NCBI GenBank assembly: GCA_963779415.1
Contig: CAVZYA010000001.1
Span: 256,001-320,000 of the forward strand
From: an uncultured Acidobacteriota bacterium
GTDB taxonomy: Bacteria; Acidobacteriota; Thermoanaerobaculia; UBA5066
DNA length: 64,000 nucleotides
Direction: 5' to 3'
Numbering within the stretch: the first letter of the stretch is position 1; the number at the start of each line of letters is the position of its first letter. The notes beneath the pieces are model-generated. The model was not told the origin of the DNA. It saw only the letters and a list, made by a program, of their open reading frames with translations, and searched no databases. Position numbers and translations under genes: made by a program. Of this stretch, positions 1 through 64,000 are shown piece by piece.

Positions 1-1021
1 CGAACCTCTTCGTCAGCTCGAAGGGCTCTTCCCCCTCGTCGCTGTCGAGCCCGAGGACGAAGTTGGTCTGGACGTACGGCACGTATCTCAGGATCGTGTT
101 GACGTGCTCGGAGACCTCCACGACCTTCTTCATCCCCTTCATCGCCCCGGTCTTCGACTTGTTTCCCAGCTCGTACCAGGACTCGATGCCGGGGAGGAGG
201 GCGGCGAAGCCGTTCTTCCGGAGGCGTGCGAGGTGCGGCTCGGTGAGGATCGAGAGGCTGCTCTCGGCGGCAAAGGCGATGCTTCCCGGGGGGACCGCCT
301 CCTCGATGGCGCCGAGCGTCTCGTCGAAGCGGACTCCGAAGTTCGGGTCGTGCCAGCCGACATTGGGCCGGTGCTGCTTCGTCAGAAGGAACCGGAGATC
401 GTCCTTCAGGACTTCGACATCGAGCGCCTGATACGGAACCGTCGCGTCGATGCAGAAGCTGCAGGTGTATGGGCATCCGAGGCTGGCGAGCATCGGGACG
501 AGCTTCAGGACCGGAGCCTTGCGAAGCGTCGGCTCGATGAACTTCCAACGTTCGCGAACGCCCGGGAGGGAGAGCGGCTGCCGTGCCGCGCCCACGTGAA
601 GTCCGCGCGGGCGGTGAGGGGAGCAGTCGGCAAGGACGTCGCGGAGGACCGTCCGGTCGGTGAAGCCGAAGACGTAGTCGAAGTACTTCGCCGCGTCTTC
701 CGGAAAACAGCGGGCGTGAGGGCCTCCGAGCGCCGTCACGGCGCCCCGGAAGCGAAAGAGGTTACTCAGGGCGTAAGCGGTCTGCGCCGCCTCGGTGAAG
801 GCGCCGACGAAGACGAGGTCGACGCCGGCCGGCAGCTCTTCGACGAGGTTCTCGAAGCCCGTGTAGCAGACGTGCGTGACGTCGTGCCCCTCGGCCTCGC
901 ACCAGACCGCGACCACCTGCGGCATGATGCTCGCCAGGTTCGCGTTCATGGCCCGGGCGTAAAGGGTCTTCGTGGGCCCCCGGCTCACCAGGTCGATGAC
1001 GCCGATCCGCAGCTTGCGCAC
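1..1021 (-). CDS. B12-binding-domain radical SAM protein (partial, runs off window start)
   Basis: Not in ORF track. Manual minus-strand translation from GTG at 1021 gives VRKLRIGVIDL...TALGGPHARCFPEDA... and a CxxxCxxC motif (GCPYTCSFC), followed by WHDPNFG and QTNFVLGLD. Confidence 0.85.
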   Translation of the reverse strand, partial: MRKLRIGVIDLVSRGPTKTLYARAMNANLASIMPQVVAVWCEAEGHDVTHVCYTGFENLVEELPAGVDLVFVGAFTEAAQTAYALSNLFRFRGAVTALGGPHARCFPEDAAKYFDYVFGFTDRTVLRDVLADCSPHRPRGLHVGAARQPLSLPGVRERWKFIEPTLRKAPVLKLVPMLASLGCPYTCSFCIDATVPYQALDVEVLKDDLRFLLTKQHRPNVGWHDPNFGVRFDETLGAIEEAVPPGSIAFAAESSLSILTEPHLARLRKNGFAALLPGIESWYELGNKSKTGAMKGMKKVVEVSEHVNTILRYVPYVQTNFVLGLDSDEGEEPFELTKRF

Positions 1022-1346
1022 GGTCAAGGACCGCGCAGGCCATGGCGGTCGAAGCCGGGAGGCCTGGCTTGCGGGGAGACGACGGCGGGACGTGACGCCA
1101 TTCTTTCGAACTCCAGACTGAGAGTCTATCTCAAGAATACGGCCCGCATCGTCGACCGCGGGGAACGGAAGTCAGCGCGTCAGGCCCGGCCGTTGGGCGT
1201 CAGGCAGGGAAACGTCCGGCAGGGCCGAACGGCGACTCCTCATCTGGAGGCCTTTATCCGGTGCCGTCTCCTCCGGAGAGGGACCTCGGGAGCGTAGGAT
1301 GCGGAACGCTCCGGGTGATCTTTTCCGTCCGCAGGAGGAGGCTTCG

Positions 1347-2873
1347 ATGCTGCGTCGCCTCGTGTTCGTGTCTTGTCTCGCGATCTGCCTTCCGGTGGCC
1401 GAGGCCCAGAGCCCCTCGAAAGAGGTCCTGAAGCTGGAGAAGCAGCTCAAGGACAGGGACTCGAACGTGCGCGCGCAAGCCGCGTGGGACCTCGGGCAGA
1501 TGGGTGCGACCGACTCCGTTCCGGCGCTTGCCGAGGCCCTCGACGACCCCTCGAGCGCGGTCCGGGCCAATGCCGCCGCCTCGCTCTGGAAGCTCGGCGC
1601 CGCCTCGAAGCCGGCGATACCGGCATTGCGGAGGACACTCGAGGATCGCTCGTCCGCTGTCGTCGGCAACGCTGCCGGCGCCCTTCGCAACCTGGGAGTG
1701 CCGATGAAAGAGCTGGTTCCGGCCTATCGGCGCCTGCTCGCGAAGCCCGACTGCAAGTCCGCCGTGATCGGGCTCAAGGCTCTCGTCAACGAAGTGCCCC
1801 CGTCCGAGCTGTTCGACGCGGCGTGGGCGTGCGCCGAAGCTCCGGACGCCGATTCCGATACGCGGCGCGACGCTCGGGAGGCTCTCCGGAAGATCGTCGG
1901 CCGCCGCGATCGGGTCATGGTTCCCACGATCCTCGCCACCCTGGAGCGGCTCGGGGCCCGCGACGGCAGCGACCTGATGTCGGCCATCGCCTCGCTCGAC
2001 CCTCCGGTGAAGGAAGCGGTTCCCGTCCTCGTCGAGCTCCTGGACTCGGGGAACGAATCGACGCGGAGATCGGCCATCAGCGCCCTCGGACGCATGGGCC
2101 CCACGGCGCTTCCCGCCGTGCCACGACTCGTCGACAGCCTGCAGTCCGGGCGCGACCCGGAGACGCGCGTGGGAGCGGCGGAAGCCCTCGGCAGGATCGG
2201 CCCGAAGTGCGCCCCCGCCGCGGTCCCCGCCCTGGCCAGGGCCGCCCGCGACGACAAGTGGCCCAAGGTGCGCAGTACGGCGCTCACCGCGCTCGGCGAG
2301 ATGGGACCGGCCGCGCACGAGGCGATCCCGGTTCTGCTAGCTGCTCTCAAGGACCCGGACGGCTGGATCAGCCTGGCGGCCCGCAACGCGCTGTTCCGGG
2401 TGGAGCCGGGTAAGGCGGAGGAGGTCGCGGCGATTTCCGACGAGTCCCGGCCCGTGCAGAAGGGGAGCCTGTACGACGACCTCTCGCAGCTCTCGACGGT
2501 CCTGCCGGGCCGCGTCCCCGAGGTCTACGAACTCGTCGTCTACGATGACTTCGCGATGGCGACGGCGCCCTGCTCGGACACCGGGAGCGGTCGGTGCCGG
2601 TTCACCTACAAGGCGGGGACCGTGACCGGTCCGGACGACGGGAGCGGAGACTGCGACAAGAAGATCCAGCTTGCCAGGGTCGACTTCTCCATCGTGCCCG
2701 GGCTCGTCAAGCAGGCACCCGGGCTGCTCGGCTCTCCGTCCGGCAAGGTCGACGTCGTCCAGTTGAGCCCCGGCGTCTTCTGCAAGAGCCACGGCTGGAT
2801 CGTCAACGTGAAGGACGCCGGGATGGTCGAGTTCAAGCTCAACGGCAAAGTCGACAAGATCCGCAAGTTCTAG
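1347..2873 (+). CDS. Secreted HEAT-repeat protein
   Basis: GGAGGAGG RBS before ATG 1347; signal peptide; repeated D-x-x-VR-x-x-AA-x-ALG HEAT motifs; Cys-containing C-terminal domain. Confidence 0.85.
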   Translation: MLRRLVFVSCLAICLPVAEAQSPSKEVLKLEKQLKDRDSNVRAQAAWDLGQMGATDSVPALAEALDDPSSAVRANAAASLWKLGAASKPAIPALRRTLEDRSSAVVGNAAGALRNLGVPMKELVPAYRRLLAKPDCKSAVIGLKALVNEVPPSELFDAAWACAEAPDADSDTRRDAREALRKIVGRRDRVMVPTILATLERLGARDGSDLMSAIASLDPPVKEAVPVLVELLDSGNESTRRSAISALGRMGPTALPAVPRLVDSLQSGRDPETRVGAAEALGRIGPKCAPAAVPALARAARDDKWPKVRSTALTALGEMGPAAHEAIPVLLAALKDPDGWISLAARNALFRVEPGKAEEVAAISDESRPVQKGSLYDDLSQLSTVLPGRVPEVYELVVYDDFAMATAPCSDTGSGRCRFTYKAGTVTGPDDGSGDCDKKIQLARVDFSIVPGLVKQAPGLLGSPSGKVDVVQLSPGVFCKSHGWIVNVKDAGMVEFKLNGKVDKIRKF

Positions 2874-2902
2874 GTCGCCGGCTGCTCTTCCCCGGCATTC
2901 TG

Positions 2903-4840
2903 CTACGGAAGCTCGGTCGAGGAGACGCTGCCGCCGGCGAGTCCGGCATACAGCCGCGCCGGGCTGCCGCCGGCGATCGCGAGCGCCCGGACGTCGGTGT
3001 TCACGAGGCCTTCGTTCAGGGCCTTCCACGTCGCGCCCCCGTCCGTGCTCCCAAAGACGCCTTCGAAGGTGCCGGCGAAGACCTCTCCGTCCCGCGAGAT
3101 CACCACGGCCGCGACGTCGTCACCTTTCAGGCCCTGCGTGGTCCGGCTCCAGGTCACGCCGTTGTCGGTGCTGCGGAAGAGGCCCTCCCTGGTGGCGGCG
3201 AAGACCCGCTCGGGATGGCTCGGATCGACGGCGAGGTCCTGGATCTCGCCCGGGCGGACGAGGCTCCAGCTCTTGCCGCCGTCGTTCGTGCGGAAGAGGC
3301 CCTCCTTACCGCCGGCCGCCAGCACCGTGCCGGGGGTCGCAGACCGGAGGAGCGTCACGCTCGAGCTCGTGATCCCGGTTCCCGCCGGCTGCCACTTCTT
3401 CCCGCCGTCGACCGTCTTGAAGACGGCGGTCCCCGGGTCCCGGCTGGACCAGCTGCCGGAGTAGAACGTCTTCGAATCGGCGGGGTCCTGGACGAGGCTC
3501 TTGAACTGGGGCTCGGCGAGCCGCCCCTTCATCATGTCGCTCATGCTCGGGCCCTTCACCTCGACCTTCGAGAAGGAGCGCCCACCGTCTTCCGACCGGA
3601 ACCAGCTCGACGCGTCGTGGGCGTACACCTTCTTTGGCGAGTCGCGGTCGAAGACGATGCCGTCGATCTTTGCCGGTTCTCCCTGCGAGAAAGGAGCCTG
3701 GATTTCCGTCCAGACCCCCGGTCCGTCCATCCGGAAGAGACCGACGCTCATCTGCGCGAAGACCGGACCCGTGCCGGACGCCGGAGCGTAGAGCCGCTCA
3801 GTCCAGCCGGCAGCCATCCCCTTGCCCCGGGGTTCGAAGGTCTGCCCTCCGTCGGTGCTCCTGTAGAACCCGTCGCCCGCCGCTCCCGCGTAGACCGTGC
3901 CTTTCCTCGTGGGATGAAAGGCGAGCCCCTTGCACAGGTAGCTACCCAGCCCCGCTCCCGCCGAGCGCCAGGTCTCACCCGCATCGACGCTCACCCGCAG
4001 GCCGTTCTTCGTCGCCGCCAGGAGCGTCTGCGGATCGTGCGGGTCGATCTCGAGGCTGTAGATCTCGTCGGTGCCGCGCAGGCCCAGCTCCAGCTCCGTC
4101 CACGTCGCGCCGCCGTCCGAGCTCCTGTGTACCCGGCCGAACCCGGAGACCGCGTAGAGCGTGGAGGGGTTTCCCGCGGAGATTCGCAGGAGCTTGATGC
4201 TCTGCTGTCCGAGCCCTTCGCCGAAGGGGTGCCAGGTCCTGCCTCCGTCTTGGCTGCGGCTCAGGTTGTGCTCGGATCCGCGGCCGCCGGCGTAGACGAG
4301 GCTCGCGTTGCCAGGATGGATGGCGAACGCGTAGACGTCCTGGCCGGGGACGCGGAAGCTCTGCCAGGTCTTCCCGCCGTCGGCGCTGCGGTAGTGCAGG
4401 TTGGTGGACGGGACGAAGATGATCGCGGGCTTCGACGCGGCGAACGCGATCGGTTGTCCCACCGCGTCCGACGATCGATCGACGCGCACGCGCGCCCAGG
4501 TCCTTCCGCGATCGGGAGAACGCCAGAACGCGGGCGATCCGTCGCCTTCCACCCCGGCCCAGAGCGTGGCCGGGTCGCGGGGATCGACCTCGATCCACCG
4601 GACGTTGCGGCTGACCATCCCGTCGCCGGGCAGGACCCACGTCTGCCCGTCGTCGTCGCTTCGCCACACGCCGCCCCCCGAGGTTGCGGCGTAGATCGTG
4701 TCGGGCTTCGCCCCGTCCACGGCCACGTCCACGATGCTGGCCACAAAAGGTCCCTCGCTCCGCCACGCCGCGGCGGCGACCGCGGGGAGCGCCAGGAGAC
4801 CGGCGATGAGAACACCGAAAAGGCGCCGGAATCGCTTCAT
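2903..4840 (-). CDS. Secreted BNR/Asp-box beta-propeller protein (YCF48/VPS10-like)
   Basis: Signal peptide MKRFRRLFGVLIAGLLALPAVAAA; many S-x-D-G-G-x-T-W Asp-box repeats; GGAGG RBS. Confidence 0.85.
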   Translation of the reverse strand: MKRFRRLFGVLIAGLLALPAVAAAAWRSEGPFVASIVDVAVDGAKPDTIYAATSGGGVWRSDDDGQTWVLPGDGMVSRNVRWIEVDPRDPATLWAGVEGDGSPAFWRSPDRGRTWARVRVDRSSDAVGQPIAFAASKPAIIFVPSTNLHYRSADGGKTWQSFRVPGQDVYAFAIHPGNASLVYAGGRGSEHNLSRSQDGGRTWHPFGEGLGQQSIKLLRISAGNPSTLYAVSGFGRVHRSSDGGATWTELELGLRGTDEIYSLEIDPHDPQTLLAATKNGLRVSVDAGETWRSAGAGLGSYLCKGLAFHPTRKGTVYAGAAGDGFYRSTDGGQTFEPRGKGMAAGWTERLYAPASGTGPVFAQMSVGLFRMDGPGVWTEIQAPFSQGEPAKIDGIVFDRDSPKKVYAHDASSWFRSEDGGRSFSKVEVKGPSMSDMMKGRLAEPQFKSLVQDPADSKTFYSGSWSSRDPGTAVFKTVDGGKKWQPAGTGITSSSVTLLRSATPGTVLAAGGKEGLFRTNDGGKSWSLVRPGEIQDLAVDPSHPERVFAATREGLFRSTDNGVTWSRTTQGLKGDDVAAVVISRDGEVFAGTFEGVFGSTDGGATWKALNEGLVNTDVRALAIAGGSPARLYAGLAGGSVSSTELP

Positions 4841-4917
4841 CAGGCCCTCCTTCATCGTTCCGTGAGCGAACGCAACCATTATCTCGCCGCGGGGATGCCG
4901 GCCCCGGCGAAGGGAAG

Positions 4918-5637
4918 TCAGCGCGCGAGGCCGTAGCGCTGGCGGAGGGCCTGGTCCTCTCTCTGAAGGGACTCGGAGCGGGAGCGGAGGGCGGTGGCCC
5001 GGGTGACGACACTCGAGAGCTGGGGGGCGGGGTCGGGCGATTCCATCGCCGTCTTCAGGGAGCGAAGCATCGCCAGCGCGTCGTCGAGGCTCCCGAGGCT
5101 CTCGCGGTAGTGGGCGGCGCACGGGGCGGGGGGGGTGAGGGACGTGAGGCTCTCCTTGGCGGCCTCCGTCTCCCGGATCATCCTGTCGAGATCCGACGTG
5201 TCACCCTTCGCGAGGGCCGCCGCCATCTCGTTCGCGGCGCCTTCGGCGTCGCCGCTCATCTTCCCCGGCTGGATCTGGTCGACCGCGTCGAGGTATGCCG
5301 CGACGGCGGCCCGCGCCGCGTCGGGCCCTGCGCTGTTCGGCTCGCCAGCTTCTGGAGCGTGGGGCAGGGCTGGAGCCGGACGCGTCTCCACAGGTTCGGT
5401 GACTGACACGGCGGTCGGGCTCGTCGGCGGAAGGGGCTCAGCTCGCTGGACAGGGGCTGGTGGCTCGGTGACGGGCGAAGGGACCACCGCTGCCGGAAGC
5501 TCGTGTCCTGGCGGCTGGCCGGAGGGAGTCCCGGATCCGGAGGCCCGCCCCAGGACGAACGCCAGCGCGAGAAGCGACATGGCGGCGACGGCCACGACAC
5601 CGACCAGGAGGCCCTTGCTCACGCTGACCTTCTCCAT
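4918..5637 (-). CDS. Membrane-anchored hypothetical protein with Pro-rich linker and helical C-terminal domain
   Basis: ORF track; N-terminal TM helix; AGGAGG RBS. Confidence 0.7.
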   Translation of the reverse strand: MEKVSVSKGLLVGVVAVAAMSLLALAFVLGRASGSGTPSGQPPGHELPAAVVPSPVTEPPAPVQRAEPLPPTSPTAVSVTEPVETRPAPALPHAPEAGEPNSAGPDAARAAVAAYLDAVDQIQPGKMSGDAEGAANEMAAALAKGDTSDLDRMIRETEAAKESLTSLTPPAPCAAHYRESLGSLDDALAMLRSLKTAMESPDPAPQLSSVVTRATALRSRSESLQREDQALRQRYGLAR

Positions 5638-5679
5638 GTCACCTCCTGCCCGGGCCGGGCCCGAAGGAGCGGGCCGGCT

Positions 5680-6873
5680 TCACCGGCCCATTGTGAACGA
5701 GCCTGCGAGGTCTGGCGCGCAGCAGCCGGCGCCGCTGATCTGGCCGGAATAGGTCCCGGCGATCCCGCGCGTCGAGAAGGCCGTCGCTTCCCCGGTCGCG
5801 GACCCGGAGCAGGGGCTGACCGCGATCGTGAACTGCACGGAGTTCCCGTAGATCGTCCCCGACATGGTCCCGAGTGGCGTGGAGGCCGTGAAGGAACAAC
5901 TGGCCTGGTCGACGACGACGGCACTGCTTCCGAAGGCGCCGCAGCGATTGCTCCAGGTGAAGGTCCAGGATCCTGCGATGTTGGTGCACGGAGAGTTGTC
6001 CCGCTGAGACGCGAGGTGGAGGTCGCCGTCGTTCGTGACGTTGTCGTTCACGACGATGTATCCCGTCAAGGAACCGGACGGAGTCGTGAACGCGATGCCG
6101 CCCCCCGGCGCAAAGAGGTTGAAGCCGGTCAGGCTCTGCTGAACGGAGGAGAAGGGCGGCACCTGAAGATCGATTGTTCCGGCAACCGAGAAGTTCGTGT
6201 TGGTGACGGTGACGGTGCAGGTGGCCGTCGTGGAGCCGTGGTTGAAGCAGCCGACGTTCGTCCGCCTGTAGCTGTCATTGACGGCTCCCGCGACGCTGGC
6301 GAAGCCCGACGGGGAGATCGTCGGGCCGGTCGTGGCCGGAAGAGTGATCGAGTAGAGGCCGCCCGTCGGGCTGAGCGTCCAGGTTCGACCCCAGGCCGAG
6401 AGAAGGGAGTGGCCTCCGACGGCGGAGCTGGAGTCCTCTGCGACATGAACGAGGACGGTCGCCGCGCCCGTGAGACCGAACGATCCGACGATGTCCGGGA
6501 AATACGACCACTGGGAGTCCTTCATCGAGTAACGCCGCCCCACCGCATAGCTGTTGTCCGTCTCCGCCGGCAGGACGAAGAGGTCGAAGACGATGGAACC
6601 GTTCCCGATGCCCGAGCCTTCGAGAACGAGGTCGGTCTTGAAGAAGGAGCCGAACCGGCCCGCGCCTCTGGAGGCACCAAGGATGTAGATCCAGGCCGAA
6701 GGTCCCTCCGTCAACACGTGCAGGGGCTGACGTCGGAAGGCAGGGCTCGACCCCTGGAAGTAATCGGAGAGGACCCCGTCGGAAGTGCCGAGGAACGTCA
6801 CTCCGGAAGGAGCCTCCGTCGCCGTCGCGGTCGTGGCGGCCAGGAGCCATGCGAAAGGAAGCAGTCGCTTCAC
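5680..6873 (-). CDS. Secreted hypothetical protein (Thermoanaerobaculia-type 'GxFGSFFKTDL' domain plus Cys-containing C-terminal beta domain)
   Basis: Signal peptide; GASRGAGRFGSFFKTDL and YRRTNVG...YIVVNDNVTNDG motifs; GGAGG RBS before GTG start. Confidence 0.7.
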   Translation of the reverse strand: MKRLLPFAWLLAATTATATEAPSGVTFLGTSDGVLSDYFQGSSPAFRRQPLHVLTEGPSAWIYILGASRGAGRFGSFFKTDLVLEGSGIGNGSIVFDLFVLPAETDNSYAVGRRYSMKDSQWSYFPDIVGSFGLTGAATVLVHVAEDSSSAVGGHSLLSAWGRTWTLSPTGGLYSITLPATTGPTISPSGFASVAGAVNDSYRRTNVGCFNHGSTTATCTVTVTNTNFSVAGTIDLQVPPFSSVQQSLTGFNLFAPGGGIAFTTPSGSLTGYIVVNDNVTNDGDLHLASQRDNSPCTNIAGSWTFTWSNRCGAFGSSAVVVDQASCSFTASTPLGTMSGTIYGNSVQFTIAVSPCSGSATGEATAFSTRGIAGTYSGQISGAGCCAPDLAGSFTMGR

Positions 6874-7016
6874 AGGATCCTCCTTCGACTTCCGGGAGAA
6901 ATCTGCGCTGGATGCCCGGGCGACGATATGAAGCGGCTGAACTACCGGCGCGGAAATCGCGCGAGACGGTGATCCGCGTCACCCGGGTCGGCGCGGCTCC
7001 TGCAGAGCCGGCGTCT

Positions 7017-7790
7017 TCAGGGTCCCGGTCCGAAGGTGAGGAGGTACGCGAGATAGGCCTGGCTGCAGTCGCAGCCGGAGATCGCCCGGCCGGCCGAGAA
7101 GAGAAGGTGGTGATGTTCTCCGAAGTCGAGGACGAAGCCGATGTTGAAGCGGACCTCGGGACTTCCCCCTTCTTCGGAGGGGGACTGGTAGTAGACCTCC
7201 GCGCCGGGGGCGAAGGACGGGGTGAGCTGAACCTGGGCCTGCCACCCCGCGAACCACCAGTTCCGGTTTCCCTCGCCGGGATTGAGCCAGTAGCCGCCGC
7301 CCCCGTAGGTCGTCCACTTTCCGAAGCTCTTCTGCAGCCAGACCGGGAGGTACGCCCGAACGTGGCCGGCGCCGAGTCCGCGGGCGGCGTCGCCCGCCGG
7401 CAGCTCAACGAGGGGGAAGGTTCCGATCTGCGGCCGGTCTTCCGTCTCCTCCACGAACCGGTACTTCGCTCCGAGCTCGATGTCGCCGAGGCCCCATTCC
7501 GACGCTGCGCCCGATGTCCGGGCATACGAGAGCGGGACGATCATGTGGAGCTGGAGATCGGGCGCGGCGCCGTAGTTCGCCTCGACGTGCGGAAGGTCGC
7601 CGGAGCGCGCGCCGGGGTCCGCCTCCCCCATCAGGGCGAGATAGAGCTCCCCGTGCCGGAAGTCGACGGGCTGCGGGTCGTCGGTGATGTACGGCGGGCC
7701 GGCGAGCAGGGAAGAGGCGGCGAGGAGCGTCCCGGAGAAGAGAGACGCCAGGGTTCGTCGTTTGAGCCGCGCGAAAAGGGCTCCTCTCAC
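7017..7790 (-). CDS. Putative outer-membrane beta-barrel (MetA-pathway/transporter-like family)
   Basis: Signal peptide followed by GPPYITDDPQPVD; GLGDIELGAKYRF motif; amphipathic strands with an aromatic-rich C-terminus. Confidence 0.7.
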   Translation of the reverse strand: MRGALFARLKRRTLASLFSGTLLAASSLLAGPPYITDDPQPVDFRHGELYLALMGEADPGARSGDLPHVEANYGAAPDLQLHMIVPLSYARTSGAASEWGLGDIELGAKYRFVEETEDRPQIGTFPLVELPAGDAARGLGAGHVRAYLPVWLQKSFGKWTTYGGGGYWLNPGEGNRNWWFAGWQAQVQLTPSFAPGAEVYYQSPSEEGGSPEVRFNIGFVLDFGEHHHLLFSAGRAISGCDCSQAYLAYLLTFGPGP

Positions 7791-7817
7791 GTCTTCGCCG
7801 ATTCGGCGGTTCGCGAC

Positions 7818-7979
7818 TCAGGCGCGGCGGCGGCCGAAGAGCCGCTCGAACAGCGATTCGGGCGGTGGGCAGGTGCAACGTTTCTGGGGAGGGACACCGG
7901 CGAGGGCGCGTTCGACATGCCGTCCGCAGCCGGCCCACGTCGGCTTGTCGCAGCGCGTGCATCGGGTCTGGTGACACAT
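7818..7979 (-). CDS. Small Cys-rich protein (53 aa), probably metal-binding
   Basis: Below ORF-track cutoff: MCHQTRCTRCDKPTWAGCGRHVERALAGVPPQKRCTCPPPESLFERLFGRRRA*; C-x4-CxxC-xKPTWAGCGxH...CxC pattern. Confidence 0.8.
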   Translation of the reverse strand: MCHQTRCTRCDKPTWAGCGRHVERALAGVPPQKRCTCPPPESLFERLFGRRRA

Positions 7980-8016
7980 ACGGGGCGGGATTCTCGCACG
8001 GGAGGGAGTCCGTACA

Positions 8017-8124
8017 AGGGGTCGCGGGTCCGAATCCCGCCGTCCCGACCCTCTCTTCTCTCAGAGACTGATCGGGACGATTGGAGCGTTCCGGTGTCGG
8101 ACGGCCGGATTCGGACCCGCAACC
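8017..8124. repeat. Inverted repeat derived from the 3' half of a tRNA (tRNA-Pro-like); not an intact tRNA
   Basis: 8017-8050 AGGGGTCGCGGGTCCGAATCCCGCCGTCCCGACC has a T-stem GCGGG/CCCGC and the acceptor 3' strand. The reverse complement of 8093-8124 is GGTTGCGGGTCCGAATCCGGCCGTCCGACACC. Both arms share a non-canonical TCCGAAT T-loop. Confidence 0.7.
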
Positions 8125-8143
8125 GGTATTTTCGAGATCTCCG

Positions 8144-8293
8144 TCAGATGACCCGTCGCCCCTGGAGGAGCTGGATCAGAAGGACGACGACGGCGACGAC
8201 GAGCAGGATATGAATGAGGCCGCCCATCGAGTACGCGGTGATCATCCCGAGAGCCCAGAGGACCAGGAGGATCACGAAGATTGTCCAGAGCAT
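8144..8293 (-). CDS. lmo0937-family small membrane protein (copy 1)
   Basis: MLWTIFVILLVLWALGMITAYSMGGLIHILLVVAVVVLLIQLLQGRRVI*; AAGGAG RBS. Confidence 0.9.
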   Translation of the reverse strand: MLWTIFVILLVLWALGMITAYSMGGLIHILLVVAVVVLLIQLLQGRRVI

Positions 8294-8317
8294 GGTGTCT
8301 CCTTTCTCCCGTCCGAC

Positions 8318-8872
8318 TCAGCCAAGGAGATCGACGACGTTCTTGACGCCTTCGATCGAACGGGTCTTCTTGATCGCTTCCCTGGAGATATCGGGGTTGT
8401 CGAGCTTGCCGCGCAGGCTGACGACGCCGTCGACGACCTCGACCTCGATCTTGAGCGCGTTCGCGCCGATGTCGGTCAGAAGGATGGTTTTCACCTTCAG
8501 CTCGAGCGCGACGTTCTTCACCGAGGCTTCGCTGGCTTCCACGGTCCCTGCGGCGTTCCTGACGGTGACCTCGTTGTCGACCTTCTTGATCCCCTTGACC
8601 GAGAGGGCGACCTCATTCGCGAGCCCCTGGCTTGGCGTCCTGGCGACCTCACCCGTGAGGGTGGCGGTCTCTCCCGTGACAGAGACCGTGATTCCGAGGG
8701 CGTCGCTTCCGAGCTTGTCGATCAGCATCGACTTGACGGAGATGGCGCTGATCGTGTCGGAAAGCTCCGTCGACACCGGCTTGGCGTCGGGCGCGGCATT
8801 CGCGGGTGGTGCCGAGAGAAGCCATGTGAGGGAAAGGGCCGCCGAGATGATCGATACCGGGGTCTTGTTCAT
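8318..8872 (-). CDS. Dual BON-domain protein (OsmY-like)
   Basis: Signal peptide MNKTPVSIISAALSLTWLLSA; two BON repeats (SDTISAISVKSMLI...VKGIKKVDNEV; LKVKTILL...GVVSLRG...IEGVKNVVDLL). Confidence 0.88.
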   Translation of the reverse strand: MNKTPVSIISAALSLTWLLSAPPANAAPDAKPVSTELSDTISAISVKSMLIDKLGSDALGITVSVTGETATLTGEVARTPSQGLANEVALSVKGIKKVDNEVTVRNAAGTVEASEASVKNVALELKVKTILLTDIGANALKIEVEVVDGVVSLRGKLDNPDISREAIKKTRSIEGVKNVVDLLG

Positions 8873-8897
8873 GAAACGAGCCTCCGTCCCTCGACCG

Positions 8898-8913
8898 CGC
8901 AATTGCCCTGCCA
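8898..8913 (-). promoter_or_regulatory. sigma54 -24/-12 promoter (BON-lmo0937 operon)
   Basis: TGGCAGGGCAATTGCG, GG-N10-GC; predicted +1 about 15 nt before the ATG. Confidence 0.8.
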
Positions 8914-8974
8914 GCGTCGGCGGGCTCTCTCGAGCGCGTTGGACCGGTGGGAGAACGTTTACGCGCCTTTGGCG

Positions 8975-9008
8975 TGGAAATAGTTCCATCACACTTGAAA
9001 GAGGTGCT
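8975..9008. promoter_or_regulatory. Candidate bEBP enhancer (tandem dyads)
   Basis: TGGAAATAGTTCCA at 8975 and TGAAAGAGGTGCT at 8996, 21 bp apart; nearly identical to 47109-47142. Confidence 0.65.
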
Positions 9009-9200
9009 TCATGGAGCCAGCCCGTCACCGGGTCCACCTCGCACAAGCCGGGTTCGCGGACCTCTCCTTTCTCGAGAGTCCCCTTCGTTGCGCCGATGGT
9101 CTCCGGGCGAAGCGCGACGGCGGAGCTGGTACGCCACGTGCTAGGAGGAAAGAGATGAGCGAAAGATCGCCCGAGGGCTTCTCGGGCGCCGGAGGCCACG

Positions 9201-9821
9201 ATGGGGTACGTGAATAGGAACCTGATGGCGGGTGAGGAGGTCCTGCTCAGGCCGAGATACCACCCGGTCCGCTTCCTCCCCGGCTCACTCGGCATCCTCC
9301 TCGGTGCGATCGTCGCGGCCGGCGCGGTCGTTCTTCCGGCGGGCTCGGCGTCTCCCGGCATTCTCCTCGCCGTGGGCGCCGCGATCGCTCTTGTCGGTCT
9401 TCTCGCCATCGCCCTCCGCGCCGTCGTGGATTCCTTCGACGAGTTCGCGATCACGTCGTTCCGGATCATCAAGAAGACGGGCTTCCTGACGCGACAGGTC
9501 TCCCAGATCCCGCTCGACAAGGTGCAGGATCTGCGTCTGGTGGCGACGCTCTGGGGTCGTTGGCTTTCGTATGGAAATGTCGAGGTCGAGTCGGCCGGTG
9601 AAGACGGGCCGGTCGTCTTCCGGCGAATTCAGAATCCCGAGGCGTTCCGGAACGCCCTCTTCAGCCGGCGAGCGGCGCCGGCCGCTGCCTCGGTGACGCC
9701 GACCACGCCGCTCCGGACGGCGGAAGAGAGACTCGAGGATGTAAAGCGGCTCTTCAAGGCCGGCTCCATCACCGAGGGTGAGTACAAGACGAAACGCCAG
9801 GAGCTGATCCGGGAACTCTGA
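9201..9821 (+). CDS. Membrane protein with bacterial PH domain and C-terminal SHOCT
   Basis: MGYVNRNLMAGEEV; two TM helices; IPLDKVQDL...YGNVEVESAG; C-terminal LFKAGSITEGEYKTKRQEL SHOCT motif. Confidence 0.85.
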   Translation: MGYVNRNLMAGEEVLLRPRYHPVRFLPGSLGILLGAIVAAGAVVLPAGSASPGILLAVGAAIALVGLLAIALRAVVDSFDEFAITSFRIIKKTGFLTRQVSQIPLDKVQDLRLVATLWGRWLSYGNVEVESAGEDGPVVFRRIQNPEAFRNALFSRRAAPAAASVTPTTPLRTAEERLEDVKRLFKAGSITEGEYKTKRQELIREL

Positions 9822-9940
9822 AGGGGAACGAATTACTCCTTTCGCGGGTCGCTTGGGAGTCTTCCCGAATCGAGGACGCCTACGACGATTGCGAAAGTTG
9901 ATTGATGGCCTTTGCTGCCTATTCGCTATGGTTGTGCGGC

Positions 9941-9956
9941 TGGCACGCCTCGTGCG
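9941..9956 (+). promoter_or_regulatory. sigma54 promoter
   Basis: TGGCACGCCTCGTGCG, identical to 54014-54029; upstream of the small ORF at 9988. Confidence 0.75.
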
Positions 9957-9987
9957 TATTCCTTTTTGGGAAAGAAAGGAGAAGACC

Positions 9988-10068
9988 ATGAACCTCATCC
10001 TTTTGGTCGTCGTGTTGGTCCTTTTGTTCGGTGGCGGCGGCTACTACTGGAACAGCAGACGCGGATGA
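9988..10068 (+). CDS. Very small membrane protein (DUF3309-like, 26 aa)
   Basis: MNLILLVVVLVLLFGGGGYYWNSRRG*; AAGGAG RBS; sigma54 box upstream. Confidence 0.75.
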   Translation: MNLILLVVVLVLLFGGGGYYWNSRRG

Positions 10069-10204
10069 ACGCCGGATGAGATTGCAGGCGCTTCGACAGG
10101 CCTGACGAGCATCCTCGAAACCCGGGACCGCCGTTCAATGGACCCGTTGCGGGAATATTGAAAGCCGCAGCCCTCTCGCCGGAAGCATCGGAGAGGGGTG
10201 TGGC

Positions 10205-13200
10205 TCACCGCTTTGCGGCGAGCGCGTCGGGGGTCGGCCCGGAGCCGGAGGGCGCGGCCGCCGCCGCTCCCAGTACGATCCGGACCCGGTGTGTGCCGCC
10301 GCCGTCCAGGAGCGGGATCGCGGCGGGGTCGGCAGGCGCTCCGTCCAGCTCGGCGCTTGCGACTCCGCGGCCGCGGCGCTGGGGGTTCACGACCTCGATC
10401 GCGTAGTGCGTCTTTCCGAAGCGCCACTCGATGGAATAGGCCGGCCACGACGACGGGATGCACGGATTCAGGGTAAAGAAGGCCCCCCGGCGCGCGAGTC
10501 CGAGGATTTCCTCCAACGCCACGCGATACGCCCAGCCGGCCGAGCCGGTGTACCAGGACCAGCCTCCGCGCCCGCGGTGCGAGGGGTGGTCGTAGACGTC
10601 CCCCGCCATGGCGTAGGGCTCGGTCTTGTACTGGTCGACTTCGGCGGCGGTGCGCGAATGGTTGATCGGGTTGAGCATGTGGAAGAGCTCGACCGCCTCG
10701 TCGCCGCACCCGAGGCGCGCCAGAGCGAGGACGACCCACTGGGCCGCGTGCGTGTACTGGCCTCCGTTCTCGCGGACTCCGGGGAGGTAGCCCTTGATGT
10801 AGCCCGGGTCGAGGGCGGTCCGGTCGAACGGGGGTGAGAGGAGAAGGATGACCTGGGAAGTGCGGCGTACGAGCTGCGCGCGCACCGAGTCCATCGCACG
10901 ATCGGCGTGCTTTCGCGGCGCGGCGCCGGAGAGGACGGCCCAGGTTTGCGCCACCGAGTCGAGCTTTCCCTCGTCGTTCTGGGAGGAGCCGAGCGGCGTG
11001 CCGTCGTCGAAGTAGGCGCGCCGATACCACTCGCCGTCCCAGCTCTGCTCCAGCATCGCCCCGAGGCGCTCGCGCTCGGCACGGTAGCGGGCGACGCGGG
11101 GCGCGTCCCCCCGCCCCTCGCAGAACGGACCGAAGGCGCCGAGAACCGAGTGGAGGAGCCATCCGACGAAGACGCTCTCCCCGCGCCCCTCGGGTCCGAC
11201 CCTGTTGTAACCGTCGTTCCAGTCGCAGCTCCCGATGAGCGGCAGGCCGTGGGAGCCGGCGGTCAGCGCGCGGTCGATGGCCCTGAGGCCGTGCTCGAAC
11301 AGGGTGCCGGCCTCTGCCGATACGGCGGGCAGCCCGTAAGCCTCCGCTTCTCCGGGCGGGACGGGGGGCGACTGGAGGAACGGGATCCGTTCGTCGAGGA
11401 CGGCGGCATCTCCGGTCGCTTTCACGTACTCGGCGACCGCGTACGGGAGCCAGAGGAGGTCGTCCGAGCAGTGCGTCCGGATCCCCCGGCCGCACGAGGC
11501 GTCCCACCAATGCTGAACGTCGCCCTCCAGGAACTGGCGCGCCGCGGCCCTGAGGAGATGCGCGCGGGTGAGGTCGGGGCGTGTGAACATCAGCGCCATG
11601 ACGTCCTGGAGCTGGTCGCGGAATCCGTACGCCCCGCTCGACTGGTAGTAGCCGGAGCGCGCCCAGAGGCGGCAGGCGAGGTCCTGGTAGAGGAGCCACC
11701 GGTTCACCAGCAGGTCGAAGGAGTCGTCGGGGGTCGACACGCGCACGGCCCCGAGCGCCTCGTCCCAGAACGCCTCCACGGCGGCGAGCTCGGCCTCTGC
11801 CGCGACGATGCCGCTGGCGCCGCTGTAGCGCCGAAGGAGCGCGCGGGCCTCGTCCAGGTCGCGCCCCTCCCCGACGAGGAAGACGAGGCGCCGCGTCTCG
11901 CCGGGCAGGAGGTCCATGGCCACCTGCAGGGCCGCGCAGGGGTCGAGGCCGGCGCCGAAGCGGCCCGTGAGCCGCGGGCGCCGGAGAGCGGCCGCCCGTC
12001 GCAGCGAGCCATTCCGGCCCAGGAACTCCCGGCGGTCACCGGTGGCCGAGAGAAGCGCCTCGCCGGCGCCCGCGAACGCGACGCGGCCGCCGAAGACCTC
12101 GTTGTAGGGATTGCGCGCCAGGACCGCGCCCGTTTCGCCGTCGCGCTCGGTCACGACGAAGCGCGCCACGCCCGGTTTCGGGGGTCCGAGCGACCACTCG
12201 CTGTATGCGAAGAGGTTGAGACGACGGAGCCGATCCGATCGGTTCGTCAAGGTGAGGAGCGACAGCTTGACCGGCTCCTCCCGCGCCACGAAGACGGCCA
12301 GCTCCTGCGCGATGCCGTGCGTGACACTCTCCCACCGCGTCACGCCGGGCGCGTGGCGGACCACCCAGCGCGGCGAGCGCGGCGTCCGCCTGAGGGGCGC
12401 CGGCGTGGCGCTCCAGAAGGCGCCGGTTTCCTCGTCACGCAGAAGGATGGCCTCGGCGGTCGGATCGGTGACCGGGTCGTTCGCGAACGGAGTGAGGCGG
12501 TTCTCGCGGCTGTTCCCGTGCCAGGTGTGGGCCGCGCCCGATGTGGTGACGATGCTTCCGAATCCCGGGTTCGCGAGGACATTGACCCAGGGGAGCGGGG
12601 TCTCGCGGTCGCCCTCGAGGACGACGACGTACTCGCGACCGTCGCGCGTGAAGCCGCCCAGCCCGTTCTCCATGACGAGGGCCGGGGACTCGATCGGCGT
12701 CTCCGGCCCTTCCTCTTCCGGAGGCTCATCGGCGTGCCAGGCCGGGACCGGAAGGATGGGGTCCGGCTCCTGGCGGTCCAGCTGCTCCTCCAGCCCGCCG
12801 CGGTCGCCGGAGAGAACCGCACGGGCGGCCGTATTGAGGAGAAGCCGGTCGCCCTCCGGCATGGCGTCGCCCCGGAGGAGGAACACTCCCCCGGGCTTTC
12901 CCTTCCAGGCGCCCCAGGCGCCGCCGTCGACGAGCGCGAGGAGCTGCTCGTGCATCTCGTCGCGATAGCTCGCGGGGTGATCGTTCAGGATCACGGCGTC
13001 GGCTTGAATTCCCTTGAGGCGCCAGAGCTCCTGCGCCATCAGAACGTGCCGGACGAGCGGCAGGTCGTCCGGCTCGGTCACCCGGACGAGGACGATCGGC
13101 AGGTCGCCGGAGATGCCGTATGCCCAGAGGGCCGCCTGCCCGAGCGTGCTTCTCGCCAGCATCTCCCTTTCGGCGCGTAGCGAGCCGTCGGAGAAGAAGA

Positions 13201-16200
13201 CCCGGGAGCCGAGCCGCTCGAAGAGCTGGGCTTCCTCCACGGAGATTCCGAGGTGCCGGAGCGAGACCTGCGCGTGCGTGTAGGCCAGGGCGAACGTGCG
13301 GGCGGCGACGCCGGGGTCGTGATACTTCTGCGCCAGGGCGTGAGCGGCCGTCTCGTCCGCGGCCACGCCCGTCGCGAAGGAGAGACGGGCGAAAGCGCCG
13401 GGCGCGAGCCTGAGGCGCGTCCTCAGGCTGAGGATCGGGTCGAGCACGGCGCCCGTGGTGCCGGAGAGCGGACGCCCGTCGAGGGCGACGGGATCGTCGG
13501 GGCCGCGCCCCCGTCCCAGGAATCGCATCCGGTCGGTCTCCCACTCGACCGGTGCCTGCATCCGCCCGTCGATGGAGAGAACGTGAAAGGCGAAGAGCGC
13601 CGGGTCCGAGGCGCTCCGCGGACGGCGGCGAGCGAGAAGGGCCGAACTCTCCCGCAGCCACTCGGTCTCGATGAAGAGCTTCCCGAAGGCGGGTTGTGAG
13701 ACGTCTTCCGAGATGGACGCAAGGGCGATCTCGACGTAGCTCGTCAGCTCGATCTCGCGCGGCCGGTCGCTCCGATTCGTCACGGAGATCCGCCGCACCT
13801 CGGCGTCGTCCTCCGGCGAGACGGCGATTTCGAGGCGCGTCTCGATGCCGTGATCGCTTCGCTCGATCACGGCCTTCTCGGAGAGGAACTCCACGAGATA
13901 ATCTTCCGGCTCCTTGCCGACGGGCTGATAGGCCGCGGACCAGACCGCGCCGCCGTGGACGTCGCGCAGATAGACGAATTGACTCCCCGGGTCGCGAGTC
14001 GGGTCCTCGCGCCACCGCGTGACGGCGCGGTCCCGGCAGAAGCTCGCTCCGCCCCCCGAGTTCGTCACGATCGCGACATACGCGCCGTTCGACAGGATCT
14101 GCGCGCGCGGGTAGGGCGTGTGCGGGGAGCGGAGCCGGCGCGGGGCGCGAGCCAGCGTCGGGGCCACGTGGGTCTCCTCGGCGGGGCGCGGCTCGATGAC
14201 AGGAGCCTCGCGCGGCACCCGCTCCTGCAGGAGAAGCTCGGTCGCCTGGATCCTCGGGTCCGCGTGGAAACGGTCGACCATGACGTCGCCGAGAAGGACG
14301 TCCGCGACGGCGACGAGCGTCATCCCCTGGTGGTGCGCCAGGTAAGTCTTCACGATCACACCGGCGTCGGCACCCGCGCCGGGAGGCGCCGCGGGCGAGC
14401 CGCCGCCGTCGTGGGGCTTTCGGGGCGTGTAGTCGACGGCGTCGTAGTAGCCCAGCGGTCCCTCGGCGCCCTCGCGTGCCAGACGCCTCAGATTCCGCGC
14501 GGCCGCGGACGGATCGACCATCGCGGCGAGCGCGGTCGCGTAGGGCGCGATCACCAGCTCGTCGGCCAGGCCGCGCTTCAGCCCGAGGCCCGGAACGCCG
14601 AAGGCCTTGTACTGATAGCTCCCGAGCCGGTCGACGAGGTTGTAGGCCGACTCGGAGATGCCCCAGGGAACGCCGCGGCCGCGGGCGTACCGCCGCTGCC
14701 GCCGGACGACCATGCGATACGTCTGGTCGAGGAGAGTCCCGGGATACGTCCTCATCAGAAGGAGCGGCATCAGGTACTCGAACATCGACGCGCTCCACGA
14801 GACGAGAGTCGGGACGCCGTCCACGCTCACCACGAGCCGCCCGAGATGGAACCAGTGGCTCTGGGGCACGTCCCCCTTGGCAATGGCGAAGAAACTCGCG
14901 AGGCGCGCCTCCGACGCGAGGAGGTCGTAGTAGGAGCCGTCCAGCCGGCCGGGCCCTCCGGCATCGGCCAGCCGGTAGCCGATCGAGAAGAGCTGGCGTT
15001 CGCGGTCGTAGAGGAATGCGAAGCTCATTCCGTCGGCGAAGGAGAGAGCACGCCGGGCAAGATCGGAGAGGCGCTCTGCCAGCTCCGGTCGCGACGAGGC
15101 CAGCCGGCGGCACCCTTCGGACAGCGCGAGCAGCGCCCCCGCGAGGTTTCCGCTGTCGACCGTCGAGATGTAGCGGGGAGGGAGCGGCGAGAGGTCCCGC
15201 GTGTCGTACCAGTTCAAGAGGTGCCCCTCGTGCCGCTCCAGACCTTCGACGGTCGTCAGCGTCCGTTCCAGCCTCTCGAGCATGGCGTCTGGAGGCAGGA
15301 AGCCCAGATCGTGCGCCGCGAGCGTCGAAAGAAGACCCATCGCGATGTTGGTCGGCGAAGTCCGGTGCGCCACCACGCGGGCCGGCTCCTCCTGGAGGTT
15401 GTCGGGAGGGAGCCCGTGGTCCTCGGGGCCGGTCAGCGTCTCGAAATAGCGCCAGCTCTTCCGCGCGACCGCGAGGAGGAACTCGCGATCCCCGGGCGAC
15501 AGCTCGCGCCGCCGCGGTGCGGCCGGATGGCTGAGCCAGTAGGCAACGAAGGGCGCGATCGCCCAGAGAGCGCCGAACGGGAGAGCGAGGGGGAGCGCAC
15601 GGGGACGCGCCGCGGCGGTGAGAGCCACGAGAACGATGGCGGCGATCGGGTTTACGGCCATCTCCAGAAGGAACGAGCGGGCTCCCTCGCGAAGGAGGCC
15701 GGCCGCCCGTGCCGCCTGCGCGGCGGCGGTCTCCCAGTCCAGCAGGCGGCGCTGCGTGAAGACGAGCCTCACGAGCGTCAGCGCGATGGCATTCACCATC
15801 TCCCAGGCGTGGTACGGGAGAAAGACGAGCGTCAGGAAGGCCTGCGCCGAGGCCGTGCTCAGATCCTCGAGAAGGCCGCGCAGATGGACTCGGGCCGGCT
15901 CGTGCGCGGGGGGCCGCTTCAGCAGGTGAAAGAGAGAGGTGACGAGCGGAAGCGAGACGACCGAAAGACCGGCCAGGGTCCACGCGAGCGGGCTTCCGGG
16001 GAGGACGGTCCATGCGGCTCCGAAGAGAGCGAGGAGGGCGGGAGCCACGAGGCTTCGCCGGAGGTTGTCCAGGATCTTCCACTGGCTGATGAGCGGCAGG
16101 CGGTTCTTCGCGAAGCCGTCTCTCGTCGGGACGACGGGCAGAAGCCAGGCGAGGATCTGCCAGTCACCGCGCACCCAGCGGTGCTGTCGGCGGGCGTGGG

Positions 16201-18460
16201 CGAGGAGGTTGGCGGGATAGTCGTCCACGACCTCCACGTCGGAGACGAGCGCGGTCCTCGCGTGCAGACCCTCGAAGAGGTCGTGCGAAAGGAGCGCGTT
16301 CTCGGGGACGCGTCCGTCCACGGCCGCGCGGAAGGCGTCCACGTCGTAGAGCCCCTTGCCGGTGAAGACGCCCTCGCCGAAGAGGTCCTGGTAGGTGTCG
16401 GAGACGGCCGTCGTGTACGGATCGACCCCCGTGTGTCCGGCGTAGACCCGCGCGAAGAGCGATCCGGCGGCGCTCGAGAGCGTGACGCTGACACGCGGCT
16501 GGAGGATGCCGTATCCCTCCGTGACCCGTCCGACGGACCGGTCGAAGACGGGTCTGTTCAGCGGGTGAGAGAGGATTCCGATCAGCGTCTGCGCGACGCC
16601 CCTCGGGAGCCGCGTGTCCGCGTCGAGCGTGAGGACGTACCGCACCGATGGCAGGATCGACAGCTCTCCCAGCCGTACCGCGTATCCGGTGTCGTCCGGG
16701 TCGCGGAGGAGCCGGTTGAACTCCTCGAGCTTGCCCCGCTTCCTCTCCCAGCCCATGAAGACGCCCTCTTTCGGATTCCACCGGCGCTCCCGGTGGAAGA
16801 GGAAGAAACGGTCCCTGGCGGCCGGGGCGTGGCGGCTGTTGAGGGCCTCGATTCCGGCGACGGCGGCGGCGAGAATCTCCGCGTCGCCCTCCATCGCCTG
16901 TGCGGGCGCGTCCTTGAAGTCACCCAGAATCGCGAAATGGATGTGCGGATCGAGGTTGCCGAGGGCCTGCACCTCCAGGTTCTCGAGAAGCTTCTCGACG
17001 CCCGTCACGCTTCCGAGGAGAGCGGGTACCACCACCATCGTGCGGGCGCTCTCGGGGATGCCTCCGATGAGATCGAGGCGGGCCAATCGACGGGGTGGCA
17101 CGAGCGCGGCGACGAGGCGCTGGACGATGAGCGTGGCAAGCTCGCTCGCGGGGATCGTCGCGAGAAGAGCCGCGGCCGTCACCATGCCGGGAGCCCCCGA
17201 GGCGCGGACGTATTCGATCGCCGCGAGGATGCCGAGGCCGGTCAAGATGCCGATGCCGCCGAGGTACGCCGCCGTCGCGTGGGAGAAGGCGAATCGGCGG
17301 AGCCGCTGTCCCGGCGAAGGGCGAAACGCCACGTCGATCTCGAGGCCAAGCCGGCCCGGGCCGATCAGGTGATGGCCGACGTGCGCGGTCCGGTCGCCGA
17401 TCCCCTTCAGTTCCGCCGCCTGGCGCGCGCTCTCCACGGCGCGCAGGGCGACGCGCACCTGTGCCTCTCCGGTGGGCTCGGCAAGCTTCTCCGCAGCCTT
17501 GCGGTAGCGGTCGCGGCTCTGAAAATCCATTCTCGCGTAGATGGCCGCCGGGTCGCGCCGCAGGATCTGTTCCACCAGGCTGACCCGCTCCACGAAGCGG
17601 CTCCAGTCGAGCGTGCCGCAGAGCCTCAGGCTCGTGATCGTGTTGCCCGTCGAGGCCTGATCGGTGGCCTGACGCTGGTGCTCGGCACGGACGGCGTCCT
17701 CGGACGTCGTCCCTCCGGCGGGGAATGCCTCCTCCATCCGGGCGTGGAGCGAAGAGACTCGCGGGTCGGACTCGCGCATTCGCTGCCTCAGCTGCGCGAA
17801 GAATGCGCTGTGAAGCGGCTCGGGAAGCGGCTCGGGTGAACCGCCATCCGCCAGCCGGTCGAGCACGGCGTCCGCCTCCCGCCGGGCGGCTCGGCCGGAG
17901 AGGATTCCCGCCGCCAGGATTCTAAGGTTCTCCAGGAGGGCGAGCTTGAGCATGCTGGGCCATGCCCAGAGCTCGCCGATCGTCAGCGGCGCCACGGTCT
18001 GATAGGCGAGGACGAAGCGCGTGAGTCGCTCCGCGTCGAGCCGCCCGTCGCCGTGCCGGATCAGCTCCAGCGCCATCGCGTGGATGCGGGCCTTGCCCGA
18101 GAAGTCGCGCGCGGCGAGCCTGGGGAGCTTCTGGTAGTACCGCCGGGGGAGGTCGTGGCGCACGGCACGAGCCTCCGACTCGACGAGGTGAAAGTTGTCG
18201 AGGAGCCACTCGGCCGCGGGGTCGACGGGCTCACCCCGGCGGACGTCGCCGGCAAGGAGACGGTAGGCCTCGCGAAGGACCCGAAGATTCGCGTCCAGCC
18301 GGGTCCGGATGTCGTGCCGTCCCGCGCGGGGCTCTCGCGCGAGCGTGAAAACGCCGGCCAGGGTCTTCGCGCGCTCCTCGAGGCTCTCGAGGCCCAGAAG
18401 CTCGCCTCGCAGAGGCGCTTCTTCCTCAGGAGGGCGCCGTCCGAACAGGAATCGCATCAA
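10205..18460 (-). CDS. ndvB: Cyclic beta-1,2-glucan synthase (GT84 plus C-terminal GH94 phosphorylase)
   Basis: 2751 aa; [50 protein letters not shown]; GH94 motifs [33 protein letters not shown]. Confidence 0.95.
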
Positions 18461-18478
18461 CGGGAGCGCCTCCGAGCC

Positions 18479-21007
18479 CTAGTCTTTCTGGGGGGGCTGA
18501 TCTTTCTTGTCCTTGTCTTTCTCGTCCTGCTTCTTTTTCTCTTCCGGCGTTGGTGTCTTGGCTTTGGATTGCGCGGCCTTCTGCTCCTCGGCTGCCTTCT
18601 GTGCCTTGGCGCTGGCCGCCTGCTGCTGCTGTTTCTGCGCCTTCGCCTGCTCCTGCTGCTTCTGCGCCTGCTGCTGAGCCGCCTTGCGGGCAGCCTCGGC
18701 TTCCTGGGCCTTTCGGGCGTCAAGCTGCTGCTGCTTCACGCGAGCGGCTTCGGCCTCCTGCTGTTGCTTCTGCACCTTTGCGGCATCGAGCCCCTGCTGC
18801 TGTTTCACCCGAGCGGCTTCGGCCTCGTGCTGTTGCTTCTGCACCTTTGCGGCATCGAGCCCCTGCTGCTGCTTCACGCGGGCGGCTTCGGCCTCGTGCT
18901 GTTGCTTCTGCATCTTTGCGGCATCGAGCCCCTGCTGCTGCTTCACGCGGGCGGCTTCGGCCTCCTGCTGTTGCTTCTGCGCCTTTGCGGCATCGAGCCC
19001 CTGCTGCTGTTTCACCCGAGCGGCTTCGGCCTCGTGCTGTTGCTTCTGCACCTTTGCGGCATCGAGCCCCTGCTGCTGCTTCACGCGGGCGGCTTCGGCC
19101 TCCTGCTGTTGCTTCTGCGCCTTTGTGGCATCGAGCCCCTGCTGCTGTTTCACCCGAGCGGCTTCGGCCTCCTGCTGTTGCTTCTGCACCTTTGCGGCAT
19201 CGAGCCCCTGCTGCTGTTTCACCCGAGCTGCTTCGGCCTCCTGCTGTTGCTTCTGCACCTTTGCGGCATCGAGCCCCTGCTGCTGCTTCACGCGGGCGCC
19301 CTCGGCTTCCTGGGCCTTTCGGGCGTCAAGCTGCTGCTGAGCCGCCTTGCGGGCAGCTTCAGCCTCCTGCGTCTTGCGGGCGTCGAGCTGCTGCTGCTTG
19401 GCGTCCTGCTGGGGATGTGCCTGACCCGGCGTGGCCTGGTGCGTCACGGGCACGGGTGCCGGAATTGCACTCCCTTGCGGTTTCTTCGGAGTGAGGGTGA
19501 CCCGGCCCGACTCGACGACGGCGGAGCGTGAGGGCTGGATGGCCCGGGAAACCGGCGAAAGGCGTGCCGCCTGTGCGGGGTCCACGGGCGCACCATGGTT
19601 CTCGCGGATGAGGCTTGTCTTCTCGTGGAAGAGAGCCGGTGCCGGGGCCGGGGCGAGACGCGTGACCACAGGGCGACTCATAGCCGCGGCCGGCGGGCGC
19701 GGCGCCGAACCGGTGCTCTTCGTCGAGACGCGGATCGAGGATGCGACCGGTACGACGGGGAGCGGGCCGCGAACGACGGGCGCCGCAGAGATCTCGCGCA
19801 CGACCCTCGCATCGCGGATCGTGTTCGTCGCGACTGGTCTACCTGAAATGAAGGTGCTCTGGTTGACCACCGTGACGTACGTGCGGTTCACGTAGGTGAC
19901 ATTCGTGACGGAGGGTAGGTTCGTTTCGCGGGAGCGCGAGCCCCACCACGGAACGAACGGGTCATGGGGCGCCAGCGGGAACCAGCCGACGTCCCCGCCT
20001 CCGCCGACCGAAACGGAGGCCGAGAAGCCGGGACCACCGACGAACGCGACGAGCGCCGGAGCGTAGCGGACCGCCCGGACTTCCGGCCCGACCGGTACCC
20101 AGTACCAGCGCGCTCGTGACGTCACCCAACGTCCGTAGTGATAGGGAGCCCAGCCCCAGGGCTCGTTCGAAACCCAGCTCCAGCCCCAGGGGTCCTGCCA
20201 GGCCCAGCGTCCGGCGCGGTAGGGCTGCCAATCGGCAGACACTCTTGCCGGGCTCCAGCAGGTGCCGTATCCGGGGACCTGCGACCAGGTCCCGTATTGA
20301 TCGAGGTCCTCGACGCCGGAAATGTCGGCGCTGACATAGCGGCGTGAGCCATCGTTGCGGGAGCGCCGCGATCGCGTCGCGACCCATTGGTCCCAGGAGT
20401 CGGGGCGCGGGAGCGACGTGATGTCATAGACGGGCGCGTCGATGCCGTCGATCTCCATCAGTCTTCCCGCGCCGAGCGGCACCTCGCCGCCGGCCGCAGC
20501 CACGTATGCGTGCCCGCGATTGACGATGACGCGGGTGTTGCCGTCACGGTCGACGCCGATCCGATAGTCGCCGGCACGGTCGAACGTGACCGCGGCGTTC
20601 GGAGTGTCGACCTCGAAGGAGTCCCCGGAGCCGATCTGCCGGATGTGAAACGAAGCAGACCCCATCCCCAGCGAGAATTGCTTGACCTCGTAGGTGAGGT
20701 TCAACGCGGCGAGGTCCGTCTCCGGCGCCAGGTAGATTGCGCCGTTCTCGGTCTGGAGCTCCAGACGCGAGTTCTTCGCCGTGTAAAGGCGATCGCCCAG
20801 CGTCATCGGGAAGTTGAGGGACGCCGGCTGCCAGTCGTCCGGGTCGTCGCCTCGGCTGTACGAGACCTGCCCGGAGAAATAGGCCACGCGGACGACCGTC
20901 TGCGTGATGTCGTCGCCGTCCGGCGATTGCGCCTGAGAAGCCGAAGCGAGCGCGAGCGTTGCCAGCAGCGCGATGAGCGCGCGGCCCCGTGTGAGTGTGC
21001 TGTTCAT
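18479..21007 (-). CDS. Secreted FecR plus DUF6600 domain protein with a long Gln/Ala/Lys repeat tail
   Basis: Signal peptide; FecR-like N-terminus (GDRLYTAKNSRLEL, FEVDTPNAAV); Trp-rich WQPYRAGRWAW...EPWGWAPYHYGRW; repetitive C-terminus. Confidence 0.85.
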   Translation of the reverse strand: MNSTLTRGRALIALLATLALASASQAQSPDGDDITQTVVRVAYFSGQVSYSRGDDPDDWQPASLNFPMTLGDRLYTAKNSRLELQTENGAIYLAPETDLAALNLTYEVKQFSLGMGSASFHIRQIGSGDSFEVDTPNAAVTFDRAGDYRIGVDRDGNTRVIVNRGHAYVAAAGGEVPLGAGRLMEIDGIDAPVYDITSLPRPDSWDQWVATRSRRSRNDGSRRYVSADISGVEDLDQYGTWSQVPGYGTCWSPARVSADWQPYRAGRWAWQDPWGWSWVSNEPWGWAPYHYGRWVTSRARWYWVPVGPEVRAVRYAPALVAFVGGPGFSASVSVGGGGDVGWFPLAPHDPFVPWWGSRSRETNLPSVTNVTYVNRTYVTVVNQSTFISGRPVATNTIRDARVVREISAAPVVRGPLPVVPVASSIRVSTKSTGSAPRPPAAAMSRPVVTRLAPAPAPALFHEKTSLIRENHGAPVDPAQAARLSPVSRAIQPSRSAVVESGRVTLTPKKPQGSAIPAPVPVTHQATPGQAHPQQDAKQQQLDARKTQEAEAARKAAQQQLDARKAQEAEGARVKQQQGLDAAKVQKQQQEAEAARVKQQQGLDAAKVQKQQQEAEAARVKQQQGLDATKAQKQQQEAEAARVKQQQGLDAAKVQKQQHEAEAARVKQQQGLDAAKAQKQQQEAEAARVKQQQGLDAAKMQKQQHEAEAARVKQQQGLDAAKVQKQQHEAEAARVKQQQGLDAAKVQKQQQEAEAARVKQQQLDARKAQEAEAARKAAQQQAQKQQEQAKAQKQQQQAASAKAQKAAEEQKAAQSKAKTPTPEEKKKQDEKDKDKKDQPPQKD
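18740..19291 (-). repeat. Coding tandem repeat, 8 x 69 bp (23 aa VKQQQGLDAAKVQKQQQEAEAAR)
   Basis: CGGCATCGAGCCCCTGC recurs at a 69-bp period (e.g. 18781, 18850); 8 near-identical units in the protein. Confidence 0.92.
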
Positions 21008-21046
21008 GTATCAGGTCCTTCCATGCCTCGACAGGCACGTTTTCGC

Positions 21047-21319
21047 TCAGGAGGACGCCTTCCGGCTCCTGCCCACCAGGGTGCCGGTGAGAAAACCGAG
21101 GACGAGACCAGCCCCGAGCGCGCCCAGAGCCACGGTCCCGGGACGGGACCTTACGTAGCCGTCGACAGTCGCGCTGAGGTCGTTCCACGACTCTGTGGCC
21201 GTCCGCTTGACGTCCTCGACGGCTTCCTTCCCGTGTTCCCAGCTATCCTTGAAATGACCTGCGGCCGAGGCCAGGTTGCCCGTTTGATCCGGTGACACCG
21301 GTGTGCTTCTCTGTTCCAT
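21047..21319 (-). CDS. DUF883/ElaB-YqjD-like tail-anchored protein (copy 1)
   Basis: ...VDGYVRSRPGTVALGALGAGLVLGFL; GGAGGAG RBS. Confidence 0.85.
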   Translation of the reverse strand: MEQRSTPVSPDQTGNLASAAGHFKDSWEHGKEAVEDVKRTATESWNDLSATVDGYVRSRPGTVALGALGAGLVLGFLTGTLVGRSRKASS

Positions 21320-21350
21320 GGCGTGCTCCTCCTTCTACGGAGGAGTTCGG

Positions 21351-21366
21351 AGCAAGGCCCGTGCCG
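21351..21366 (-). promoter_or_regulatory. sigma54 promoter (DUF883-DUF6600-cgs operon)
   Basis: CGGCACGGGCCTTGCT; dyad TGAAAACATGACA at 21439-21451 upstream. Confidence 0.8.
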
Positions 21367-21506
21367 CATCTCGGTCTCGGGATTCAGCTGCCAGGTTCTC
21401 CGTGTGCCCTATGGCATCCGGTTTCCCGGGCTCTGGTTTGAAAACATGACAAAGCGTCTGGAAAATCAGGGGATTTAGCGCCGCCCTGTCACGCCTGACA
21501 TTTCGA

Positions 21507-21959
21507 CTACTGCAGCTTTTTCCCGATCGCCGCGAAGAAGTGTGTTTCGAATGATCCCGTCGAATAGCACTGCGAGAAATCGACCGGGACGTCGGGGCGC
21601 GCGATGAAGCTGTTCACCGTCACCTTTGTCCGTACGCCGGACTCGCGCCTCACGAAGACGTTGAAGAGGTATGCGGCCTGGCTCGTACCGGGACCGGGAG
21701 GCTGAGCGAAACAGTCCACCCAGTCCCGCGGTATCTTGATCCATTGCAGCGTCATGATTCCGGAATCCCTCGAGATCTTCTCGACGGGGAGGACGAGGTC
21801 GGCTGCCGTCTCCGTGACGGCTGTCCAGGTACGGTCGAAATCGGCCGCAAAGGTCCGGGAATTTTCGAAGTCGTGCCGGACGGCGCGATGCGTCGAGCAG
21901 GCCGGCACCGAGAGAGAGAGAGCGAGAAGCGCCAGGGCGGAGACAGTGGATTTCGCCAT
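21507..21959 (-). CDS. Putative lipoprotein
   Basis: MAKSTVSALALLALSLSVPAC lipobox-like signal; C-terminal CYSTGSFE. Confidence 0.7.
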   Translation of the reverse strand: MAKSTVSALALLALSLSVPACSTHRAVRHDFENSRTFAADFDRTWTAVTETAADLVLPVEKISRDSGIMTLQWIKIPRDWVDCFAQPPGPGTSQAAYLFNVFVRRESGVRTKVTVNSFIARPDVPVDFSQCYSTGSFETHFFAAIGKKLQ

Positions 21960-21988
21960 GAGAAATCTTCCCCTTCCATCGGTGCGTT

Positions 21989-23317
21989 TCATCCTTTGAG
22001 GCTCCACGAACGCAGGGTCCGGACCAGGCGCTCGAAGAAGGAAGACGGGTTTGGCTCCGTGCGCGCGTCACCCCTTCTCCCGAGGTCATACTGGAACTGC
22101 AGAGTCAGCGCGTTACCGCCCAGATGGTCGCCGCGAACGGCATTGAAGCCGTAACCGTAGAAGAGCGACACCTTCCAGTACTTCGAGAGAGACAAATAGG
22201 TGACGCCGGCCCCCACGCCGGTATTCCAACCACCCGGCTGTTCAACTCCCGGCGTCGTCGCGATCCTTCCCGTGCTTCCCGCTACCGTGAGAAGCCATCG
22301 CCGAACCGGCTCGAGCGGCACGGAATACGTGGCGCCCATGAGGACGAGCTGGCGCGCGCTCAGCTCTCCTGCAAAGTATCCCGGCAGGACGAGGGGAAAC
22401 TCCGAAGCGAGCGTGAAGACGCCACCCACGCGATAAGCGCTGAAGCGATCCGGATGGACGGAGCCGCCGGCGATCACGCCGAACGTCAACCGCTGTTTGG
22501 AGTCCGGCAGCGTGTAGACGAGCAGCCCGCGACCCCAGAACAGGTGCACCACGCGTTCCACGCTCCGATCACCATCGTATCCGTAACTTCCGGGCTCGAA
22601 GCGGAGCTGACCCTCGTACCAGGCCGAAAGCTCCATGGCGAATGCCGGGTCGAGCCGGGGCTCCTCTCCTCCAAAGCGGACCCCGGCCTGCAACGTGGCC
22701 ACGGGCTGATTCGGGGGGAGGACAAAGTCCGCCGGGTTGGTGCTGCGGCGAACAAAGGAGGCGTACGAGAAGACGCTGCGAAGTATTCCATTGAGGGGAA
22801 TCAGCGCCCCGGGATCGAAGAGGTGATAGAGACCCAGGGACGCGGCTCCGCCATTGCCGGTGAAGGACTGGTCGCGCAGCCATTCGCCGCGGCTGATCTC
22901 CTCGTAGTTGTAGCCGAGGAGCCCTCCGGAAAGGCCGATCGAGAGATCCGTGTTGGGCCCGAAGACTCCCCGGATCCCGAGCTCACCGTCCACGTAAAGA
23001 GGCGCCGCGGCGAGGCGAAACGCGAGGTTTGGTCGGAGAAACTCGGGACGGCTCAGGTAGTAATAGCCGTATGCGGCCAGGGGCGACAGGCCGCCCAACG
23101 GCTGGCCATAGCCCACCTCGATGAGGTCGCGGCGAACAGGGTCGATCTGTGCCCGGGCCGTCGAAGCGAGAAAGACGGCGGCGAGGACGCTGGCGACGTC
23201 GAACAGCAACCGTCTCGTCCTTCTCGCCGCGAACATGCGATCTGTGCGCTGCAAGAACTTCGCCAGCCGGGAAACTTCCTTCCTCGAGAAGGTCACCCGA
23301 CCGGCGGCTCTCGTCAT
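21989..23317 (-). CDS. Putative outer-membrane beta-barrel protein (start may be ATG at 23236)
   Basis: Signal-like VLAAVFLASTARAQ; Gly/aromatic amphipathic strands; near-terminal LQFQYDL. Confidence 0.7.
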   Translation of the reverse strand: MTRAAGRVTFSRKEVSRLAKFLQRTDRMFAARRTRRLLFDVASVLAAVFLASTARAQIDPVRRDLIEVGYGQPLGGLSPLAAYGYYYLSRPEFLRPNLAFRLAAAPLYVDGELGIRGVFGPNTDLSIGLSGGLLGYNYEEISRGEWLRDQSFTGNGGAASLGLYHLFDPGALIPLNGILRSVFSYASFVRRSTNPADFVLPPNQPVATLQAGVRFGGEEPRLDPAFAMELSAWYEGQLRFEPGSYGYDGDRSVERVVHLFWGRGLLVYTLPDSKQRLTFGVIAGGSVHPDRFSAYRVGGVFTLASEFPLVLPGYFAGELSARQLVLMGATYSVPLEPVRRWLLTVAGSTGRIATTPGVEQPGGWNTGVGAGVTYLSLSKYWKVSLFYGYGFNAVRGDHLGGNALTLQFQYDLGRRGDARTEPNPSSFFERLVRTLRSWSLKG

Positions 23318-23344
23318 GCGCCTTCAGAAAGGATGGATCGATCT

Positions 23345-23776
23345 TCAGTGCTTGTCGGGGTTCTTGTGGTGGTCTTTGTTCGAGTGGTTCTCCCCTTTCC
23401 ACTGGCGATAGTCGTCGCCTTCGATCAACTGCTGGTTCGACCAATGGCCCGGATGGTAGACGTAGACAGAGCCTTCATGCGTGTACTGAGCCTTCATCCA
23501 CCTGGCACCGTGTGCGTCGGGCCGGTCCCAACGACCGGGGACCCAGTCCCAGCCACTGCCGTGCCAATGCCAGAAGCCCCCGACCCACAGGTAATCCCTG
23601 CCTGGCCGGCTCGGCTTCTGCTCGCTCCGATACCTGGGCGGAGCCTGGTGTGCCACGTGAATTTCCAATCCGGGGAGCGGAACGTTGACCTGAACATTGA
23701 CCTGTGCCGCCGCCGGCAGCGACGTCAGGCCGACGAACGTCATCGTGGCGATGGACTTGAAGACACTCCTCAGCAT
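23345..23776 (-). CDS. YXWGXW-repeat secreted protein
   Basis: Signal peptide; YLWVGGFWHW, WDWVPGRW, YHPGHW repeats. Confidence 0.88.
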   Translation of the reverse strand: MLRSVFKSIATMTFVGLTSLPAAAQVNVQVNVPLPGLEIHVAHQAPPRYRSEQKPSRPGRDYLWVGGFWHWHGSGWDWVPGRWDRPDAHGARWMKAQYTHEGSVYVYHPGHWSNQQLIEGDDYRQWKGENHSNKDHHKNPDKH

Positions 23777-23800
23777 CGTCCTTACCTCCGCTCCTGGGGG

Positions 23801-23816
23801 AGCAAGCGGGATGCCA
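23801..23816 (-). promoter_or_regulatory. sigma54 promoter
   Basis: TGGCATCCCGCTTGCT immediately upstream of the GGAGG RBS of the YXWGXW gene. Confidence 0.85.
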
Positions 23817-23851
23817 TGACACCGTCTGCGGGAGAGGCCGCCTCGAGGGCG

Positions 23852-25141
23852 TCAACCGGGGTCGCCGCTCGCGGTCGTCGTCTCGACCGCCTCCGGCAGA
23901 CCTTTCTCGTCCTCCCGCCGGTCTTGCGAGATCTCGACGGCGATGGCGGCGGCCTGCTCCGCGCCCACACCCTCCGTTCGGCGTTCGTATTCTTCCTCAC
24001 CGCGGTCGTCGGCTTCACGCACGAGCGTATCCACGGGCTGCTCCTGCTCACCGGGCAGGTCGACTCGGAGTTCCTCGATGACCATCATCGCCGTGGCCGC
24101 GACGGGCAGGGCGAGGAGCGCGCCGAGGACCCCCATCAGCGTCCCGCCCGCCAGGAGCGCGAACATGACGATGGACGCGGGAAGGCGCAGCGCCCGGCCG
24201 TAGATCCGGGGGACGAGAACACGGCTCTCGAACTCCTCGTACGCGAGCATGAGGACGAGGACGACGACGACAACGACGGGCCCACGCGACAGGGAGGCGA
24301 GGACCGCCGGGCCCACCGAGAGAAGAGCGCCGATGTAGGGGAGCACGTCCGCGAGGCCGGCGAACACCGCGAGCGCCAGAGCGTTCTTCACGCCACACGC
24401 CGTCAGAAGGACGAACGTGAAGACGGACATCAGAAGGGACGTGAGCAGCTGTCCACGGATGTATGCGCCGACGATCGTCTCGAGGTTCATCATGATGCGA
24501 GAGAGCCGGATGTGGTGCGAACGGGGGACGACGGCGAAGAGCCCCCCTCGGAGCCGATCGCGGTCGATCATGATGTAGAGCGCGAGGAAGAGGGCGCTGC
24601 ACCCGTACGCGGCGATGGCAAAGACGCGCAGGGAGAAGGCGAACGCCGCCGGGCCCATGGTGATCGAAAGCGCGCCGACCTTGAGGCCGCGAAGCCAATC
24701 CGCGAGCGGGGCGCTCAGAGGAGAGGTGGCGAGAGTGTCTGCGAGTCGCGCTTGCAGCGCGGGCTCGCGCTCGAGAAGCGCCGCCACCTGGGAGACCAGC
24801 GGCGGGATCGTGAGGGCGAGGACGAGAAGCGCCAGGATGAAGAAGACCGTGAAGACGATCGCGATTCCAAGTCCGCGCCTCACGCCCTTCTCTTCGAGCC
24901 ATCGGACACTCGGGCTCAACGTGCCGGCGACGAGAAGAGCCACGACGAGGACGAGGAGGACGGGCCAGAGCCGGATCAGCAGCCATACGGATGCCATGAC
25001 GAGTACGAGCGCCACCACGGTCTTGAGCGATAGCTCGAAGCTCACGTGACGCTCCCGGTCGCCGCCGACAGCGGGAAGCATATGGAGAGCCGGCGGCGTG
25101 GCGCGAGGCACTTTCTGCTCCGATCCAGAGGCCTTGGTCAT
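23852..25141 (-). CDS. AI-2E family (PerM/UPF0118) transporter
   Basis: Multi-TM; GAYIRGQL, LADVLPYIGA, ESRVLVPRIYG, LGALLALPVAA. Confidence 0.9.
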   Translation of the reverse strand: MTKASGSEQKVPRATPPALHMLPAVGGDRERHVSFELSLKTVVALVLVMASVWLLIRLWPVLLVLVVALLVAGTLSPSVRWLEEKGVRRGLGIAIVFTVFFILALLVLALTIPPLVSQVAALLEREPALQARLADTLATSPLSAPLADWLRGLKVGALSITMGPAAFAFSLRVFAIAAYGCSALFLALYIMIDRDRLRGGLFAVVPRSHHIRLSRIMMNLETIVGAYIRGQLLTSLLMSVFTFVLLTACGVKNALALAVFAGLADVLPYIGALLSVGPAVLASLSRGPVVVVVVLVLMLAYEEFESRVLVPRIYGRALRLPASIVMFALLAGGTLMGVLGALLALPVAATAMMVIEELRVDLPGEQEQPVDTLVREADDRGEEEYERRTEGVGAEQAAAIAVEISQDRREDEKGLPEAVETTTASGDPG

Positions 25142-25168
25142 GCGCCCTCCCCAGCTCAGGAACACGAG

Positions 25169-25184
25169 CGCAAGATCGCTGCCA
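25169..25184 (-). promoter_or_regulatory. sigma54 promoter
   Basis: TGGCAGCGATCTTGCG upstream of the AI-2E gene. Confidence 0.8.
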
Positions 25185-25204
25185 AGAGGAGACGTGGAAA
25201 ACAG

Positions 25205-26719
25205 CTATCCGGGCGTCTGGTGGCGCCGGCTCCCCAGCACGATCTCCGTCATCCTGAAGAAGTGGTGTCCCTTCACCGCCATCGTCACGGTCTCGGCCAG
25301 CATCCGGGGCCTGGCGAGCAGCCCCTTCACGAGGAACTTCCAGTAGGCCCTGGAATAGAACGAGAACGTCTGCCGAACCAGCGAGAACAGGAAGGCCCTC
25401 ACCTCGGTGAAGGTGATCCTCCGCGCGGATGTCCGATGCGGTTTCACGGACTTCAGCAGATCGAGACAGCGCGCGAAGTAGCGGTCCGGGTCGTAGATCT
25501 CGGAGAGGACACGCTTGTAGCCGTCCAGCAGCTCCCTGACCTCCATCCGGGGGGCGAAGTTGAGCCTCAGGTCGTGCGTGTTGTTCCCGCCGCCCGACCC
25601 CTCCACGAGGCGTCCTTCCCGTCGGAGGCGCCGGTGGAGCTGCGTCCCCGGGAGCGCCGTCAGGAGGCTCACCATGGCTGACGGGATGCCGGACTCCTGA
25701 ATGAAGCGGATCTGGCGATCGAAGATATCGCAGGGATCGGTGTCGAAACCGAGGATGAAGCCCGCCGAGACCTCCATTCCCTTCCGCTGGATCGTCCGGA
25801 CGCTCTCCAGCATGTCCGACTTCAGATTCTGGCGCTTTCCCGTGGAGGCGAGCGTCTCGCGGTCCGGCGTCTCGATGCCGATGAAGACCATGTTGAAGCC
25901 GGCGGAGACCATCTGGTTCATCAACTCGCCGTCCTCGGCGAGGCCCAGCGTGGTCTCGGTGAAGAGGCCGAAGGGATAGCCTCTCTCCCGCTGCCACGAC
26001 GCCACCCGAGGCAGGAGGGACTTGACCTCCCTCACGTTGCCGATGAAGTTGTCGTCGACGACGAAGACCGACCCTCGCCACCCGGTGTCGTAAAGGAGCG
26101 TCAGCTCGTTCAACATCTGATCGGGGCATTTCGTGCGGGGCCGGCGTCCGAAGAGCTCGACGATGTCGCAGAACTCGCACGAATGAGGGCAGCCCCGGGA
26201 GTACTGCACGGCCATCGTCGAGTACCTTCTCCGCTTCACGAGGTCGAATCGGGGAGGGGGCGTAATGGCGATGTCGGGCCGGGCGGTGTCCCGGTAGACG
26301 TGGCCCGCCCGGCTCCGGGCGAAGTCGGCGAGGAAAGGCGGGAGCGTGACCTCCGCCTCGTTCAGGACGAAGTGGTCGACGCCCGGGATCCCCTCGTGTC
26401 CGCTCGACGGGTACGGTCCGCCCGCCACGACGGGCGTTCCCAGCTCGTTGCACAGCCGGACGACCCTCTCGTGAGACTCCCTCTGGACGATCATCGACGA
26501 GGTGAAGACGACGTCCGCGCCGGACACGGCCGACGGATGGAGCCGCTCCACGTTCATGTCCACGAGCGTCACCTCCCAGTCCGCGGGGAGGAGGGAAGCG
26601 ACGGTCAGGAGGCCGAGGGGCGGGATCGAGGCCTTCTTGCCGATGAACGGGAGCGCGTACGTCATGCTCCAGTACGTCGGCGGAATCTCGGGATAGACCA
26701 GCAGGGCCCGGAGGGACAT
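25205..26719 (-). CDS. B12-binding radical SAM protein with DUF4070-like C-terminus
   Basis: PPLGLLTVAS, VAGGPY, SRGCPHSCEFCDI, DDNFIGN, GFILGFDTD. Confidence 0.92.
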   Translation of the reverse strand: MSLRALLVYPEIPPTYWSMTYALPFIGKKASIPPLGLLTVASLLPADWEVTLVDMNVERLHPSAVSGADVVFTSSMIVQRESHERVVRLCNELGTPVVAGGPYPSSGHEGIPGVDHFVLNEAEVTLPPFLADFARSRAGHVYRDTARPDIAITPPPRFDLVKRRRYSTMAVQYSRGCPHSCEFCDIVELFGRRPRTKCPDQMLNELTLLYDTGWRGSVFVVDDNFIGNVREVKSLLPRVASWQRERGYPFGLFTETTLGLAEDGELMNQMVSAGFNMVFIGIETPDRETLASTGKRQNLKSDMLESVRTIQRKGMEVSAGFILGFDTDPCDIFDRQIRFIQESGIPSAMVSLLTALPGTQLHRRLRREGRLVEGSGGGNNTHDLRLNFAPRMEVRELLDGYKRVLSEIYDPDRYFARCLDLLKSVKPHRTSARRITFTEVRAFLFSLVRQTFSFYSRAYWKFLVKGLLARPRMLAETVTMAVKGHHFFRMTEIVLGSRRHQTPG

Positions 26720-26801
26720 GCGACTTTCCAGGAAGATTGCCGCCCGAACGGCGGCCCTCGCCCGAATGGCGGTCCTCGGGCCGGCGTCGGGACCGCGGAT
26801 T

Positions 26802-26951
26802 TCAGACGACTCTTCGACCCTGGAACAAGCGGATCAGCAGGATAACGATCGCGACGACGAGAAGGACGTGGATGAGGCCGCCCATCGTGTAGGCCGAGAG
26901 CATCCCGAGGGCCCACAGGACGAGAAGGATAACGAAGAGCGTCCAGAGCAT
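26802..26951 (-). CDS. lmo0937-family small membrane protein (copy 2)
   Basis: MLWTLFVILLVLWALGMLSAYTMGGLIHVLLVVAIVILLIRLFQGRRVV*. Confidence 0.9.
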   Translation of the reverse strand: MLWTLFVILLVLWALGMLSAYTMGGLIHVLLVVAIVILLIRLFQGRRVV

Positions 26952-27042
26952 GATGTCCCCCTTCCTCCGTCGTCGGTTCGGTCCCCGGTGAGCCGTATGG
27001 CGGCGGCGACGGAGACCCGCCGGGCCTGGCTGCCCACTCCAG

Positions 27043-27058
27043 AGCAAGCAGCCTGCCA
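27043..27058 (-). promoter_or_regulatory. sigma54 promoter
   Basis: TGGCAGGCTGCTTGCT upstream of lmo0937 copy 2. Confidence 0.85.
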
Positions 27059-27131
27059 AAGCTCCGAACCGGCCGCGGACGGCGCTCCCGGCGCCTTTAC
27101 CCCCGGCGCGCTGCCAGAGTCGCCGTTCGAC

Positions 27132-27166
27132 AGTAAGGGTTTCCCGTCACACTTGAAAGAAATGCT
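27132..27166. promoter_or_regulatory. Candidate bEBP enhancer
   Basis: CCGTCACACTTGAAAGAAATGCT matches the motif at 8984-9008 and 47118-47142. Confidence 0.65.
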
Positions 27167-27177
27167 ATCGGCAGGGC

Positions 27178-29721
27178 CTAAAGCAATGCGTGGCGCCGGT
27201 AGAACCACGTCTTGACGACCTGTACGACCAGGAGGTACGTCAGAGCCAGACCCGCGATCGCGGCCAGCAACGAGAAGGGCAGAGGAACGAACCGAAGCAG
27301 GGTCCCGAGCGGCGTGTAGGGCAAGACCCCGGCAATCGCCACGACGGCCAGCACGCTGATCAGGAGGGATCGGCTGGGACGGCTCTTGAGCGGGTTGCCG
27401 GCCGTCCGGATCACGAACACGACCAGCGTCTGCGTCGCAAGGGATTCCACGAACCATCCCGTGCGGAACAGCGACGCATTGGTGGAGGCGTGAAACGTCC
27501 AGAGCAGGATCCCGAACGTGAGGAAGTCGTAGATCGAGCTGATCGGCCCGATGATCGTCATGAAGCGGAGAATGAACCCGATCTGCCATCGCTTGGGCCG
27601 GCGCAGAAGGGCCGCATCGACGTTGTCGCCGGGAATGCTGATCTGGGAGCTGTCATAGAGGAAGTTGTTCAGGAGGATCTGGGTCGGCAGCATCGGCAGG
27701 AAGGGGAGGAAGAGCGAGGCCGCCGCCATGCTGAACATGTTGCCGAAGTTCGAGCTCGTCCCCATGATGATGTACTTCATGATGTTGGCGAAGCACCGGC
27801 GCCCCTCGACGACTCCGTCGTTCAGGACGCCGAGGTCTTTTTCCAGGAGGATGATCTTGGCCGCGTCTTTCGCCACCTCCACGCCATTCACCACCGATAT
27901 TCCGACATCTGCCGTGTGCAGGGACGGAGCGTCGTTGATGCCGTCACCCAGATACCCGACCACGTGTCCACGGGCCTTGAGAGCCAGGATGACCCGGTTC
28001 TTCTGCTCGGGAGAGACGCGGGCGAAGATGGCGCCGTGCTCGGCCTGGAAGGCCAGGGCGGCGTCGTCCATGGCGTCGACGTCGTTTCCGGCGACGATGC
28101 GGTCGACCGAAAGTCCGACGTCATGGGCGACCTTCCGGGTCACGTACTCGTTGTCGCCGGTCATGATCACCACCGAGACGCCGTTCTTCTTCAGCGCCTC
28201 GAGCACGGGGATGATTCCCTCTTTGGGCGGGTCCAGGAAGGCCGCGAAGCCGACCAGCGTCATGCCGCGCTCGGCCGCTATCGTGTAGGCATCCTGCTTG
28301 CCCACCTTCAGCACGGCGACCCCGAGAGTGCGGTAACCGTCGGCGCTCAGCTTCTGGAAGGTCGCCGCCGCCTGGGCTCGGCGTGCGGCATCGAACGGCT
28401 GGGGCGAGCCGTCGACGTTCACGGTCTGGCAGACGGAGAAGACGCTCTCGACTTCGCCCTTCGTGATGAGAAGGTGCTCATCGCCATGCTGCACCACCAC
28501 AGAGAGGCGCTTGCGGGTGAAGTCGAAGGGGATCTCGTCCACCTTCTCGTAGGCCCCGAGGGACGGTGGCTCGTGTTTGAGGATCGCGGCGTCCAGGGGG
28601 TTTTTGATGCCGGCCTCGAAGTGACTGTTCAGGTAGATGAGCTGGAGCACACCCTCGTCGTCCGCGCCCTGGACGTTGACGTGGCGGTCGAGAGCGATCT
28701 CGCCTTCCGTGAGTGTCCCCGTCTTGTCGCTGCAGAGAATTTCGATGCTGCCGAAGTCCTCGATCGCCGCCAGCTGCTTGACGAGAACTTTCTTCCCGGT
28801 CATCCGTCGCGCCCCCCGTGCCAGCGTGACCGTGATGATCATCGGCATCATCTCCGGCGTCATCCCGACGGCGAGAGCGACCGAGAAGAGGAACGACTCC
28901 AGGAACGGTCGATGAAGGACGATGTTGACCAAGAGCACGAAGAGGACGAGCAGCATCGTCACCCGCGTGATCATCAAACCGAAGTTGCGTATGCCGCGTC
29001 CGAACTCGGTCTCCGGCGGCCGCGCGGCCAGACGCTCGGCGATTGCGCCAAAGGCCGTATCTTTCCCCGTGCAGACGATGACCGCGCTGGCCATTCCGGT
29101 CTGAACGGCGGTGCCCATGAAGACGCTGTTCCTCGCATCGCCGATCGGGTGCTTTCCTGCCGGAAGATCGGAGGCGGACTTCTCGACCGGCAGCGACTCG
29201 CCGGTGAGCGCCGACTCCCGGACGTGCAGGTCCTTCGACTCCAGCAGGCGAGCGTCGGCCGGCACGAGGTCTCCGGCGTTCAGCCGGACGACGTCGCCGG
29301 GGACCAGCTCGGCGACCGGCAGCTCCAGCTCCCGTCCATCGCGCAGGACGGCGGCGGTCGTGGCGACCTGCTTCTGGATTGCCTCCACGGCATGGCGGGC
29401 CTGGAACTCCATGAAGAAGTTCAAAAGGACGCTGAGCAGGACCATCGCGATGATGATCAGTCCACCGACCCGGTCTTCCAGCGCGAGAGAAGCGGCGCTG
29501 GCCACCAGAAGAATGACGACGAGCGGATTAGTGAAGAAGCGGAAGAAGTTTATGAAGGGCGCGAAGCGGTGCTCCCGAATGAGGCTGTTGGGACCATGCA
29601 GACGAAGCCTTTTCTTCGCCTCGTCGGAAGTCAGGCCGGCGGCCGTGGCCTGCAGCGTTCCGAGCAACTCCCCCTGCGCCCGATCCCAGAACCCCACGAG
29701 CGGCGTCTCGCCTGGTTCCAT
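27178..29721 (-). CDS. mgtA: Magnesium-translocating P-type ATPase
   Basis: TGES, VGMTPEMMP, CSDKTGTLT, GDGINDAP, MGTSSNFGNMFS, LFRTGWFVESL (P3B signature). Confidence 0.95.
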   Translation of the reverse strand: MEPGETPLVGFWDRAQGELLGTLQATAAGLTSDEAKKRLRLHGPNSLIREHRFAPFINFFRFFTNPLVVILLVASAASLALEDRVGGLIIIAMVLLSVLLNFFMEFQARHAVEAIQKQVATTAAVLRDGRELELPVAELVPGDVVRLNAGDLVPADARLLESKDLHVRESALTGESLPVEKSASDLPAGKHPIGDARNSVFMGTAVQTGMASAVIVCTGKDTAFGAIAERLAARPPETEFGRGIRNFGLMITRVTMLLVLFVLLVNIVLHRPFLESFLFSVALAVGMTPEMMPMIITVTLARGARRMTGKKVLVKQLAAIEDFGSIEILCSDKTGTLTEGEIALDRHVNVQGADDEGVLQLIYLNSHFEAGIKNPLDAAILKHEPPSLGAYEKVDEIPFDFTRKRLSVVVQHGDEHLLITKGEVESVFSVCQTVNVDGSPQPFDAARRAQAAATFQKLSADGYRTLGVAVLKVGKQDAYTIAAERGMTLVGFAAFLDPPKEGIIPVLEALKKNGVSVVIMTGDNEYVTRKVAHDVGLSVDRIVAGNDVDAMDDAALAFQAEHGAIFARVSPEQKNRVILALKARGHVVGYLGDGINDAPSLHTADVGISVVNGVEVAKDAAKIILLEKDLGVLNDGVVEGRRCFANIMKYIIMGTSSNFGNMFSMAAASLFLPFLPMLPTQILLNNFLYDSSQISIPGDNVDAALLRRPKRWQIGFILRFMTIIGPISSIYDFLTFGILLWTFHASTNASLFRTGWFVESLATQTLVVFVIRTAGNPLKSRPSRSLLISVLAVVAIAGVLPYTPLGTLLRFVPLPFSLLAAIAGLALTYLLVVQVVKTWFYRRHALL

Positions 29722-29799
29722 GCGTTCTCCCGTTTGTCGACGAAAGGTCTCTCTTCCTATATGGAAGCCCTCCAGAGCGTCGTCAGGCGGCCCCGCCGA

Positions 29800-29892
29800 T
29801 CACTTTGAGGGCTTTCTCCTTCGCGTCGTGATCGTGATGTTGAACGCCCAGAGCTTCTCGAGCTTCAGCTCGACGCCCTTTTCGTGAACGCA
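29800..29892 (-). pseudogene. Fragment resembling a zinc-dependent alcohol dehydrogenase
   Basis: Start-less frame CVHEKGVELKLEKLWAFNITITTR...* resembles the GVHGKPVDLHLEKLW-NITITTR segment of Zn-ADHs as I recall it. Confidence 0.5.
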
Positions 29893-29895
29893 CGA

Positions 29896-30012
29896 CTATT
29901 TTCGGGACCGTCTATTGATCAGGACGACCAGCAAACCCACGACCAGCAAGCCGATCACCGGCCAAAGCCATATTCCTCCCCCCATTCCGAACCATCCGCC
30001 GCCGTGCATCAT
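29896..30012 (-). CDS. Small membrane protein (38 aa)
   Basis: MMHGGGWFGMGGGIWLWPVIGLLVVGLLVVLINRRSRK*; ATGA overlap with the YHS stop. Confidence 0.65.
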   Translation of the reverse strand: MMHGGGWFGMGGGIWLWPVIGLLVVGLLVVLINRRSRK

Positions 30013-30185
30013 GGCCGACTCTTTGGCCGGACGTCACCCTTGGCAGGCGGCGCGTATCGCCCGGGCTCCTTATCGAACTTCGTTTTGCACGCAGGGCAGC
30101 AGAACACGTAGGTTTGCCCTGCATGCGTGCTTTTGTTCGGGGACTTGTCGTCGATCGTCATGCCACAAACAGGATCCTTGGACAT
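30009..30185 (-). CDS. YHS-domain protein
   Basis: MSKDPVCGM...TYVFCCPACKTKFDKEPGRY; AGGAGG RBS. Confidence 0.9.
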   Translation of the reverse strand: MSKDPVCGMTIDDKSPNKSTHAGQTYVFCCPACKTKFDKEPGRYAPPAKGDVRPKSRP

Positions 30186-30290
30186 CTCAAACGCCTCCTT
30201 CAATGCTGCGATGGGTGGCTTCAGGCACCGCGTAAGAACGGGCGGGACGGCGGAGTGTCCATTGAGACACTCCGCCATCCCGCGGGTTCG

Positions 30291-30818
30291 TCACATCCCC
30301 GGCTTCTTCTCCTCTGGCTTGGCTTCGGGAGCATTCCCCGTCTTCATCATCGGGCACTCCATCTCGCCCTTCGTTCCGTGCATAGTCATGTGATGCATCA
30401 TGTGCGTCATCATCGCGGGCTGCATTTCCATCATCATGGAAAGGAAAGCCTTGCGCTGGACAACGAGCTCATTGATGACGGCCGCCATCGGCTTCTCCAG
30501 GGCATCGACCTCTTTGGAGCTCTTGGCGGCGTTCATCACCGCCACCAGCTTGTCGAGTTCGGTGTCCATGGCCTTGAGCTTGTCCTGCATCTCCTGGTGT
30601 TTGGCCATCATGGCCTGACACTCCGCTTTCATGTCGGCGGCTTTTTTCGCAGAGGCGGCGCTAGCCTTGTGGTGACCGGTCATCGGGGACGCGTGAGTGG
30701 TCGGGGTGGCTGGAGGGGGTGCAGGAGGTGGCGTCTGGGCGGCGACGGTCACGGCGAGTGCGAGTGCGGTCGCGGCCAAGATGCCGGGAACGATGTTCCT
30801 GAGAGGATGCATTTTCAT
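30291..30818 (-). CDS. Secreted Met/His-rich helical protein (putative metal-binding)
   Basis: Signal peptide; MMMEMQPAMMTHMMHHMTMH...CPMM; two Cys. Confidence 0.75.
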   Translation of the reverse strand: MKMHPLRNIVPGILAATALALAVTVAAQTPPPAPPPATPTTHASPMTGHHKASAASAKKAADMKAECQAMMAKHQEMQDKLKAMDTELDKLVAVMNAAKSSKEVDALEKPMAAVINELVVQRKAFLSMMMEMQPAMMTHMMHHMTMHGTKGEMECPMMKTGNAPEAKPEEKKPGM

Positions 30819-30893
30819 GTCGTGTCTCCTTCTGGCGGTCCTTGACCGCGTGTTCGGACGCCCTTGCGTTGTCTGGCGCAGGTGGAGGTGCGG

Positions 30894-31112
30894 CTACCCC
30901 TTCGGGCGCATGAAGAGGAGAACGCCGCCGATTACGATCGCTCCGACGCCGGCCCATATCGGGACGTTGACGGTCTCTTTGTCCTTGATCGAAAGCTCGA
31001 GCGGCCCGATCTTGGTCTCGTGGGTCGACTTCGTGTAGGTAAAGCCGCCGTAGGCGAGCGCCAGGACTCCGGCGACGATCAGGACGAGGGCGACGGCCTT
31101 GAGCGTGTTCAT
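30894..31112 (-). CDS. Small membrane protein (DUF3185-like)
   Basis: LIVAGVLALAYGGFTYTKSTHETKIGPLELSIKDKETVNVPIWAGV; GGAGG RBS. Confidence 0.85.
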   Translation of the reverse strand: MNTLKAVALVLIVAGVLALAYGGFTYTKSTHETKIGPLELSIKDKETVNVPIWAGVGAIVIGGVLLFMRPKG

Positions 31113-31160
31113 CCGGGTGCCTCCATCAGAAGAGTCTCGTGACAATCCCCCTTCCGACGG

Positions 31161-31176
31161 CGCAAGCCCTGTGCCA
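31161..31176 (-). promoter_or_regulatory. sigma54 promoter
   Basis: TGGCACAGGGCTTGCG. Confidence 0.85.
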
Positions 31177-31269
31177 GCGAGACGCCCGCGGCGCCCCGGC
31201 GTCGCGTGGTCCGACTCTCGGCCGGTACTCCTGGGAGGCGAGCGGGGACGGCGCGCCCGGCGGTCTCGC

Positions 31270-31304
31270 TGTATCTCTTTCAAAGCGGGACGGAAGCGGT
31301 TGCA
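31270..31304. promoter_or_regulatory. Candidate bEBP enhancer (inverted orientation)
   Basis: TGTATCTCTTTCA at 31270 and CGGAAGCGGTTGCA at 31291; reverse complement reads TTCCGTCCCGCTTTGAAAGAGATACA. Confidence 0.55.
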
Positions 31305-31385
31305 AACGAGGCGAGCCGAGCGTCATGTGAGGTCGAAGGTCCGCGATTGCCTCGCTGGCGATTGGCAGCAGCCCGAAAGACGTCG

Positions 31386-32309
31386 TCAGAATCCCAGAGA
31401 CAGTTCCAGGCCGTAGTATTCGACTCTATTGACGTAAAACTGGCCGTGCGGGTCGAATCCCTTGTACCACTCGGCCATGAGGCGCAGGCGTCGATGCCCG
31501 GGGTCTGGATGACCGAACTCGAGTCCCGCCTTGACGCTGGTCTCAAGGAGCCAGTCATGCTCCTCCAGGCTCTTCAAGTCCACCCCGACGAGCGGCCTGC
31601 CTTTCCACAGAAGTGCCTTGCCGCCGCGATACTCGATTCCCCCGTGGACGCTGGGTGCCTTGAGGTCGCTAGGCTCCTTGTGAATCAGGTATTCGCCCCC
31701 AACGTAGATTCGCCATCCGAGCCATTCGAGGGAATAGAGCAGCTCGAGGGACTCGAAGCTGAGGTTCACACGTTCCGGAGGATTGGCGCCCAGAAGAAGC
31801 TCATCTCCGAGGTGCGAGCTCTGATGGTAGATGCGGAATCGCAGAGAATTGGCGCCATGCCTATAGGTAACGGGGATGCCGATGGTGTAATCCGCGTTGA
31901 TGAGGTCGTAGGAAGGAGTGCTCAGGTTGAACTGGGCGAAGAGGGCCCCTTCGACGCTCAGCTGCAGGCCGTCTCCCTCACGGCTGCCAGCCAGCCTGTA
32001 CAGGCCGAATGTCTCGCCGAAGCCGACGGGAGCCATGGTGTAGTTGACGCCGACGGATGAGAAGCGGACGGCGCTGACGAAGAACCGCGGCTGCTTCGGG
32101 TCGGCGATGAGCGGCTGGAACACGTCGCCGGTCGGAAAAGCTCCCGATTTGGCGGTGGAGTCGGTGCTTTCGCTCCCGGATGGCGGACTTCCGGGTCCCT
32201 GATGCTCGACATCGCCTGCTCGGTCCGCGGCGACGGCTGCAAGCGGTGCCAGGAGAAGAATGAGACAGAGAGAGGCGGCGCGCGCAGACCTCGGAAGGCT
32301 ATTCATCAT
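31386..32309 (-). CDS. DUF1207-family outer-membrane protein
   Basis: PLIADPKQPRF, DLINADYTIG, RIYHQSSHLGDE; C-terminal Phe (ELSLGF). Confidence 0.85.
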   Translation of the reverse strand: MMNSLPRSARAASLCLILLLAPLAAVAADRAGDVEHQGPGSPPSGSESTDSTAKSGAFPTGDVFQPLIADPKQPRFFVSAVRFSSVGVNYTMAPVGFGETFGLYRLAGSREGDGLQLSVEGALFAQFNLSTPSYDLINADYTIGIPVTYRHGANSLRFRIYHQSSHLGDELLLGANPPERVNLSFESLELLYSLEWLGWRIYVGGEYLIHKEPSDLKAPSVHGGIEYRGGKALLWKGRPLVGVDLKSLEEHDWLLETSVKAGLEFGHPDPGHRRLRLMAEWYKGFDPHGQFYVNRVEYYGLELSLGF

Positions 32310-34911
32310 GCTCCGCTCTCCGAATCTCTCCCTCCGCCCGTTTCCAGTCCTGAGCGGCTCGACCGTCCTTCCGGCCGCCCTGCTCGTAGAGTTCATAGGC
32401 TCGCGTGGCGATCTGCGGCGTCAAGTCGGACGGGGGACCGGCTTTGACGGGGTCGAGTATCCGGTACGCGAGCAGTTTCACGCGGTCGTTCAGCAGGAAC
32501 CAGAGCAGCGCATAACCCCATACGAAGAGGGCCCACCCCCACCCGAGGGGAGTCATGAACAGTCCGTAGACCGCGATCAACGTCGCCACAATCTGCGTCC
32601 CGACGACCGCCACCCACAGGATCCTCGCCGGCCGGATGGACCAGAACGGGCCGCGCGTCCGCGTGAGGAAGATCGTCAGGTGTCCCGCCACGGACAGCTT
32701 CAGATACATCAGCGTCTGAATGTGCGAGCGGTCCAGATGAAAGACGCGCTCCCCGAGATAGAACAAACCGAAGGCGGAGACGACCCCGATGACGCCGAGC
32801 ACCGTGGCGATCCCCAGCACCAGACGCATGTTCCAGGCCTCTGGCTGGTCCTTGTAATGGACGTTGTCGTACGCGATGGAGAGTATGGCGCCGTCGTTGA
32901 GCAGCGCCAGCATCACGATCATCACGGCCGTCAGGGGATAGAAATTGAACACCAGGATCGCCAGCGTCATGAAGAACAGCACGCGCAGCGTCTCGGCGAT
33001 GCGATAGATCGCGTAGCTGTTCATCCGCTGGAAGATGCGGCGGCTCTCCTTGATCGCGTCGATGATCACCGACAGGCCGGAGGCCATCAGCACGATCGAA
33101 GCCGCAGCCCGCGCCGCGTCCGTCGCCCCAGAAACGGCGATCCCGCAGTCGGCCTTCTTCAGCGCCGGGGCGTCGTTCACCCCGTCGCCGGTCATCCCGA
33201 CGATGTGACCACGCTTCTGAAGGACATCCACGATGTGGAACTTGTGTTCCGGGAAGACCTGCGCGAAACCGTCCGCCTTCTCGATGGACTCGACGGTCGC
33301 GCTGGACTCCTCATGCCTGGAGTCACCCAGGCCGGCCGCATCGAGAATATTTGAGCCCATGTCCAATTTCCTGGCGGTCTCCCTGGCGATCGCCAGAGCA
33401 TCGCCCGTGACCATCTTGACTTTCACGCCCATGTTTCGCGCCGTCGCGATGGTGGCCTTGGCATCGTCCCGCGGAGGATCGAACAGGGGAAAGACGCCGA
33501 GGAACTGCCAGGGGCCGTCTCCCTCGGCTCGCGCCACGCCCAGCGAACGAAAGCCGCGCGCCGCGAACTCGTCTACCGCCCTTTCCACGGCGGCTTTCAC
33601 CTGTCCCGCGTTGCCAGACAGCTCCAGAATCACCTGCGGCGCACCCTTGGTCGCCTTGAACGTCTTCCCGTCCGCGGCCTTCACGGAGGCCTCGGTGCGC
33701 TTATGGACCGGGTCGAATGGCTGGAAATGGATGACCTGGTAGCCCTTCAAGGCGTCCTTGTCGGTCAGACCGGCGAGAACCGCCAGATCGATGGTGTCGT
33801 CATTGTCCGGACGCGACGCGAGGGCGGCATTGAGGATCACCTGCCGGGCCGGGACGCCGGCCACGCCGAACGGATCGCCGAGCGTCAGCTTGTTCTGGGT
33901 CAGGGTGCCGGTCTTGTCCGCGCACAGCACGTCGACGCCGGCCAGTTCCTCGATCGCGACCAAACGGCTTACAATCGCTTCCTTCCTGGCGAGCAAACGC
34001 GCGCCGACGGCCATCGTTACCGAGAGGACGGTCGGCATGGCCACGGGAATTGCGGCCACCGTCAGCACCAGGGCGAATTGCAGCGTCGTGAGGACGCGGT
34101 CGCCGCGCAGGATCGCAACCGCGATGATCGCCGCCACGAGAGCCACGGCGAGGATGATCAGATAGTTGCCGATCTTCAACACGGCGCGCTGAAAGTGACT
34201 GACGGTGTGCGCCTCCTGCACGAGCTGCGCCGTCTTTCCGAAGTATGTCTTCGCCCCCGTGGCGTAAACGAGGGCGCCGATCTCGCCCTGACGAATGATC
34301 GATCCCGAAAAGACCGCGTCGCCCGCCTTGCGCACGGCAGGCAGGGATTCTCCCGTCAGCGCGGACTGGTCCACCTCCACGGAGTCGCCGGCCAGCAGGC
34401 GGGCATCGGCCGGCACGATGTCGCCGAGGCGCACGCGGATGACGTCTCCGGGCACCAGGTCCCGTGCCGCCGGGGTGATCCACTGTCCATCCCGTTTCAC
34501 GCGGGCCTTGATGGCCAGCTTCGCTTTCAGCGCCGTGATGGCGTTTCCGGCTTCGCGCTCCTCCCAGAATCCCACGAGGCCGTTGGCGAGAAGCAGGACG
34601 AGGATGATCCCGAAGTCGGGCCAATGGCGCGCCACGGCCGAAAGGACCACGGCCGCCTCGATCATCCACGGGATGGGACCCCAGAAATAGGAGAGAAAGT
34701 TCAAAATCGGATTGGTCTTCTTCTCTTCAATCTCGTTGGGTCCGTATTGAATCAGCCGTTTCCCGGCTTCGGCCTGGCTGAGCCCCTCCGCGGACGACCC
34801 CAGGGCCGCCTCCAGCTCCGGCATGGGAAGAGATTTCAGATCGACCTTCATCTCGGGCTTTGGTCCCGCGGCCGGTTCGGGAGGCCCGGGCCGGCCGGCG
34901 TTTCGTGTCAT
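32299..34911 (-). CDS. Plasma-membrane proton-efflux P-type ATPase (P3A) with C-terminal DUF2934-like tail
   Basis: FWGPIPWMIE, AAIPVAMPTVLSVTMAVGA, CADKTGTLT, IFQRMNSYAIYRI, LLNDGAILSIAYD; tail IATRAYELYEQGGRKDGRAAQDWKRAE. Confidence 0.93.
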   Translation of the reverse strand: MTRNAGRPGPPEPAAGPKPEMKVDLKSLPMPELEAALGSSAEGLSQAEAGKRLIQYGPNEIEEKKTNPILNFLSYFWGPIPWMIEAAVVLSAVARHWPDFGIILVLLLANGLVGFWEEREAGNAITALKAKLAIKARVKRDGQWITPAARDLVPGDVIRVRLGDIVPADARLLAGDSVEVDQSALTGESLPAVRKAGDAVFSGSIIRQGEIGALVYATGAKTYFGKTAQLVQEAHTVSHFQRAVLKIGNYLIILAVALVAAIIAVAILRGDRVLTTLQFALVLTVAAIPVAMPTVLSVTMAVGARLLARKEAIVSRLVAIEELAGVDVLCADKTGTLTQNKLTLGDPFGVAGVPARQVILNAALASRPDNDDTIDLAVLAGLTDKDALKGYQVIHFQPFDPVHKRTEASVKAADGKTFKATKGAPQVILELSGNAGQVKAAVERAVDEFAARGFRSLGVARAEGDGPWQFLGVFPLFDPPRDDAKATIATARNMGVKVKMVTGDALAIARETARKLDMGSNILDAAGLGDSRHEESSATVESIEKADGFAQVFPEHKFHIVDVLQKRGHIVGMTGDGVNDAPALKKADCGIAVSGATDAARAAASIVLMASGLSVIIDAIKESRRIFQRMNSYAIYRIAETLRVLFFMTLAILVFNFYPLTAVMIVMLALLNDGAILSIAYDNVHYKDQPEAWNMRLVLGIATVLGVIGVVSAFGLFYLGERVFHLDRSHIQTLMYLKLSVAGHLTIFLTRTRGPFWSIRPARILWVAVVGTQIVATLIAVYGLFMTPLGWGWALFVWGYALLWFLLNDRVKLLAYRILDPVKAGPPSDLTPQIATRAYELYEQGGRKDGRAAQDWKRAEGEIRRAEHDE

Positions 34912-34992
34912 GAGGACATTCTCCCTGCCGTCTCTAGGCTCGCGATGCCGGGGGCCGTTGGAGACGACTCGTTTCGTTCGAGCCGGAATCCG

Positions 34993-35355
34993 CTACGGTT
35001 CGCCCAGCCACTTCCGGGCCTCCGCGGCGTCCGCGTGATCGAAGTACCGGACCTTCGCTTTCGTGAACGGCTTGCAGAACGTCGCCATGCCGTGCTGCCA
35101 CCGTGTTTCCCCGATCATGGCGATCCGTTCGATGTCGGAGAAGTGTTTGACGGCGAACCGGGTGTCCTCCCAGAGCGCCCCGGCCGTCCAGCCGTGGAAG
35201 CCGGTCATGTCGAAGAGCATCCGTACCGTTCCGTGCGTCCGGAGAAGTCGCTCGAACTCGGGCACCAACAGGTCGTAATCCGCCCTCACGAGCGTTCGGG
35301 TTACGTGGACGACGAGAATCTTCCCGCCGTCTTCTTCCGTGAGTTGAATGGACAT
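34993..35355 (-). CDS. SpoIIAA-like (STAS/SEC14) protein
   Basis: MLFDMTGFHGWTAGALWEDTRF...IERIAMIGETRW...AEARKWL. Confidence 0.9.
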   Translation of the reverse strand: MSIQLTEEDGGKILVVHVTRTLVRADYDLLVPEFERLLRTHGTVRMLFDMTGFHGWTAGALWEDTRFAVKHFSDIERIAMIGETRWQHGMATFCKPFTKAKVRYFDHADAAEARKWLGEP

Positions 35356-35467
35356 ATTGAGCTCCCTTGGTTGGTGTCAGCGGACGTGGCGTTTCAGGTG
35401 CGGGAAACCGGACCAACGGTCGAGAAGAGCAGGCACGGACGCCCTCTTCCGGCGCGGGTCATTCTCC

Positions 35468-37840
35468 TTACGATACATTCCGCCTCCACTTCCAGTTCCG
35501 GATTTCCGGCATGTCCTCGCCGTACTTGTCGATGTACTGCTTGTGCTCGATGAGCTTGTCCTTGAGCTGCTGCTTCAGGTAGACGCCCCTGTCGCCGGTC
35601 TGCGGCAGGCGGTCGATGACGTCCATCACGAGGTGGAAGCGGTCCAGATCGTTCAGCACCGTCATGTCGAAGGGCGTCGTGATCGTCCCTTCCTCCTTGT
35701 AGCCGCGGACGTGGATGTTGTCGTGGTTGGTGCGGCGGTAGGTCAGCCGATGGATCAGCCACGGGTAGGCATGGAAGGCAAAGATTACCGGCTTGTCCCT
35801 GGTGAAGAGATCGTCGAAATCCATGTCGGAGAGCCCGTGCGGGTGCTCGGTTTGCGGCTGCAGCTTCATGAGGTCGACGACGTTGACCACCCGGATCTTC
35901 AGGTCGGGCAGGTGCTCGCGCAGGATGGAGACGGCTGCGAGCGTCTCCAGCGTGGGGACGTCGCCACAGCAGGCCATCACGACGTCGGGCGACACGGACT
36001 GGTCGTTACTGGCCCATTGCCAGATGCCGAGGCCCTGGCTGCAGTGCTTGACGGCGGCGTCCATCGTCAGCCACTGCGGCGCCGGGTGTTTGCCCGCGAT
36101 CACGACGTTGACGTAGTGCCGGCTACGGAGGCAGTGGTCCATCACCGAGAGCAGGCAGTTCGCATCCGGCGGAAGGTAGACACGCACAACCTCGGCCTTC
36201 TTGTTCACGACGTGGTCGATGAAGCCGGGGTCCTGATGCGTGAAGCCGTTATGGTCCTGGCGCCAGACATGCGAGGCCAACAGGTAGTTCAGTGAAGCAA
36301 TCTTCCGCCGCCACGGCAGGTGCGCCGTGACCTTCAGCCACTTGGCGTGCTGGTTGAACATCGAATCGACGATGTGGATGAAAGCCTCGTAGCAGTTGAA
36401 CAGGCCATGCCGCCCGGTGAGAAGGTAGCCCTCGAGCCACCCCTCGCACTGGTGCTCGCTGAGCATTTCCATCACGCGCCCGGAGGGCGCCAGAAACTCG
36501 TCGTTCGGCACGGTCGCGGCGTTCCACTGGCGTGTCGTCGCCTCAAAGAGGGCTTCGAGGCCGTTGGAAAGCGTCTCGTCGGGGCCGAAGACCCGGAAGT
36601 TCCGCTGCTCCTGGTTCCGCTTCGCCACATCGCGCAGGAATGAGCCGAGCACATGCGTGTCGCCGATGCCAGGCGCCCCCGGCACGGGGACGTCTGCGGC
36701 GTAGTCTCGGAAGTCCGGCATCCGCAGGTCGCGCAGCAGGATGCCGCCGTTGGCGTGTGGATTCGCGCCCATGCGACGCTCGCCTTGGGGCGCCAGTTCG
36801 GCCAGCTCCGGTTTCAGGCGACCCTGCTCGTCGAAGAGCTCCTCCGGCCTGTAGCTCTGGAGCCACTCTTCCAGAAGCTTGAGGTGAGCGGGATGCGCGG
36901 CATCTACCGAAAGCGGTACCTGATGCGCCCGGAACGTCCCCTCGATCTGGTGGCCATCCACGATCTTCGGCCCCGTCCAGCCCTTCGGTGAATTGAGGAC
37001 GATCATCGGCCAGCGCGGGCGTGTGAGGTTTCCGTGGGCGCGGGCGTCCTGCTGGATCCGCTTGATCTGCTCCACCGCCGTGTCGAGCGCAGCAGCCATC
37101 GCCTCGTGCATCGGCCCGGCCTCGTGACCCTCGACGAAACAGGGGGTCCACCCGTAGCCGCGTAGCAACTGTTCCAGTTCTTCATGCTCGATGCGGGCCA
37201 GCACGGTAGGGTTGGAGATCTTGTAACCGTTCAGATGCAGAATCGGGAGCACGGCGCCGTCGGTTGCGGGATCGAGGAACTTGTTGGAATGCCACGCCGT
37301 GGCCAGAGGTCCGGTTTCCGCCTCGCCGTCGCCGACGACGCAGGCGACGATGAGATCGGGATTATCGAATACCGCCCCGAACGAATGGCTGAGTGAATAG
37401 CCCAGCTCGCCCCCCTCGTGGATCGATCCGGGGCACTCCGGCGACGCATGGCTCGGGATGCCTCCGGGGAACGAAAACTGAAGGAAGAGCTTTCGCAGTC
37501 CAGCCTCGTCCTGGCTGATGTCGGGATAGATCTCGCTATAGGTGCCTTCGAGGTACGTGTTCCCCACGACGGCCGGTCCACCATGTCCGGGGCCGGAGAC
37601 ATAGATCATGTCGAGGTCGTATTTCTTGATGACGCGATTCAGGTGGACGTAGATGAAGTTCTGCCCGGGAGTCGTCCCCCAGTGGCCGAGCAGCATCTGT
37701 TTCACGTCCGCGAGCGTCAGCGGCCGCTTCAGCAGGGGGTTGTCGTAAAGATAGATCTGGCCGACGGAGAGATAGTTCGCGGCTCGCCAGTAGGCATTCA
37801 TCTTGTGGAGCAGCTCCGAAGAAAGAGTGTTTGTCTTCAT
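35468..37840 (-). CDS. xfp: Phosphoketolase (xylulose-5-P/fructose-6-P)
   Basis: [58 protein letters not shown]. Confidence 0.97.
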
Positions 37841-37843
37841 GGA

Positions 37844-37974
37844 TCAAGCCTCCTCTTCCGAGCCAGGCCCGAGAACGCGGCACACCGTCCGGGCGATCAT
37901 GATTTCCTCGTCGGTCCGGATGACGCGGACGGCCTCCCGGCCGCCCGCATTGGAAATGACGCCCTCATTTTCAT
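37844..37974 (-). pseudogene. ackA: Acetate kinase remnant (C-terminal about 40 codons)
   Basis: NEGVISNAGGREAVRVIRTDEEIMIARTVCRVL matches the AckA C-terminal TDEE-MIAR motif; the rest of the gene is absent. Confidence 0.75.
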
Positions 37975-38678
37975 CGGGGCCCTCGTGGCAGTTGCCGGGC
38001 CGCGGTCGGGCCGAGCAGGGCTGCTGCATCGAAGGTGACCAGCTCGCCGATCCGCTCGACCGTGAGATCGGCCGCCGGGTAGGCGGCGACGTTCGCGAGA
38101 TCGAGCGCGTAGTGGCCTTGGCGCGGGAACACCGTCGTCACACCCTCACGCCAGATCTCCTTCATCATGGCCAGAATGCGCAGCTTGTCGTCGATCATGA
38201 CGTAGTGCCGGGCCGGGAAACGCTCGGCCACGGCTTCCAGCATCCCTTCCTTGTGGATGTAGATCAGCACGCGACCTTCGACCGCCGCCCAGAGGCCGGA
38301 GCGCTGGATCTTGCGCGGCTGGAACACGACATCACCATCCGACAGAATGACCGTCAATCCCAGGGTCCGCAGATGTCGGATGGTCTCGAGGGCACCGGGA
38401 TACAACCGGCTCGCGAAAGGATAGTCGACCAGAAACGACGACATCAGGAGCAACCGGGGGTCGCTCATGTCTCCCAGCCGGTAACGCTGCAGCGCCCCGA
38501 GGTAGTCGGCGTACCCGAGCTCCCGGCGCAGCTCTTCGAGGATGGCCCAGTACCGGTCCCGGTTGGCGGATCCGAACTCGCGCGCGAGGTGATCGCGAAG
38601 ATCCTCCTCCACGAGGTCGTTATCGAGCAGCGTGTTGTCGCAGTCGAGGAGAAAGACGACGTCGTCCGGCGACGTCAT
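37971..38678 (-). CDS. HAD-superfamily hydrolase
   Basis: FLLDCDNTLLDND motif I, LSDGD, MIDDKLRIL. Confidence 0.9.
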   Translation of the reverse strand: MTSPDDVVFLLDCDNTLLDNDLVEEDLRDHLAREFGSANRDRYWAILEELRRELGYADYLGALQRYRLGDMSDPRLLLMSSFLVDYPFASRLYPGALETIRHLRTLGLTVILSDGDVVFQPRKIQRSGLWAAVEGRVLIYIHKEGMLEAVAERFPARHYVMIDDKLRILAMMKEIWREGVTTVFPRQGHYALDLANVAAYPAADLTVERIGELVTFDAAALLGPTAARQLPRGPR

Positions 38679-40072
38679 GCCGTCTCCTCGCCGAGCATGG
38701 GATTGTGCCAGCCACCGTCAGCCGCGATGAGCGCGTCCGCTTCCTTGGGCCCCCAGCTCCCCGGCCTGTAGGGACGTACGCGACGATGGGTCTTCAGGAC
38801 TCGGTCGACCGCGGCCCATGCCGCCTCGACTGCGTCCTCCCGGGTGAAGAGTGCTCCATCGCCGGCCATCGCATCCGTCAGAAGCCGCTCGTAAGGTGTC
38901 TCCTCTCCCGGCTGATGATCGACGAGGTAGAGCTCCCGCTGGTCGCCGACGAACTCCTTGCCGACGCGCTTGACTCGAGCGGCGAGGGCAACGGCGGAGT
39001 TGGGGGAGAGCCGGAACCGCAAATAGTTGGCTGGGCCGGCGGCCGGCGATGAGTCGGCGAAGAGCCGTTGCGGCGGCGGTTTGAGCTGGACGAATACCTC
39101 GGCGGCCGTCTCGGGCAGGAGCTTGCCGGAGCGCAGGTACCACGGCACCCCCTCCCAGCGCCAGGAGTCGATGAAGAGCCGGACAGCGCAGAAGGTCTCG
39201 ACGTCGGAGTCCCGTGCCACGTCCGGTTCCTTGCGGTAGCCAGCATACTGGCCGCGGACCACGTCGGCGGTCTTCAGCGGCCGCATGGCCTGGAAAACCG
39301 CCGCCTTCTCACTGTGCACGGCTCCAAAGCCCCGGCAGGCCGGCGGCTCCATGGCCATGAGGGCGACGATCTGGAAGAGGTGATTCTGGATGACGTCGCG
39401 CAGACAGCCCGCCGTCTCGTAGAATGCGCCGCGCCCGTTCACGCCGATATCCTCGGAGAGGGTCAGCTGGACGCTGGCCACGTAGTTGCGGTTCCAGATC
39501 GGCTCGAGGAACGAATTGGCGAACCGGAAATAGAGGATGTTCATGATCGCTTCCTTTCCGAGGAAGTGATCGATGCGGAAGATCGCATCTTCCGGAAACA
39601 GCGACCGCGCGACGCGGTTGAGCTTGCGCGCGGAGGCCAGGTCACGGCCGAAGGGCTTTTCGACGATGACGCGCGCCTGGTGCGCCAGGCCCGCGGCGCC
39701 GAGCCCCGTGATCACCGTCTGGAAGAGAGACGGCGGAATGGCGAGGTAGTGCGCCGGGCGCCGGGCATCTCCCAGCGCCTGCCGGAGCGCCTTGAAGGTC
39801 CCCGCGTCGTTGTAGTCGCCGTTCACGTACCGGAGCAATGAGAGCAGATGGCGAAGCGCCCGCGCATCGTCGATCGGGCCCGCCTTTCGTATTCCGTCCG
39901 CGGCGCGCTTGCGCAGTCGCTCTAGACTCCATGGCGGGAAAGCGACGCCGACCACGGGGACGTCGAGGACGCCGCGCTTCGCCATGGAGTAGAGCGCCGG
40001 GAAGATCATCTTGTGGGCGAGGTCGCCCGTCACGCCGAACAGCACCAGGGCATCCGAACGAGGCGGGGTCAC
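38675..40072 (-). CDS. zwf: Glucose-6-phosphate 1-dehydrogenase
   Basis: LFGVTGDLAHK, EKPFGRDL, RIDHFLGKE, RDVIQNHL, YERLL; GTG start at 40072. Confidence 0.95.
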   Translation of the reverse strand: MTPPRSDALVLFGVTGDLAHKMIFPALYSMAKRGVLDVPVVGVAFPPWSLERLRKRAADGIRKAGPIDDARALRHLLSLLRYVNGDYNDAGTFKALRQALGDARRPAHYLAIPPSLFQTVITGLGAAGLAHQARVIVEKPFGRDLASARKLNRVARSLFPEDAIFRIDHFLGKEAIMNILYFRFANSFLEPIWNRNYVASVQLTLSEDIGVNGRGAFYETAGCLRDVIQNHLFQIVALMAMEPPACRGFGAVHSEKAAVFQAMRPLKTADVVRGQYAGYRKEPDVARDSDVETFCAVRLFIDSWRWEGVPWYLRSGKLLPETAAEVFVQLKPPPQRLFADSSPAAGPANYLRFRLSPNSAVALAARVKRVGKEFVGDQRELYLVDHQPGEETPYERLLTDAMAGDGALFTREDAVEAAWAAVDRVLKTHRRVRPYRPGSWGPKEADALIAADGGWHNPMLGEETA

Positions 40073-40193
40073 CGGACGTCTCCCTTCAAGGCGACTTGCA
40101 TCCTGAACCTCCTTGCCCGGGAGAGGACGGATCGTCTTTCGCCTCAGCGCCATCAGAACGTGGCGATAACCGATGGACGCCGGATGAAGAGGA

Positions 40194-41021
40194 TCATCCC
40201 GTGGTTCTTCCCTCATGCCGATGGTTTCCGGAGTGGCGCGCGGGTCTCGCCTCTTCCGGATGTGCGCCACTGGCCCAGTACATCGGCCGTCCGTAATAGT
40301 CGTAAAGGCGAGCTTCATACTCGCGATTGATGGCCACCGTCGCGTCCCACGCGGGGCTGTTCTTGATCTTTTGTCGAGACAAGTCCACGAAGACCTTACT
40401 TTCGTCGTAACTGACGCGGCTCGCCCAGTGCGGCGCAACTAGCACCTTCTTGCCGAACCACCAGTTGCTGGTGTCGACCACCAGATAGCGGACCTGCCAG
40501 GTTTCATCGTCGACGACGAAGTCGGCGACGTGGCCGATCGCGTCGTCGCTTCCCTGAATGTGGTATCCGCGGATTTCCCCAACGCTTCGCAGGTGGACAT
40601 CGCCGGAAACCTTCTCGGAAGGCGGCGGAGGCGGCTCGGTCCTCCTGCCGGCCCCGAGCAGGCCCGGGAACGCACCCATGCCCCAGATTCCCGAGTACCC
40701 CCAGTAGGGCGTATAGCCATAGTAGCGGTAGAAGTTCTGCTCATGCTGGCGCGAGACGGGCTTGTCCGCGTCGACGCTCGGGCTGTTTTTGACCTTCTCC
40801 TTCGTCAGCGCCAGATGGAAGCGGTGGGTCGACCAGTCAGCCTGGCGGAAGGAGATGGGCGAGATGAGGACTCTATGCCCCTCGAGGAAGCTGCCGGTGT
40901 CGACGACCAGATAGCGGACTGTCCAGTGCTTATCGTCGAGAATGAAATTCACCACGCTTCCGATGTCGCCATCGGTGGCGCTCACCGTATAGCGTTCGAG
41001 ATCTTTCAGACTTCTGAGCAT
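40194..41021 (-). CDS. Double PRC-barrel protein
   Basis: ATDGDIGSV...WTVRYLVVDTG and IGHVADFVVDDETWQVRYLVVDT repeats; GGAGG RBS. Confidence 0.92.
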   Translation of the reverse strand: MLRSLKDLERYTVSATDGDIGSVVNFILDDKHWTVRYLVVDTGSFLEGHRVLISPISFRQADWSTHRFHLALTKEKVKNSPSVDADKPVSRQHEQNFYRYYGYTPYWGYSGIWGMGAFPGLLGAGRRTEPPPPPSEKVSGDVHLRSVGEIRGYHIQGSDDAIGHVADFVVDDETWQVRYLVVDTSNWWFGKKVLVAPHWASRVSYDESKVFVDLSRQKIKNSPAWDATVAINREYEARLYDYYGRPMYWASGAHPEEARPARHSGNHRHEGRTTG

Positions 41022-41084
41022 GGATTCCTCCTTGCCCCGCGGCCCCGTCATTTCAGGCGCGGAGTCGATTGCAACCAAAGGTAA

Positions 41085-41100
41085 CGCACGGGTTGTGCCA
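41085..41100 (-). promoter_or_regulatory. sigma54 promoter (PRC-zwf-HAD-xfp operon)
   Basis: TGGCACAACCCGTGCG. Confidence 0.75.
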
Positions 41101-41387
41101 CGGGGCGGGACCGGTGGCTTCGACGACGAAGGCCGGCGGCTCGCCGCCGAAGTTGCGACGGCGTCTTCGACAATGCTCGAGGGATGTCGTAAAGGCGGGA
41201 GATGCACCCCCGTGAGGGGGTGCATCCGGGGCGAAAGGACGGGGTCAGAGGAGGGCGACCTCGCGTGCGCGAGGTGCGAGGGCGGTGGGAGTTCCGGCGG
41301 GGACGCGGGTCGGGGAGAACTCCACCGGCAACGCCAATGCCTTTTCTGTCGGTCTCGCTCGCCCGACTCGCATCGAACTCCCGTAGA

Positions 41388-41403
41388 TGCATCGCTCATA
41401 CCA
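41388..41403 (-). promoter_or_regulatory. sigma54-like promoter with no recognisable gene directly downstream
   Basis: TGGTATGAGCGATGCA, GG-N10-GC. Confidence 0.5.
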
Positions 41404-41533
41404 GGGACATGGTTTGCCCCGGGGGAACGGGTCTCGTGCCGAAGGGCGGCAGAAAGAGGAGACGCTTCAGTACCCTGGAGCCCCTGTTTCGGTCCCGGTC
41501 TCCCGATGACCGCATCGGCCCATCCAGCTGAGA

Positions 41534-41567
41534 TGTAGATCTTTCAACCGGGACAGAAGGGGCTGCA
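41534..41567. promoter_or_regulatory. Candidate bEBP enhancer between divergent sigma54 promoters
   Basis: TGTAGATCTTTCA at 41534 and CAGAAGGGGCTGCA at 41554; reverse complement reads TTCTGTCCCGGTTGAAAGATCTACA. Confidence 0.6.
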
Positions 41568-41640
41568 ACCGGGGCAGGCCGATGGACGCCAGTCATCGGA
41601 GCCGGCGCGTCCGAAGCCCTGGCCGGGCCCCTTCACGCCG

Positions 41641-41656
41641 TGGCAGGGGAATTGCG
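41641..41656 (+). promoter_or_regulatory. sigma54 promoter
   Basis: TGGCAGGGGAATTGCG; predicted +1 falls just before the GGAGGA RBS. Confidence 0.85.
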
Positions 41657-41678
41657 CTGGCGGTTCTGGAGGACGACC

Positions 41679-42914
41679 ATGAAGAGAGTCGCGGCGGCAA
41701 TCATTTTTCTGGGAGCGCTCGGGATGGTCATTTCCGCGCCGCAGGCGTGGGCGCAGGTGAGCGTCGGCGTCAGCATCGGAGGTTTCTACGACGAGCTCTC
41801 CCCGTACGGAGAGTGGGTCGACTGCAGCTACGGGGGATGCTGGGTTCCGCGCGGCGTCGGCGCAGGCTGGCAGCCGTATACGAACGGTCAGTGGATCTAC
41901 ACGAGGTACGGGTGGACCTGGGTGTCGAATGACCCCTGGGGCGGCGATCCCTACCACTACGGCACGTGGGCCTTCGTCGACAGGTACGGCTGGGCGTGGG
42001 TTCCCGGAACGGTCTGGGCGCCGGCATGGGTGACCTGGAGTTACAGCGACAGTTACATAGGATGGGCGCCCATGCCACCTACGGTGGCTTTCGGCAGCTC
42101 CGGCTACTCCGGAAGACCCGTTGTCCTGAACGAGGCACGGTATGTCTTCGTCCCGACCAACCAATTCGTCGGCACGAACGTCACGTCGGTTCGAGTGGAA
42201 TCGCGGCGCAACGCGGAGATCTTCCGGCAGGCGAAGCCGATGACCCGATTCGGGGTCTCCGGTGGCATCGTCACGAACGAGGCCCTTCCCATGGCGACCG
42301 TCCAAAGGGCAATGGGCGGCAGGAAGATCGAGACGCGCGAGATCAGCACCGCCCATACCACGCCCCGGACGTTCTCGTCGGGCGGTACCGCCAAGAGCGG
42401 GCACGTGGCCATCGTCGCGCCGGCGCCCGAGTTGAAGGCGGCGCGCGCCTCCCGGCAGGGGGCGGCACCCCACGCGGCGACGCAAGAGCCGCAGCACCAG
42501 CAGAAGGCGAAGCCGCAGCAACAGCAGGTGCACGCGAAAACACCACCGCAAAATGCGAAGCCACAGCAGGAGCAGGCGAAGCCGCAGCAACACGCCAAGG
42601 CGCCGCCGCAGCAGCAGGAGCAGGCGAAGTCGCCGCAGCACGACGCGAAGACGCCGCAGCAGCACCAGGTGAAGACCCCGCAACAGAATGCGAAGCCACA
42701 GCAGCAGCAGGAGCAGGCGAAGCCGCCGCAACACGCCAAGGCGCCGCCGCCGCAGGAGCAGGCGAAGCCGCCGCAGCACGACGCGAAGACGCCGCCGCCG
42801 CACGAGGTGAAGACGCCGGCGCAGCAGGCGAAGCCAGTCGGCGAGGAGAAGGGTAAAGACCAGAACAAGGAGCCGAAGAAGGAGCAGCCGGGCAAGGAAG
42901 AGCCGCACGGATAG
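41679..42914 (+). CDS. Secreted DUF6600-domain protein with Gln/Pro/Lys-rich repeat tail
   Basis: FYDELSPYGEW, WQPYTNGQW, PYHYGTW, WVPGTVWAPAWV; imperfect QEQAKPPQH repeats at about 42490-42835. Confidence 0.88.
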   Translation: MKRVAAAIIFLGALGMVISAPQAWAQVSVGVSIGGFYDELSPYGEWVDCSYGGCWVPRGVGAGWQPYTNGQWIYTRYGWTWVSNDPWGGDPYHYGTWAFVDRYGWAWVPGTVWAPAWVTWSYSDSYIGWAPMPPTVAFGSSGYSGRPVVLNEARYVFVPTNQFVGTNVTSVRVESRRNAEIFRQAKPMTRFGVSGGIVTNEALPMATVQRAMGGRKIETREISTAHTTPRTFSSGGTAKSGHVAIVAPAPELKAARASRQGAAPHAATQEPQHQQKAKPQQQQVHAKTPPQNAKPQQEQAKPQQHAKAPPQQQEQAKSPQHDAKTPQQHQVKTPQQNAKPQQQQEQAKPPQHAKAPPPQEQAKPPQHDAKTPPPHEVKTPAQQAKPVGEEKGKDQNKEPKKEQPGKEEPHG

Positions 42915-42960
42915 CTCGATCACCCCCCGGCGTGAGGCGATCTGAACGTCGCCGTGCCGT

Positions 42961-43845
42961 ATGACCGAAAGGCGAGGGATGCGACGGGTTGCTCGCGGGA
43001 TTCTGGAGTTTCTCGGCGAGACCCTCCATCGCTGTGTCCGGCACTCGGTCGATACTCAAAGCGCGGCGCTCGCGTTTTACACGCTCTTTTCGCTGGCTCC
43101 CGTACTCCTCGTCGTGGCCTCGATCGCGAGACGTCTGTTCGGCGAAGGGCGCGTTCACAGCGGGATCGCGCGTCTGTTCCAGGGTGTCATGGGCCCGGAC
43201 GCCGGCCTTGCGGTCGCCGCAGTCCTCGAGAAGGCGACAGGTCCCGGTATCGGAGCCGTTCCCGGAGGAATCGCCGGGATCGTGGCGTTCGTTCTGGGCG
43301 CGACCGCCGTCTTCCTTCAGCTCCAGGAGGCCCTGAACCGGGTATGGGAGGTCGCACCGCCGCCGGGGCCCATGTTCCGCGCGCTCTTGAAGAGGCGGTT
43401 CGTGTCGTTCGCCCTCCTGCTCGCGGTCGGCTTTCTGCTGCTCGTCTCGCTGACGTTGAGCACCGGCCTGACGGCCCTCACCAATTTCGTCGTCGCGCGC
43501 GTCCCACTCTCCGTGTCGCTCATCTCTCTGGGAAACGAGGCCCTCTTCTTTCTCGTTTTCACCGTTCTCATCGCGCTGATCTATCGAGTCCTGCCGGACG
43601 CGAATCTCAAATGGCGGGACGTCGGCATCGGTGCCGTCGTGACGTCCGTACTTTTTTCGATCGGGAAGTGGCTGGTCGGCTTTTATCTCGGGCAGACGGC
43701 GGTCGCGTCGCGGCTCGGGATCGCGGGTTCTTTCGTCGTCATCCTCCTGTGGATCTACTACGCCTCGTACGTGGTGCTCTTCGGCGCCGAGCTGACGGCC
43801 GTCTACTCGAGCCGACACGGCGTTACGGGCCGCCCGGAATCGTGA
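42961..43845 (+). CDS. YihY/virulence factor BrkB family membrane protein
   Basis: AALAFYTLFSLAP, LQEALNRVW, LLWIYYAS..LFGAE. Confidence 0.92.
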   Translation: MTERRGMRRVARGILEFLGETLHRCVRHSVDTQSAALAFYTLFSLAPVLLVVASIARRLFGEGRVHSGIARLFQGVMGPDAGLAVAAVLEKATGPGIGAVPGGIAGIVAFVLGATAVFLQLQEALNRVWEVAPPPGPMFRALLKRRFVSFALLLAVGFLLLVSLTLSTGLTALTNFVVARVPLSVSLISLGNEALFFLVFTVLIALIYRVLPDANLKWRDVGIGAVVTSVLFSIGKWLVGFYLGQTAVASRLGIAGSFVVILLWIYYASYVVLFGAELTAVYSSRHGVTGRPES

Positions 43846-45211
43846 ATCGGATCGACGCCGGACCCATCTTCGCGCGGAACTCTCCGTGCCGCCGGCCGGC
43901 GTTCGACCGATAGTCGCCCTCCATCGAGAAGTCGCCCGCCGAAAGTCGCAGCGACGTCAATGCGAGCCGCGACGGCCCGGCCGCGAGACGCCCCGTCACA
44001 TGGAGATCCTTGAGATCGAGAAGAATCGCGACCCACTTCGCAAGGCCGGAAGGGAGGAGCGCGACGACAGGCCTGGCGTCGCGAAGCGTTCCGGCGAGCT
44101 CTGCGTCGAACGAGCCGTCCGCGAAGAAGAGCCGCGCCGCTGGTGCGGAGAAGGTCGCGGCCCAGGGACGGGACGGGGCGTCTCCAACCGCCACGTCGGA
44201 AAGAACGACCTCTGTTCCGGCAAGCGACGCCTCGCCCCGGCGAAAGTCGACGTCGGTCGCGTGGATTTCGACCCGCGCCGAGCCTCTGATCGTGCGCTCC
44301 ACCTCGCGGACGGTCACGTCGCTCGTCCTGGCCTCCAGGCGAACCTTTCCGACACCATTCTTGAGCCCGACCCGCTCCCGAATCGAACCCGCGCCGCCGG
44401 AAAGATGAAAACCGCCCGTGTCCGGTGAAAGGAACGCGAGGCCTGCGAGATCGCCTCTCAGCTCGGATCCGCCCGACATGATCTTCCAGACGTCGTTTCC
44501 CCGATAGGCGCGCGTGTCGAAGCGCGGAAGCTCGCACCAAACGGCTCCGAAAGTCCGCTCTGCCACCTTCGAGTCGCCATGCAGCAGGTCACCCGCGGTC
44601 ACCTCCAGCCGGGCGGGGCCGACGCGTGCTTCCCGGCCCGGCAGGAGCTCGAAGCCCCCCGCGACCCTCCCGTTGCCGGTCCACTTCCATGCGTCGATCC
44701 AGATCTCCTCGACGCGCGCCACCGAGAGATCGTCGATCACGACCCGCCAGGGGCTTCCCGTGGGCTCCGCCGGAGAAGGCGTCGCCTGCAGGAGCGGCGG
44801 GTCGGCAAACCCCCCGATCCGCGGGTATCGAGCGAGACGCGCCGGGGTTGCCTCTTCCCGACGGAGCAGCTCGCGCAGCCGGAATTCGAGCTTTTGGGCC
44901 CGAACGCGAGTCGCGTGAAACCGACGTCGCAGAAGGTCCGCGAGCGACACACGAAGCTCCACGCCCTGGAGCGCGGCCTCGAATTCGGCGTTGTCGTCGT
45001 TGCTCCGGAGCGTCAGCGAGTCGAACGAGAGGTGACCAGGAAACCAGGACCTCGCGCCCCGATATTCCACGACGAGTGAGCCCGGGTCCCCGTTGACGAG
45101 ACTTCGAAGGAGGCCGGTTCGAAGGAAGACGTTCGTCGCGAGAACCACCAGTACCGCGAGGCCGAGGAGGCCCACGAGCCCCCACCCGGCCACGCGAAAT
45201 CCGCGCTTCAT
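43823..45211 (-). CDS. Membrane-anchored beta-rich hypothetical protein (possibly AsmA-like)
   Basis: ORF track; N-terminal TM anchor; last gene of the sortase operon. Confidence 0.65.
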   Translation of the reverse strand: MKRGFRVAGWGLVGLLGLAVLVVLATNVFLRTGLLRSLVNGDPGSLVVEYRGARSWFPGHLSFDSLTLRSNDDNAEFEAALQGVELRVSLADLLRRRFHATRVRAQKLEFRLRELLRREEATPARLARYPRIGGFADPPLLQATPSPAEPTGSPWRVVIDDLSVARVEEIWIDAWKWTGNGRVAGGFELLPGREARVGPARLEVTAGDLLHGDSKVAERTFGAVWCELPRFDTRAYRGNDVWKIMSGGSELRGDLAGLAFLSPDTGGFHLSGGAGSIRERVGLKNGVGKVRLEARTSDVTVREVERTIRGSARVEIHATDVDFRRGEASLAGTEVVLSDVAVGDAPSRPWAATFSAPAARLFFADGSFDAELAGTLRDARPVVALLPSGLAKWVAILLDLKDLHVTGRLAAGPSRLALTSLRLSAGDFSMEGDYRSNAGRRHGEFRAKMGPASIRFTIPGGP

Positions 45212-45215
45212 GAGT

Positions 45216-45908
45216 TCATCGGGAGACGCGCGCGACGGGCGCGCTCCTCAGGGCGCCCGACGAGCGGGTCGAGACGCCCTCCAACGAACGCGGAGAGGCG
45301 CGCACGATGAATCGGTCCGGCGCGTGCCCCACGTACCCGAACGGATAGCACGTCACGAGCGTGAGGACGGCGTCGCCGGTCGGGTCGAGAACCCGCGTCT
45401 CCTGCGCCCGGACCACCTCGGTCGAGTCCACGAGATAGTCGTAACGGCAGCCGGCCGTGCGAATCTGGATCGTGTCGTGGAGCCGGATGTGCCGAAGCGC
45501 GCGGAAAAAGGAGTCCCGGTGCCCCGCGAGGACCATGTTGCCCCGCTCACCGGGCCGCGCCGTCCCGGGGACGTGGCCCACCGCGACGCCGAGCGTCGTG
45601 TCATCGTCCCCCTCCCGCACGATCGCCGAGACGCCGATCCGCGGGATCTCGATCCGGCCGAGGACGAGCGGATCGGCATCGGGAGCCCGCGCGAACGGTC
45701 CGGTGGACGCCGACGCCGGAGGAGAGTCCGGGCCGTACGTCGGCGTCGCGGCCCGTCGCTCCATATCGGAAAAGGCGCGCCCCTGGCGCGCCTGGTAGAT
45801 TCGTGTGTTGACGATCGCCGCGAGGGCCCCGCCGAGGAGCGAGACGCCCAGGACCGAGAGGACGAGCTCGGCCCGGCGGAGCCACCGCGCGATGCTCGAC
45901 CTTGTCAC
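45216..45908 (-). CDS. Sortase (class D-like)
   Basis: N-terminal TM; GNMVLAGHRDSFF (His), LTLVTCYPF (TLxTC Cys), downstream Arg in DRFIVRA. Confidence 0.93.
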   Translation of the reverse strand: MTRSSIARWLRRAELVLSVLGVSLLGGALAAIVNTRIYQARQGRAFSDMERRAATPTYGPDSPPASASTGPFARAPDADPLVLGRIEIPRIGVSAIVREGDDDTTLGVAVGHVPGTARPGERGNMVLAGHRDSFFRALRHIRLHDTIQIRTAGCRYDYLVDSTEVVRAQETRVLDPTGDAVLTLVTCYPFGYVGHAPDRFIVRASPRSLEGVSTRSSGALRSAPVARVSR

Positions 45909-46600
45909 GCCGCCCGGTTCGCGAACGTGCGAAGCCCGAAGGCCACGCCAAGCGACAGCACCCCGAGCGCCCCGAAAAGCGGAACGTTGCTCGCCGTCTT
46001 CGGCAGCTGCTTCGGGGGACGGGCCTCTGCCACGACGGGGGGAGCCGGCTCCGGCGCCTTCTGAACCACCGGCGCCTGGTATGGCTTCACCTGCCGCTCC
46101 GGCGTCACGACTGCGAGAGGCACGGACTTGTACTCCGCTTCCTTCGCCTTGTCCGGAATCGCGATCACGGGCTGCTTGGCGACTACCGCAAGCTCCATGG
46201 CGCGCCCCTCGGGATAGACGATGTCCTCACCGTTCTCCGCGTTGCCGGCGAACCAGGTGCGAAGAGCCTTGGTCTGACCCGCGGCGGTCGGGTAATAGAC
46301 GAAGCGGCTCTCCGGGATCATCTCGTCCCTCTGGAGCAGGTGCGGAACGGCGAGGACGGTGGCGAAGACCGTCGTCCCCTCCACGTTCGAGACCTGAACG
46401 ATGTGCCGGCTTGGTTCCTGCAGCGTCAGTCTGATGAGGTACGTTCCCGGCTGCAGGGTGACGCTCCCCACCTCGAGCGGCTCCGTTATGGTGAAGGTCG
46501 AGTGCTCGATAGCGCTTTGTGCAGATGCCACGGGCGCCATTGCGACCCCGAGGAACGTCGCGAACGTTCCCAGGGCCAGACAGGTCATCAGCTTCTTCAT
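45905..46600 (-). CDS. Sortase substrate with LPXTG-like signal (LPKTAS)
   Basis: Signal peptide; Pro-rich linker; LPKTAS, then a hydrophobic helix and basic tail (RTFANR); GTGA overlap with the sortase. Confidence 0.88.
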   Translation of the reverse strand: MKKLMTCLALGTFATFLGVAMAPVASAQSAIEHSTFTITEPLEVGSVTLQPGTYLIRLTLQEPSRHIVQVSNVEGTTVFATVLAVPHLLQRDEMIPESRFVYYPTAAGQTKALRTWFAGNAENGEDIVYPEGRAMELAVVAKQPVIAIPDKAKEAEYKSVPLAVVTPERQVKPYQAPVVQKAPEPAPPVVAEARPPKQLPKTASNVPLFGALGVLSLGVAFGLRTFANRAA

Positions 46601-46692
46601 TTCGGGACCTCTTTCTCTTTCTGGTTGTCGTTGCCGTTGGCCAGGTTGAGCTGTCGGAGACAGTTGAGTAACCGATGCGTCCTTCAGGTCCG

Positions 46693-46842
46693 TCAGATCG
46701 CCCTTCGTCCCTGGAAGAGGTTGAACAGGAGGACTACGACGGCGACGACGAGCAGGACATGGATGACGCCGCCCATGGTGTAGGACGTGACCATTCCGAG
46801 AGCCCAGAGGACCAGGAGGATCACGAAGAGTGTCCAGAGCAT
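46693..46842 (-). CDS. lmo0937-family small membrane protein (copy 3)
   Basis: MLWTLFVILLVLWALGMVTSYTMGGVIHVLLVVAVVVLLFNLFQGRRAI*. Confidence 0.9.
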   Translation of the reverse strand: MLWTLFVILLVLWALGMVTSYTMGGVIHVLLVVAVVVLLFNLFQGRRAI

Positions 46843-46864
46843 GATGTCTCCTTTCTTCCGTCTT

Positions 46865-47005
46865 TCATTCCGGGCCGGGAGCGGCGGGGACGGACTCCCG
46901 CCGTGCCCGAAGTGGAACCGTTGGCTCTGCTGAGGAGGCCGACGCCGAGAGGAGCCCTGTGAGGAAGAGGGCTGCTGCGAGGATCGGGACTGAGTTCTTG
47001 TTGAT
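46865..47005 (-). pseudogene. Decayed N-terminal remnant of the BON protein paralog
   Basis: ATC-initiated frame INKNSVPILAAALFLTGLLSASASSAEP resembles MNKTPVSIISAALSLTWLLSAPPANAAP (8872) at the same distance from a homologous promoter. Confidence 0.6.
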
Positions 47006-47031
47006 GGTCTGAAGTCTCCGGCTGGGACGAC

Positions 47032-47047
47032 CGCAATGCCCCTGCCA
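47032..47047 (-). promoter_or_regulatory. sigma54 promoter (lmo0937-LPXTG-sortase operon)
   Basis: TGGCAGGGGCATTGCG. Confidence 0.85.
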
Positions 47048-47108
47048 GCGTTGGCGGGCTGTCTCGAGATCGTTGGCCCCGCGGGGAAGCTTTTTCGCGC
47101 CCGCGGCT

Positions 47109-47142
47109 TGAAAATAGTTCCGTCACACTTGAAAGAGGTGCT
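47109..47142. promoter_or_regulatory. Candidate bEBP enhancer (tandem dyads)
   Basis: TGAAAATAGTTCC at 47109 and TGAAAGAGGTGCT at 47130, 21 bp apart. Confidence 0.65.
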
Positions 47143-47309
47143 GGCCGGGCATTCCCGCCGGCGACACGGCCGCTCTACACGGACGTTGCCGTACGAGATC
47201 GTCATCCTTGGCGTCTACACGAATCGACGTCGGGGCCCGGCAAGGTCGCCCGGGCCACGACTTTGACTCAACTTCCGACCGGAGAGATGCTTCCGTCGTG
47301 GCCCCCCGA

Positions 47310-48971
47310 ATGCCGAGCGCGCCCGGAGCCCCGTTCCTGCGGGTTCTTTTCGTCGCGACTGACGAGGAGGACGACCTCCTGATCCGCGACCTCGTCGCGC
47401 GAATGCCGGTCCGCGTCGAGGTCGACTGGGCGCGTTCGTTCGACGCCGGATTCAGCCAGATGACCTCGCGCCGGTACGACGCCCTCCTCTTCGACGCGGA
47501 GCTGGGCGCGAGGAGCGGCATCGACCTCTTGCGCGCCTATCGCGAGGCGGGGGGCGAGGCGCCTGTCCTTCTGCTGGGTGACGTTCAAGACCGGGCGCTG
47601 GATCTCGCCGCGATGGAGAACGGAGCCGCCGGCTTTCTCGCGAAGGGCCGCCTCGACGCGGAGCTTCTCGAGCGTTCGATCCGCTACGCCGCCGAGGCGC
47701 GGCGCCATGAAATTTCACTCCGGCAGGCCCGGGAGGAGCTGCAGGAGCGGGTCGAGGAGCGCTCCGCCAGCCTCGAGACGATGAACGCCGCCCTCGAGGC
47801 GGAGGTGGCCGAGCGGCGGCGGGCCGAGCAGAAGCTCCGCGACGTCGATCGCCGGAAGAACGAGTTCCTCGCCACCCTCGCGCACGAGCTGCGCAATCCC
47901 CTCGCCCCGATCTGGCACGCGACGGAGATCCTCTCCCGCGTGGGCGACGGCGAGAAGGACCGGGGCCGCGCCGCCGAGGCGCGGAAAGTGATCGAGCGGC
48001 AGGTGACCCACCTCGTCCGCCTCATCGACGACCTTCTCGACGTCTCCCGGATCAAGCACGGGAAGGTCGGCCTCAAGCCCGAACGGGTCTCCCTCGCCTC
48101 GGTCGTGGAGAGCGCGCTCGAGGCCACGCGGCCGCTCTTTCTCAGCCGGGGCCACGCGATCGACATCGCCCTGCCCGAGGCTCCCGTCGTCCTGCACGGC
48201 GATCCGGTCCGCCTCGCGCAGATCCTCACGAACCTCCTCTCGAACGCGGCGCGGTACACCGAGCCGGGCGGCACCGTTCGCGTCGAGGCGGCCCGCGAGA
48301 GCGAAGCCGTCCTCGTTCGTGTCGTCGACTCCGGCATCGGGATCCCTGCTGCAAAGCTGGCGGACATCTTCGAGATGTTCGGCCAGGCTGCGACAGCGGA
48401 GACGGTGGGCCGCGGCGGGCTCGGGATCGGCCTGACGCTCGCGAAACAGCTCGCCGAGCTGCACGGTGGCTCCCTGAGCGCAGCGAGCGAAGGGCCGGGC
48501 CGAGGGAGCGTCTTCACGCTTCGCCTCCCGCTCGCGGCCGGCGCCGTGGCCCCGACAGAGGTCCGCCCGGCGGTGCGCCCGGCGCCCGCGGCGCCTCGGC
48601 AGATCCTGATCGTGGACGACAACGCCGACGCGGCCCGGACGCTTGCCGAACTCCTCGCTCTCGACGGTCACGAGACGCACGTGGTGTACGACGGCCCGGC
48701 GTCCGTCGAGGCGGCCCTGCGCCTGAAACCCGATGCCGCCATCGTCGACATCGGGCTTCCGGGCTTCAGCGGGCTCGAGGTCGCGCGGCGCCTCCGGCAG
48801 GAGCCGACCCTCGCCGGCCTCCTCCTGGTGGCACTGTCCGGCTGGGCGCAGATGGAAGACCGCGCCCGATCCCGGGAGGCCGGGTTCGACCACCACCTCG
48901 CCAAACCGGTGAACGTCACGACGCTCGAGCGGCTTCTCGCGCGGGAAGACGCAAAGCCCGGGACGAACTGA
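47310..48971 (+). CDS. Cytoplasmic hybrid histidine kinase (REC-coiled coil-HisKA-HATPase-REC)
   Basis: FLATLAHELRNPL H-box; NLLSNAARYT; DSGIGI; GGLGIGL; C-terminal ILIVDDN...VDIGLPG...HLAKP; no TM helices; start uncertain. Confidence 0.93.
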   Translation: MPSAPGAPFLRVLFVATDEEDDLLIRDLVARMPVRVEVDWARSFDAGFSQMTSRRYDALLFDAELGARSGIDLLRAYREAGGEAPVLLLGDVQDRALDLAAMENGAAGFLAKGRLDAELLERSIRYAAEARRHEISLRQAREELQERVEERSASLETMNAALEAEVAERRRAEQKLRDVDRRKNEFLATLAHELRNPLAPIWHATEILSRVGDGEKDRGRAAEARKVIERQVTHLVRLIDDLLDVSRIKHGKVGLKPERVSLASVVESALEATRPLFLSRGHAIDIALPEAPVVLHGDPVRLAQILTNLLSNAARYTEPGGTVRVEAARESEAVLVRVVDSGIGIPAAKLADIFEMFGQAATAETVGRGGLGIGLTLAKQLAELHGGSLSAASEGPGRGSVFTLRLPLAAGAVAPTEVRPAVRPAPAAPRQILIVDDNADAARTLAELLALDGHETHVVYDGPASVEAALRLKPDAAIVDIGLPGFSGLEVARRLRQEPTLAGLLLVALSGWAQMEDRARSREAGFDHHLAKPVNVTTLERLLAREDAKPGTN

Positions 48972-48996
48972 TTAGGGAAGGGGCGCCCAGCCCGTC

Positions 48997-49425
48997 TCAA
49001 GCCGAGGCGAGATCGTCGAGAAGCTTCGAAAGCGTGGCGACATGCTGCCGCTGACGTGGCACCAGCTCGTGCTCCACGAGATCGTGCGCCTCGCCGTCGA
49101 GCGATGGCAGCGCGGCTTCGTACTCGGCGAGGCCGCGCTCCTCGGCCTCGAGAAGCTGCCGAACGGAGACGGCGTCGCGAAGGATGGCGAAAGAGCCCCA
49201 GGTGCCCGCCTCGGCGGCCGCGACCCCTCCGAGGGCCCGAATGCAGACCTGCAAAGCCGCCACAGTCCGCTGGTGCCCGGCAGCGAACCCGAGGACTTGG
49301 ACGGAGTCGTCTCCAAGCCTGCCGTTCAGCGAACGGACGGCGTGTTGGTAGGCGCGGACCGCGGCAATCTCCGCCCGGAGAAATGCGTTGAGGCGCTCGG
49401 TCGATCGCGCGTCCGGGGGGATCAT
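48997..49425 (-). CDS. Ferritin-like (DUF2383/PA2169-like) protein (copy 1)
   Basis: LNAFLRAEIAAVRAY...H...LEAEERGLAEY...QRQH; TGATG overlap with the upstream gene. Confidence 0.75.
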   Translation of the reverse strand: MIPPDARSTERLNAFLRAEIAAVRAYQHAVRSLNGRLGDDSVQVLGFAAGHQRTVAALQVCIRALGGVAAAEAGTWGSFAILRDAVSVRQLLEAEERGLAEYEAALPSLDGEAHDLVEHELVPRQRQHVATLSKLLDDLASA

Positions 49426-49697
49426 CAGCGGCGCCTGAACAGGTGGACGACCGCGACGAAGAGGGCGGACCCGATGACCGACCAGAGAACCGGGAAGGCC
49501 TGCCCCGCGACATGGAGCACGATCGGCTCCGGGAGCTTCATCTGGCGTGCGATCCAGGAGCCGAGGAGCGCGCCGATGAACCCGAGGACGATCGAGACGA
49601 GGCACCCGCCTCGAGTGCCGCCCGCAATGGAGCTCCCGATGGCGCCGCAGATCGCGGCGATGATGATCAGAAGAAGGATTTGAGGTATGGAAATCAT
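49425..49697 (-). CDS. GlsB/YeaQ/YmgE stress-response membrane protein
   Basis: GGCLVSIVLGFIGALLGSWI...WSVIGSALFV. Confidence 0.9.
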   Translation of the reverse strand: MISIPQILLLIIIAAICGAIGSSIAGGTRGGCLVSIVLGFIGALLGSWIARQMKLPEPIVLHVAGQAFPVLWSVIGSALFVAVVHLFRRR

Positions 49698-49709
49698 GCC
49701 CCCGGGACA

Positions 49710-49725
49710 AGCATTTCGGATGCCA
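49710..49725 (-). promoter_or_regulatory. sigma54 promoter
   Basis: TGGCATCCGAAATGCT; dyad-like TGGACGCTTTTCA at 49800-49812. Confidence 0.75.
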
Positions 49726-49833
49726 GTGACCCCCCGGGCGCTCCCCGCCGGAAAGCCCGGTCGAGGGACGCACGAATTGTAGAAAGCGCTTGCCTCGAAT
49801 GGACGCTTTTCAGGGCCGCCACGGGCTGGCCTT

Positions 49834-50535
49834 TCATTTCTCGTCGACGGGCCTGCGCGACGAGATCAGGTTCGGGTAGGCGCTGCCGAAGAATTTGAAG
49901 AGTTCCTCGACCTTCGCGTCCTCCCCCTGCCGCCATCCGACGTCGCGGAAGCGGTACTCCTCGCTCTTCGTCTTCACGACCCACTCGAAGCACTCGTTTC
50001 CTCCGGACTTTTTGAGGCAGGTGAGCTGCTGCTCGGTCATCTGCACAGCCGGAATGAGGAGGTTCTTCCCCGCATCCCTGGAGTCCATCCAGCGAAGCGA
50101 CGCATCCTTGAACTCGAGGACCCCGGCGTCCCACCGGCCCTTGAACATGACGAGCCCGGAGTTCCTGCGCGTAAGGCCGTCCCATCGGCGGGAGGCACCG
50201 GGGCCGGGAGTCGTTTGCGCCAAGGTCGCGGCCGCTTCGGTTTCCGCTCGCCGATGGGTAATCGACGTGATGAGGGTCTCGGGGACGCCGGCGTTCCGGA
50301 GTCGCACGACGTCTGCGGCCGTCAGGTCCCGGGCGAGATCCGAGCGGGAGACGTACTTGTCGATGAACTCCTCGGAGAGGTTGGCTCTCCAGAGCTTGAT
50401 GATGTCCTCGACCAGGACGGAGTTCGCCGAGGGCGCCACCGCCGTGGTGGGGGGGTCCTCCGGTTCCGCCGCGATCCGGACGGCTACTTCTGACGTCGCC
50501 GCCACGAGAGCGAGGGCTACAACGAGCATCTTCAT
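49834..50535 (-). CDS. Secreted hypothetical protein
   Basis: Signal peptide; DIIKLWRANLSEEFI...LTAADVVRLRNAGVPETLI helical motif; GGAGG RBS. Confidence 0.75.
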   Translation of the reverse strand: MKMLVVALALVAATSEVAVRIAAEPEDPPTTAVAPSANSVLVEDIIKLWRANLSEEFIDKYVSRSDLARDLTAADVVRLRNAGVPETLITSITHRRAETEAAATLAQTTPGPGASRRWDGLTRRNSGLVMFKGRWDAGVLEFKDASLRWMDSRDAGKNLLIPAVQMTEQQLTCLKKSGGNECFEWVVKTKSEEYRFRDVGWRQGEDAKVEELFKFFGSAYPNLISSRRPVDEK

Positions 50536-50567
50536 GGGGGGACCTCCCGTTTTCTCACGTCAGGTAC

Positions 50568-50583
50568 CGCAAGGATCGGGCCC
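50568..50583 (-). promoter_or_regulatory. sigma54 promoter
   Basis: GGGCCCGATCCTTGCG, GG-N10-GC with TTGC. Confidence 0.6.
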
Positions 50584-50649
50584 GCGCCGACCGGGTTCGC
50601 GGGCCCACGAACAAGATGACTTCCAGGACACGGCCTCTCGGGAGCCGGG

Positions 50650-50853
50650 CTACTTGCTGATGGCCTTACCGATATTCGTAAAGACCTTGCCGACTTTGTC
50701 GTACGCCTTGCTGAGCCCCTCCTCGACCGCACCCTGGGCGCGTTGAAGGGAACCCTCATGCTCCATCTTCTTGTTGCCGGAGAGGATCCCGACGGCCTCT
50801 TTCACCTTCCCCTTGGCTTTCTTCACTTTTCCGCTGACTTCCTGCTTTCTCAT
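50650..50853 (-). CDS. csbD: CsbD-family stress protein
   Basis: VSGKVKKAKGKVKEAVGILSGNKKMEHEG; AAGGAG RBS. Confidence 0.9.
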   Translation of the reverse strand: MRKQEVSGKVKKAKGKVKEAVGILSGNKKMEHEGSLQRAQGAVEEGLSKAYDKVGKVFTNIGKAISK

Positions 50854-50884
50854 GGGTTCTCCTTTCCGTTCCGCCAGAGAGAAC

Positions 50885-50900
50885 TGCACGTGGCATGCCA
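50885..50900 (-). promoter_or_regulatory. sigma54 promoter (csbD)
   Basis: TGGCATGCCACGTGCA. Confidence 0.75.
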
Positions 50901-50922
50901 TGCGTAGCACTCTTTCCCTCAC

Positions 50923-50938
50923 CGGCACGGGAGTTGCG
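50923..50938 (+). promoter_or_regulatory. sigma54 promoter (DUF883 copy 2)
   Basis: CGGCACGGGAGTTGCG. Confidence 0.8.
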
Positions 50939-50964
50939 TGGCCTCACCCGCACAAGGAGGCACC

Positions 50965-51249
50965 ATGGACAGCACCAGAACCCAGACCCCGCCTCGCGCA
51001 CGAGAAGCCGACATCGCCGGAGCGAAGGCTCACCTGAAGGAAAGCTGGGAACACGGGAGGGAGGCGGCTCACGGTGCTCAGCGGATTGCGCGGGAGAGCT
51101 GGAACGACCTCTACCGGAATGTCGATGAGTACGTCGAGTCCCGTCCGAAGACGGTCGCGCTCTGGGCGCTCGGCGCAGGCCTGGCGGTGGGTTTCCTCAC
51201 CGGCCTCCTCGTGAGCCGCGGCGTTCGCTCTCCATCCGAAGCGGCCTGA
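50965..51249 (+). CDS. DUF883/ElaB-YqjD-like protein (copy 2)
   Basis: HLKESWEHGREA...VDEYVESRPKTVALWALGAGLAVGFL; paralog of 21047-21319. Confidence 0.85.
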   Translation: MDSTRTQTPPRAREADIAGAKAHLKESWEHGREAAHGAQRIARESWNDLYRNVDEYVESRPKTVALWALGAGLAVGFLTGLLVSRGVRSPSEAA

Positions 51250-51271
51250 TCCGCGGGGACCGCAGAGCGGC

Positions 51272-51287
51272 TGGCACGGCTCCTGCG
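51272..51287 (+). promoter_or_regulatory. sigma54 promoter
   Basis: TGGCACGGCTCCTGCG. Confidence 0.75.
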
Positions 51288-51311
51288 GGCACGAAACAGG
51301 AGATGACCGAC

Positions 51312-51746
51312 ATGATTAATCGCAAACTCGCCGTACTGTCCTCCGCCGGGTTCCTCGCGATAGCGACGGCCTGTGGCCCATCGCCCGACACCACCGTGAA
51401 GAAGTCGGAGTCGACGACTCAGACATCGGAGGGAACCGTCAAGACCGCCACAGAGAGCAAGCAGGTCGGGACGACTCTCGAAGCGAAGAAAGAGACGACG
51501 GCCGAAACGACGGCCGGCACCGTCAAGGCGACGACCGAGACGACCGTCGGAACGGTCACCGCTTTCACGGCCGGCAAGAAGATCGAAGTGATGACCGGCG
51601 AGAAGAAGATGCACTCGTTCAGCCTCGACGACAAGAACATCGTCTATTCCATCGACCACGCGGTGGCCGTGGGCCAGCGCGTCACGGTGACCGACGAGAC
51701 CGGTACCGACAAGGTCCGTCACATTACCGTGAAGCCGTCGGCGTAA
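51312..51746 (+). CDS. Thr-rich lipoprotein
   Basis: Lipobox-like IATAC; Thr/Glu-rich repeats; AGGAG RBS spacing favours ATG 51312 over 51303. Confidence 0.8.
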   Translation: MINRKLAVLSSAGFLAIATACGPSPDTTVKKSESTTQTSEGTVKTATESKQVGTTLEAKKETTAETTAGTVKATTETTVGTVTAFTAGKKIEVMTGEKKMHSFSLDDKNIVYSIDHAVAVGQRVTVTDETGTDKVRHITVKPSA

Positions 51747-51863
51747 TCGACCGGTACCGCGCGCGTCCGCGCTTGCCGGGGTCCCGGCGAGCGCCGGCGT
51801 CCGGGCGTGGTGATGGGTTTCCTTGCCAGCGTCCTCGCGAGCCGTGCCGTCCGCCTCGAGACT

Positions 51864-51897
51864 TGAAAAACCTGCGATCAGTCGTGAAGAAGTTTCA
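51864..51897. promoter_or_regulatory. Candidate bEBP enhancer pair in a convergent intergenic region
   Basis: TGAAAAACCTGCG at 51864 and palindromic TGAAGAAGTTTCA at 51885, 21 bp apart. Confidence 0.45.
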
Positions 51898-51904
51898 AGG
51901 GCGC

Positions 51905-53287
51905 CTACGGCTCGAGCTGGTAATCCCTGAGCTTGTTGTAGATCGTCTTCAGGCTGACGCCGAGAATCTCGGCCGCCACGCGCTTGTCCCCCTTGACGGC
52001 GAGAAGTGTCGCCGTGAGGACTTTCTTCTCGACGGCCTGCAGGGTGTCGCCGACGCGGACGGGGACCGCGGGCCAGGCCTCCTCGTCCCCCGCGACCGGG
52101 CGGATCTCGGCGGAGCCCGAGTCCGTGAGGACCGCCTCCGCCGCCTCGGCCTGGATGGCGGGCGGGTCGCTCAGGACGTACGCGCGATGAACGGCGTTCT
52201 TCAGCTCGCGCACGTTCCCGGGCCAATCGTGACCGGTGAGCGCCCCGAGCGCCGCCCCTTCGAAGGAATTGAAGCCACGCCGCTCCTTCTCCTCGATCTG
52301 CGAGAGGAAGTGAGACGCCAGCAGGGGAATGTCCTCTTTCCGCTCCCGGAGGGGCGGGAGGCGAAGAGGAAAGACGTTGAGCCGATAGAAGAGATCGGCC
52401 CGGAACGTCTCTTTGCGTACCGCTTCGGCGAGGTCCCGGTTGGAGCTCGCCACGAGCCGGATGTCCATGTCCAGCTCTTCGCTCCCGCCCACGCGCCGGA
52501 AGGTGCGGGTCTCGAGAACGCGGAGGAACTTCACCTGGAGGTCCGGCGGCATCTCCGTCACCTCGTCGAGGAAGAGCGTCCCCCCGTGGGCCATCTCGAA
52601 GGTCCCGGCGCGGCGCCGGTCGGCACCGGTGAACGCCCCCTTCTCGTGTCCGAAAAGCTCGCTCTCGACGAGAGTCGGCGAGATCGCCCCGCAGTTGACG
52701 GCGATGAACGGCTGTTTCGCGCGACGAGACAGGAGATGGACGGTCGAGGCCGCGACTTCTTTCCCGGACCCGCTCTCCCCGGTGATCATCACGGGCGCAT
52801 TCGAACGGGCCACCCGGGTCAGGAGACGGAAGACCTCCAGCATCGGGGCGGAGCGGCCGACCATCCCGGCAAGGCCTCCGGCCACGGCGGGATCGGGGAG
52901 CGGGGCAGGGAGGAGAGCGCGCGCCTCGTCGTGCCGTTCCGAGAGCTGTGAGAGCGCTGTCGCGAGCTGGGCTGTCTTGAGAGGCTTCAGGAGGAAGTCG
53001 TGGGCGCCCGCCTTCATCGCTTCGACGGCCGACCGGATCGAGCCCTTGCCGGTCAGGACGAGGACGTCGCATTCGCGCCCTGCGGCCTTCGCGGCGCGGA
53101 CGACGTCGAGGCCGTCCCCGTCCGGGAGCCCGAGATCGGTGATGCAGACGTCCGGCACGCTCCGGGCGATTGCCGCTCCGGCCTCGGCGACGGAGTCCGC
53201 GGAGGAGGCTTCGTACCCCAGCTCTTTGACCAGCTCGACGAGCGCCTCGCGCGAGCCGGGCTCGTCTTCGACGACGAGGACGTTCAT
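51905..53287 (-). CDS. sigma54-dependent response regulator (REC-AAA+-Fis HTH, NtrC/AtoC family)
   Basis: VVEDE...TDLGLPD REC; GESGSGKE; GHEKGAFTGA; FLDEV; DLFYRLNVF; WPGNVREL; AAEILGVSLKTIYNKL. Confidence 0.96.
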   Translation of the reverse strand: MNVLVVEDEPGSREALVELVKELGYEASSADSVAEAGAAIARSVPDVCITDLGLPDGDGLDVVRAAKAAGRECDVLVLTGKGSIRSAVEAMKAGAHDFLLKPLKTAQLATALSQLSERHDEARALLPAPLPDPAVAGGLAGMVGRSAPMLEVFRLLTRVARSNAPVMITGESGSGKEVAASTVHLLSRRAKQPFIAVNCGAISPTLVESELFGHEKGAFTGADRRRAGTFEMAHGGTLFLDEVTEMPPDLQVKFLRVLETRTFRRVGGSEELDMDIRLVASSNRDLAEAVRKETFRADLFYRLNVFPLRLPPLRERKEDIPLLASHFLSQIEEKERRGFNSFEGAALGALTGHDWPGNVRELKNAVHRAYVLSDPPAIQAEAAEAVLTDSGSAEIRPVAGDEEAWPAVPVRVGDTLQAVEKKVLTATLLAVKGDKRVAAEILGVSLKTIYNKLRDYQLEP

Positions 53288-53949
53288 CCCGATGCTCCTG
53301 TCTCGGCCGCAGGCACCGGCCGCGGCCAGGAGAGAAGCGCGACGATTCCCCCCTCCGGCCCGGCGAGCTGGAGGCATCCCCCGTCGGATTCGATGCACGC
53401 GCGGGCTACGAAGAGATCCTCGGCGCGCTCGTCGCCGCGCGGCAGTTGGAAGAGCCGCTCGGGATTCGCCGTGACGCTCCCGCCGAGGGCCTCCATCCGG
53501 AGGGAGACCCTTCCGGGGGCGGCTCCCGCGCTTGCCCGCGGCAGCGTCCCCGAAGATTCGGGTGACCGGAGGAACGACACCACGATCCGCAGGGCGTCGA
53601 TGGTCGCGAGACGCTTGAGGAGAAGGGGTTTACGGGACGCCGAATCCTCCTCGAGGGAGATCCCTGCGGCTCGGCAGAGATCGCCGATCGACGTCTCCGA
53701 GGGCGCCTCTCCGACAATGCTCGCGAGACGCGGCAGGAGGTCGATGAGCCGGCCGGCGGCGGCGAGGTCGCCCTTCGCGCCGCGGAGGCGGTCCGCCAGC
53801 GGCGTTCCTTCGGATGGAATCGCCGCGAGGCGACGCTCGAGGAGTTCCAGCTTCAGCCCCGCTGCCGACAGAGGGTCGGCAAGGGCATGACGGAGCGTTC
53901 CGAGCGCAGCCGCCAGTCCGCCCGGCAGGTCAGGCGCAAGCACTTCCAT
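53284..53949 (-). CDS. Histidine-kinase-like protein with intact H-box and degenerate ATP-binding domain (ChpT-like phosphotransferase candidate)
   Basis: LRHALADPLSAAGLKLELL H-box; N and G boxes unrecognisable; ATGA overlap with the bEBP gene; start uncertain. Confidence 0.65.
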   Translation of the reverse strand: MEVLAPDLPGGLAAALGTLRHALADPLSAAGLKLELLERRLAAIPSEGTPLADRLRGAKGDLAAAGRLIDLLPRLASIVGEAPSETSIGDLCRAAGISLEEDSASRKPLLLKRLATIDALRIVVSFLRSPESSGTLPRASAGAAPGRVSLRMEALGGSVTANPERLFQLPRGDERAEDLFVARACIESDGGCLQLAGPEGGIVALLSWPRPVPAAETGASG

Positions 53950-54013
53950 CACTTTTTCTCGAAACGAAGCATCGACCCTTCGAAGGCGATCGTCAACAGA
54001 GGGGTTCTCGAGG

Positions 54014-54029
54014 TGGCACGCCTCGTGCG
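54014..54029 (+). promoter_or_regulatory. sigma54 promoter
   Basis: TGGCACGCCTCGTGCG. Confidence 0.75.
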
Positions 54030-54097
54030 TTCGAATGGCTCGAGAGGGACCCCTTGAGAGCTTCATCGATTCAACCGCAGAACTCGGGAGAGAGGGG

Positions 54098-54538
54098 ATG
54101 AACGACCACCTGGACGTGCGCCCCCCTGTGGACGGGACCCACGGTCTCAACGCACTCCTCAGGGGCGAGCTCGCCGCGGTCAACGCCTACCAACGCGCGC
54201 TCCGGACGGCCGAGGGCCGCATCCCCGTGGACGCCGCGGAGATTCTCCGTTTCGCCTCGGAGCACCAGAGGACGGTGGCGGCGCTGCAGGTTGCCGTCCG
54301 GGAGATGGGCGGCGTACCGGCGAGCGAGAAGGGAACGTGGGGAGCCTTCGCGCTCCTCCGCGACACGGCTTCGGTCCGCGAGCTTCTCGAAGGAGAGGAA
54401 GCGGGCCTCCTGATGTACGAGGCGGCGAACGGGATCCTCGAGGGCGACGCCCGCGATCTGGTGACGCTCGAGCTGATCCCGCGGCAACGCAAGCACATCG
54501 CCGAGCTCTCGGCGATCATCTCGCGGCTCTCGGCGTGA
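54098..54538 (+). CDS. Ferritin-like (DUF2383-like) protein (copy 2)
   Basis: LNALLRGELAAVNAY...SEHQR...LEGEEAGLLMYE...QRKH; paralog of 48997-49425. Confidence 0.8.
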   Translation: MNDHLDVRPPVDGTHGLNALLRGELAAVNAYQRALRTAEGRIPVDAAEILRFASEHQRTVAALQVAVREMGGVPASEKGTWGAFALLRDTASVRELLEGEEAGLLMYEAANGILEGDARDLVTLELIPRQRKHIAELSAIISRLSA

Positions 54539-54550
54539 ATACCCGGAGGA

Positions 54551-56452
54551 TCAGAGTTCCGTCTGGACGCCCAGCTCCACGACCCGACCCGGAGGCAGCC
54601 TGAAGAAACTGCTGGCGCTGGTCGCGTTCTTCATCATCGACGCGAAGACCCTCTGCCGCCACAACGCCATGCCGCGCGCGCGCCGGGTGAAGATCAGACG
54701 GTGGACGCCGATGATGTACGTCGTATCCATGGGATCGAGCCGCTTCAACTTCTCGTCCGTGATGCGCTCGAGCAGTGCCGGTATGTCCACGTGCTCCATG
54801 TAGCCATAACGGCCGACGACGCGGAACAGCCCCTCGCCGAGCGGTTCGACGCTCACGCGTCCGTGCTCACCGACCCGCGAGATCTCGTCCGCCACCACGG
54901 TCAGGATCAGGACCTGCTCGTGGAGCACCTTGTAGTGCTTCAGGCTGTGGAGCAGCGAGTTGGGGACGTGCCCGCTCAGGTGGCTCAGGAAGACCGCGGT
55001 GCCGGGAACGCGGACCGGCGCGTGCCTCTCCAGGGACTCCACGAAGCGTTTCGACGTCAGTGACCCCTCCCGCAATTTCTGGTACAGGATCTGACGGCCG
55101 CGGCGCCACGTCGTCATCAGCGTGAAGACGATGGCGGCGATCGCGAGCGGGAACCATCCGCCGTCGGCGACCTTGAACATGTTCGCGCCGAAGAAGGCGA
55201 GGTCGACGACGAGGAAGGCCGCGGTCACCACTCCGGCGGTGAGCCCGCTCCAGCCGAGGAGATCGCGCGAGACGAAGTACGCGAGGATCGTCGTGATCAC
55301 CATCGTCGTCGAGACGGCGACCCCGTACGCCGCCGCGAGGTTCGTGGACGTGCGGAAGCCGAGCACGAGCGCGATCGTCGCGACCATGACGGCACGGTTC
55401 ACCGCCGGCAGGTAGATCTGTCCCATCGAGGTGCGCGATGTGTGGACGACCTCCATCCGGGGCAGGTACCCGAGCTGAATGGCCTGCCACGTGAGAGAGA
55501 AGACCCCCGAGATGATGGCCTGGGAGGCGATGACGGTCGCCATCGCGGCAAGTGCGACGAGCGGCAGGAGAGCCCAGCCCGGCGCGAGGAGATAGAAGGG
55601 GTGAAGCGCCGCTTCGGGATTCCGGATCAGGAGGGCCCCCTGCCCGAAGTAGTTGAGCAGAAGGGAAGGCCCGACGACGAAGAACCAGTCGATCTGGATC
55701 GGACGCTCCCCGAAGTGGCCGAGGTCCGCGTAGAGAGCCTCGCCTCCGGTAGTCGCCAGGAACACGGCGCCGAGGACGAGAAACGCATGGGAACCGTTCC
55801 TCGTGAAGAACCGGATCGCGTGCTGCGGGTTCATCGCCGAGAGGACGGAGGGCTCCCAGAGGATCCCGCGGACTCCGAGCACGGCGATCGTGGCGAACCA
55901 GACGAGGACGACGGGCCCGAACACCGAGCCGACGCCCGCCGTCCCCCGGCGCTGGAACAGGAACAGCAGGATGAGGATCGCGATCGTGATCGGCAGGATG
56001 TATGGCTTGAAGAACGGGGTCGCGACCTCGAGGCCCTCGATCGCGCTCAGAACCGAGATCGCGGGCGTGATCATGCCGTCGCCGTAGAGCAGCGCGGCCC
56101 CGAAGACGCCGAGCACGACGAGCGTCGCGCGAAGGCCGGGCCGCTGCGCCCGAATGCCCCGGGCCAGGCCCATCAGGGCCAGAATCCCGCCCTCGCCCCG
56201 GTTGTGGAAGCCGAGGATGTAGACGTGGTACTTGAGCGTGACGACGATGATCAGGGACCAGAAGATCAGGGAGAGGATCCCGAGCACGTTGGCGTGGCTG
56301 GGCGCCACGCGGTGCAAGCCGTGGAAGCATTCGCGAAGCGCATACAGCGGGCTCGTGCCGATGTCGCCGTAGACGATCCCGATCGCGAGCAGGACCAGCG
56401 AGACGAGGTGCCGGCCCCCGGGTGGTTTGGGCTTCGCCGGGTGGGTCTTCAT
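54551..56452 (-). CDS. kup: Potassium uptake protein KUP/HAK/KT
   Basis: GIVYGDIGTSPLY, GDGMITPAISVLSAIEG, EALYADLGHF, VVELG. Confidence 0.97.
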   Translation of the reverse strand: MKTHPAKPKPPGGRHLVSLVLLAIGIVYGDIGTSPLYALRECFHGLHRVAPSHANVLGILSLIFWSLIIVVTLKYHVYILGFHNRGEGGILALMGLARGIRAQRPGLRATLVVLGVFGAALLYGDGMITPAISVLSAIEGLEVATPFFKPYILPITIAILILLFLFQRRGTAGVGSVFGPVVLVWFATIAVLGVRGILWEPSVLSAMNPQHAIRFFTRNGSHAFLVLGAVFLATTGGEALYADLGHFGERPIQIDWFFVVGPSLLLNYFGQGALLIRNPEAALHPFYLLAPGWALLPLVALAAMATVIASQAIISGVFSLTWQAIQLGYLPRMEVVHTSRTSMGQIYLPAVNRAVMVATIALVLGFRTSTNLAAAYGVAVSTTMVITTILAYFVSRDLLGWSGLTAGVVTAAFLVVDLAFFGANMFKVADGGWFPLAIAAIVFTLMTTWRRGRQILYQKLREGSLTSKRFVESLERHAPVRVPGTAVFLSHLSGHVPNSLLHSLKHYKVLHEQVLILTVVADEISRVGEHGRVSVEPLGEGLFRVVGRYGYMEHVDIPALLERITDEKLKRLDPMDTTYIIGVHRLIFTRRARGMALWRQRVFASMMKNATSASSFFRLPPGRVVELGVQTEL

Positions 56453-56604
56453 CTGCGCGAGATCGCCTCTTCCTGCGGCCGAAAAAGGTTATCACCCGCG
56501 CGCCACGTGCCCCGCGGCCTCCCGACGGCGACGTGACGCCGGTCGAAATGAACCGGCGGATGGCGGAGAATCGACGCCGGAACGGGGGGCGAGGAGGGAA
56601 GGCG

Positions 56605-57876
56605 ATGTCGTTTTCCGGGAGGCTCGAGAAGGTCCTTTCCCTGCGGGACGCTCTTCGGGAAAGGCGGGCCGCGATGGTCTTCCACGCGGCCCGGAGCCTG
56701 GCGTTCACCGTGAAGGACAGCGAGCGGGAGGTCGACGTCACGATCGACCGGCTCGGGATGTTCCCGGAAGCGGCGACGCTCCTTTCGGCCCGCGTCCCGC
56801 TGCGAGGCCCGGAGAGCCGCGTGGCCCTGATGCTCGCCTACAACGGGAGCTCGTGGCTCTCGACGGCGATCACCTCGATCTACCTCGTCGGAAACCACGT
56901 CGACGTGAAGTTCTCCTCGAAGGGGACCGACGTCATGCGCCTCACGGAGGAGATGTACCGTCCGGTCTTCGGGGACGCGATCTCCTTCTACGGGGGGAGC
57001 GGACGGAGCTTCCTCGAGTACGCCCTCCGGGACCCGCGCGTCTCCGCGGCCGTCGTCTTCGGGTTCGACGAGAACATCCTTCCGTACGAGGAGGAGTTCC
57101 GGGCGGCGGGGAAGACCCTCGTCTTCGAGGGACCGGGGCAGGACCCGTTCATCGTCTTTCCGGACGCCGACCTCTCCCTGGCCCTCTCCGACCTCTCCGC
57201 CGCGAAGTTCATGTACGCGGGGCAGACCTGCACGGCGCCGAAGAGGATCTTCGTCCACCGCGCGATCTACGACGAGTTCCTCGACCGGTTCGAGGAGAGG
57301 GTCCGTCGCCTCGTCGTGGGCGACCCGTCGGACCCGCGAACCGACATCGGCCCGGTGGCGAGCGACCTCGCGGTCCGTCGCATCGCGGCGCAGCTCGAGG
57401 ACGCGAGGGAACGCGGAGCGAGGATCACCGTCGGGGGCCGGATCGAGGGGAACCTCGTCCTTCCCACCGTCGTCCGCGGAGCGACCGACGACTTTCTCGG
57501 GATGCGCGAGGAGGTCTTCGGCCCCGTCGCGTTCACGACCCCGTTCGACACCGAGGAGGAGGTCGTCCGCCGGGCGCGAAACCACAAGTACGGCCTGCGC
57601 GCCTCGGTCTTCGGCGGCGAGGCCGCCACCCGCACCGCCGCCGCCCTGAAGGGCGAGGACTATTGCCACCCGGTTCCCGGCTTCACGTTCGGCCGGTTCG
57701 GGACCGTGGGCCTCAACCAGAGCCGCGCCGAGACCTGGCGCGGGGCGTTCGTGACGAAGGCGGTCGGCGGCTACGGCTACTCGGGCTGGATCTGGGAGAC
57801 GGCCGACGGCCGGTTCCGCCTCAAGCAGGGCCCGAAGCTCCTCAGCCTCGAGACGTCCCGCCCGGCCGGCGCCTGA
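56605..57876 (+). CDS. Aldehyde dehydrogenase family protein (divergent)
   Basis: FEGPGQDP, AGQTCTAPKR (catalytic Cys), EEVFGPV, YGLRASVF. Confidence 0.88.
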   Translation: MSFSGRLEKVLSLRDALRERRAAMVFHAARSLAFTVKDSEREVDVTIDRLGMFPEAATLLSARVPLRGPESRVALMLAYNGSSWLSTAITSIYLVGNHVDVKFSSKGTDVMRLTEEMYRPVFGDAISFYGGSGRSFLEYALRDPRVSAAVVFGFDENILPYEEEFRAAGKTLVFEGPGQDPFIVFPDADLSLALSDLSAAKFMYAGQTCTAPKRIFVHRAIYDEFLDRFEERVRRLVVGDPSDPRTDIGPVASDLAVRRIAAQLEDARERGARITVGGRIEGNLVLPTVVRGATDDFLGMREEVFGPVAFTTPFDTEEEVVRRARNHKYGLRASVFGGEAATRTAAALKGEDYCHPVPGFTFGRFGTVGLNQSRAETWRGAFVTKAVGGYGYSGWIWETADGRFRLKQGPKLLSLETSRPAGA

Positions 57877-58028
57877 CCCGCGCCTCCGGCGGAAATACGC
57901 TCCTCGCCGGCGGGAGCCTCGGGGAATCCTTCGTCCCCTTCCGCGAAACCTTCTTCAGGATGCGGCATCTGAGAAGTTGTCGCAAGTTGACGCCGGGACC
58001 GGATGGTTCGGGCCGGCCGAAAGAAAGA

Positions 58029-58045
58029 GACAGGTCAGACCTGTC
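58029..58045. promoter_or_regulatory. Perfect 8-1-8 palindrome (candidate operator) upstream of the MNIO precursor
   Basis: GACAGGTC-A-GACCTGTC a few nt before the AAGGAG RBS. Confidence 0.55.
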
Positions 58046-58060
58046 AAAGAAGGAGACGAA

Positions 58061-58436
58061 ATGAAGAAGAACCGCCCGCCAAACGCCTACCTCTCCGCCG
58101 CCGTCGCCGGCTTGATCGCAGGATCGGCCCTCGCGGCGAGCGCCGCGCCGACCCCGCAGGGGAGCCCCGAGCCGACGAAGACGCCTGCCGCGTCGCAGAC
58201 GGACAAGAACTCCTGCAGCGGGCCCAACGGCTGCAGCGGCAAGAAGACGTCCGACAAGAAGGCCGGGACGTCCGACGCCGACAAGCACGCCTGCAAGGGC
58301 CAGAACTCCTGCAAGGGGAAGGGGGGCTGCAAGACCGACAAGAACGCCTGCAAGGGCCAGAACGCCTGCAAGGGACAGGGGCGGCTGCGCCACCGACGGG
58401 AAGGCTCACCCCAAGCCGACCGAGAAGGCTGGCTGA
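58061..58436 (+). CDS. Cys-rich secreted RiPP precursor (bufferin BufA2-like), with apparent +1 frameshift at about 58378-58381
   Basis: Signal peptide; SCSGPNGC, HACKGQNSCKGKGGC, NACKGQNACKGQG; removing one G from CAGGGGCGGC restores GGCATDGKAHPKPTEKAG* (TGA at 58434). Confidence 0.85.
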
Positions 58437-58506
58437 CGCTCCGAGACCGGACGGCCCCGGCCGCGCTGCGGCCGGGGCTGCCTCATCTGAAGGGAGGAAG
58501 TCGCCC

Positions 58507-59364
58507 ATGGCCAACCGCTGGAACCTGCCGACGCTCGGCTACGGAATCGGCCTCCGGACGGTTCACTTCGGGGAGATCCTCGAGCGCCGTCCCCGTATCG
58601 ACTTCTTCGAGGCGATCACCGAGAACTTTCTCGACACCGGGGGGCGGCCGCTCCACGTTCTCGACCGCGTTGCCGAGCGGACACCTGTCGTCCTGCACGG
58701 TGTATCGCTGAACATCGGAAGCAGCGACCCGCTCGACCTCGACTACCTCCGGAAGGTCAAGGAGCTGGCGCGGCGCACCGACGCGCCCTGGGTGACCGAC
58801 CATCTCTGCTGGACGGGTGTGGCCGGACGAAACGTCCACGACCTCCTCCCCCTGCCGATGAACGAAGAGACCCTCGCGCACGTTGCGAAGCGGGTCCGGA
58901 CCGTCCAGGACGTTCTGGAGCGCCCGATTCACCTGGAGAACCCCTCGACGTACCTGGAGTTCGCGACGTCGACGATGGGCGAGGCCGAGTTTCTCCGTCG
59001 CCTCACCGAGCAGGCCGACTGCGGCCTTCTTCTCGACGTGAACAACGTCTTCGTCTCCGCGTTCAACCACGGGTGGGACGCCGAGGCATACATCGACGCC
59101 ATTCCCGCCGACCGGATCGTCCAGATTCACCTCGCGGGTCATACCGACAAGGGGACTCATCTCCTCGACACCCATTCCGACCACGTGCGTGACGAGGTCT
59201 GGGCCCTCTATGGACGGCTCATCGCGCGTACGGGGCCGGTCACGACGCTCGTCGAGTGGGACGAGGAGATTCCCGCTCTCGACGTCGTTCACACCGAAGC
59301 TCTGAAGGCTCGAGACGTGGCCTCGCGGGCGCTCCGGCCGGTGGACGTAAGGGAGGCGGCATGA
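58507..59364 (+). CDS. DUF692 multinuclear non-heme iron oxidative enzyme (MNIO)
   Basis: GIGLRTVH, FFEAITENF, HGVSLNIG, DHLCW, HDLLPLP, LENPSTY, LLDVNN, HLAGH, DTH, EWD. Confidence 0.95.
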   Translation: MANRWNLPTLGYGIGLRTVHFGEILERRPRIDFFEAITENFLDTGGRPLHVLDRVAERTPVVLHGVSLNIGSSDPLDLDYLRKVKELARRTDAPWVTDHLCWTGVAGRNVHDLLPLPMNEETLAHVAKRVRTVQDVLERPIHLENPSTYLEFATSTMGEAEFLRRLTEQADCGLLLDVNNVFVSAFNHGWDAEAYIDAIPADRIVQIHLAGHTDKGTHLLDTHSDHVRDEVWALYGRLIARTGPVTTLVEWDEEIPALDVVHTEALKARDVASRALRPVDVREAA

Positions 59365-60203
59365 GCGATCCCGTCCTCTCCCTCGCGGCGACCCAAACCT
59401 GGATGCAGGCCGTTCTGGTCCATCCAGAGGGGGCGGAGCACGGGCTATCGGCGCCCGAGGCGCGACGGCATCTCGCGCCCGAAGACACCCCGCGGGTCGT
59501 TCGGGAGCAGGGGGAGCTGACCGGTGTCGAAAGGCTCCAGATCTACGCGGGGATGTATCCCCTCCGGATGGTCGAGGCGCTTCGGAGCGATTACCCGGCC
59601 CTGGCCCATCTTCTCGGCACGCGGAGGTTCGAGCGGCTGGTACGCGACTTCGTGGCGGCCCACCCCTCGCGGAGCTTTACGCTGGCGCGCCTCGGCGACC
59701 GCTTTCCGGAGTTCGTGGCGGGATGGGGGAGCCCTCGCCGCCGGGGGCTTCTCGCCGACGTCGCCCGGCTGGAGCTGGCCGCGACGCAGGTCATCGACGC
59801 TGGGGTGACGGCGCCCATCGATCCCTCGGCGCTTTCGGCCGTACCGGCCGGCGAGTGGGCACGAACGAAGCTCGTCCCGGCGGCGGCATTCCGCATCGTC
59901 AAGGTCCGCCCGGGCGCGGTCGACGTTCTGGACGCCGTCCTCGAGGAGACGCCCATCCCTCGAAATGCCGGCCGACGGCGGGTCTGGGTCGCCTACTACC
60001 GGCAGGACTATGTCGTCCGGCGGCGGACGCTGGGGCCCCTCGAAGGAGACCTCCTCGACTCCCTGATCAACGGCGAGACGCTCCGAGCCGCTCTCGAGAC
60101 CGCCGCAAAGACGTCCGCACGCCGAAACCTCGCAGGGGAGAAGCTCTCCCGATGGTTCGCCGAATGGACTCGTCTCGGCTTCTTCGCCGGGATCAGGTCA
60201 TAG
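59361..60203 (+). CDS. DUF2063 MNIO partner protein
   Basis: RLQIYAGMY...ALRSDYPAL...HPSRSFTL...GDRFPEF...DVARLELA; ATGA overlap with DUF692. Confidence 0.88.
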   Translation: MSDPVLSLAATQTWMQAVLVHPEGAEHGLSAPEARRHLAPEDTPRVVREQGELTGVERLQIYAGMYPLRMVEALRSDYPALAHLLGTRRFERLVRDFVAAHPSRSFTLARLGDRFPEFVAGWGSPRRRGLLADVARLELAATQVIDAGVTAPIDPSALSAVPAGEWARTKLVPAAAFRIVKVRPGAVDVLDAVLEETPIPRNAGRRRVWVAYYRQDYVVRRRTLGPLEGDLLDSLINGETLRAALETAAKTSARRNLAGEKLSRWFAEWTRLGFFAGIRS

Positions 60204-60704
60204 CCCGGCGCGGCGCGCGGCGAGATTTTCCCGGTTCCGCTCCTCGGGAAGATCGCCCGGCGTGAATCGGCGGACCAGGATCCGGTCGAGAGAGAGCGTC
60301 CCCGCGCCGAAGGCGGCGAGATAGCCGAGGACGAGAAGGTAGAGGAACTCGACCGTCCCGTAGAGATCGGAGGCGCTCGAGATGTCACCCCTTTTCGCCG
60401 TCAGGAGGGCGACGACCATCGACACCGAGAGAGGCACGGAGACGACCCGCGTGAAGAGCCCCGCGAGGAGGAAGAGGCCGCCCACGAACTCCAGGCTCGC
60501 CACGAACGGAGCCTGAAGCTGCGGTGCGGGGATGCCGAGGCTGCCGAAGTAGTCGATCACCCGCGGGAGGTTGTGGAGCTTTCCCCAGCCGGTCTGGACG
60601 AAGACCGATCCGAGCGCGAGGCGGGCAAGGGTCTGGGGAAGCCACGAGAGGGCTCCGGCCACCCTGAGAACGAACGCGCGGGCGGTTTGAGCGGTCCGGA
60701 TCAT
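60198..60704 (-). CDS. DoxX-family membrane protein
   Basis: LARLALGSVFVQTGWGKL...LEFVGGLFLLAGLFTR...GAGTLSLD. Confidence 0.9.
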   Translation of the reverse strand: MIRTAQTARAFVLRVAGALSWLPQTLARLALGSVFVQTGWGKLHNLPRVIDYFGSLGIPAPQLQAPFVASLEFVGGLFLLAGLFTRVVSVPLSVSMVVALLTAKRGDISSASDLYGTVEFLYLLVLGYLAAFGAGTLSLDRILVRRFTPGDLPEERNRENLAARRAGL

Positions 60705-60952
60705 CGGTCCTCCTGCACTTCTCTGATGCCGTCGAGCGCCCGGAAGTTCCGCAGAAGCCGGGGAATCCGTCACCGCGGCAAACAGACGGGCCGGATCCAA
60801 TTGAGCTTGCGTTTCATTCGCGTCTTTCGCTATCCTTCTTCCATTCGGGGCGGTTTCGTGAGCGAGCATCGGAAGAGGTGAGAAGTCATGGCAGAGCGGC
60901 GCCGTGCGGGCCGCCCTCCGTTTTCAGCCAACCGACCAGGTGTGGAGGAGTC

Positions 60953-62131
60953 ATGAAAACCGTTCGAAGCATCTCGATCGCCGCTTCTCTTCTCGTTATG
61001 GCCTTTCCGCTTCTGGGCCAACCGGGGCCGGGGCAGGGGACGGCGCACGCCGCTGTCCTGGTTCCGGACTCAACTCTTGAGCACGCCGAGGACGTGGGCG
61101 TGCGTGCTCACACGAACCATCTGATCAAGGTCGGCCCGCAGTTCGTCGGGACGTCCCCCGCCGGAGAGACGCCGGCCTCGATCCGGACCGTCTACAACCT
61201 CCCCTCGACCGGCGGCACCAACGTGATCGCGATCGTGGATGCCTTCGATTACGCGACGGCCGAGAACGACCTCGGCGTCTTCTCGAATACGTTCGGACTT
61301 CCTCCGTGCACGAAAGCGAATGGCTGTTTTCAGGTCGTCTATGCCTCGGGAAGGAAGCCGCGGAGCAACTGCGGCTGGGCGCAGGAAGCGGCGCTGGACA
61401 TCGAGTGGGCCCACGCCATGGCGCCGTACGCCAAAATCATCCTCGTGGAAGCCGCCAGCAGCAGTTTCGCCGATCTCTTCAAGGCCGTGGACGTCGCCCG
61501 GAAACTGACGGGAGTCACACAGGTCTCCATGAGCTGGGGCGGGAGCGAGTTCTCGAGCGAGGCCGGCGACGATTCCCACATGCTGCAGACGGGCGTCGTC
61601 TTCTTCGCCTCGAGCGGCGACACCGGCGGAGCGACGATCTATCCCGGGGTTTCGCCGAACGTGGTCTCGGCGGGGGGCACGACGATCCACCGCGACGCGA
61701 GCGGCAACTTCACCGGCGAGACGGGCTGGAGCGGAAGCGGCGGCGGCCCGAGCAAGTACGAGGCGAGGCCTTCGTATCAGGACGGCATCAAGGCCATCGT
61801 CGGGAGCGCGCGCGGCGTGCCGGACTTCTCTTTCGACGCCGATCCGAACAGCGGCGTCTCCGTCTACGACAGCACTCCGTGCCAGGGCCTCAGCGGATGG
61901 CTCGTCTTCGGCGGCACCAGCGTCTCTGCTCCCTCCCTCGCCGGCGTCGTCAACCTGGCCGGCGGCTTTCAGTCCAGCAGCGCGCTCGAGATGGGCCTGA
62001 TCTACGGCAATCTCGGCAACTCGACGGACTTTCGCGACATCACCTCCGGAACCGCCGGCAAGTTCAGCTGTGCCGTCGGCTGGGACTTCGTGACCGGCGT
62101 GGGGAGCGACCAGGGCCTGAGCGGCAAGTAG
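60953..62131 (+). CDS. Secreted S53 (sedolisin-like) peptidase
   Basis: EAALDIEW (Glu/Asp), SSGDTG, GGTSVSAP (Ser), WDFVTGVGS; signal peptide. Confidence 0.92.
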   Translation: MKTVRSISIAASLLVMAFPLLGQPGPGQGTAHAAVLVPDSTLEHAEDVGVRAHTNHLIKVGPQFVGTSPAGETPASIRTVYNLPSTGGTNVIAIVDAFDYATAENDLGVFSNTFGLPPCTKANGCFQVVYASGRKPRSNCGWAQEAALDIEWAHAMAPYAKIILVEAASSSFADLFKAVDVARKLTGVTQVSMSWGGSEFSSEAGDDSHMLQTGVVFFASSGDTGGATIYPGVSPNVVSAGGTTIHRDASGNFTGETGWSGSGGGPSKYEARPSYQDGIKAIVGSARGVPDFSFDADPNSGVSVYDSTPCQGLSGWLVFGGTSVSAPSLAGVVNLAGGFQSSSALEMGLIYGNLGNSTDFRDITSGTAGKFSCAVGWDFVTGVGSDQGLSGK

Positions 62132-62353
62132 GCTTCGGCTCTCCCCTTCACCGGCCACGGGATCTGCGGGCGGCCATACCCCGGTCTCCCGAGTCGAGGG
62201 CTCGGTCCGAAGAGCGCGGCAGGTTCGCGACCTTGCCGAAGGCTCACGCACGACGAGCCTTGCGGGCGCCATGGAAACTCCATATCCTCCGCCGCGCAAG
62301 TCCGGCCGGTGAACCGTGATTCCCTCATTCCGAGACCTTCCAGGGGGTAGTCC

Positions 62354-63727
62354 ATGACCGAAACGATCGCGTTGTCCGACGGGGCCATCAAGACGCTCGG
62401 CAAGAAGTCGACGATCACCGTCATCGCCGGGAAAGCCCGGGCGCTCGCGGCGAAGAACCCCGATTTCGTCCGGGCCGACACGGGGGAAGTCTGTGCGCCG
62501 GGGCTTTTTCCTCCCGGCTACCGGGAGAGCCTCGAGAAGACGGCCCGCGAGGTGCTGCGCGAAGGACGGATCGGATACTCCGCCCCTGACGGCGACCCGA
62601 AGCTGAAGAAGCTCGTCTTCAAGTATTCCATCGAGGACGACCTGCGCGCCCTGATCCTCGAGCGGCTCCGCGACGAGGCAAAGGCGAGCGGCGCGGACGT
62701 CGCGAAGTACACGGAGGAGAGCCTTCCGAAGTTCGTCTCGATCACCCCGGGGGGCGCAGGGGCGCTCGGCGCGGCCATCGCGGTCTTTTTGACGGAGAAG
62801 AAGAGGTTCTTCGTCGTGAACCAGAGGACATGGCAGAACCACAACCTGATCGTCGACATGCACGGCGGGATGCTCTTCCCCGTTCCGCTCGTCGACGAGC
62901 AGGGGCGCGTCGCCGATCCCGACACGATCCTGAAGCTCTGTCATCCCGTCAGGGAACGGATCGCGGCCTTCCTCTTCACCGAAATCAACAATCCGGACGG
63001 CTCCGTCGTGACGGAAGCCTCCGAGCAGAAGAAGCTCGAGGCTATCGTCCGGGGGCTGGACGTCCCGCTGATCCTCGACGCCGCGTACCACGGGATGGTC
63101 TTCGACGGAAAGAAGACGCAGCCCTTCTCGCCCGACGTTCTCAATAAAACCGTCATCTGCGGCAGCTACTCCAAGTCGCTTCAGATCCCCGGCGAACGGC
63201 TCGGTTACCTCGCCAGCTACGACACACGCGTCGTGAGATACGTCTACTTCTACAACCGCTCCCACAGCGGCTGCCCCTCCGTGACGCCCCAGAACGCGCT
63301 CATGGGGCACCTCTCCCTCAACGAGTCGGCCCCCGGAGTGGTGACGACTTACAACAAGGCTCTCCTTTCGGAGCTGGAGACGCGGAGGAACATCCTCGTC
63401 GAGACGGTGAGGAAAGAGCTCGGCTGGAAGATGAACGCCCCGGGGGGCGCCATCTACGCCGTCATCCCGGTCCCGGGCGACGTCGTGAAGGCGTTCGGCG
63501 ACATCGACGCCTTCTCGATCGGCCTCGTCGAGAGGGGGGGCGTCAGCGCCATTTCCGGGAGCGACTTCGAGTTCCGCCTCCGCGGGCCGGTGGGGCACGA
63601 GGAGATCTACACGCCCCCGCCGACGGATCCGTCCATGCACTACCTCCGGTTCTGCTTCGGTTTCACCCCGACCGACCGCGTCGCGCTGGCCGTCCGGAAC
63701 ATCAAGGCTTTCGTCGCGAGCCGATAG
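62354..63727 (+). CDS. PLP-dependent aminotransferase class I/II
   Basis: NNPDG, LILDAAY, SYSKSLQIPGERLGY. Confidence 0.9.
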   Translation: MTETIALSDGAIKTLGKKSTITVIAGKARALAAKNPDFVRADTGEVCAPGLFPPGYRESLEKTAREVLREGRIGYSAPDGDPKLKKLVFKYSIEDDLRALILERLRDEAKASGADVAKYTEESLPKFVSITPGGAGALGAAIAVFLTEKKRFFVVNQRTWQNHNLIVDMHGGMLFPVPLVDEQGRVADPDTILKLCHPVRERIAAFLFTEINNPDGSVVTEASEQKKLEAIVRGLDVPLILDAAYHGMVFDGKKTQPFSPDVLNKTVICGSYSKSLQIPGERLGYLASYDTRVVRYVYFYNRSHSGCPSVTPQNALMGHLSLNESAPGVVTTYNKALLSELETRRNILVETVRKELGWKMNAPGGAIYAVIPVPGDVVKAFGDIDAFSIGLVERGGVSAISGSDFEFRLRGPVGHEEIYTPPPTDPSMHYLRFCFGFTPTDRVALAVRNIKAFVASR

Positions 63728-63744
63728 CGAGAGGAGCGGAAGTC

Positions 63745-64000
63745 ATGGAGGTCGACGGCGGAAGGCTCGTCCGGTGGCTCCAGGAGCTGATCCGGATCCC
63801 GAGTGTCACGGGAGACGAAGGGGCGGCCGCGCGTTACGTCGAGGAGGAGCTTCGGCAGCTCGGCTATCGCCCGAGCGTCGAGGCGAACAACGTCTACTTC
63901 GAGACGGGCGAAGGCCCCACCTCCCTTCTCCTCAACTCGCACCTCGACACCGTCGAGCTGGGGAAGGGATGGAAGCGCGACCCGTTCGCCGGACTCCTCG
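63745..64000 (+). CDS. M20-family metallohydrolase (ArgE/DapE-like), partial
   Basis: Manual translation: LQELIRIPSVTGDE...LLLNSHLDTV...WKRDPF; runs off window end. Confidence 0.88.
   Translation, partial: MEVDGGRLVRWLQELIRIPSVTGDEGAAARYVEEELRQLGYRPSVEANNVYFETGEGPTSLLLNSHLDTVELGKGWKRDPFAGLL

Follow-up and report, generated by a model that had tools for sequence, protein, structure and literature searches.

Could an Acidobacteriota genome place its general-stress functions under sigma-54? The question is raised by a 64-kb stretch of DNA (the window), in which an initial annotation listed 17 clustered -24/-12 boxes, an activator with the GAFTGA motif, and genes of general-stress families, and concluded that the general stress response was wired to sigma-54. 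The boxes, the rpoN gene, the in-cluster activator and kinases, and the identity of the cargo lend that conclusion partial support. We give a probability of about 0.6 to a sigma-54-dependent stress and envelope-protection island with a proposed sensing-to-output chain. This reading suggests that the lineage would run a general-stress-like program via sigma-54, not via the usual stress sigma factors.

Near-consensus boxes and their conservation

The box pattern TGGCACNNNNNTTGC (TGGCAC-N5-TTGC) was counted at up to one mismatch in the 64-kb window and in 100 shuffles. The window contained 14 matches versus 2.18 ± 1.51 in shuffled sequence (maximum, 7), and 0 of 100 shuffles reached 14. When two mismatches were allowed, 52 matches were found versus 40.4 ± 6.8 in shuffles, 7 of 100 of which reached 52; the loss of the excess at this threshold indicates that the signal resides in near-consensus sites. 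Across the 4.36-Mb genome, with GG and GC fixed, 79 sites had at most one mismatch, and 14 of the 79 fell in the window, which represents 1.5% of the genome (binomial P = 1.1e-11). Other 20-kb bins of contig C1 held three or fewer such sites each. Clustering was therefore confirmed, as was the reported lack of boxes in the flanks, since 0 of the 14 near-consensus sites lay at 1-8143 or 54539-64000. A Shine-Dalgarno sequence and start codon followed 12 of the 14 at a distance of 16 to 92 nt.

Thirteen of the 17 annotated sites had at most one mismatch (8899, 9941, 21352, 23802, 25170, 27044, 31162, 41086, 41641, 47033, 50923, 51272, and 54014; annotated minus-strand coordinates were 1 nt too low and are corrected here). 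With the boxes at 49711 and 50886, each of which is followed by a ribosome-binding site and start codon after roughly 15 to 30 nt, 15 sites were convincing. The site at 50569 was weak, and 41388 (TGGTAT..GATGC) was rejected as a sigma-54 box, having three mismatches and no gene shortly downstream. A minus-strand site absent from the annotation, 23552, had one mismatch and fell inside the WXXGXW gene; it probably arose by chance.

Conservation was assessed in four relatives, one from the same genus (G003) and three from other genera of the family (G012, G013, and G017). The syntenic 60 kb of G003 contained 17 boxes, 13 with a gene downstream, and G012, G013, and G017 kept boxes at the genes for CsbD, for the ElaB-like, ferritin-like, and DUF5670 proteins, and for glucan synthase. 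In alignments with the four, the -24/-12 elements were invariant or nearly so and the flanks had diverged. It is thus extremely improbable that the boxes are chance matches or repeat-element remnants without promoter function, even though at two mismatches the motif shows no excess over shuffles and the 8899, 27044, and 47033 promoters belong to duplicated DUF5670 cassettes. Thirteen promoters lie outside any repeat family, box position before start codons is fixed, the count at one mismatch is unmatched by any shuffle, and conservation of the boxes effectively refutes an origin by chance. Enrichment, correct placement, and retention across genera support the view that these are genuine-looking sigma-54 promoters.

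Transcription units and cargo

About 13 transcription units, each opening with a -24/-12 promoter, are proposed between 8.1 and 54.5 kb. The minus-strand box TGGCAGGGCAATTGC (8899..8913; one mismatch), with an ATG 26 nt downstream, precedes genes encoding a BON protein (8318-8872; Pfam 4e-20) and a DUF5670 protein (8144-8293; Pfam 1e-15). On the plus strand, TGGCACGCCTCGTGC (9941..9955) lies ahead of a 26-aa membrane peptide (9988-10068) that is DUF3309-like (E = 6.7e-4, below the Pfam cut-off), and the same pair was found in G003 and L009. Box CGGCACGGGCCTTGC (21352..21366, minus; kept in G003) is followed by an ElaB/DUF883-like 90-aa gene (21047-21319), a DUF6600 gene (18479-21007), and a cyclic beta-1,2-glucan synthase gene (10205-18460), which may form one operon because they share a strand and are separated by short gaps; in G012, G013, and G017, a separate box precedes the glucan synthase gene. 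Box TGGCATCCCGCTTGC (23802..23816, minus; kept in G003) precedes genes for a WXXGXW-repeat protein (23345-23776), a 442-aa protein (21989-23317), and a 166-aa protein (21507-22007). The box of the AI-2E family transporter (23852-25141), TGGCAGCGATCTTGC (25170..25184, minus), was not kept at the matching G003 position, where the transporter follows another box-bearing gene. Box TGGCAGGCTGCTTGC (27044..27058, minus), kept in G003, G017, and G013, precedes genes for a DUF5670 protein (26802-26951) and a B12-binding radical SAM protein (25205-26719). A perfect consensus box kept in G003, TGGCACAGGGCTTGC (31162..31176, minus), heads a putative operon for a 72-aa membrane protein (30894-31112), a coiled-coil protein (30291-30818), a YHS protein (30009-30278), a 38-aa peptide, and an MgtA-type P-type ATPase (27178-29721).

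Further along, TGGCACAACCCGTGC (41086..41100, minus), with its counterpart AGGCACGACTCGTGC in the same place in G003, lies ahead of a double PRC-barrel protein (40194-41021). Transcription from it may continue into genes for glucose-6-phosphate dehydrogenase (G6PD), a HAD hydrolase, phosphoketolase (35468-37840), and a STAS protein, and may extend to an H+-type P-ATPase (32299-34911) and a DUF1207 protein (31386-32396); read-through beyond the PRC gene is put conditionally because further promoters could lie in the gaps of 80 to 130 nt. Scans for terminators and sigma-70 promoters yielded no excess over shuffles, and the long operons at 31386-41021 and 10205-21319 are putative. Box TGGCAGGGGAATTGC (41641..41655, plus; kept in G003) precedes a DUF6600 gene (41679-42914) and a YihY/BrkB gene (42961-43845). 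Box TGGCAGGGGCATTGC (47033..47047, minus), a paralogue of the 8899 promoter (repeat families D3 and D6), is followed by a decayed 5' BON remnant and genes for a DUF5670 protein (46693-46842), an LPXTG-like protein (45905-46600), a sortase (45216-45908), and an AsmA-like protein (43823-45211).

Box TGGCATCCGAAATGC (49711..49725, minus; two mismatches) precedes the GlsB/YeaQ gene (49425-49697; Pfam Transgly_assoc, 5.6e-7); G003 keeps TGGCATCCGGCGTGC, and a box is missing at this place from G012, G013, and G017. The weak box GGGCCCGATCCTTGC (GGGCCC..CTTGC; 50569..50583, minus; two mismatches), ahead of an exported 233-aa protein (49834-50535), was kept in G003 and absent from G012, and transcription of this gene may start at the CsbD promoter instead. 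That promoter, TGGCATGCCACGTGC (50886..50900, minus; two mismatches), precedes CsbD (50650-50853; Pfam 1.1e-12) and was kept in all four relatives. Back to back with it, 22 nt apart, CGGCACGGGAGTTGC (50923..50937, plus) lies ahead of an ElaB/DUF883-like 94-aa gene (50965-51249); its 16-mer is invariant in four of five genomes, with one spacer base different in G003, and its flanks diverge. Box TGGCACGGCTCCTGC (51272..51286, plus), identical in G003, precedes a putative 147-aa lipoprotein (51303-51746). The last box, again TGGCACGCCTCGTGC (54014..54028, plus), precedes the gene for a ferritin-like DUF2383 protein (54098-54538), and its TGGCACG-N4-CGTGC sequence is invariant in five genomes.

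Pfam bore out most of the annotated cargo, namely, CsbD, BON, Transgly_assoc (GlsB/YeaQ), YihY/BrkB, PRC, and the GH94 cyclic glucan synthase. DUF883 found weak support (E = 0.16 for one copy, no match for the other), and the "ferritin-like" protein is a DUF2383 match of 27.7 bits versus a 30.8-bit cut-off; the DUF883, DUF2383, and DUF3309 assignments all fall below Pfam cut-offs. The island holds the only CsbD and only Transgly_assoc genes of the genome, three of four DUF5670 copies, and the PRC-barrel pair. Among DUF5670 loci of other Acidobacteriota, 4 of 29 had a box (at most one mismatch, within 250 nt upstream) and the control strand gave 1 of 29, so the wiring is not phylum-wide.

The "stress" label comes from family names, mostly DUF-type with little biochemistry. 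A dedicated envelope/osmoadaptation or dormancy/biofilm program, in which the small "stress" proteins would belong to the envelope and be made under one specific condition, would account for cargo that is mostly membrane, periplasmic, or surface located (glucan synthase, sortase and its LPXTG-like substrate, BON, AsmA-like, and DUF1207 proteins, and ion pumps), and it accords with the proposal (PMC3162934) that the "bacterial exterior" is what sigma-54 chiefly controls. However, CsbD, ferritin-like, PRC-barrel, and phosphoketolase/G6PD proteins are cytoplasmic and typical of multistress regulons, and in other phyla the activator subfamily also adjoins SOD, DJ-1, hemerythrin, KGG, and DUF892 genes. 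We consider such a specialized program improbable.

Activator, kinases, and promoter classes

Transcription from a sigma-54 promoter cannot begin before an AAA+ activator has remodeled the closed complex. The genome encodes one rpoN (218.7 bits) and about 22 activators, and the activator annotated inside the cluster (51905..53287, minus) proved to be a complete NtrC-family response regulator with REC, AAA+, and HTH_8 domains and GAFTGA at residue 254 of the long open reading frame. It reached no cut-off among NCBIfam equivalogs (best, NtrC at 390 bits versus 559). Orthologues in the same family are 80 to 91% identical, and the activator has boxes on its flanks in five of five genomes.

Kinase partners also lie within the cluster. 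A 222-aa protein (53284..53952, minus), whose gene overlaps the activator start by 4 nt, carries an H-box-like LRHALADPLS and is a probable minimal histidine kinase. It had no Pfam, NCBIfam, or PDB sequence match; some Atlas look-alike clusters carry HisKA or HATPase_c (a lead only), and the gene is upstream of the activator in all four relatives. A sigma-70-like sequence, TTGACG-N17-GATGCT (53968..53996, minus), kept as TTGACG-N17-GATnCT in five of five genomes, could function as the promoter of this kinase-activator operon, ahead of which no sigma-54 box was found in any of the five. A hybrid histidine kinase (REC-HisKA-HATPase-REC; 47208..48971, plus) has no sigma-54 box; its orthologues in G003, G012, and G017 have the same neighbors and likewise lack a box. 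In Burkholderiales, hybrid kinases encoded next to activator homologues share 34 to 39% identity with it.

These components suggest a chain in which a stress cue, likeliest osmotic, desiccation, or stationary phase, would be sensed by the small kinase-like protein, the neighboring hybrid kinase, or both. The kinase-activator operon would be transcribed from its sigma-70-type promoter, and the receiver domain of the activator would be phosphorylated. The activator would then assemble at upstream sites, hydrolyze ATP, and open sigma-54 promoters through its GAFTGA loop, serving all or most promoters of the island; the tie between this activator, one of about 22 in the genome, and the promoters consists of position and co-conservation. 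Predicted outputs are membrane and periplasmic protectants (BON/OsmY, CsbD, GlsB, DUF5670, DUF3309-like, ElaB-like, PRC-barrel, and ferritin-like proteins), cyclic beta-1,2-glucan synthesis, and P-type ATPases for Mg2+ and H+; the phosphoketolase/G6PD block probably belongs with them. A search for RNA runs containing this sequence found none, and induction of these genes by stress is a prediction.

A bipartite element, TTTCMA-N14-16-YTNCNN, was common to six promoters, 78 to 107 nt upstream of the box. The copies are TTTCAA-N14-TTTCCA (8975..9000, minus), about 90 nt upstream of the 8899 box; TTTCCA-N15-TTTCAA (21438..21464, minus), upstream of the 21352 box and almost base-for-base the same in G003; TTTCAA-N16-CTTACT(G) (27131..27158, minus), about 100 nt upstream of the 27044 box and retained 100 nt from the box in the G003 orthologue; TTTCAA-N16-TTGCAA (31278..31305, plus), inverted, about 100 nt upstream of the 31162 box and partly conserved in G003; TTTCAA-N15-CTGCAA (41542..41568, plus), 100 nt upstream of the 41641 box and kept in G003; and TTTCAA-N15-TTTCAA (47108..47134, minus), upstream of the 47033 box. 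A relaxed pattern occurred 25 times in the genome. All 7 copies in the window were near a box, as were 0 of the 18 outside it. In 298 kb from relatives, which played no part in defining the pattern, all 4 copies lay upstream of a box, at 98 to 100 nt in three cases and 148 nt in one.

The other 10 of 16 promoters lack the element, including the activator-proximal CsbD, ElaB-like, lipoprotein, and ferritin-like promoters, among which no common element was found, so two or more promoter classes can be distinguished. Among the six element-bearing promoters, five carry a TGGCAG or CGGCAC box whose -12 element is TTGC, and several element-free promoters take the form TGGCACG-N4-CGTGC. This division fits two or more sigma-54 regulons side by side, each with its own activator and signal. 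The in-island activator would then govern just its CsbD, ElaB-like, lipoprotein, and ferritin-like neighbors, and the TGGCAG-type, TTTCAA-element promoters (BON, DUF5670, DUF6600, glucan synthase operon, and small membrane protein) would answer to a different one of the roughly 22 activators. In G012, G013, and G017, only the activator-adjacent core is retained alongside the activator. Both classes, however, are physically linked to the activator in five of five genomes, the element-bearing glucan synthase promoter lies less than 10 kb from it in G012 and G017, and its subfamily adjoins BON, DUF5670, and CsbD genes across phyla. We regard separate regulons as a possible but rather unlikely arrangement, and favor a single island served largely by its own activator.

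Comparison across phyla and with known systems

Of 19 activator homologues tested, 18 had the island activator as their best match in this genome, indicating that orthologues probably exist in other phyla. These cross-phylum homologues sit amid sigma-54 boxes that precede BON, CsbD, and PRC genes: 102 genes behind such boxes near them included 8 BON, 6 CsbD, 4 PRC, 3 DUF3309, 3 DUF5670, and 2 Transgly_assoc members. In Betaproteobacteria, the probable orthologues also adjoin a second rpoN. The architecture is less isolated than the initial annotation supposed, since probable orthologues of its activator occupy similar sigma-54 stress clusters elsewhere. In Desulfovibrio vulgaris, a small sigma-54-dependent operon is listed as "general stress response" (PMC4641369). 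By Pfam family, as the initial annotation had recognized, the cargo of the island matches what RpoS, SigB, and EcfG regulons control in other bacteria.

Sigma-54 boxes are clustered and conserved

Allowing at most one mismatch, the −24/−12 element TGGCAC-N5-TTGC occurred 14 times in the window, compared with 2.18 ± 1.51 times in 100 dinucleotide-preserving shuffles, none of which reached 14 (maximum, 7). All 14 sites fell between positions 8144 and 54538, referred to here as the island, and none fell in the flanks, in line with the initial annotation, which had noticed none before genes there. When two mismatches were allowed, there was no excess (52 sites versus 40.4 ± 6.8 in shuffles), so the case for a cluster stands on the near-consensus sites. 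Across the genome (4.36 Mb, 68% G+C, 3 contigs), 79 sites had GG and GC fixed and at most one mismatch, and the 14 in the window (C1:256001-320000), which makes up 1.5% of the genome, correspond to a binomial P of 1.1e-11. The three 20-kb bins covering the island held 5, 5, and 4 sites, versus at most 3 in every other bin of the same contig (C1).

Genes were called from third-position G+C, named with Pfam and NCBIfam, and had their starts checked. A Shine-Dalgarno sequence, start codon, and coding-type open reading frame (ORF) followed 12 of the 14 near-consensus boxes at a distance of 16 to 92 nt. The exceptions were 23552(−), which lies within the WXXGXW gene and was absent from the initial annotation, and 47033(−), where the first gene is a decayed BON copy. 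Of the 17 boxes originally listed, 16 of them as lying shortly upstream of a gene, 15 were accepted; in all of these, a spacing of exactly 10 nt separates GG from GC within TGGCAC-N5-TTGC(A/T), 13 having at most one mismatch and two more having two. The informative columns in their alignment are T-GGCA and TGC. A further site, 50569, is weak (GGGCCC..CTTGC) yet retained in the same-genus relative G003, and 41388, with 3 mismatches and no gene close behind it, was rejected as a sigma-54 box.

Testing the window with a position weight matrix derived from its own sites would be circular, and the genome scan with this matrix (at 14 bits, 38 matches, of which 15 fell in the window) served solely to list outside candidates. 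The same matrix with its columns reversed gave 110 matches at 14 bits, versus 38 for the real one. The reversed version is no valid null because its dinucleotide makeup differs; the lower count could reflect avoidance of stray sigma-54 sites, though dinucleotide content was not preserved in this control.

Boxes were also seen elsewhere in the genome. At C1:712700(−) and C1:715869(+) (locus L127), sigma-54-like boxes stand upstream of two gene pairs, CGGCACAGGGGTTGC 121 nt before a dsrAB-like pair (NIR_SIR domains) and TGGCACATGGATTGC 149 nt before aprB/aprA-like genes, so dissimilatory sulfur metabolism in this acidobacterium may also be sigma-54 dependent. On contig C2, a 1-mismatch box at 13593(−) precedes a gene for an exported 166-amino-acid (aa) protein.

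To compare promoters across relatives, 58 to 60 kb around the activator orthologue was taken from five genomes. In G003, where the activator is 88% identical, 17 boxes had at most one mismatch and 13 of these preceded a gene; boxes orthologous to the ferritin-like, lipoprotein, ElaB-like (both copies), DUF6600, small-membrane, DUF5670, WXXGXW, and tiny-peptide promoters were present. In other genera of the family (G012, G013, and G017; activators 80 to 84% identical), boxes were kept before CsbD, an ElaB-like gene, two ferritin-like genes, and DUF5670, and the cyclic glucan synthase has a box directly before it. The box at 50923, CGGCACGGGAGTTGCG, is unchanged in four of five genomes, with G003 differing at one spacer position, and the ferritin-like promoter (54014), TGGCACG-N4-CGTGC, is invariant in all five. 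Alignments showed that the noncoding sequence around these boxes has diverged, with length shifts of about 50 nt, and five more promoters had the same pattern of kept box and diverged flanks in pairwise comparisons with G003. In G022, from another family of the order, the activator homologue is 54% identical and no box with at most one mismatch occurred in 58 kb. These results confirm the cluster of sigma-54 promoters in the island as real, conserved, and unusually dense, with approximately 15 promoters in 46 kb.

Activator, kinases, and an upstream element

The single rpoN of the genome (C1:443751-444224; Sigma54_DBD, 218.7 bits) lies about 125 kb from the island, and there are 28 matches to Sigma54_activat, about 22 of them full length. 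The activator with a GAFTGA motif that the initial annotation placed inside the island (51905-53287, minus strand) proved complete, with Response_reg (2.2e-24), Sigma54_activat (2.4e-68), lid, and HTH_8 (4.2e-8) domains and GAFTGA at residue 254 in the AAA+ domain. It is an NtrC-family response-regulator enhancer-binding protein, with receiver, AAA+, and Fis-type helix-turn-helix domains. Scores were below every curated cutoff for the named NCBIfam equivalogs NtrC (389.6 versus 558.6 bits), AtoC (377.7 versus 714), ZraR (341.8 versus 760), PspF (283.6 versus 443.55), PEP-CTERM RR, LuxO, FlbD, and NtrX, and the protein is a family member in no named subfamily. The closest public contigs to its gene are from metagenome-assembled genomes (MAGs) labelled Acidobacteriota (88%, 86%, and 73% identity) and Thermoanaerobaculia (77%). 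In sequence, enrichment, and placement, and with an rpoN and a GAFTGA activator in the genome, the boxes fit the −24/−12 promoter class. A search of sequencing runs for this sequence returned no RNA run, the matches listed being DNA runs that each contain a small share of it.

A 222-aa kinase-like ORF (53284-53952, minus strand) overlaps the activator start by 4 nt, carries an H-box-like LRHALADPLS, and also precedes the activator in G003, G012, G013, and G017. It had no Pfam, NCBIfam, or PDB sequence match; part of its look-alike clusters found with a language model carry HisKA or HATPase_c, which serves as a lead only. No sigma-54 box precedes this kinase-activator operon in any of the genomes. 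The motif TTGACG-N17-GATnCT is conserved there in all five and probably represents a sigma-70-type promoter. Ahead of the ferritin-like gene, the conserved block ATCGACCC..CGTCAAC, considered as an activator-binding site, is better read as this TTGACG-N17-GATnCT of the divergent kinase-activator operon. A hybrid kinase (47208-48971, plus strand) with REC-HisKA-HATPase-REC architecture also lies in the island and has no box.

Raw 8-mer counts in the upstream regions returned GC-rich words only. After correction for background, TCTTTCAA emerged as a word present in 5 of 15 regions. All five copies in the window lie about 90 to 115 nt upstream of a box, while 23 of the 24 copies elsewhere in the genome (29 in total) are nowhere near one. 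The word extends to a bipartite TTTCMA-N14-16-YTNCNN, in which about two helical turns separate the hexamers and which stands at six promoters (8899, 21352, 27044, 31162 [inverted], 41641, and 47033). A relaxed pattern matched 25 genomic sites, 7 of them in the window (the six elements plus a spurious match in GlsB), and none of the 18 matches outside the window was near a box. Because the pattern was derived from these six sites, sequence from the relatives is a fairer test; in their 298 kb it occurred 4 times, each upstream of a box, three times at 98 to 100 nt, two of them ahead of the glucan synthase genes in G012 and G017, and once at 148 nt. This position fits an activator-binding site and would also be compatible with an IHF-like or other protein. 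The other ten of 16 promoters, including the four nearest the activator, lack the element, and no common element was found among them, so there are at least two promoter classes. A TCGARGRCG-like word seen by eye upstream of the ferritin-like, PRC (41086), and tiny-peptide (9941) promoters was dropped because it is not conserved in orthologous regions.

Genes behind the boxes

About 13 transcription units, with extents inferred from shared strand and short gaps, take in 36 of the 39 genes called in the island; only the activator and the two kinase genes fall outside them. Over 8000-56500, scans for terminators and for the sigma-70 consensus did not exceed shuffled counts, so the operons are not delimited by them. 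Promoter-proximal genes encode BON with DUF5670 (box at 8899), two more copies of DUF5670, a DUF3309-like peptide of 26 aa, a WXXGXW protein, an AI-2E transporter, and DUF6600 with YihY. In one unit, an ElaB-like gene (21352) is followed by DUF6600 and then a GH94 cyclic beta-1,2-glucan synthase; in another, the gene for a 72-aa membrane protein is followed by those for a YHS protein and an MgtA-type ATPase. Transcription from the box before the double PRC-barrel gene (41086) may continue through G6PD, a HAD hydrolase, phosphoketolase, a STAS protein, and an H+-type ATPase. The other promoter-proximal genes encode CsbD (50886), GlsB, a second ElaB-like protein (50923), a lipoprotein (51272), and a DUF2383 ferritin-like protein (54014).

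The stress-type cargo originally proposed held up for BON, CsbD, Transgly_assoc, PRC, and YihY, which scored above Pfam or NCBIfam cutoffs, as did DUF5670 (lmo0937 family), whereas the DUF883-like and ferritin-like DUF2383 assignments, and also the DUF3309-like one, fell below. The cargo matches that of a general stress regulon, consisting of small multistress protectant families. The island holds the only CsbD and only Transgly_assoc matches in the genome, two of three PRC domain matches, and three of four DUF5670 copies.

The fourth DUF5670 copy is on C2, in a mini-cluster (C2:5573-6540; L128:1572-2537) with a 62-aa ORF and the genome's best-scoring BON match, behind the box TGGCCGCCGAATTGC (2 mismatches). 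Within the island, the BON-DUF5670 cassette has been duplicated (46843-47142 versus 8873-9008), and the 47033 promoter with its first 110 nt is 82% identical to the 8899 BON promoter (family D6). In the copy, ATC replaces the ATG of BON, and all that is left of BON before DUF5670 is its 5′ stretch for the signal peptide. This promoter now stands ahead of DUF5670, an LPXTG-like protein, a sortase, and an AsmA-like protein. The class D-like sortase adjoins a 231-aa protein that matches the LPXTG anchor weakly (E 0.01; 45216-46600 for the two genes), a pairing found here in a phylum of Gram-negative type and within a sigma-54 transcription unit. Tandem repeats in frame occur in both DUF6600 genes (families D1 and D2; 18587-19414 and 42490-42848), with nine copies of 69 nt in one and about eleven of 21 to 24 nt in the other.

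Directly past the last sigma-54 unit, on the opposite strand and lacking a box, is a Kup-type K+ uptake transporter (54551-56452) whose function would suit osmoadaptation. Farther into the flank, ORF 58003-59364 encodes an MbnB/TglH/ChrH (DUF692) RiPP-modification domain at residues 180 to 439. Direct repeats lie in its N-terminal part (family D9, 58245-58358), which might be a separate precursor peptide gene.

The initial annotation concluded that the general stress response is wired to sigma-54 and clustered with its regulators. A conserved, dense box cluster that lies beside an activator and kinases and probably controls RpoS/SigB-type protectant genes partly supports this conclusion, but we infer induction by stress, the pairing of this activator with these promoters, and the label "general" from sequence. 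General stress regulators are known for Proteobacteria (RpoS and EcfG) and Firmicutes (SigB); to our knowledge, that of Acidobacteriota, among the most abundant soil phyla, is essentially unknown. A sigma-54-based solution would work unlike the RpoS, EcfG, and SigB systems, in that promoters would stay silent until opened by an ATP-driven activator, and a two-component phosphorelay would make the decision in place of sigma factor competition. The island also provides a set of putatively coregulated genes of unknown function, and shared control of the DUF5670, DUF6600, WXXGXW, and ElaB-like proteins suggests a common role in envelope protection or osmoprotection.

Distribution and comparison with known systems

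DUF5670 was present in 43 of 151 sampled Acidobacteriota genomes. A box with at most one mismatch lay within 250 nt upstream at 4 of 29 Acidobacteriota DUF5670 loci, compared with 1 of 29 in the opposite-strand control; the 29 include L107 (G019) and L116 (G078), from genomes flagged unpublished, and L116 is among the four positives. Genome G024, likewise flagged, was counted only in the tally of activator relatives. Box wiring of DUF5670 is thus restricted within the phylum.

The activator itself has relatives farther afield. For 18 of 19 homologues tested (40 to 48% identity), from Betaproteobacteria, Deltaproteobacteria and Myxococcota MAGs, Eisenbacteria, Vicinamibacterales, Planctomycetota, Brocadiaceae, and Gammaproteobacteria, the best match in this genome was the island activator, by 60 to 120 bits over the best match on another contig (one alignment per contig was kept). 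Among loci L010 to L081 with G+C of at least 0.6, 106 ORFs lay behind boxes with at most one mismatch, and 102 were scanned after four alternative starts were dropped. These ORFs, which represent the neighborhoods of this activator subfamily alone, encode BON (8), CsbD (6), PRC (4), DUF3309, DUF5670, KGG, and topoisomerase IB (3 each), Transgly_assoc, DUF1328, DUF378, and hemerythrin (2 each), and DUF892, DUF883_C, SOD, DJ-1, and AI-2E (1 each). A second rpoN appeared among the box-led ORFs 12 times.

In Achromobacter, Bordetella, Burkholderia, Aromatoleum, and other Burkholderiales, probable activator orthologues lie beside a second rpoN and a hybrid kinase, and boxes precede CsbD, BON, DUF3309, DUF892, KGG, topoisomerase IB, and DUF378 genes. 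For example, an Achromobacter kerstersii locus (L030, 3535-17721) encodes, besides the activator and small proteins, a hybrid kinase, an rpoN preceded by a box of its own, CsbD, topoisomerase IB, DUF3309, and a universal stress protein. A tentative reading, to which we give roughly one chance in three, is that the island is the acidobacterial form of an old multiphylum module in which an orthologous NtrC-type regulator and sigma-54 directly switch on BON, CsbD, PRC, DUF3309, DUF5670, GlsB, KGG, and YciE/F genes, and which also explains rpoN2. If so, the module would be the general stress response in lineages lacking RpoS, SigB, or EcfG and would account for the poorly understood rpoN2 of Achromobacter, Bordetella, Burkholderia, and Aromatoleum. 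Through the link to other phyla, the idea becomes testable in bacteria that can be cultured, and the betaproteobacterial rpoN2 paralogues gain a concrete hypothesis.

The BON/OsmY, CsbD, DUF883/ElaB-like, Transgly_assoc, ferritin-like, and PRC-barrel families of the island belong to RpoS, SigB, and EcfG regulons, for example, as E. coli osmY, yjbJ, elaB, yciEF, and yeaQ/ymgE, as Bacillus csbD, or under the alphaproteobacterial PhyR-NepR-EcfG system. Those regulons share cargo families with the island but use sigma-70-family factors with partner switching or proteolysis, whereas the island has −24/−12 promoters needing ATP-driven activation, and their genes are scattered, whereas island genes are packed together.

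In the phage shock (envelope stress) regulon of Enterobacteria, PspF is a dedicated AAA+ activator with a sigma-70-type promoter, encoded beside its sigma-54-dependent envelope-protective targets; it has no receiver domain, is restrained by PspA, and controls one or two operons. The island resembles this system in its dedicated AAA+ activator, in the location of that activator beside sigma-54 targets, and in the putative sigma-70-type promoter of the activator operon. It differs in that its activator is a response regulator, with about 13 transcription units and RpoS-type protectant cargo.

In Borrelia burgdorferi, the NtrC-type Rrp2 and sigma-54 drive rpoS, and RpoS drives the regulon. An NtrC-type response-regulator activator acting with sigma-54 is common to both, but island boxes stand directly before effector genes, no sigma factor gene lies behind any window box, and no sigma factor domain was found among 43 window proteins scanned. 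The island therefore does not belong to the Rrp2-RpoN-RpoS type, in which a sigma-54 promoter drives a second sigma factor and the cascade sits atop an adaptation and stress program (PMC12472547, PMC11784157).

A paper that also cites the PspF system lists Desulfovibrio vulgaris Hildenborough DVU3305 as regulator of a sigma-54 operon pair labelled "General stress response, transmembrane transport" (PMC4641369); neither CsbD nor BON occurs in the available text. DVU3305 thus resembles the island, by table label, in combining a response-regulator activator with stress-labelled sigma-54 operons, but its regulon is two adjacent operons and the island has about 13 units. Francke et al. proposed sigma-54 as a controller of the bacterial exterior (PMC3162934), in a text whose available part lacks "Acidobacteri-," "osmotic," and "CsbD." In the main texts of open-access papers and preprints, we found no report of CsbD, BON, or PRC-type genes forming a clustered sigma-54 regulon, whether within Acidobacteria or outside them, nor, in open-access main texts, a description of betaproteobacterial rpoN2 clusters as a stress regulon. 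Sigma-54 stress systems as such are known from PspF, Borrelia, and DVU3305.

The betaproteobacterial rpoN2 genes have been linked to lowered katE expression in a B. pseudomallei rpoN2 mutant (PMC4745423) and, in Azoarcus, to an RpoN motif ahead of the gene and induction during N2-fixing growth (PMC3916325). Their clusters share with the island probable activator orthologues (43 to 48% identity), an adjoining hybrid kinase, and boxes before CsbD, BON, DUF3309, DUF892, and PRC genes, and the two papers are in line with this picture. They differ in that those of Achromobacter, Bordetella, Burkholderia, and Aromatoleum/Azoarcus carry their own second rpoN, boxed in 12 loci, whereas the genome with the island has a single rpoN, 125 kb away.
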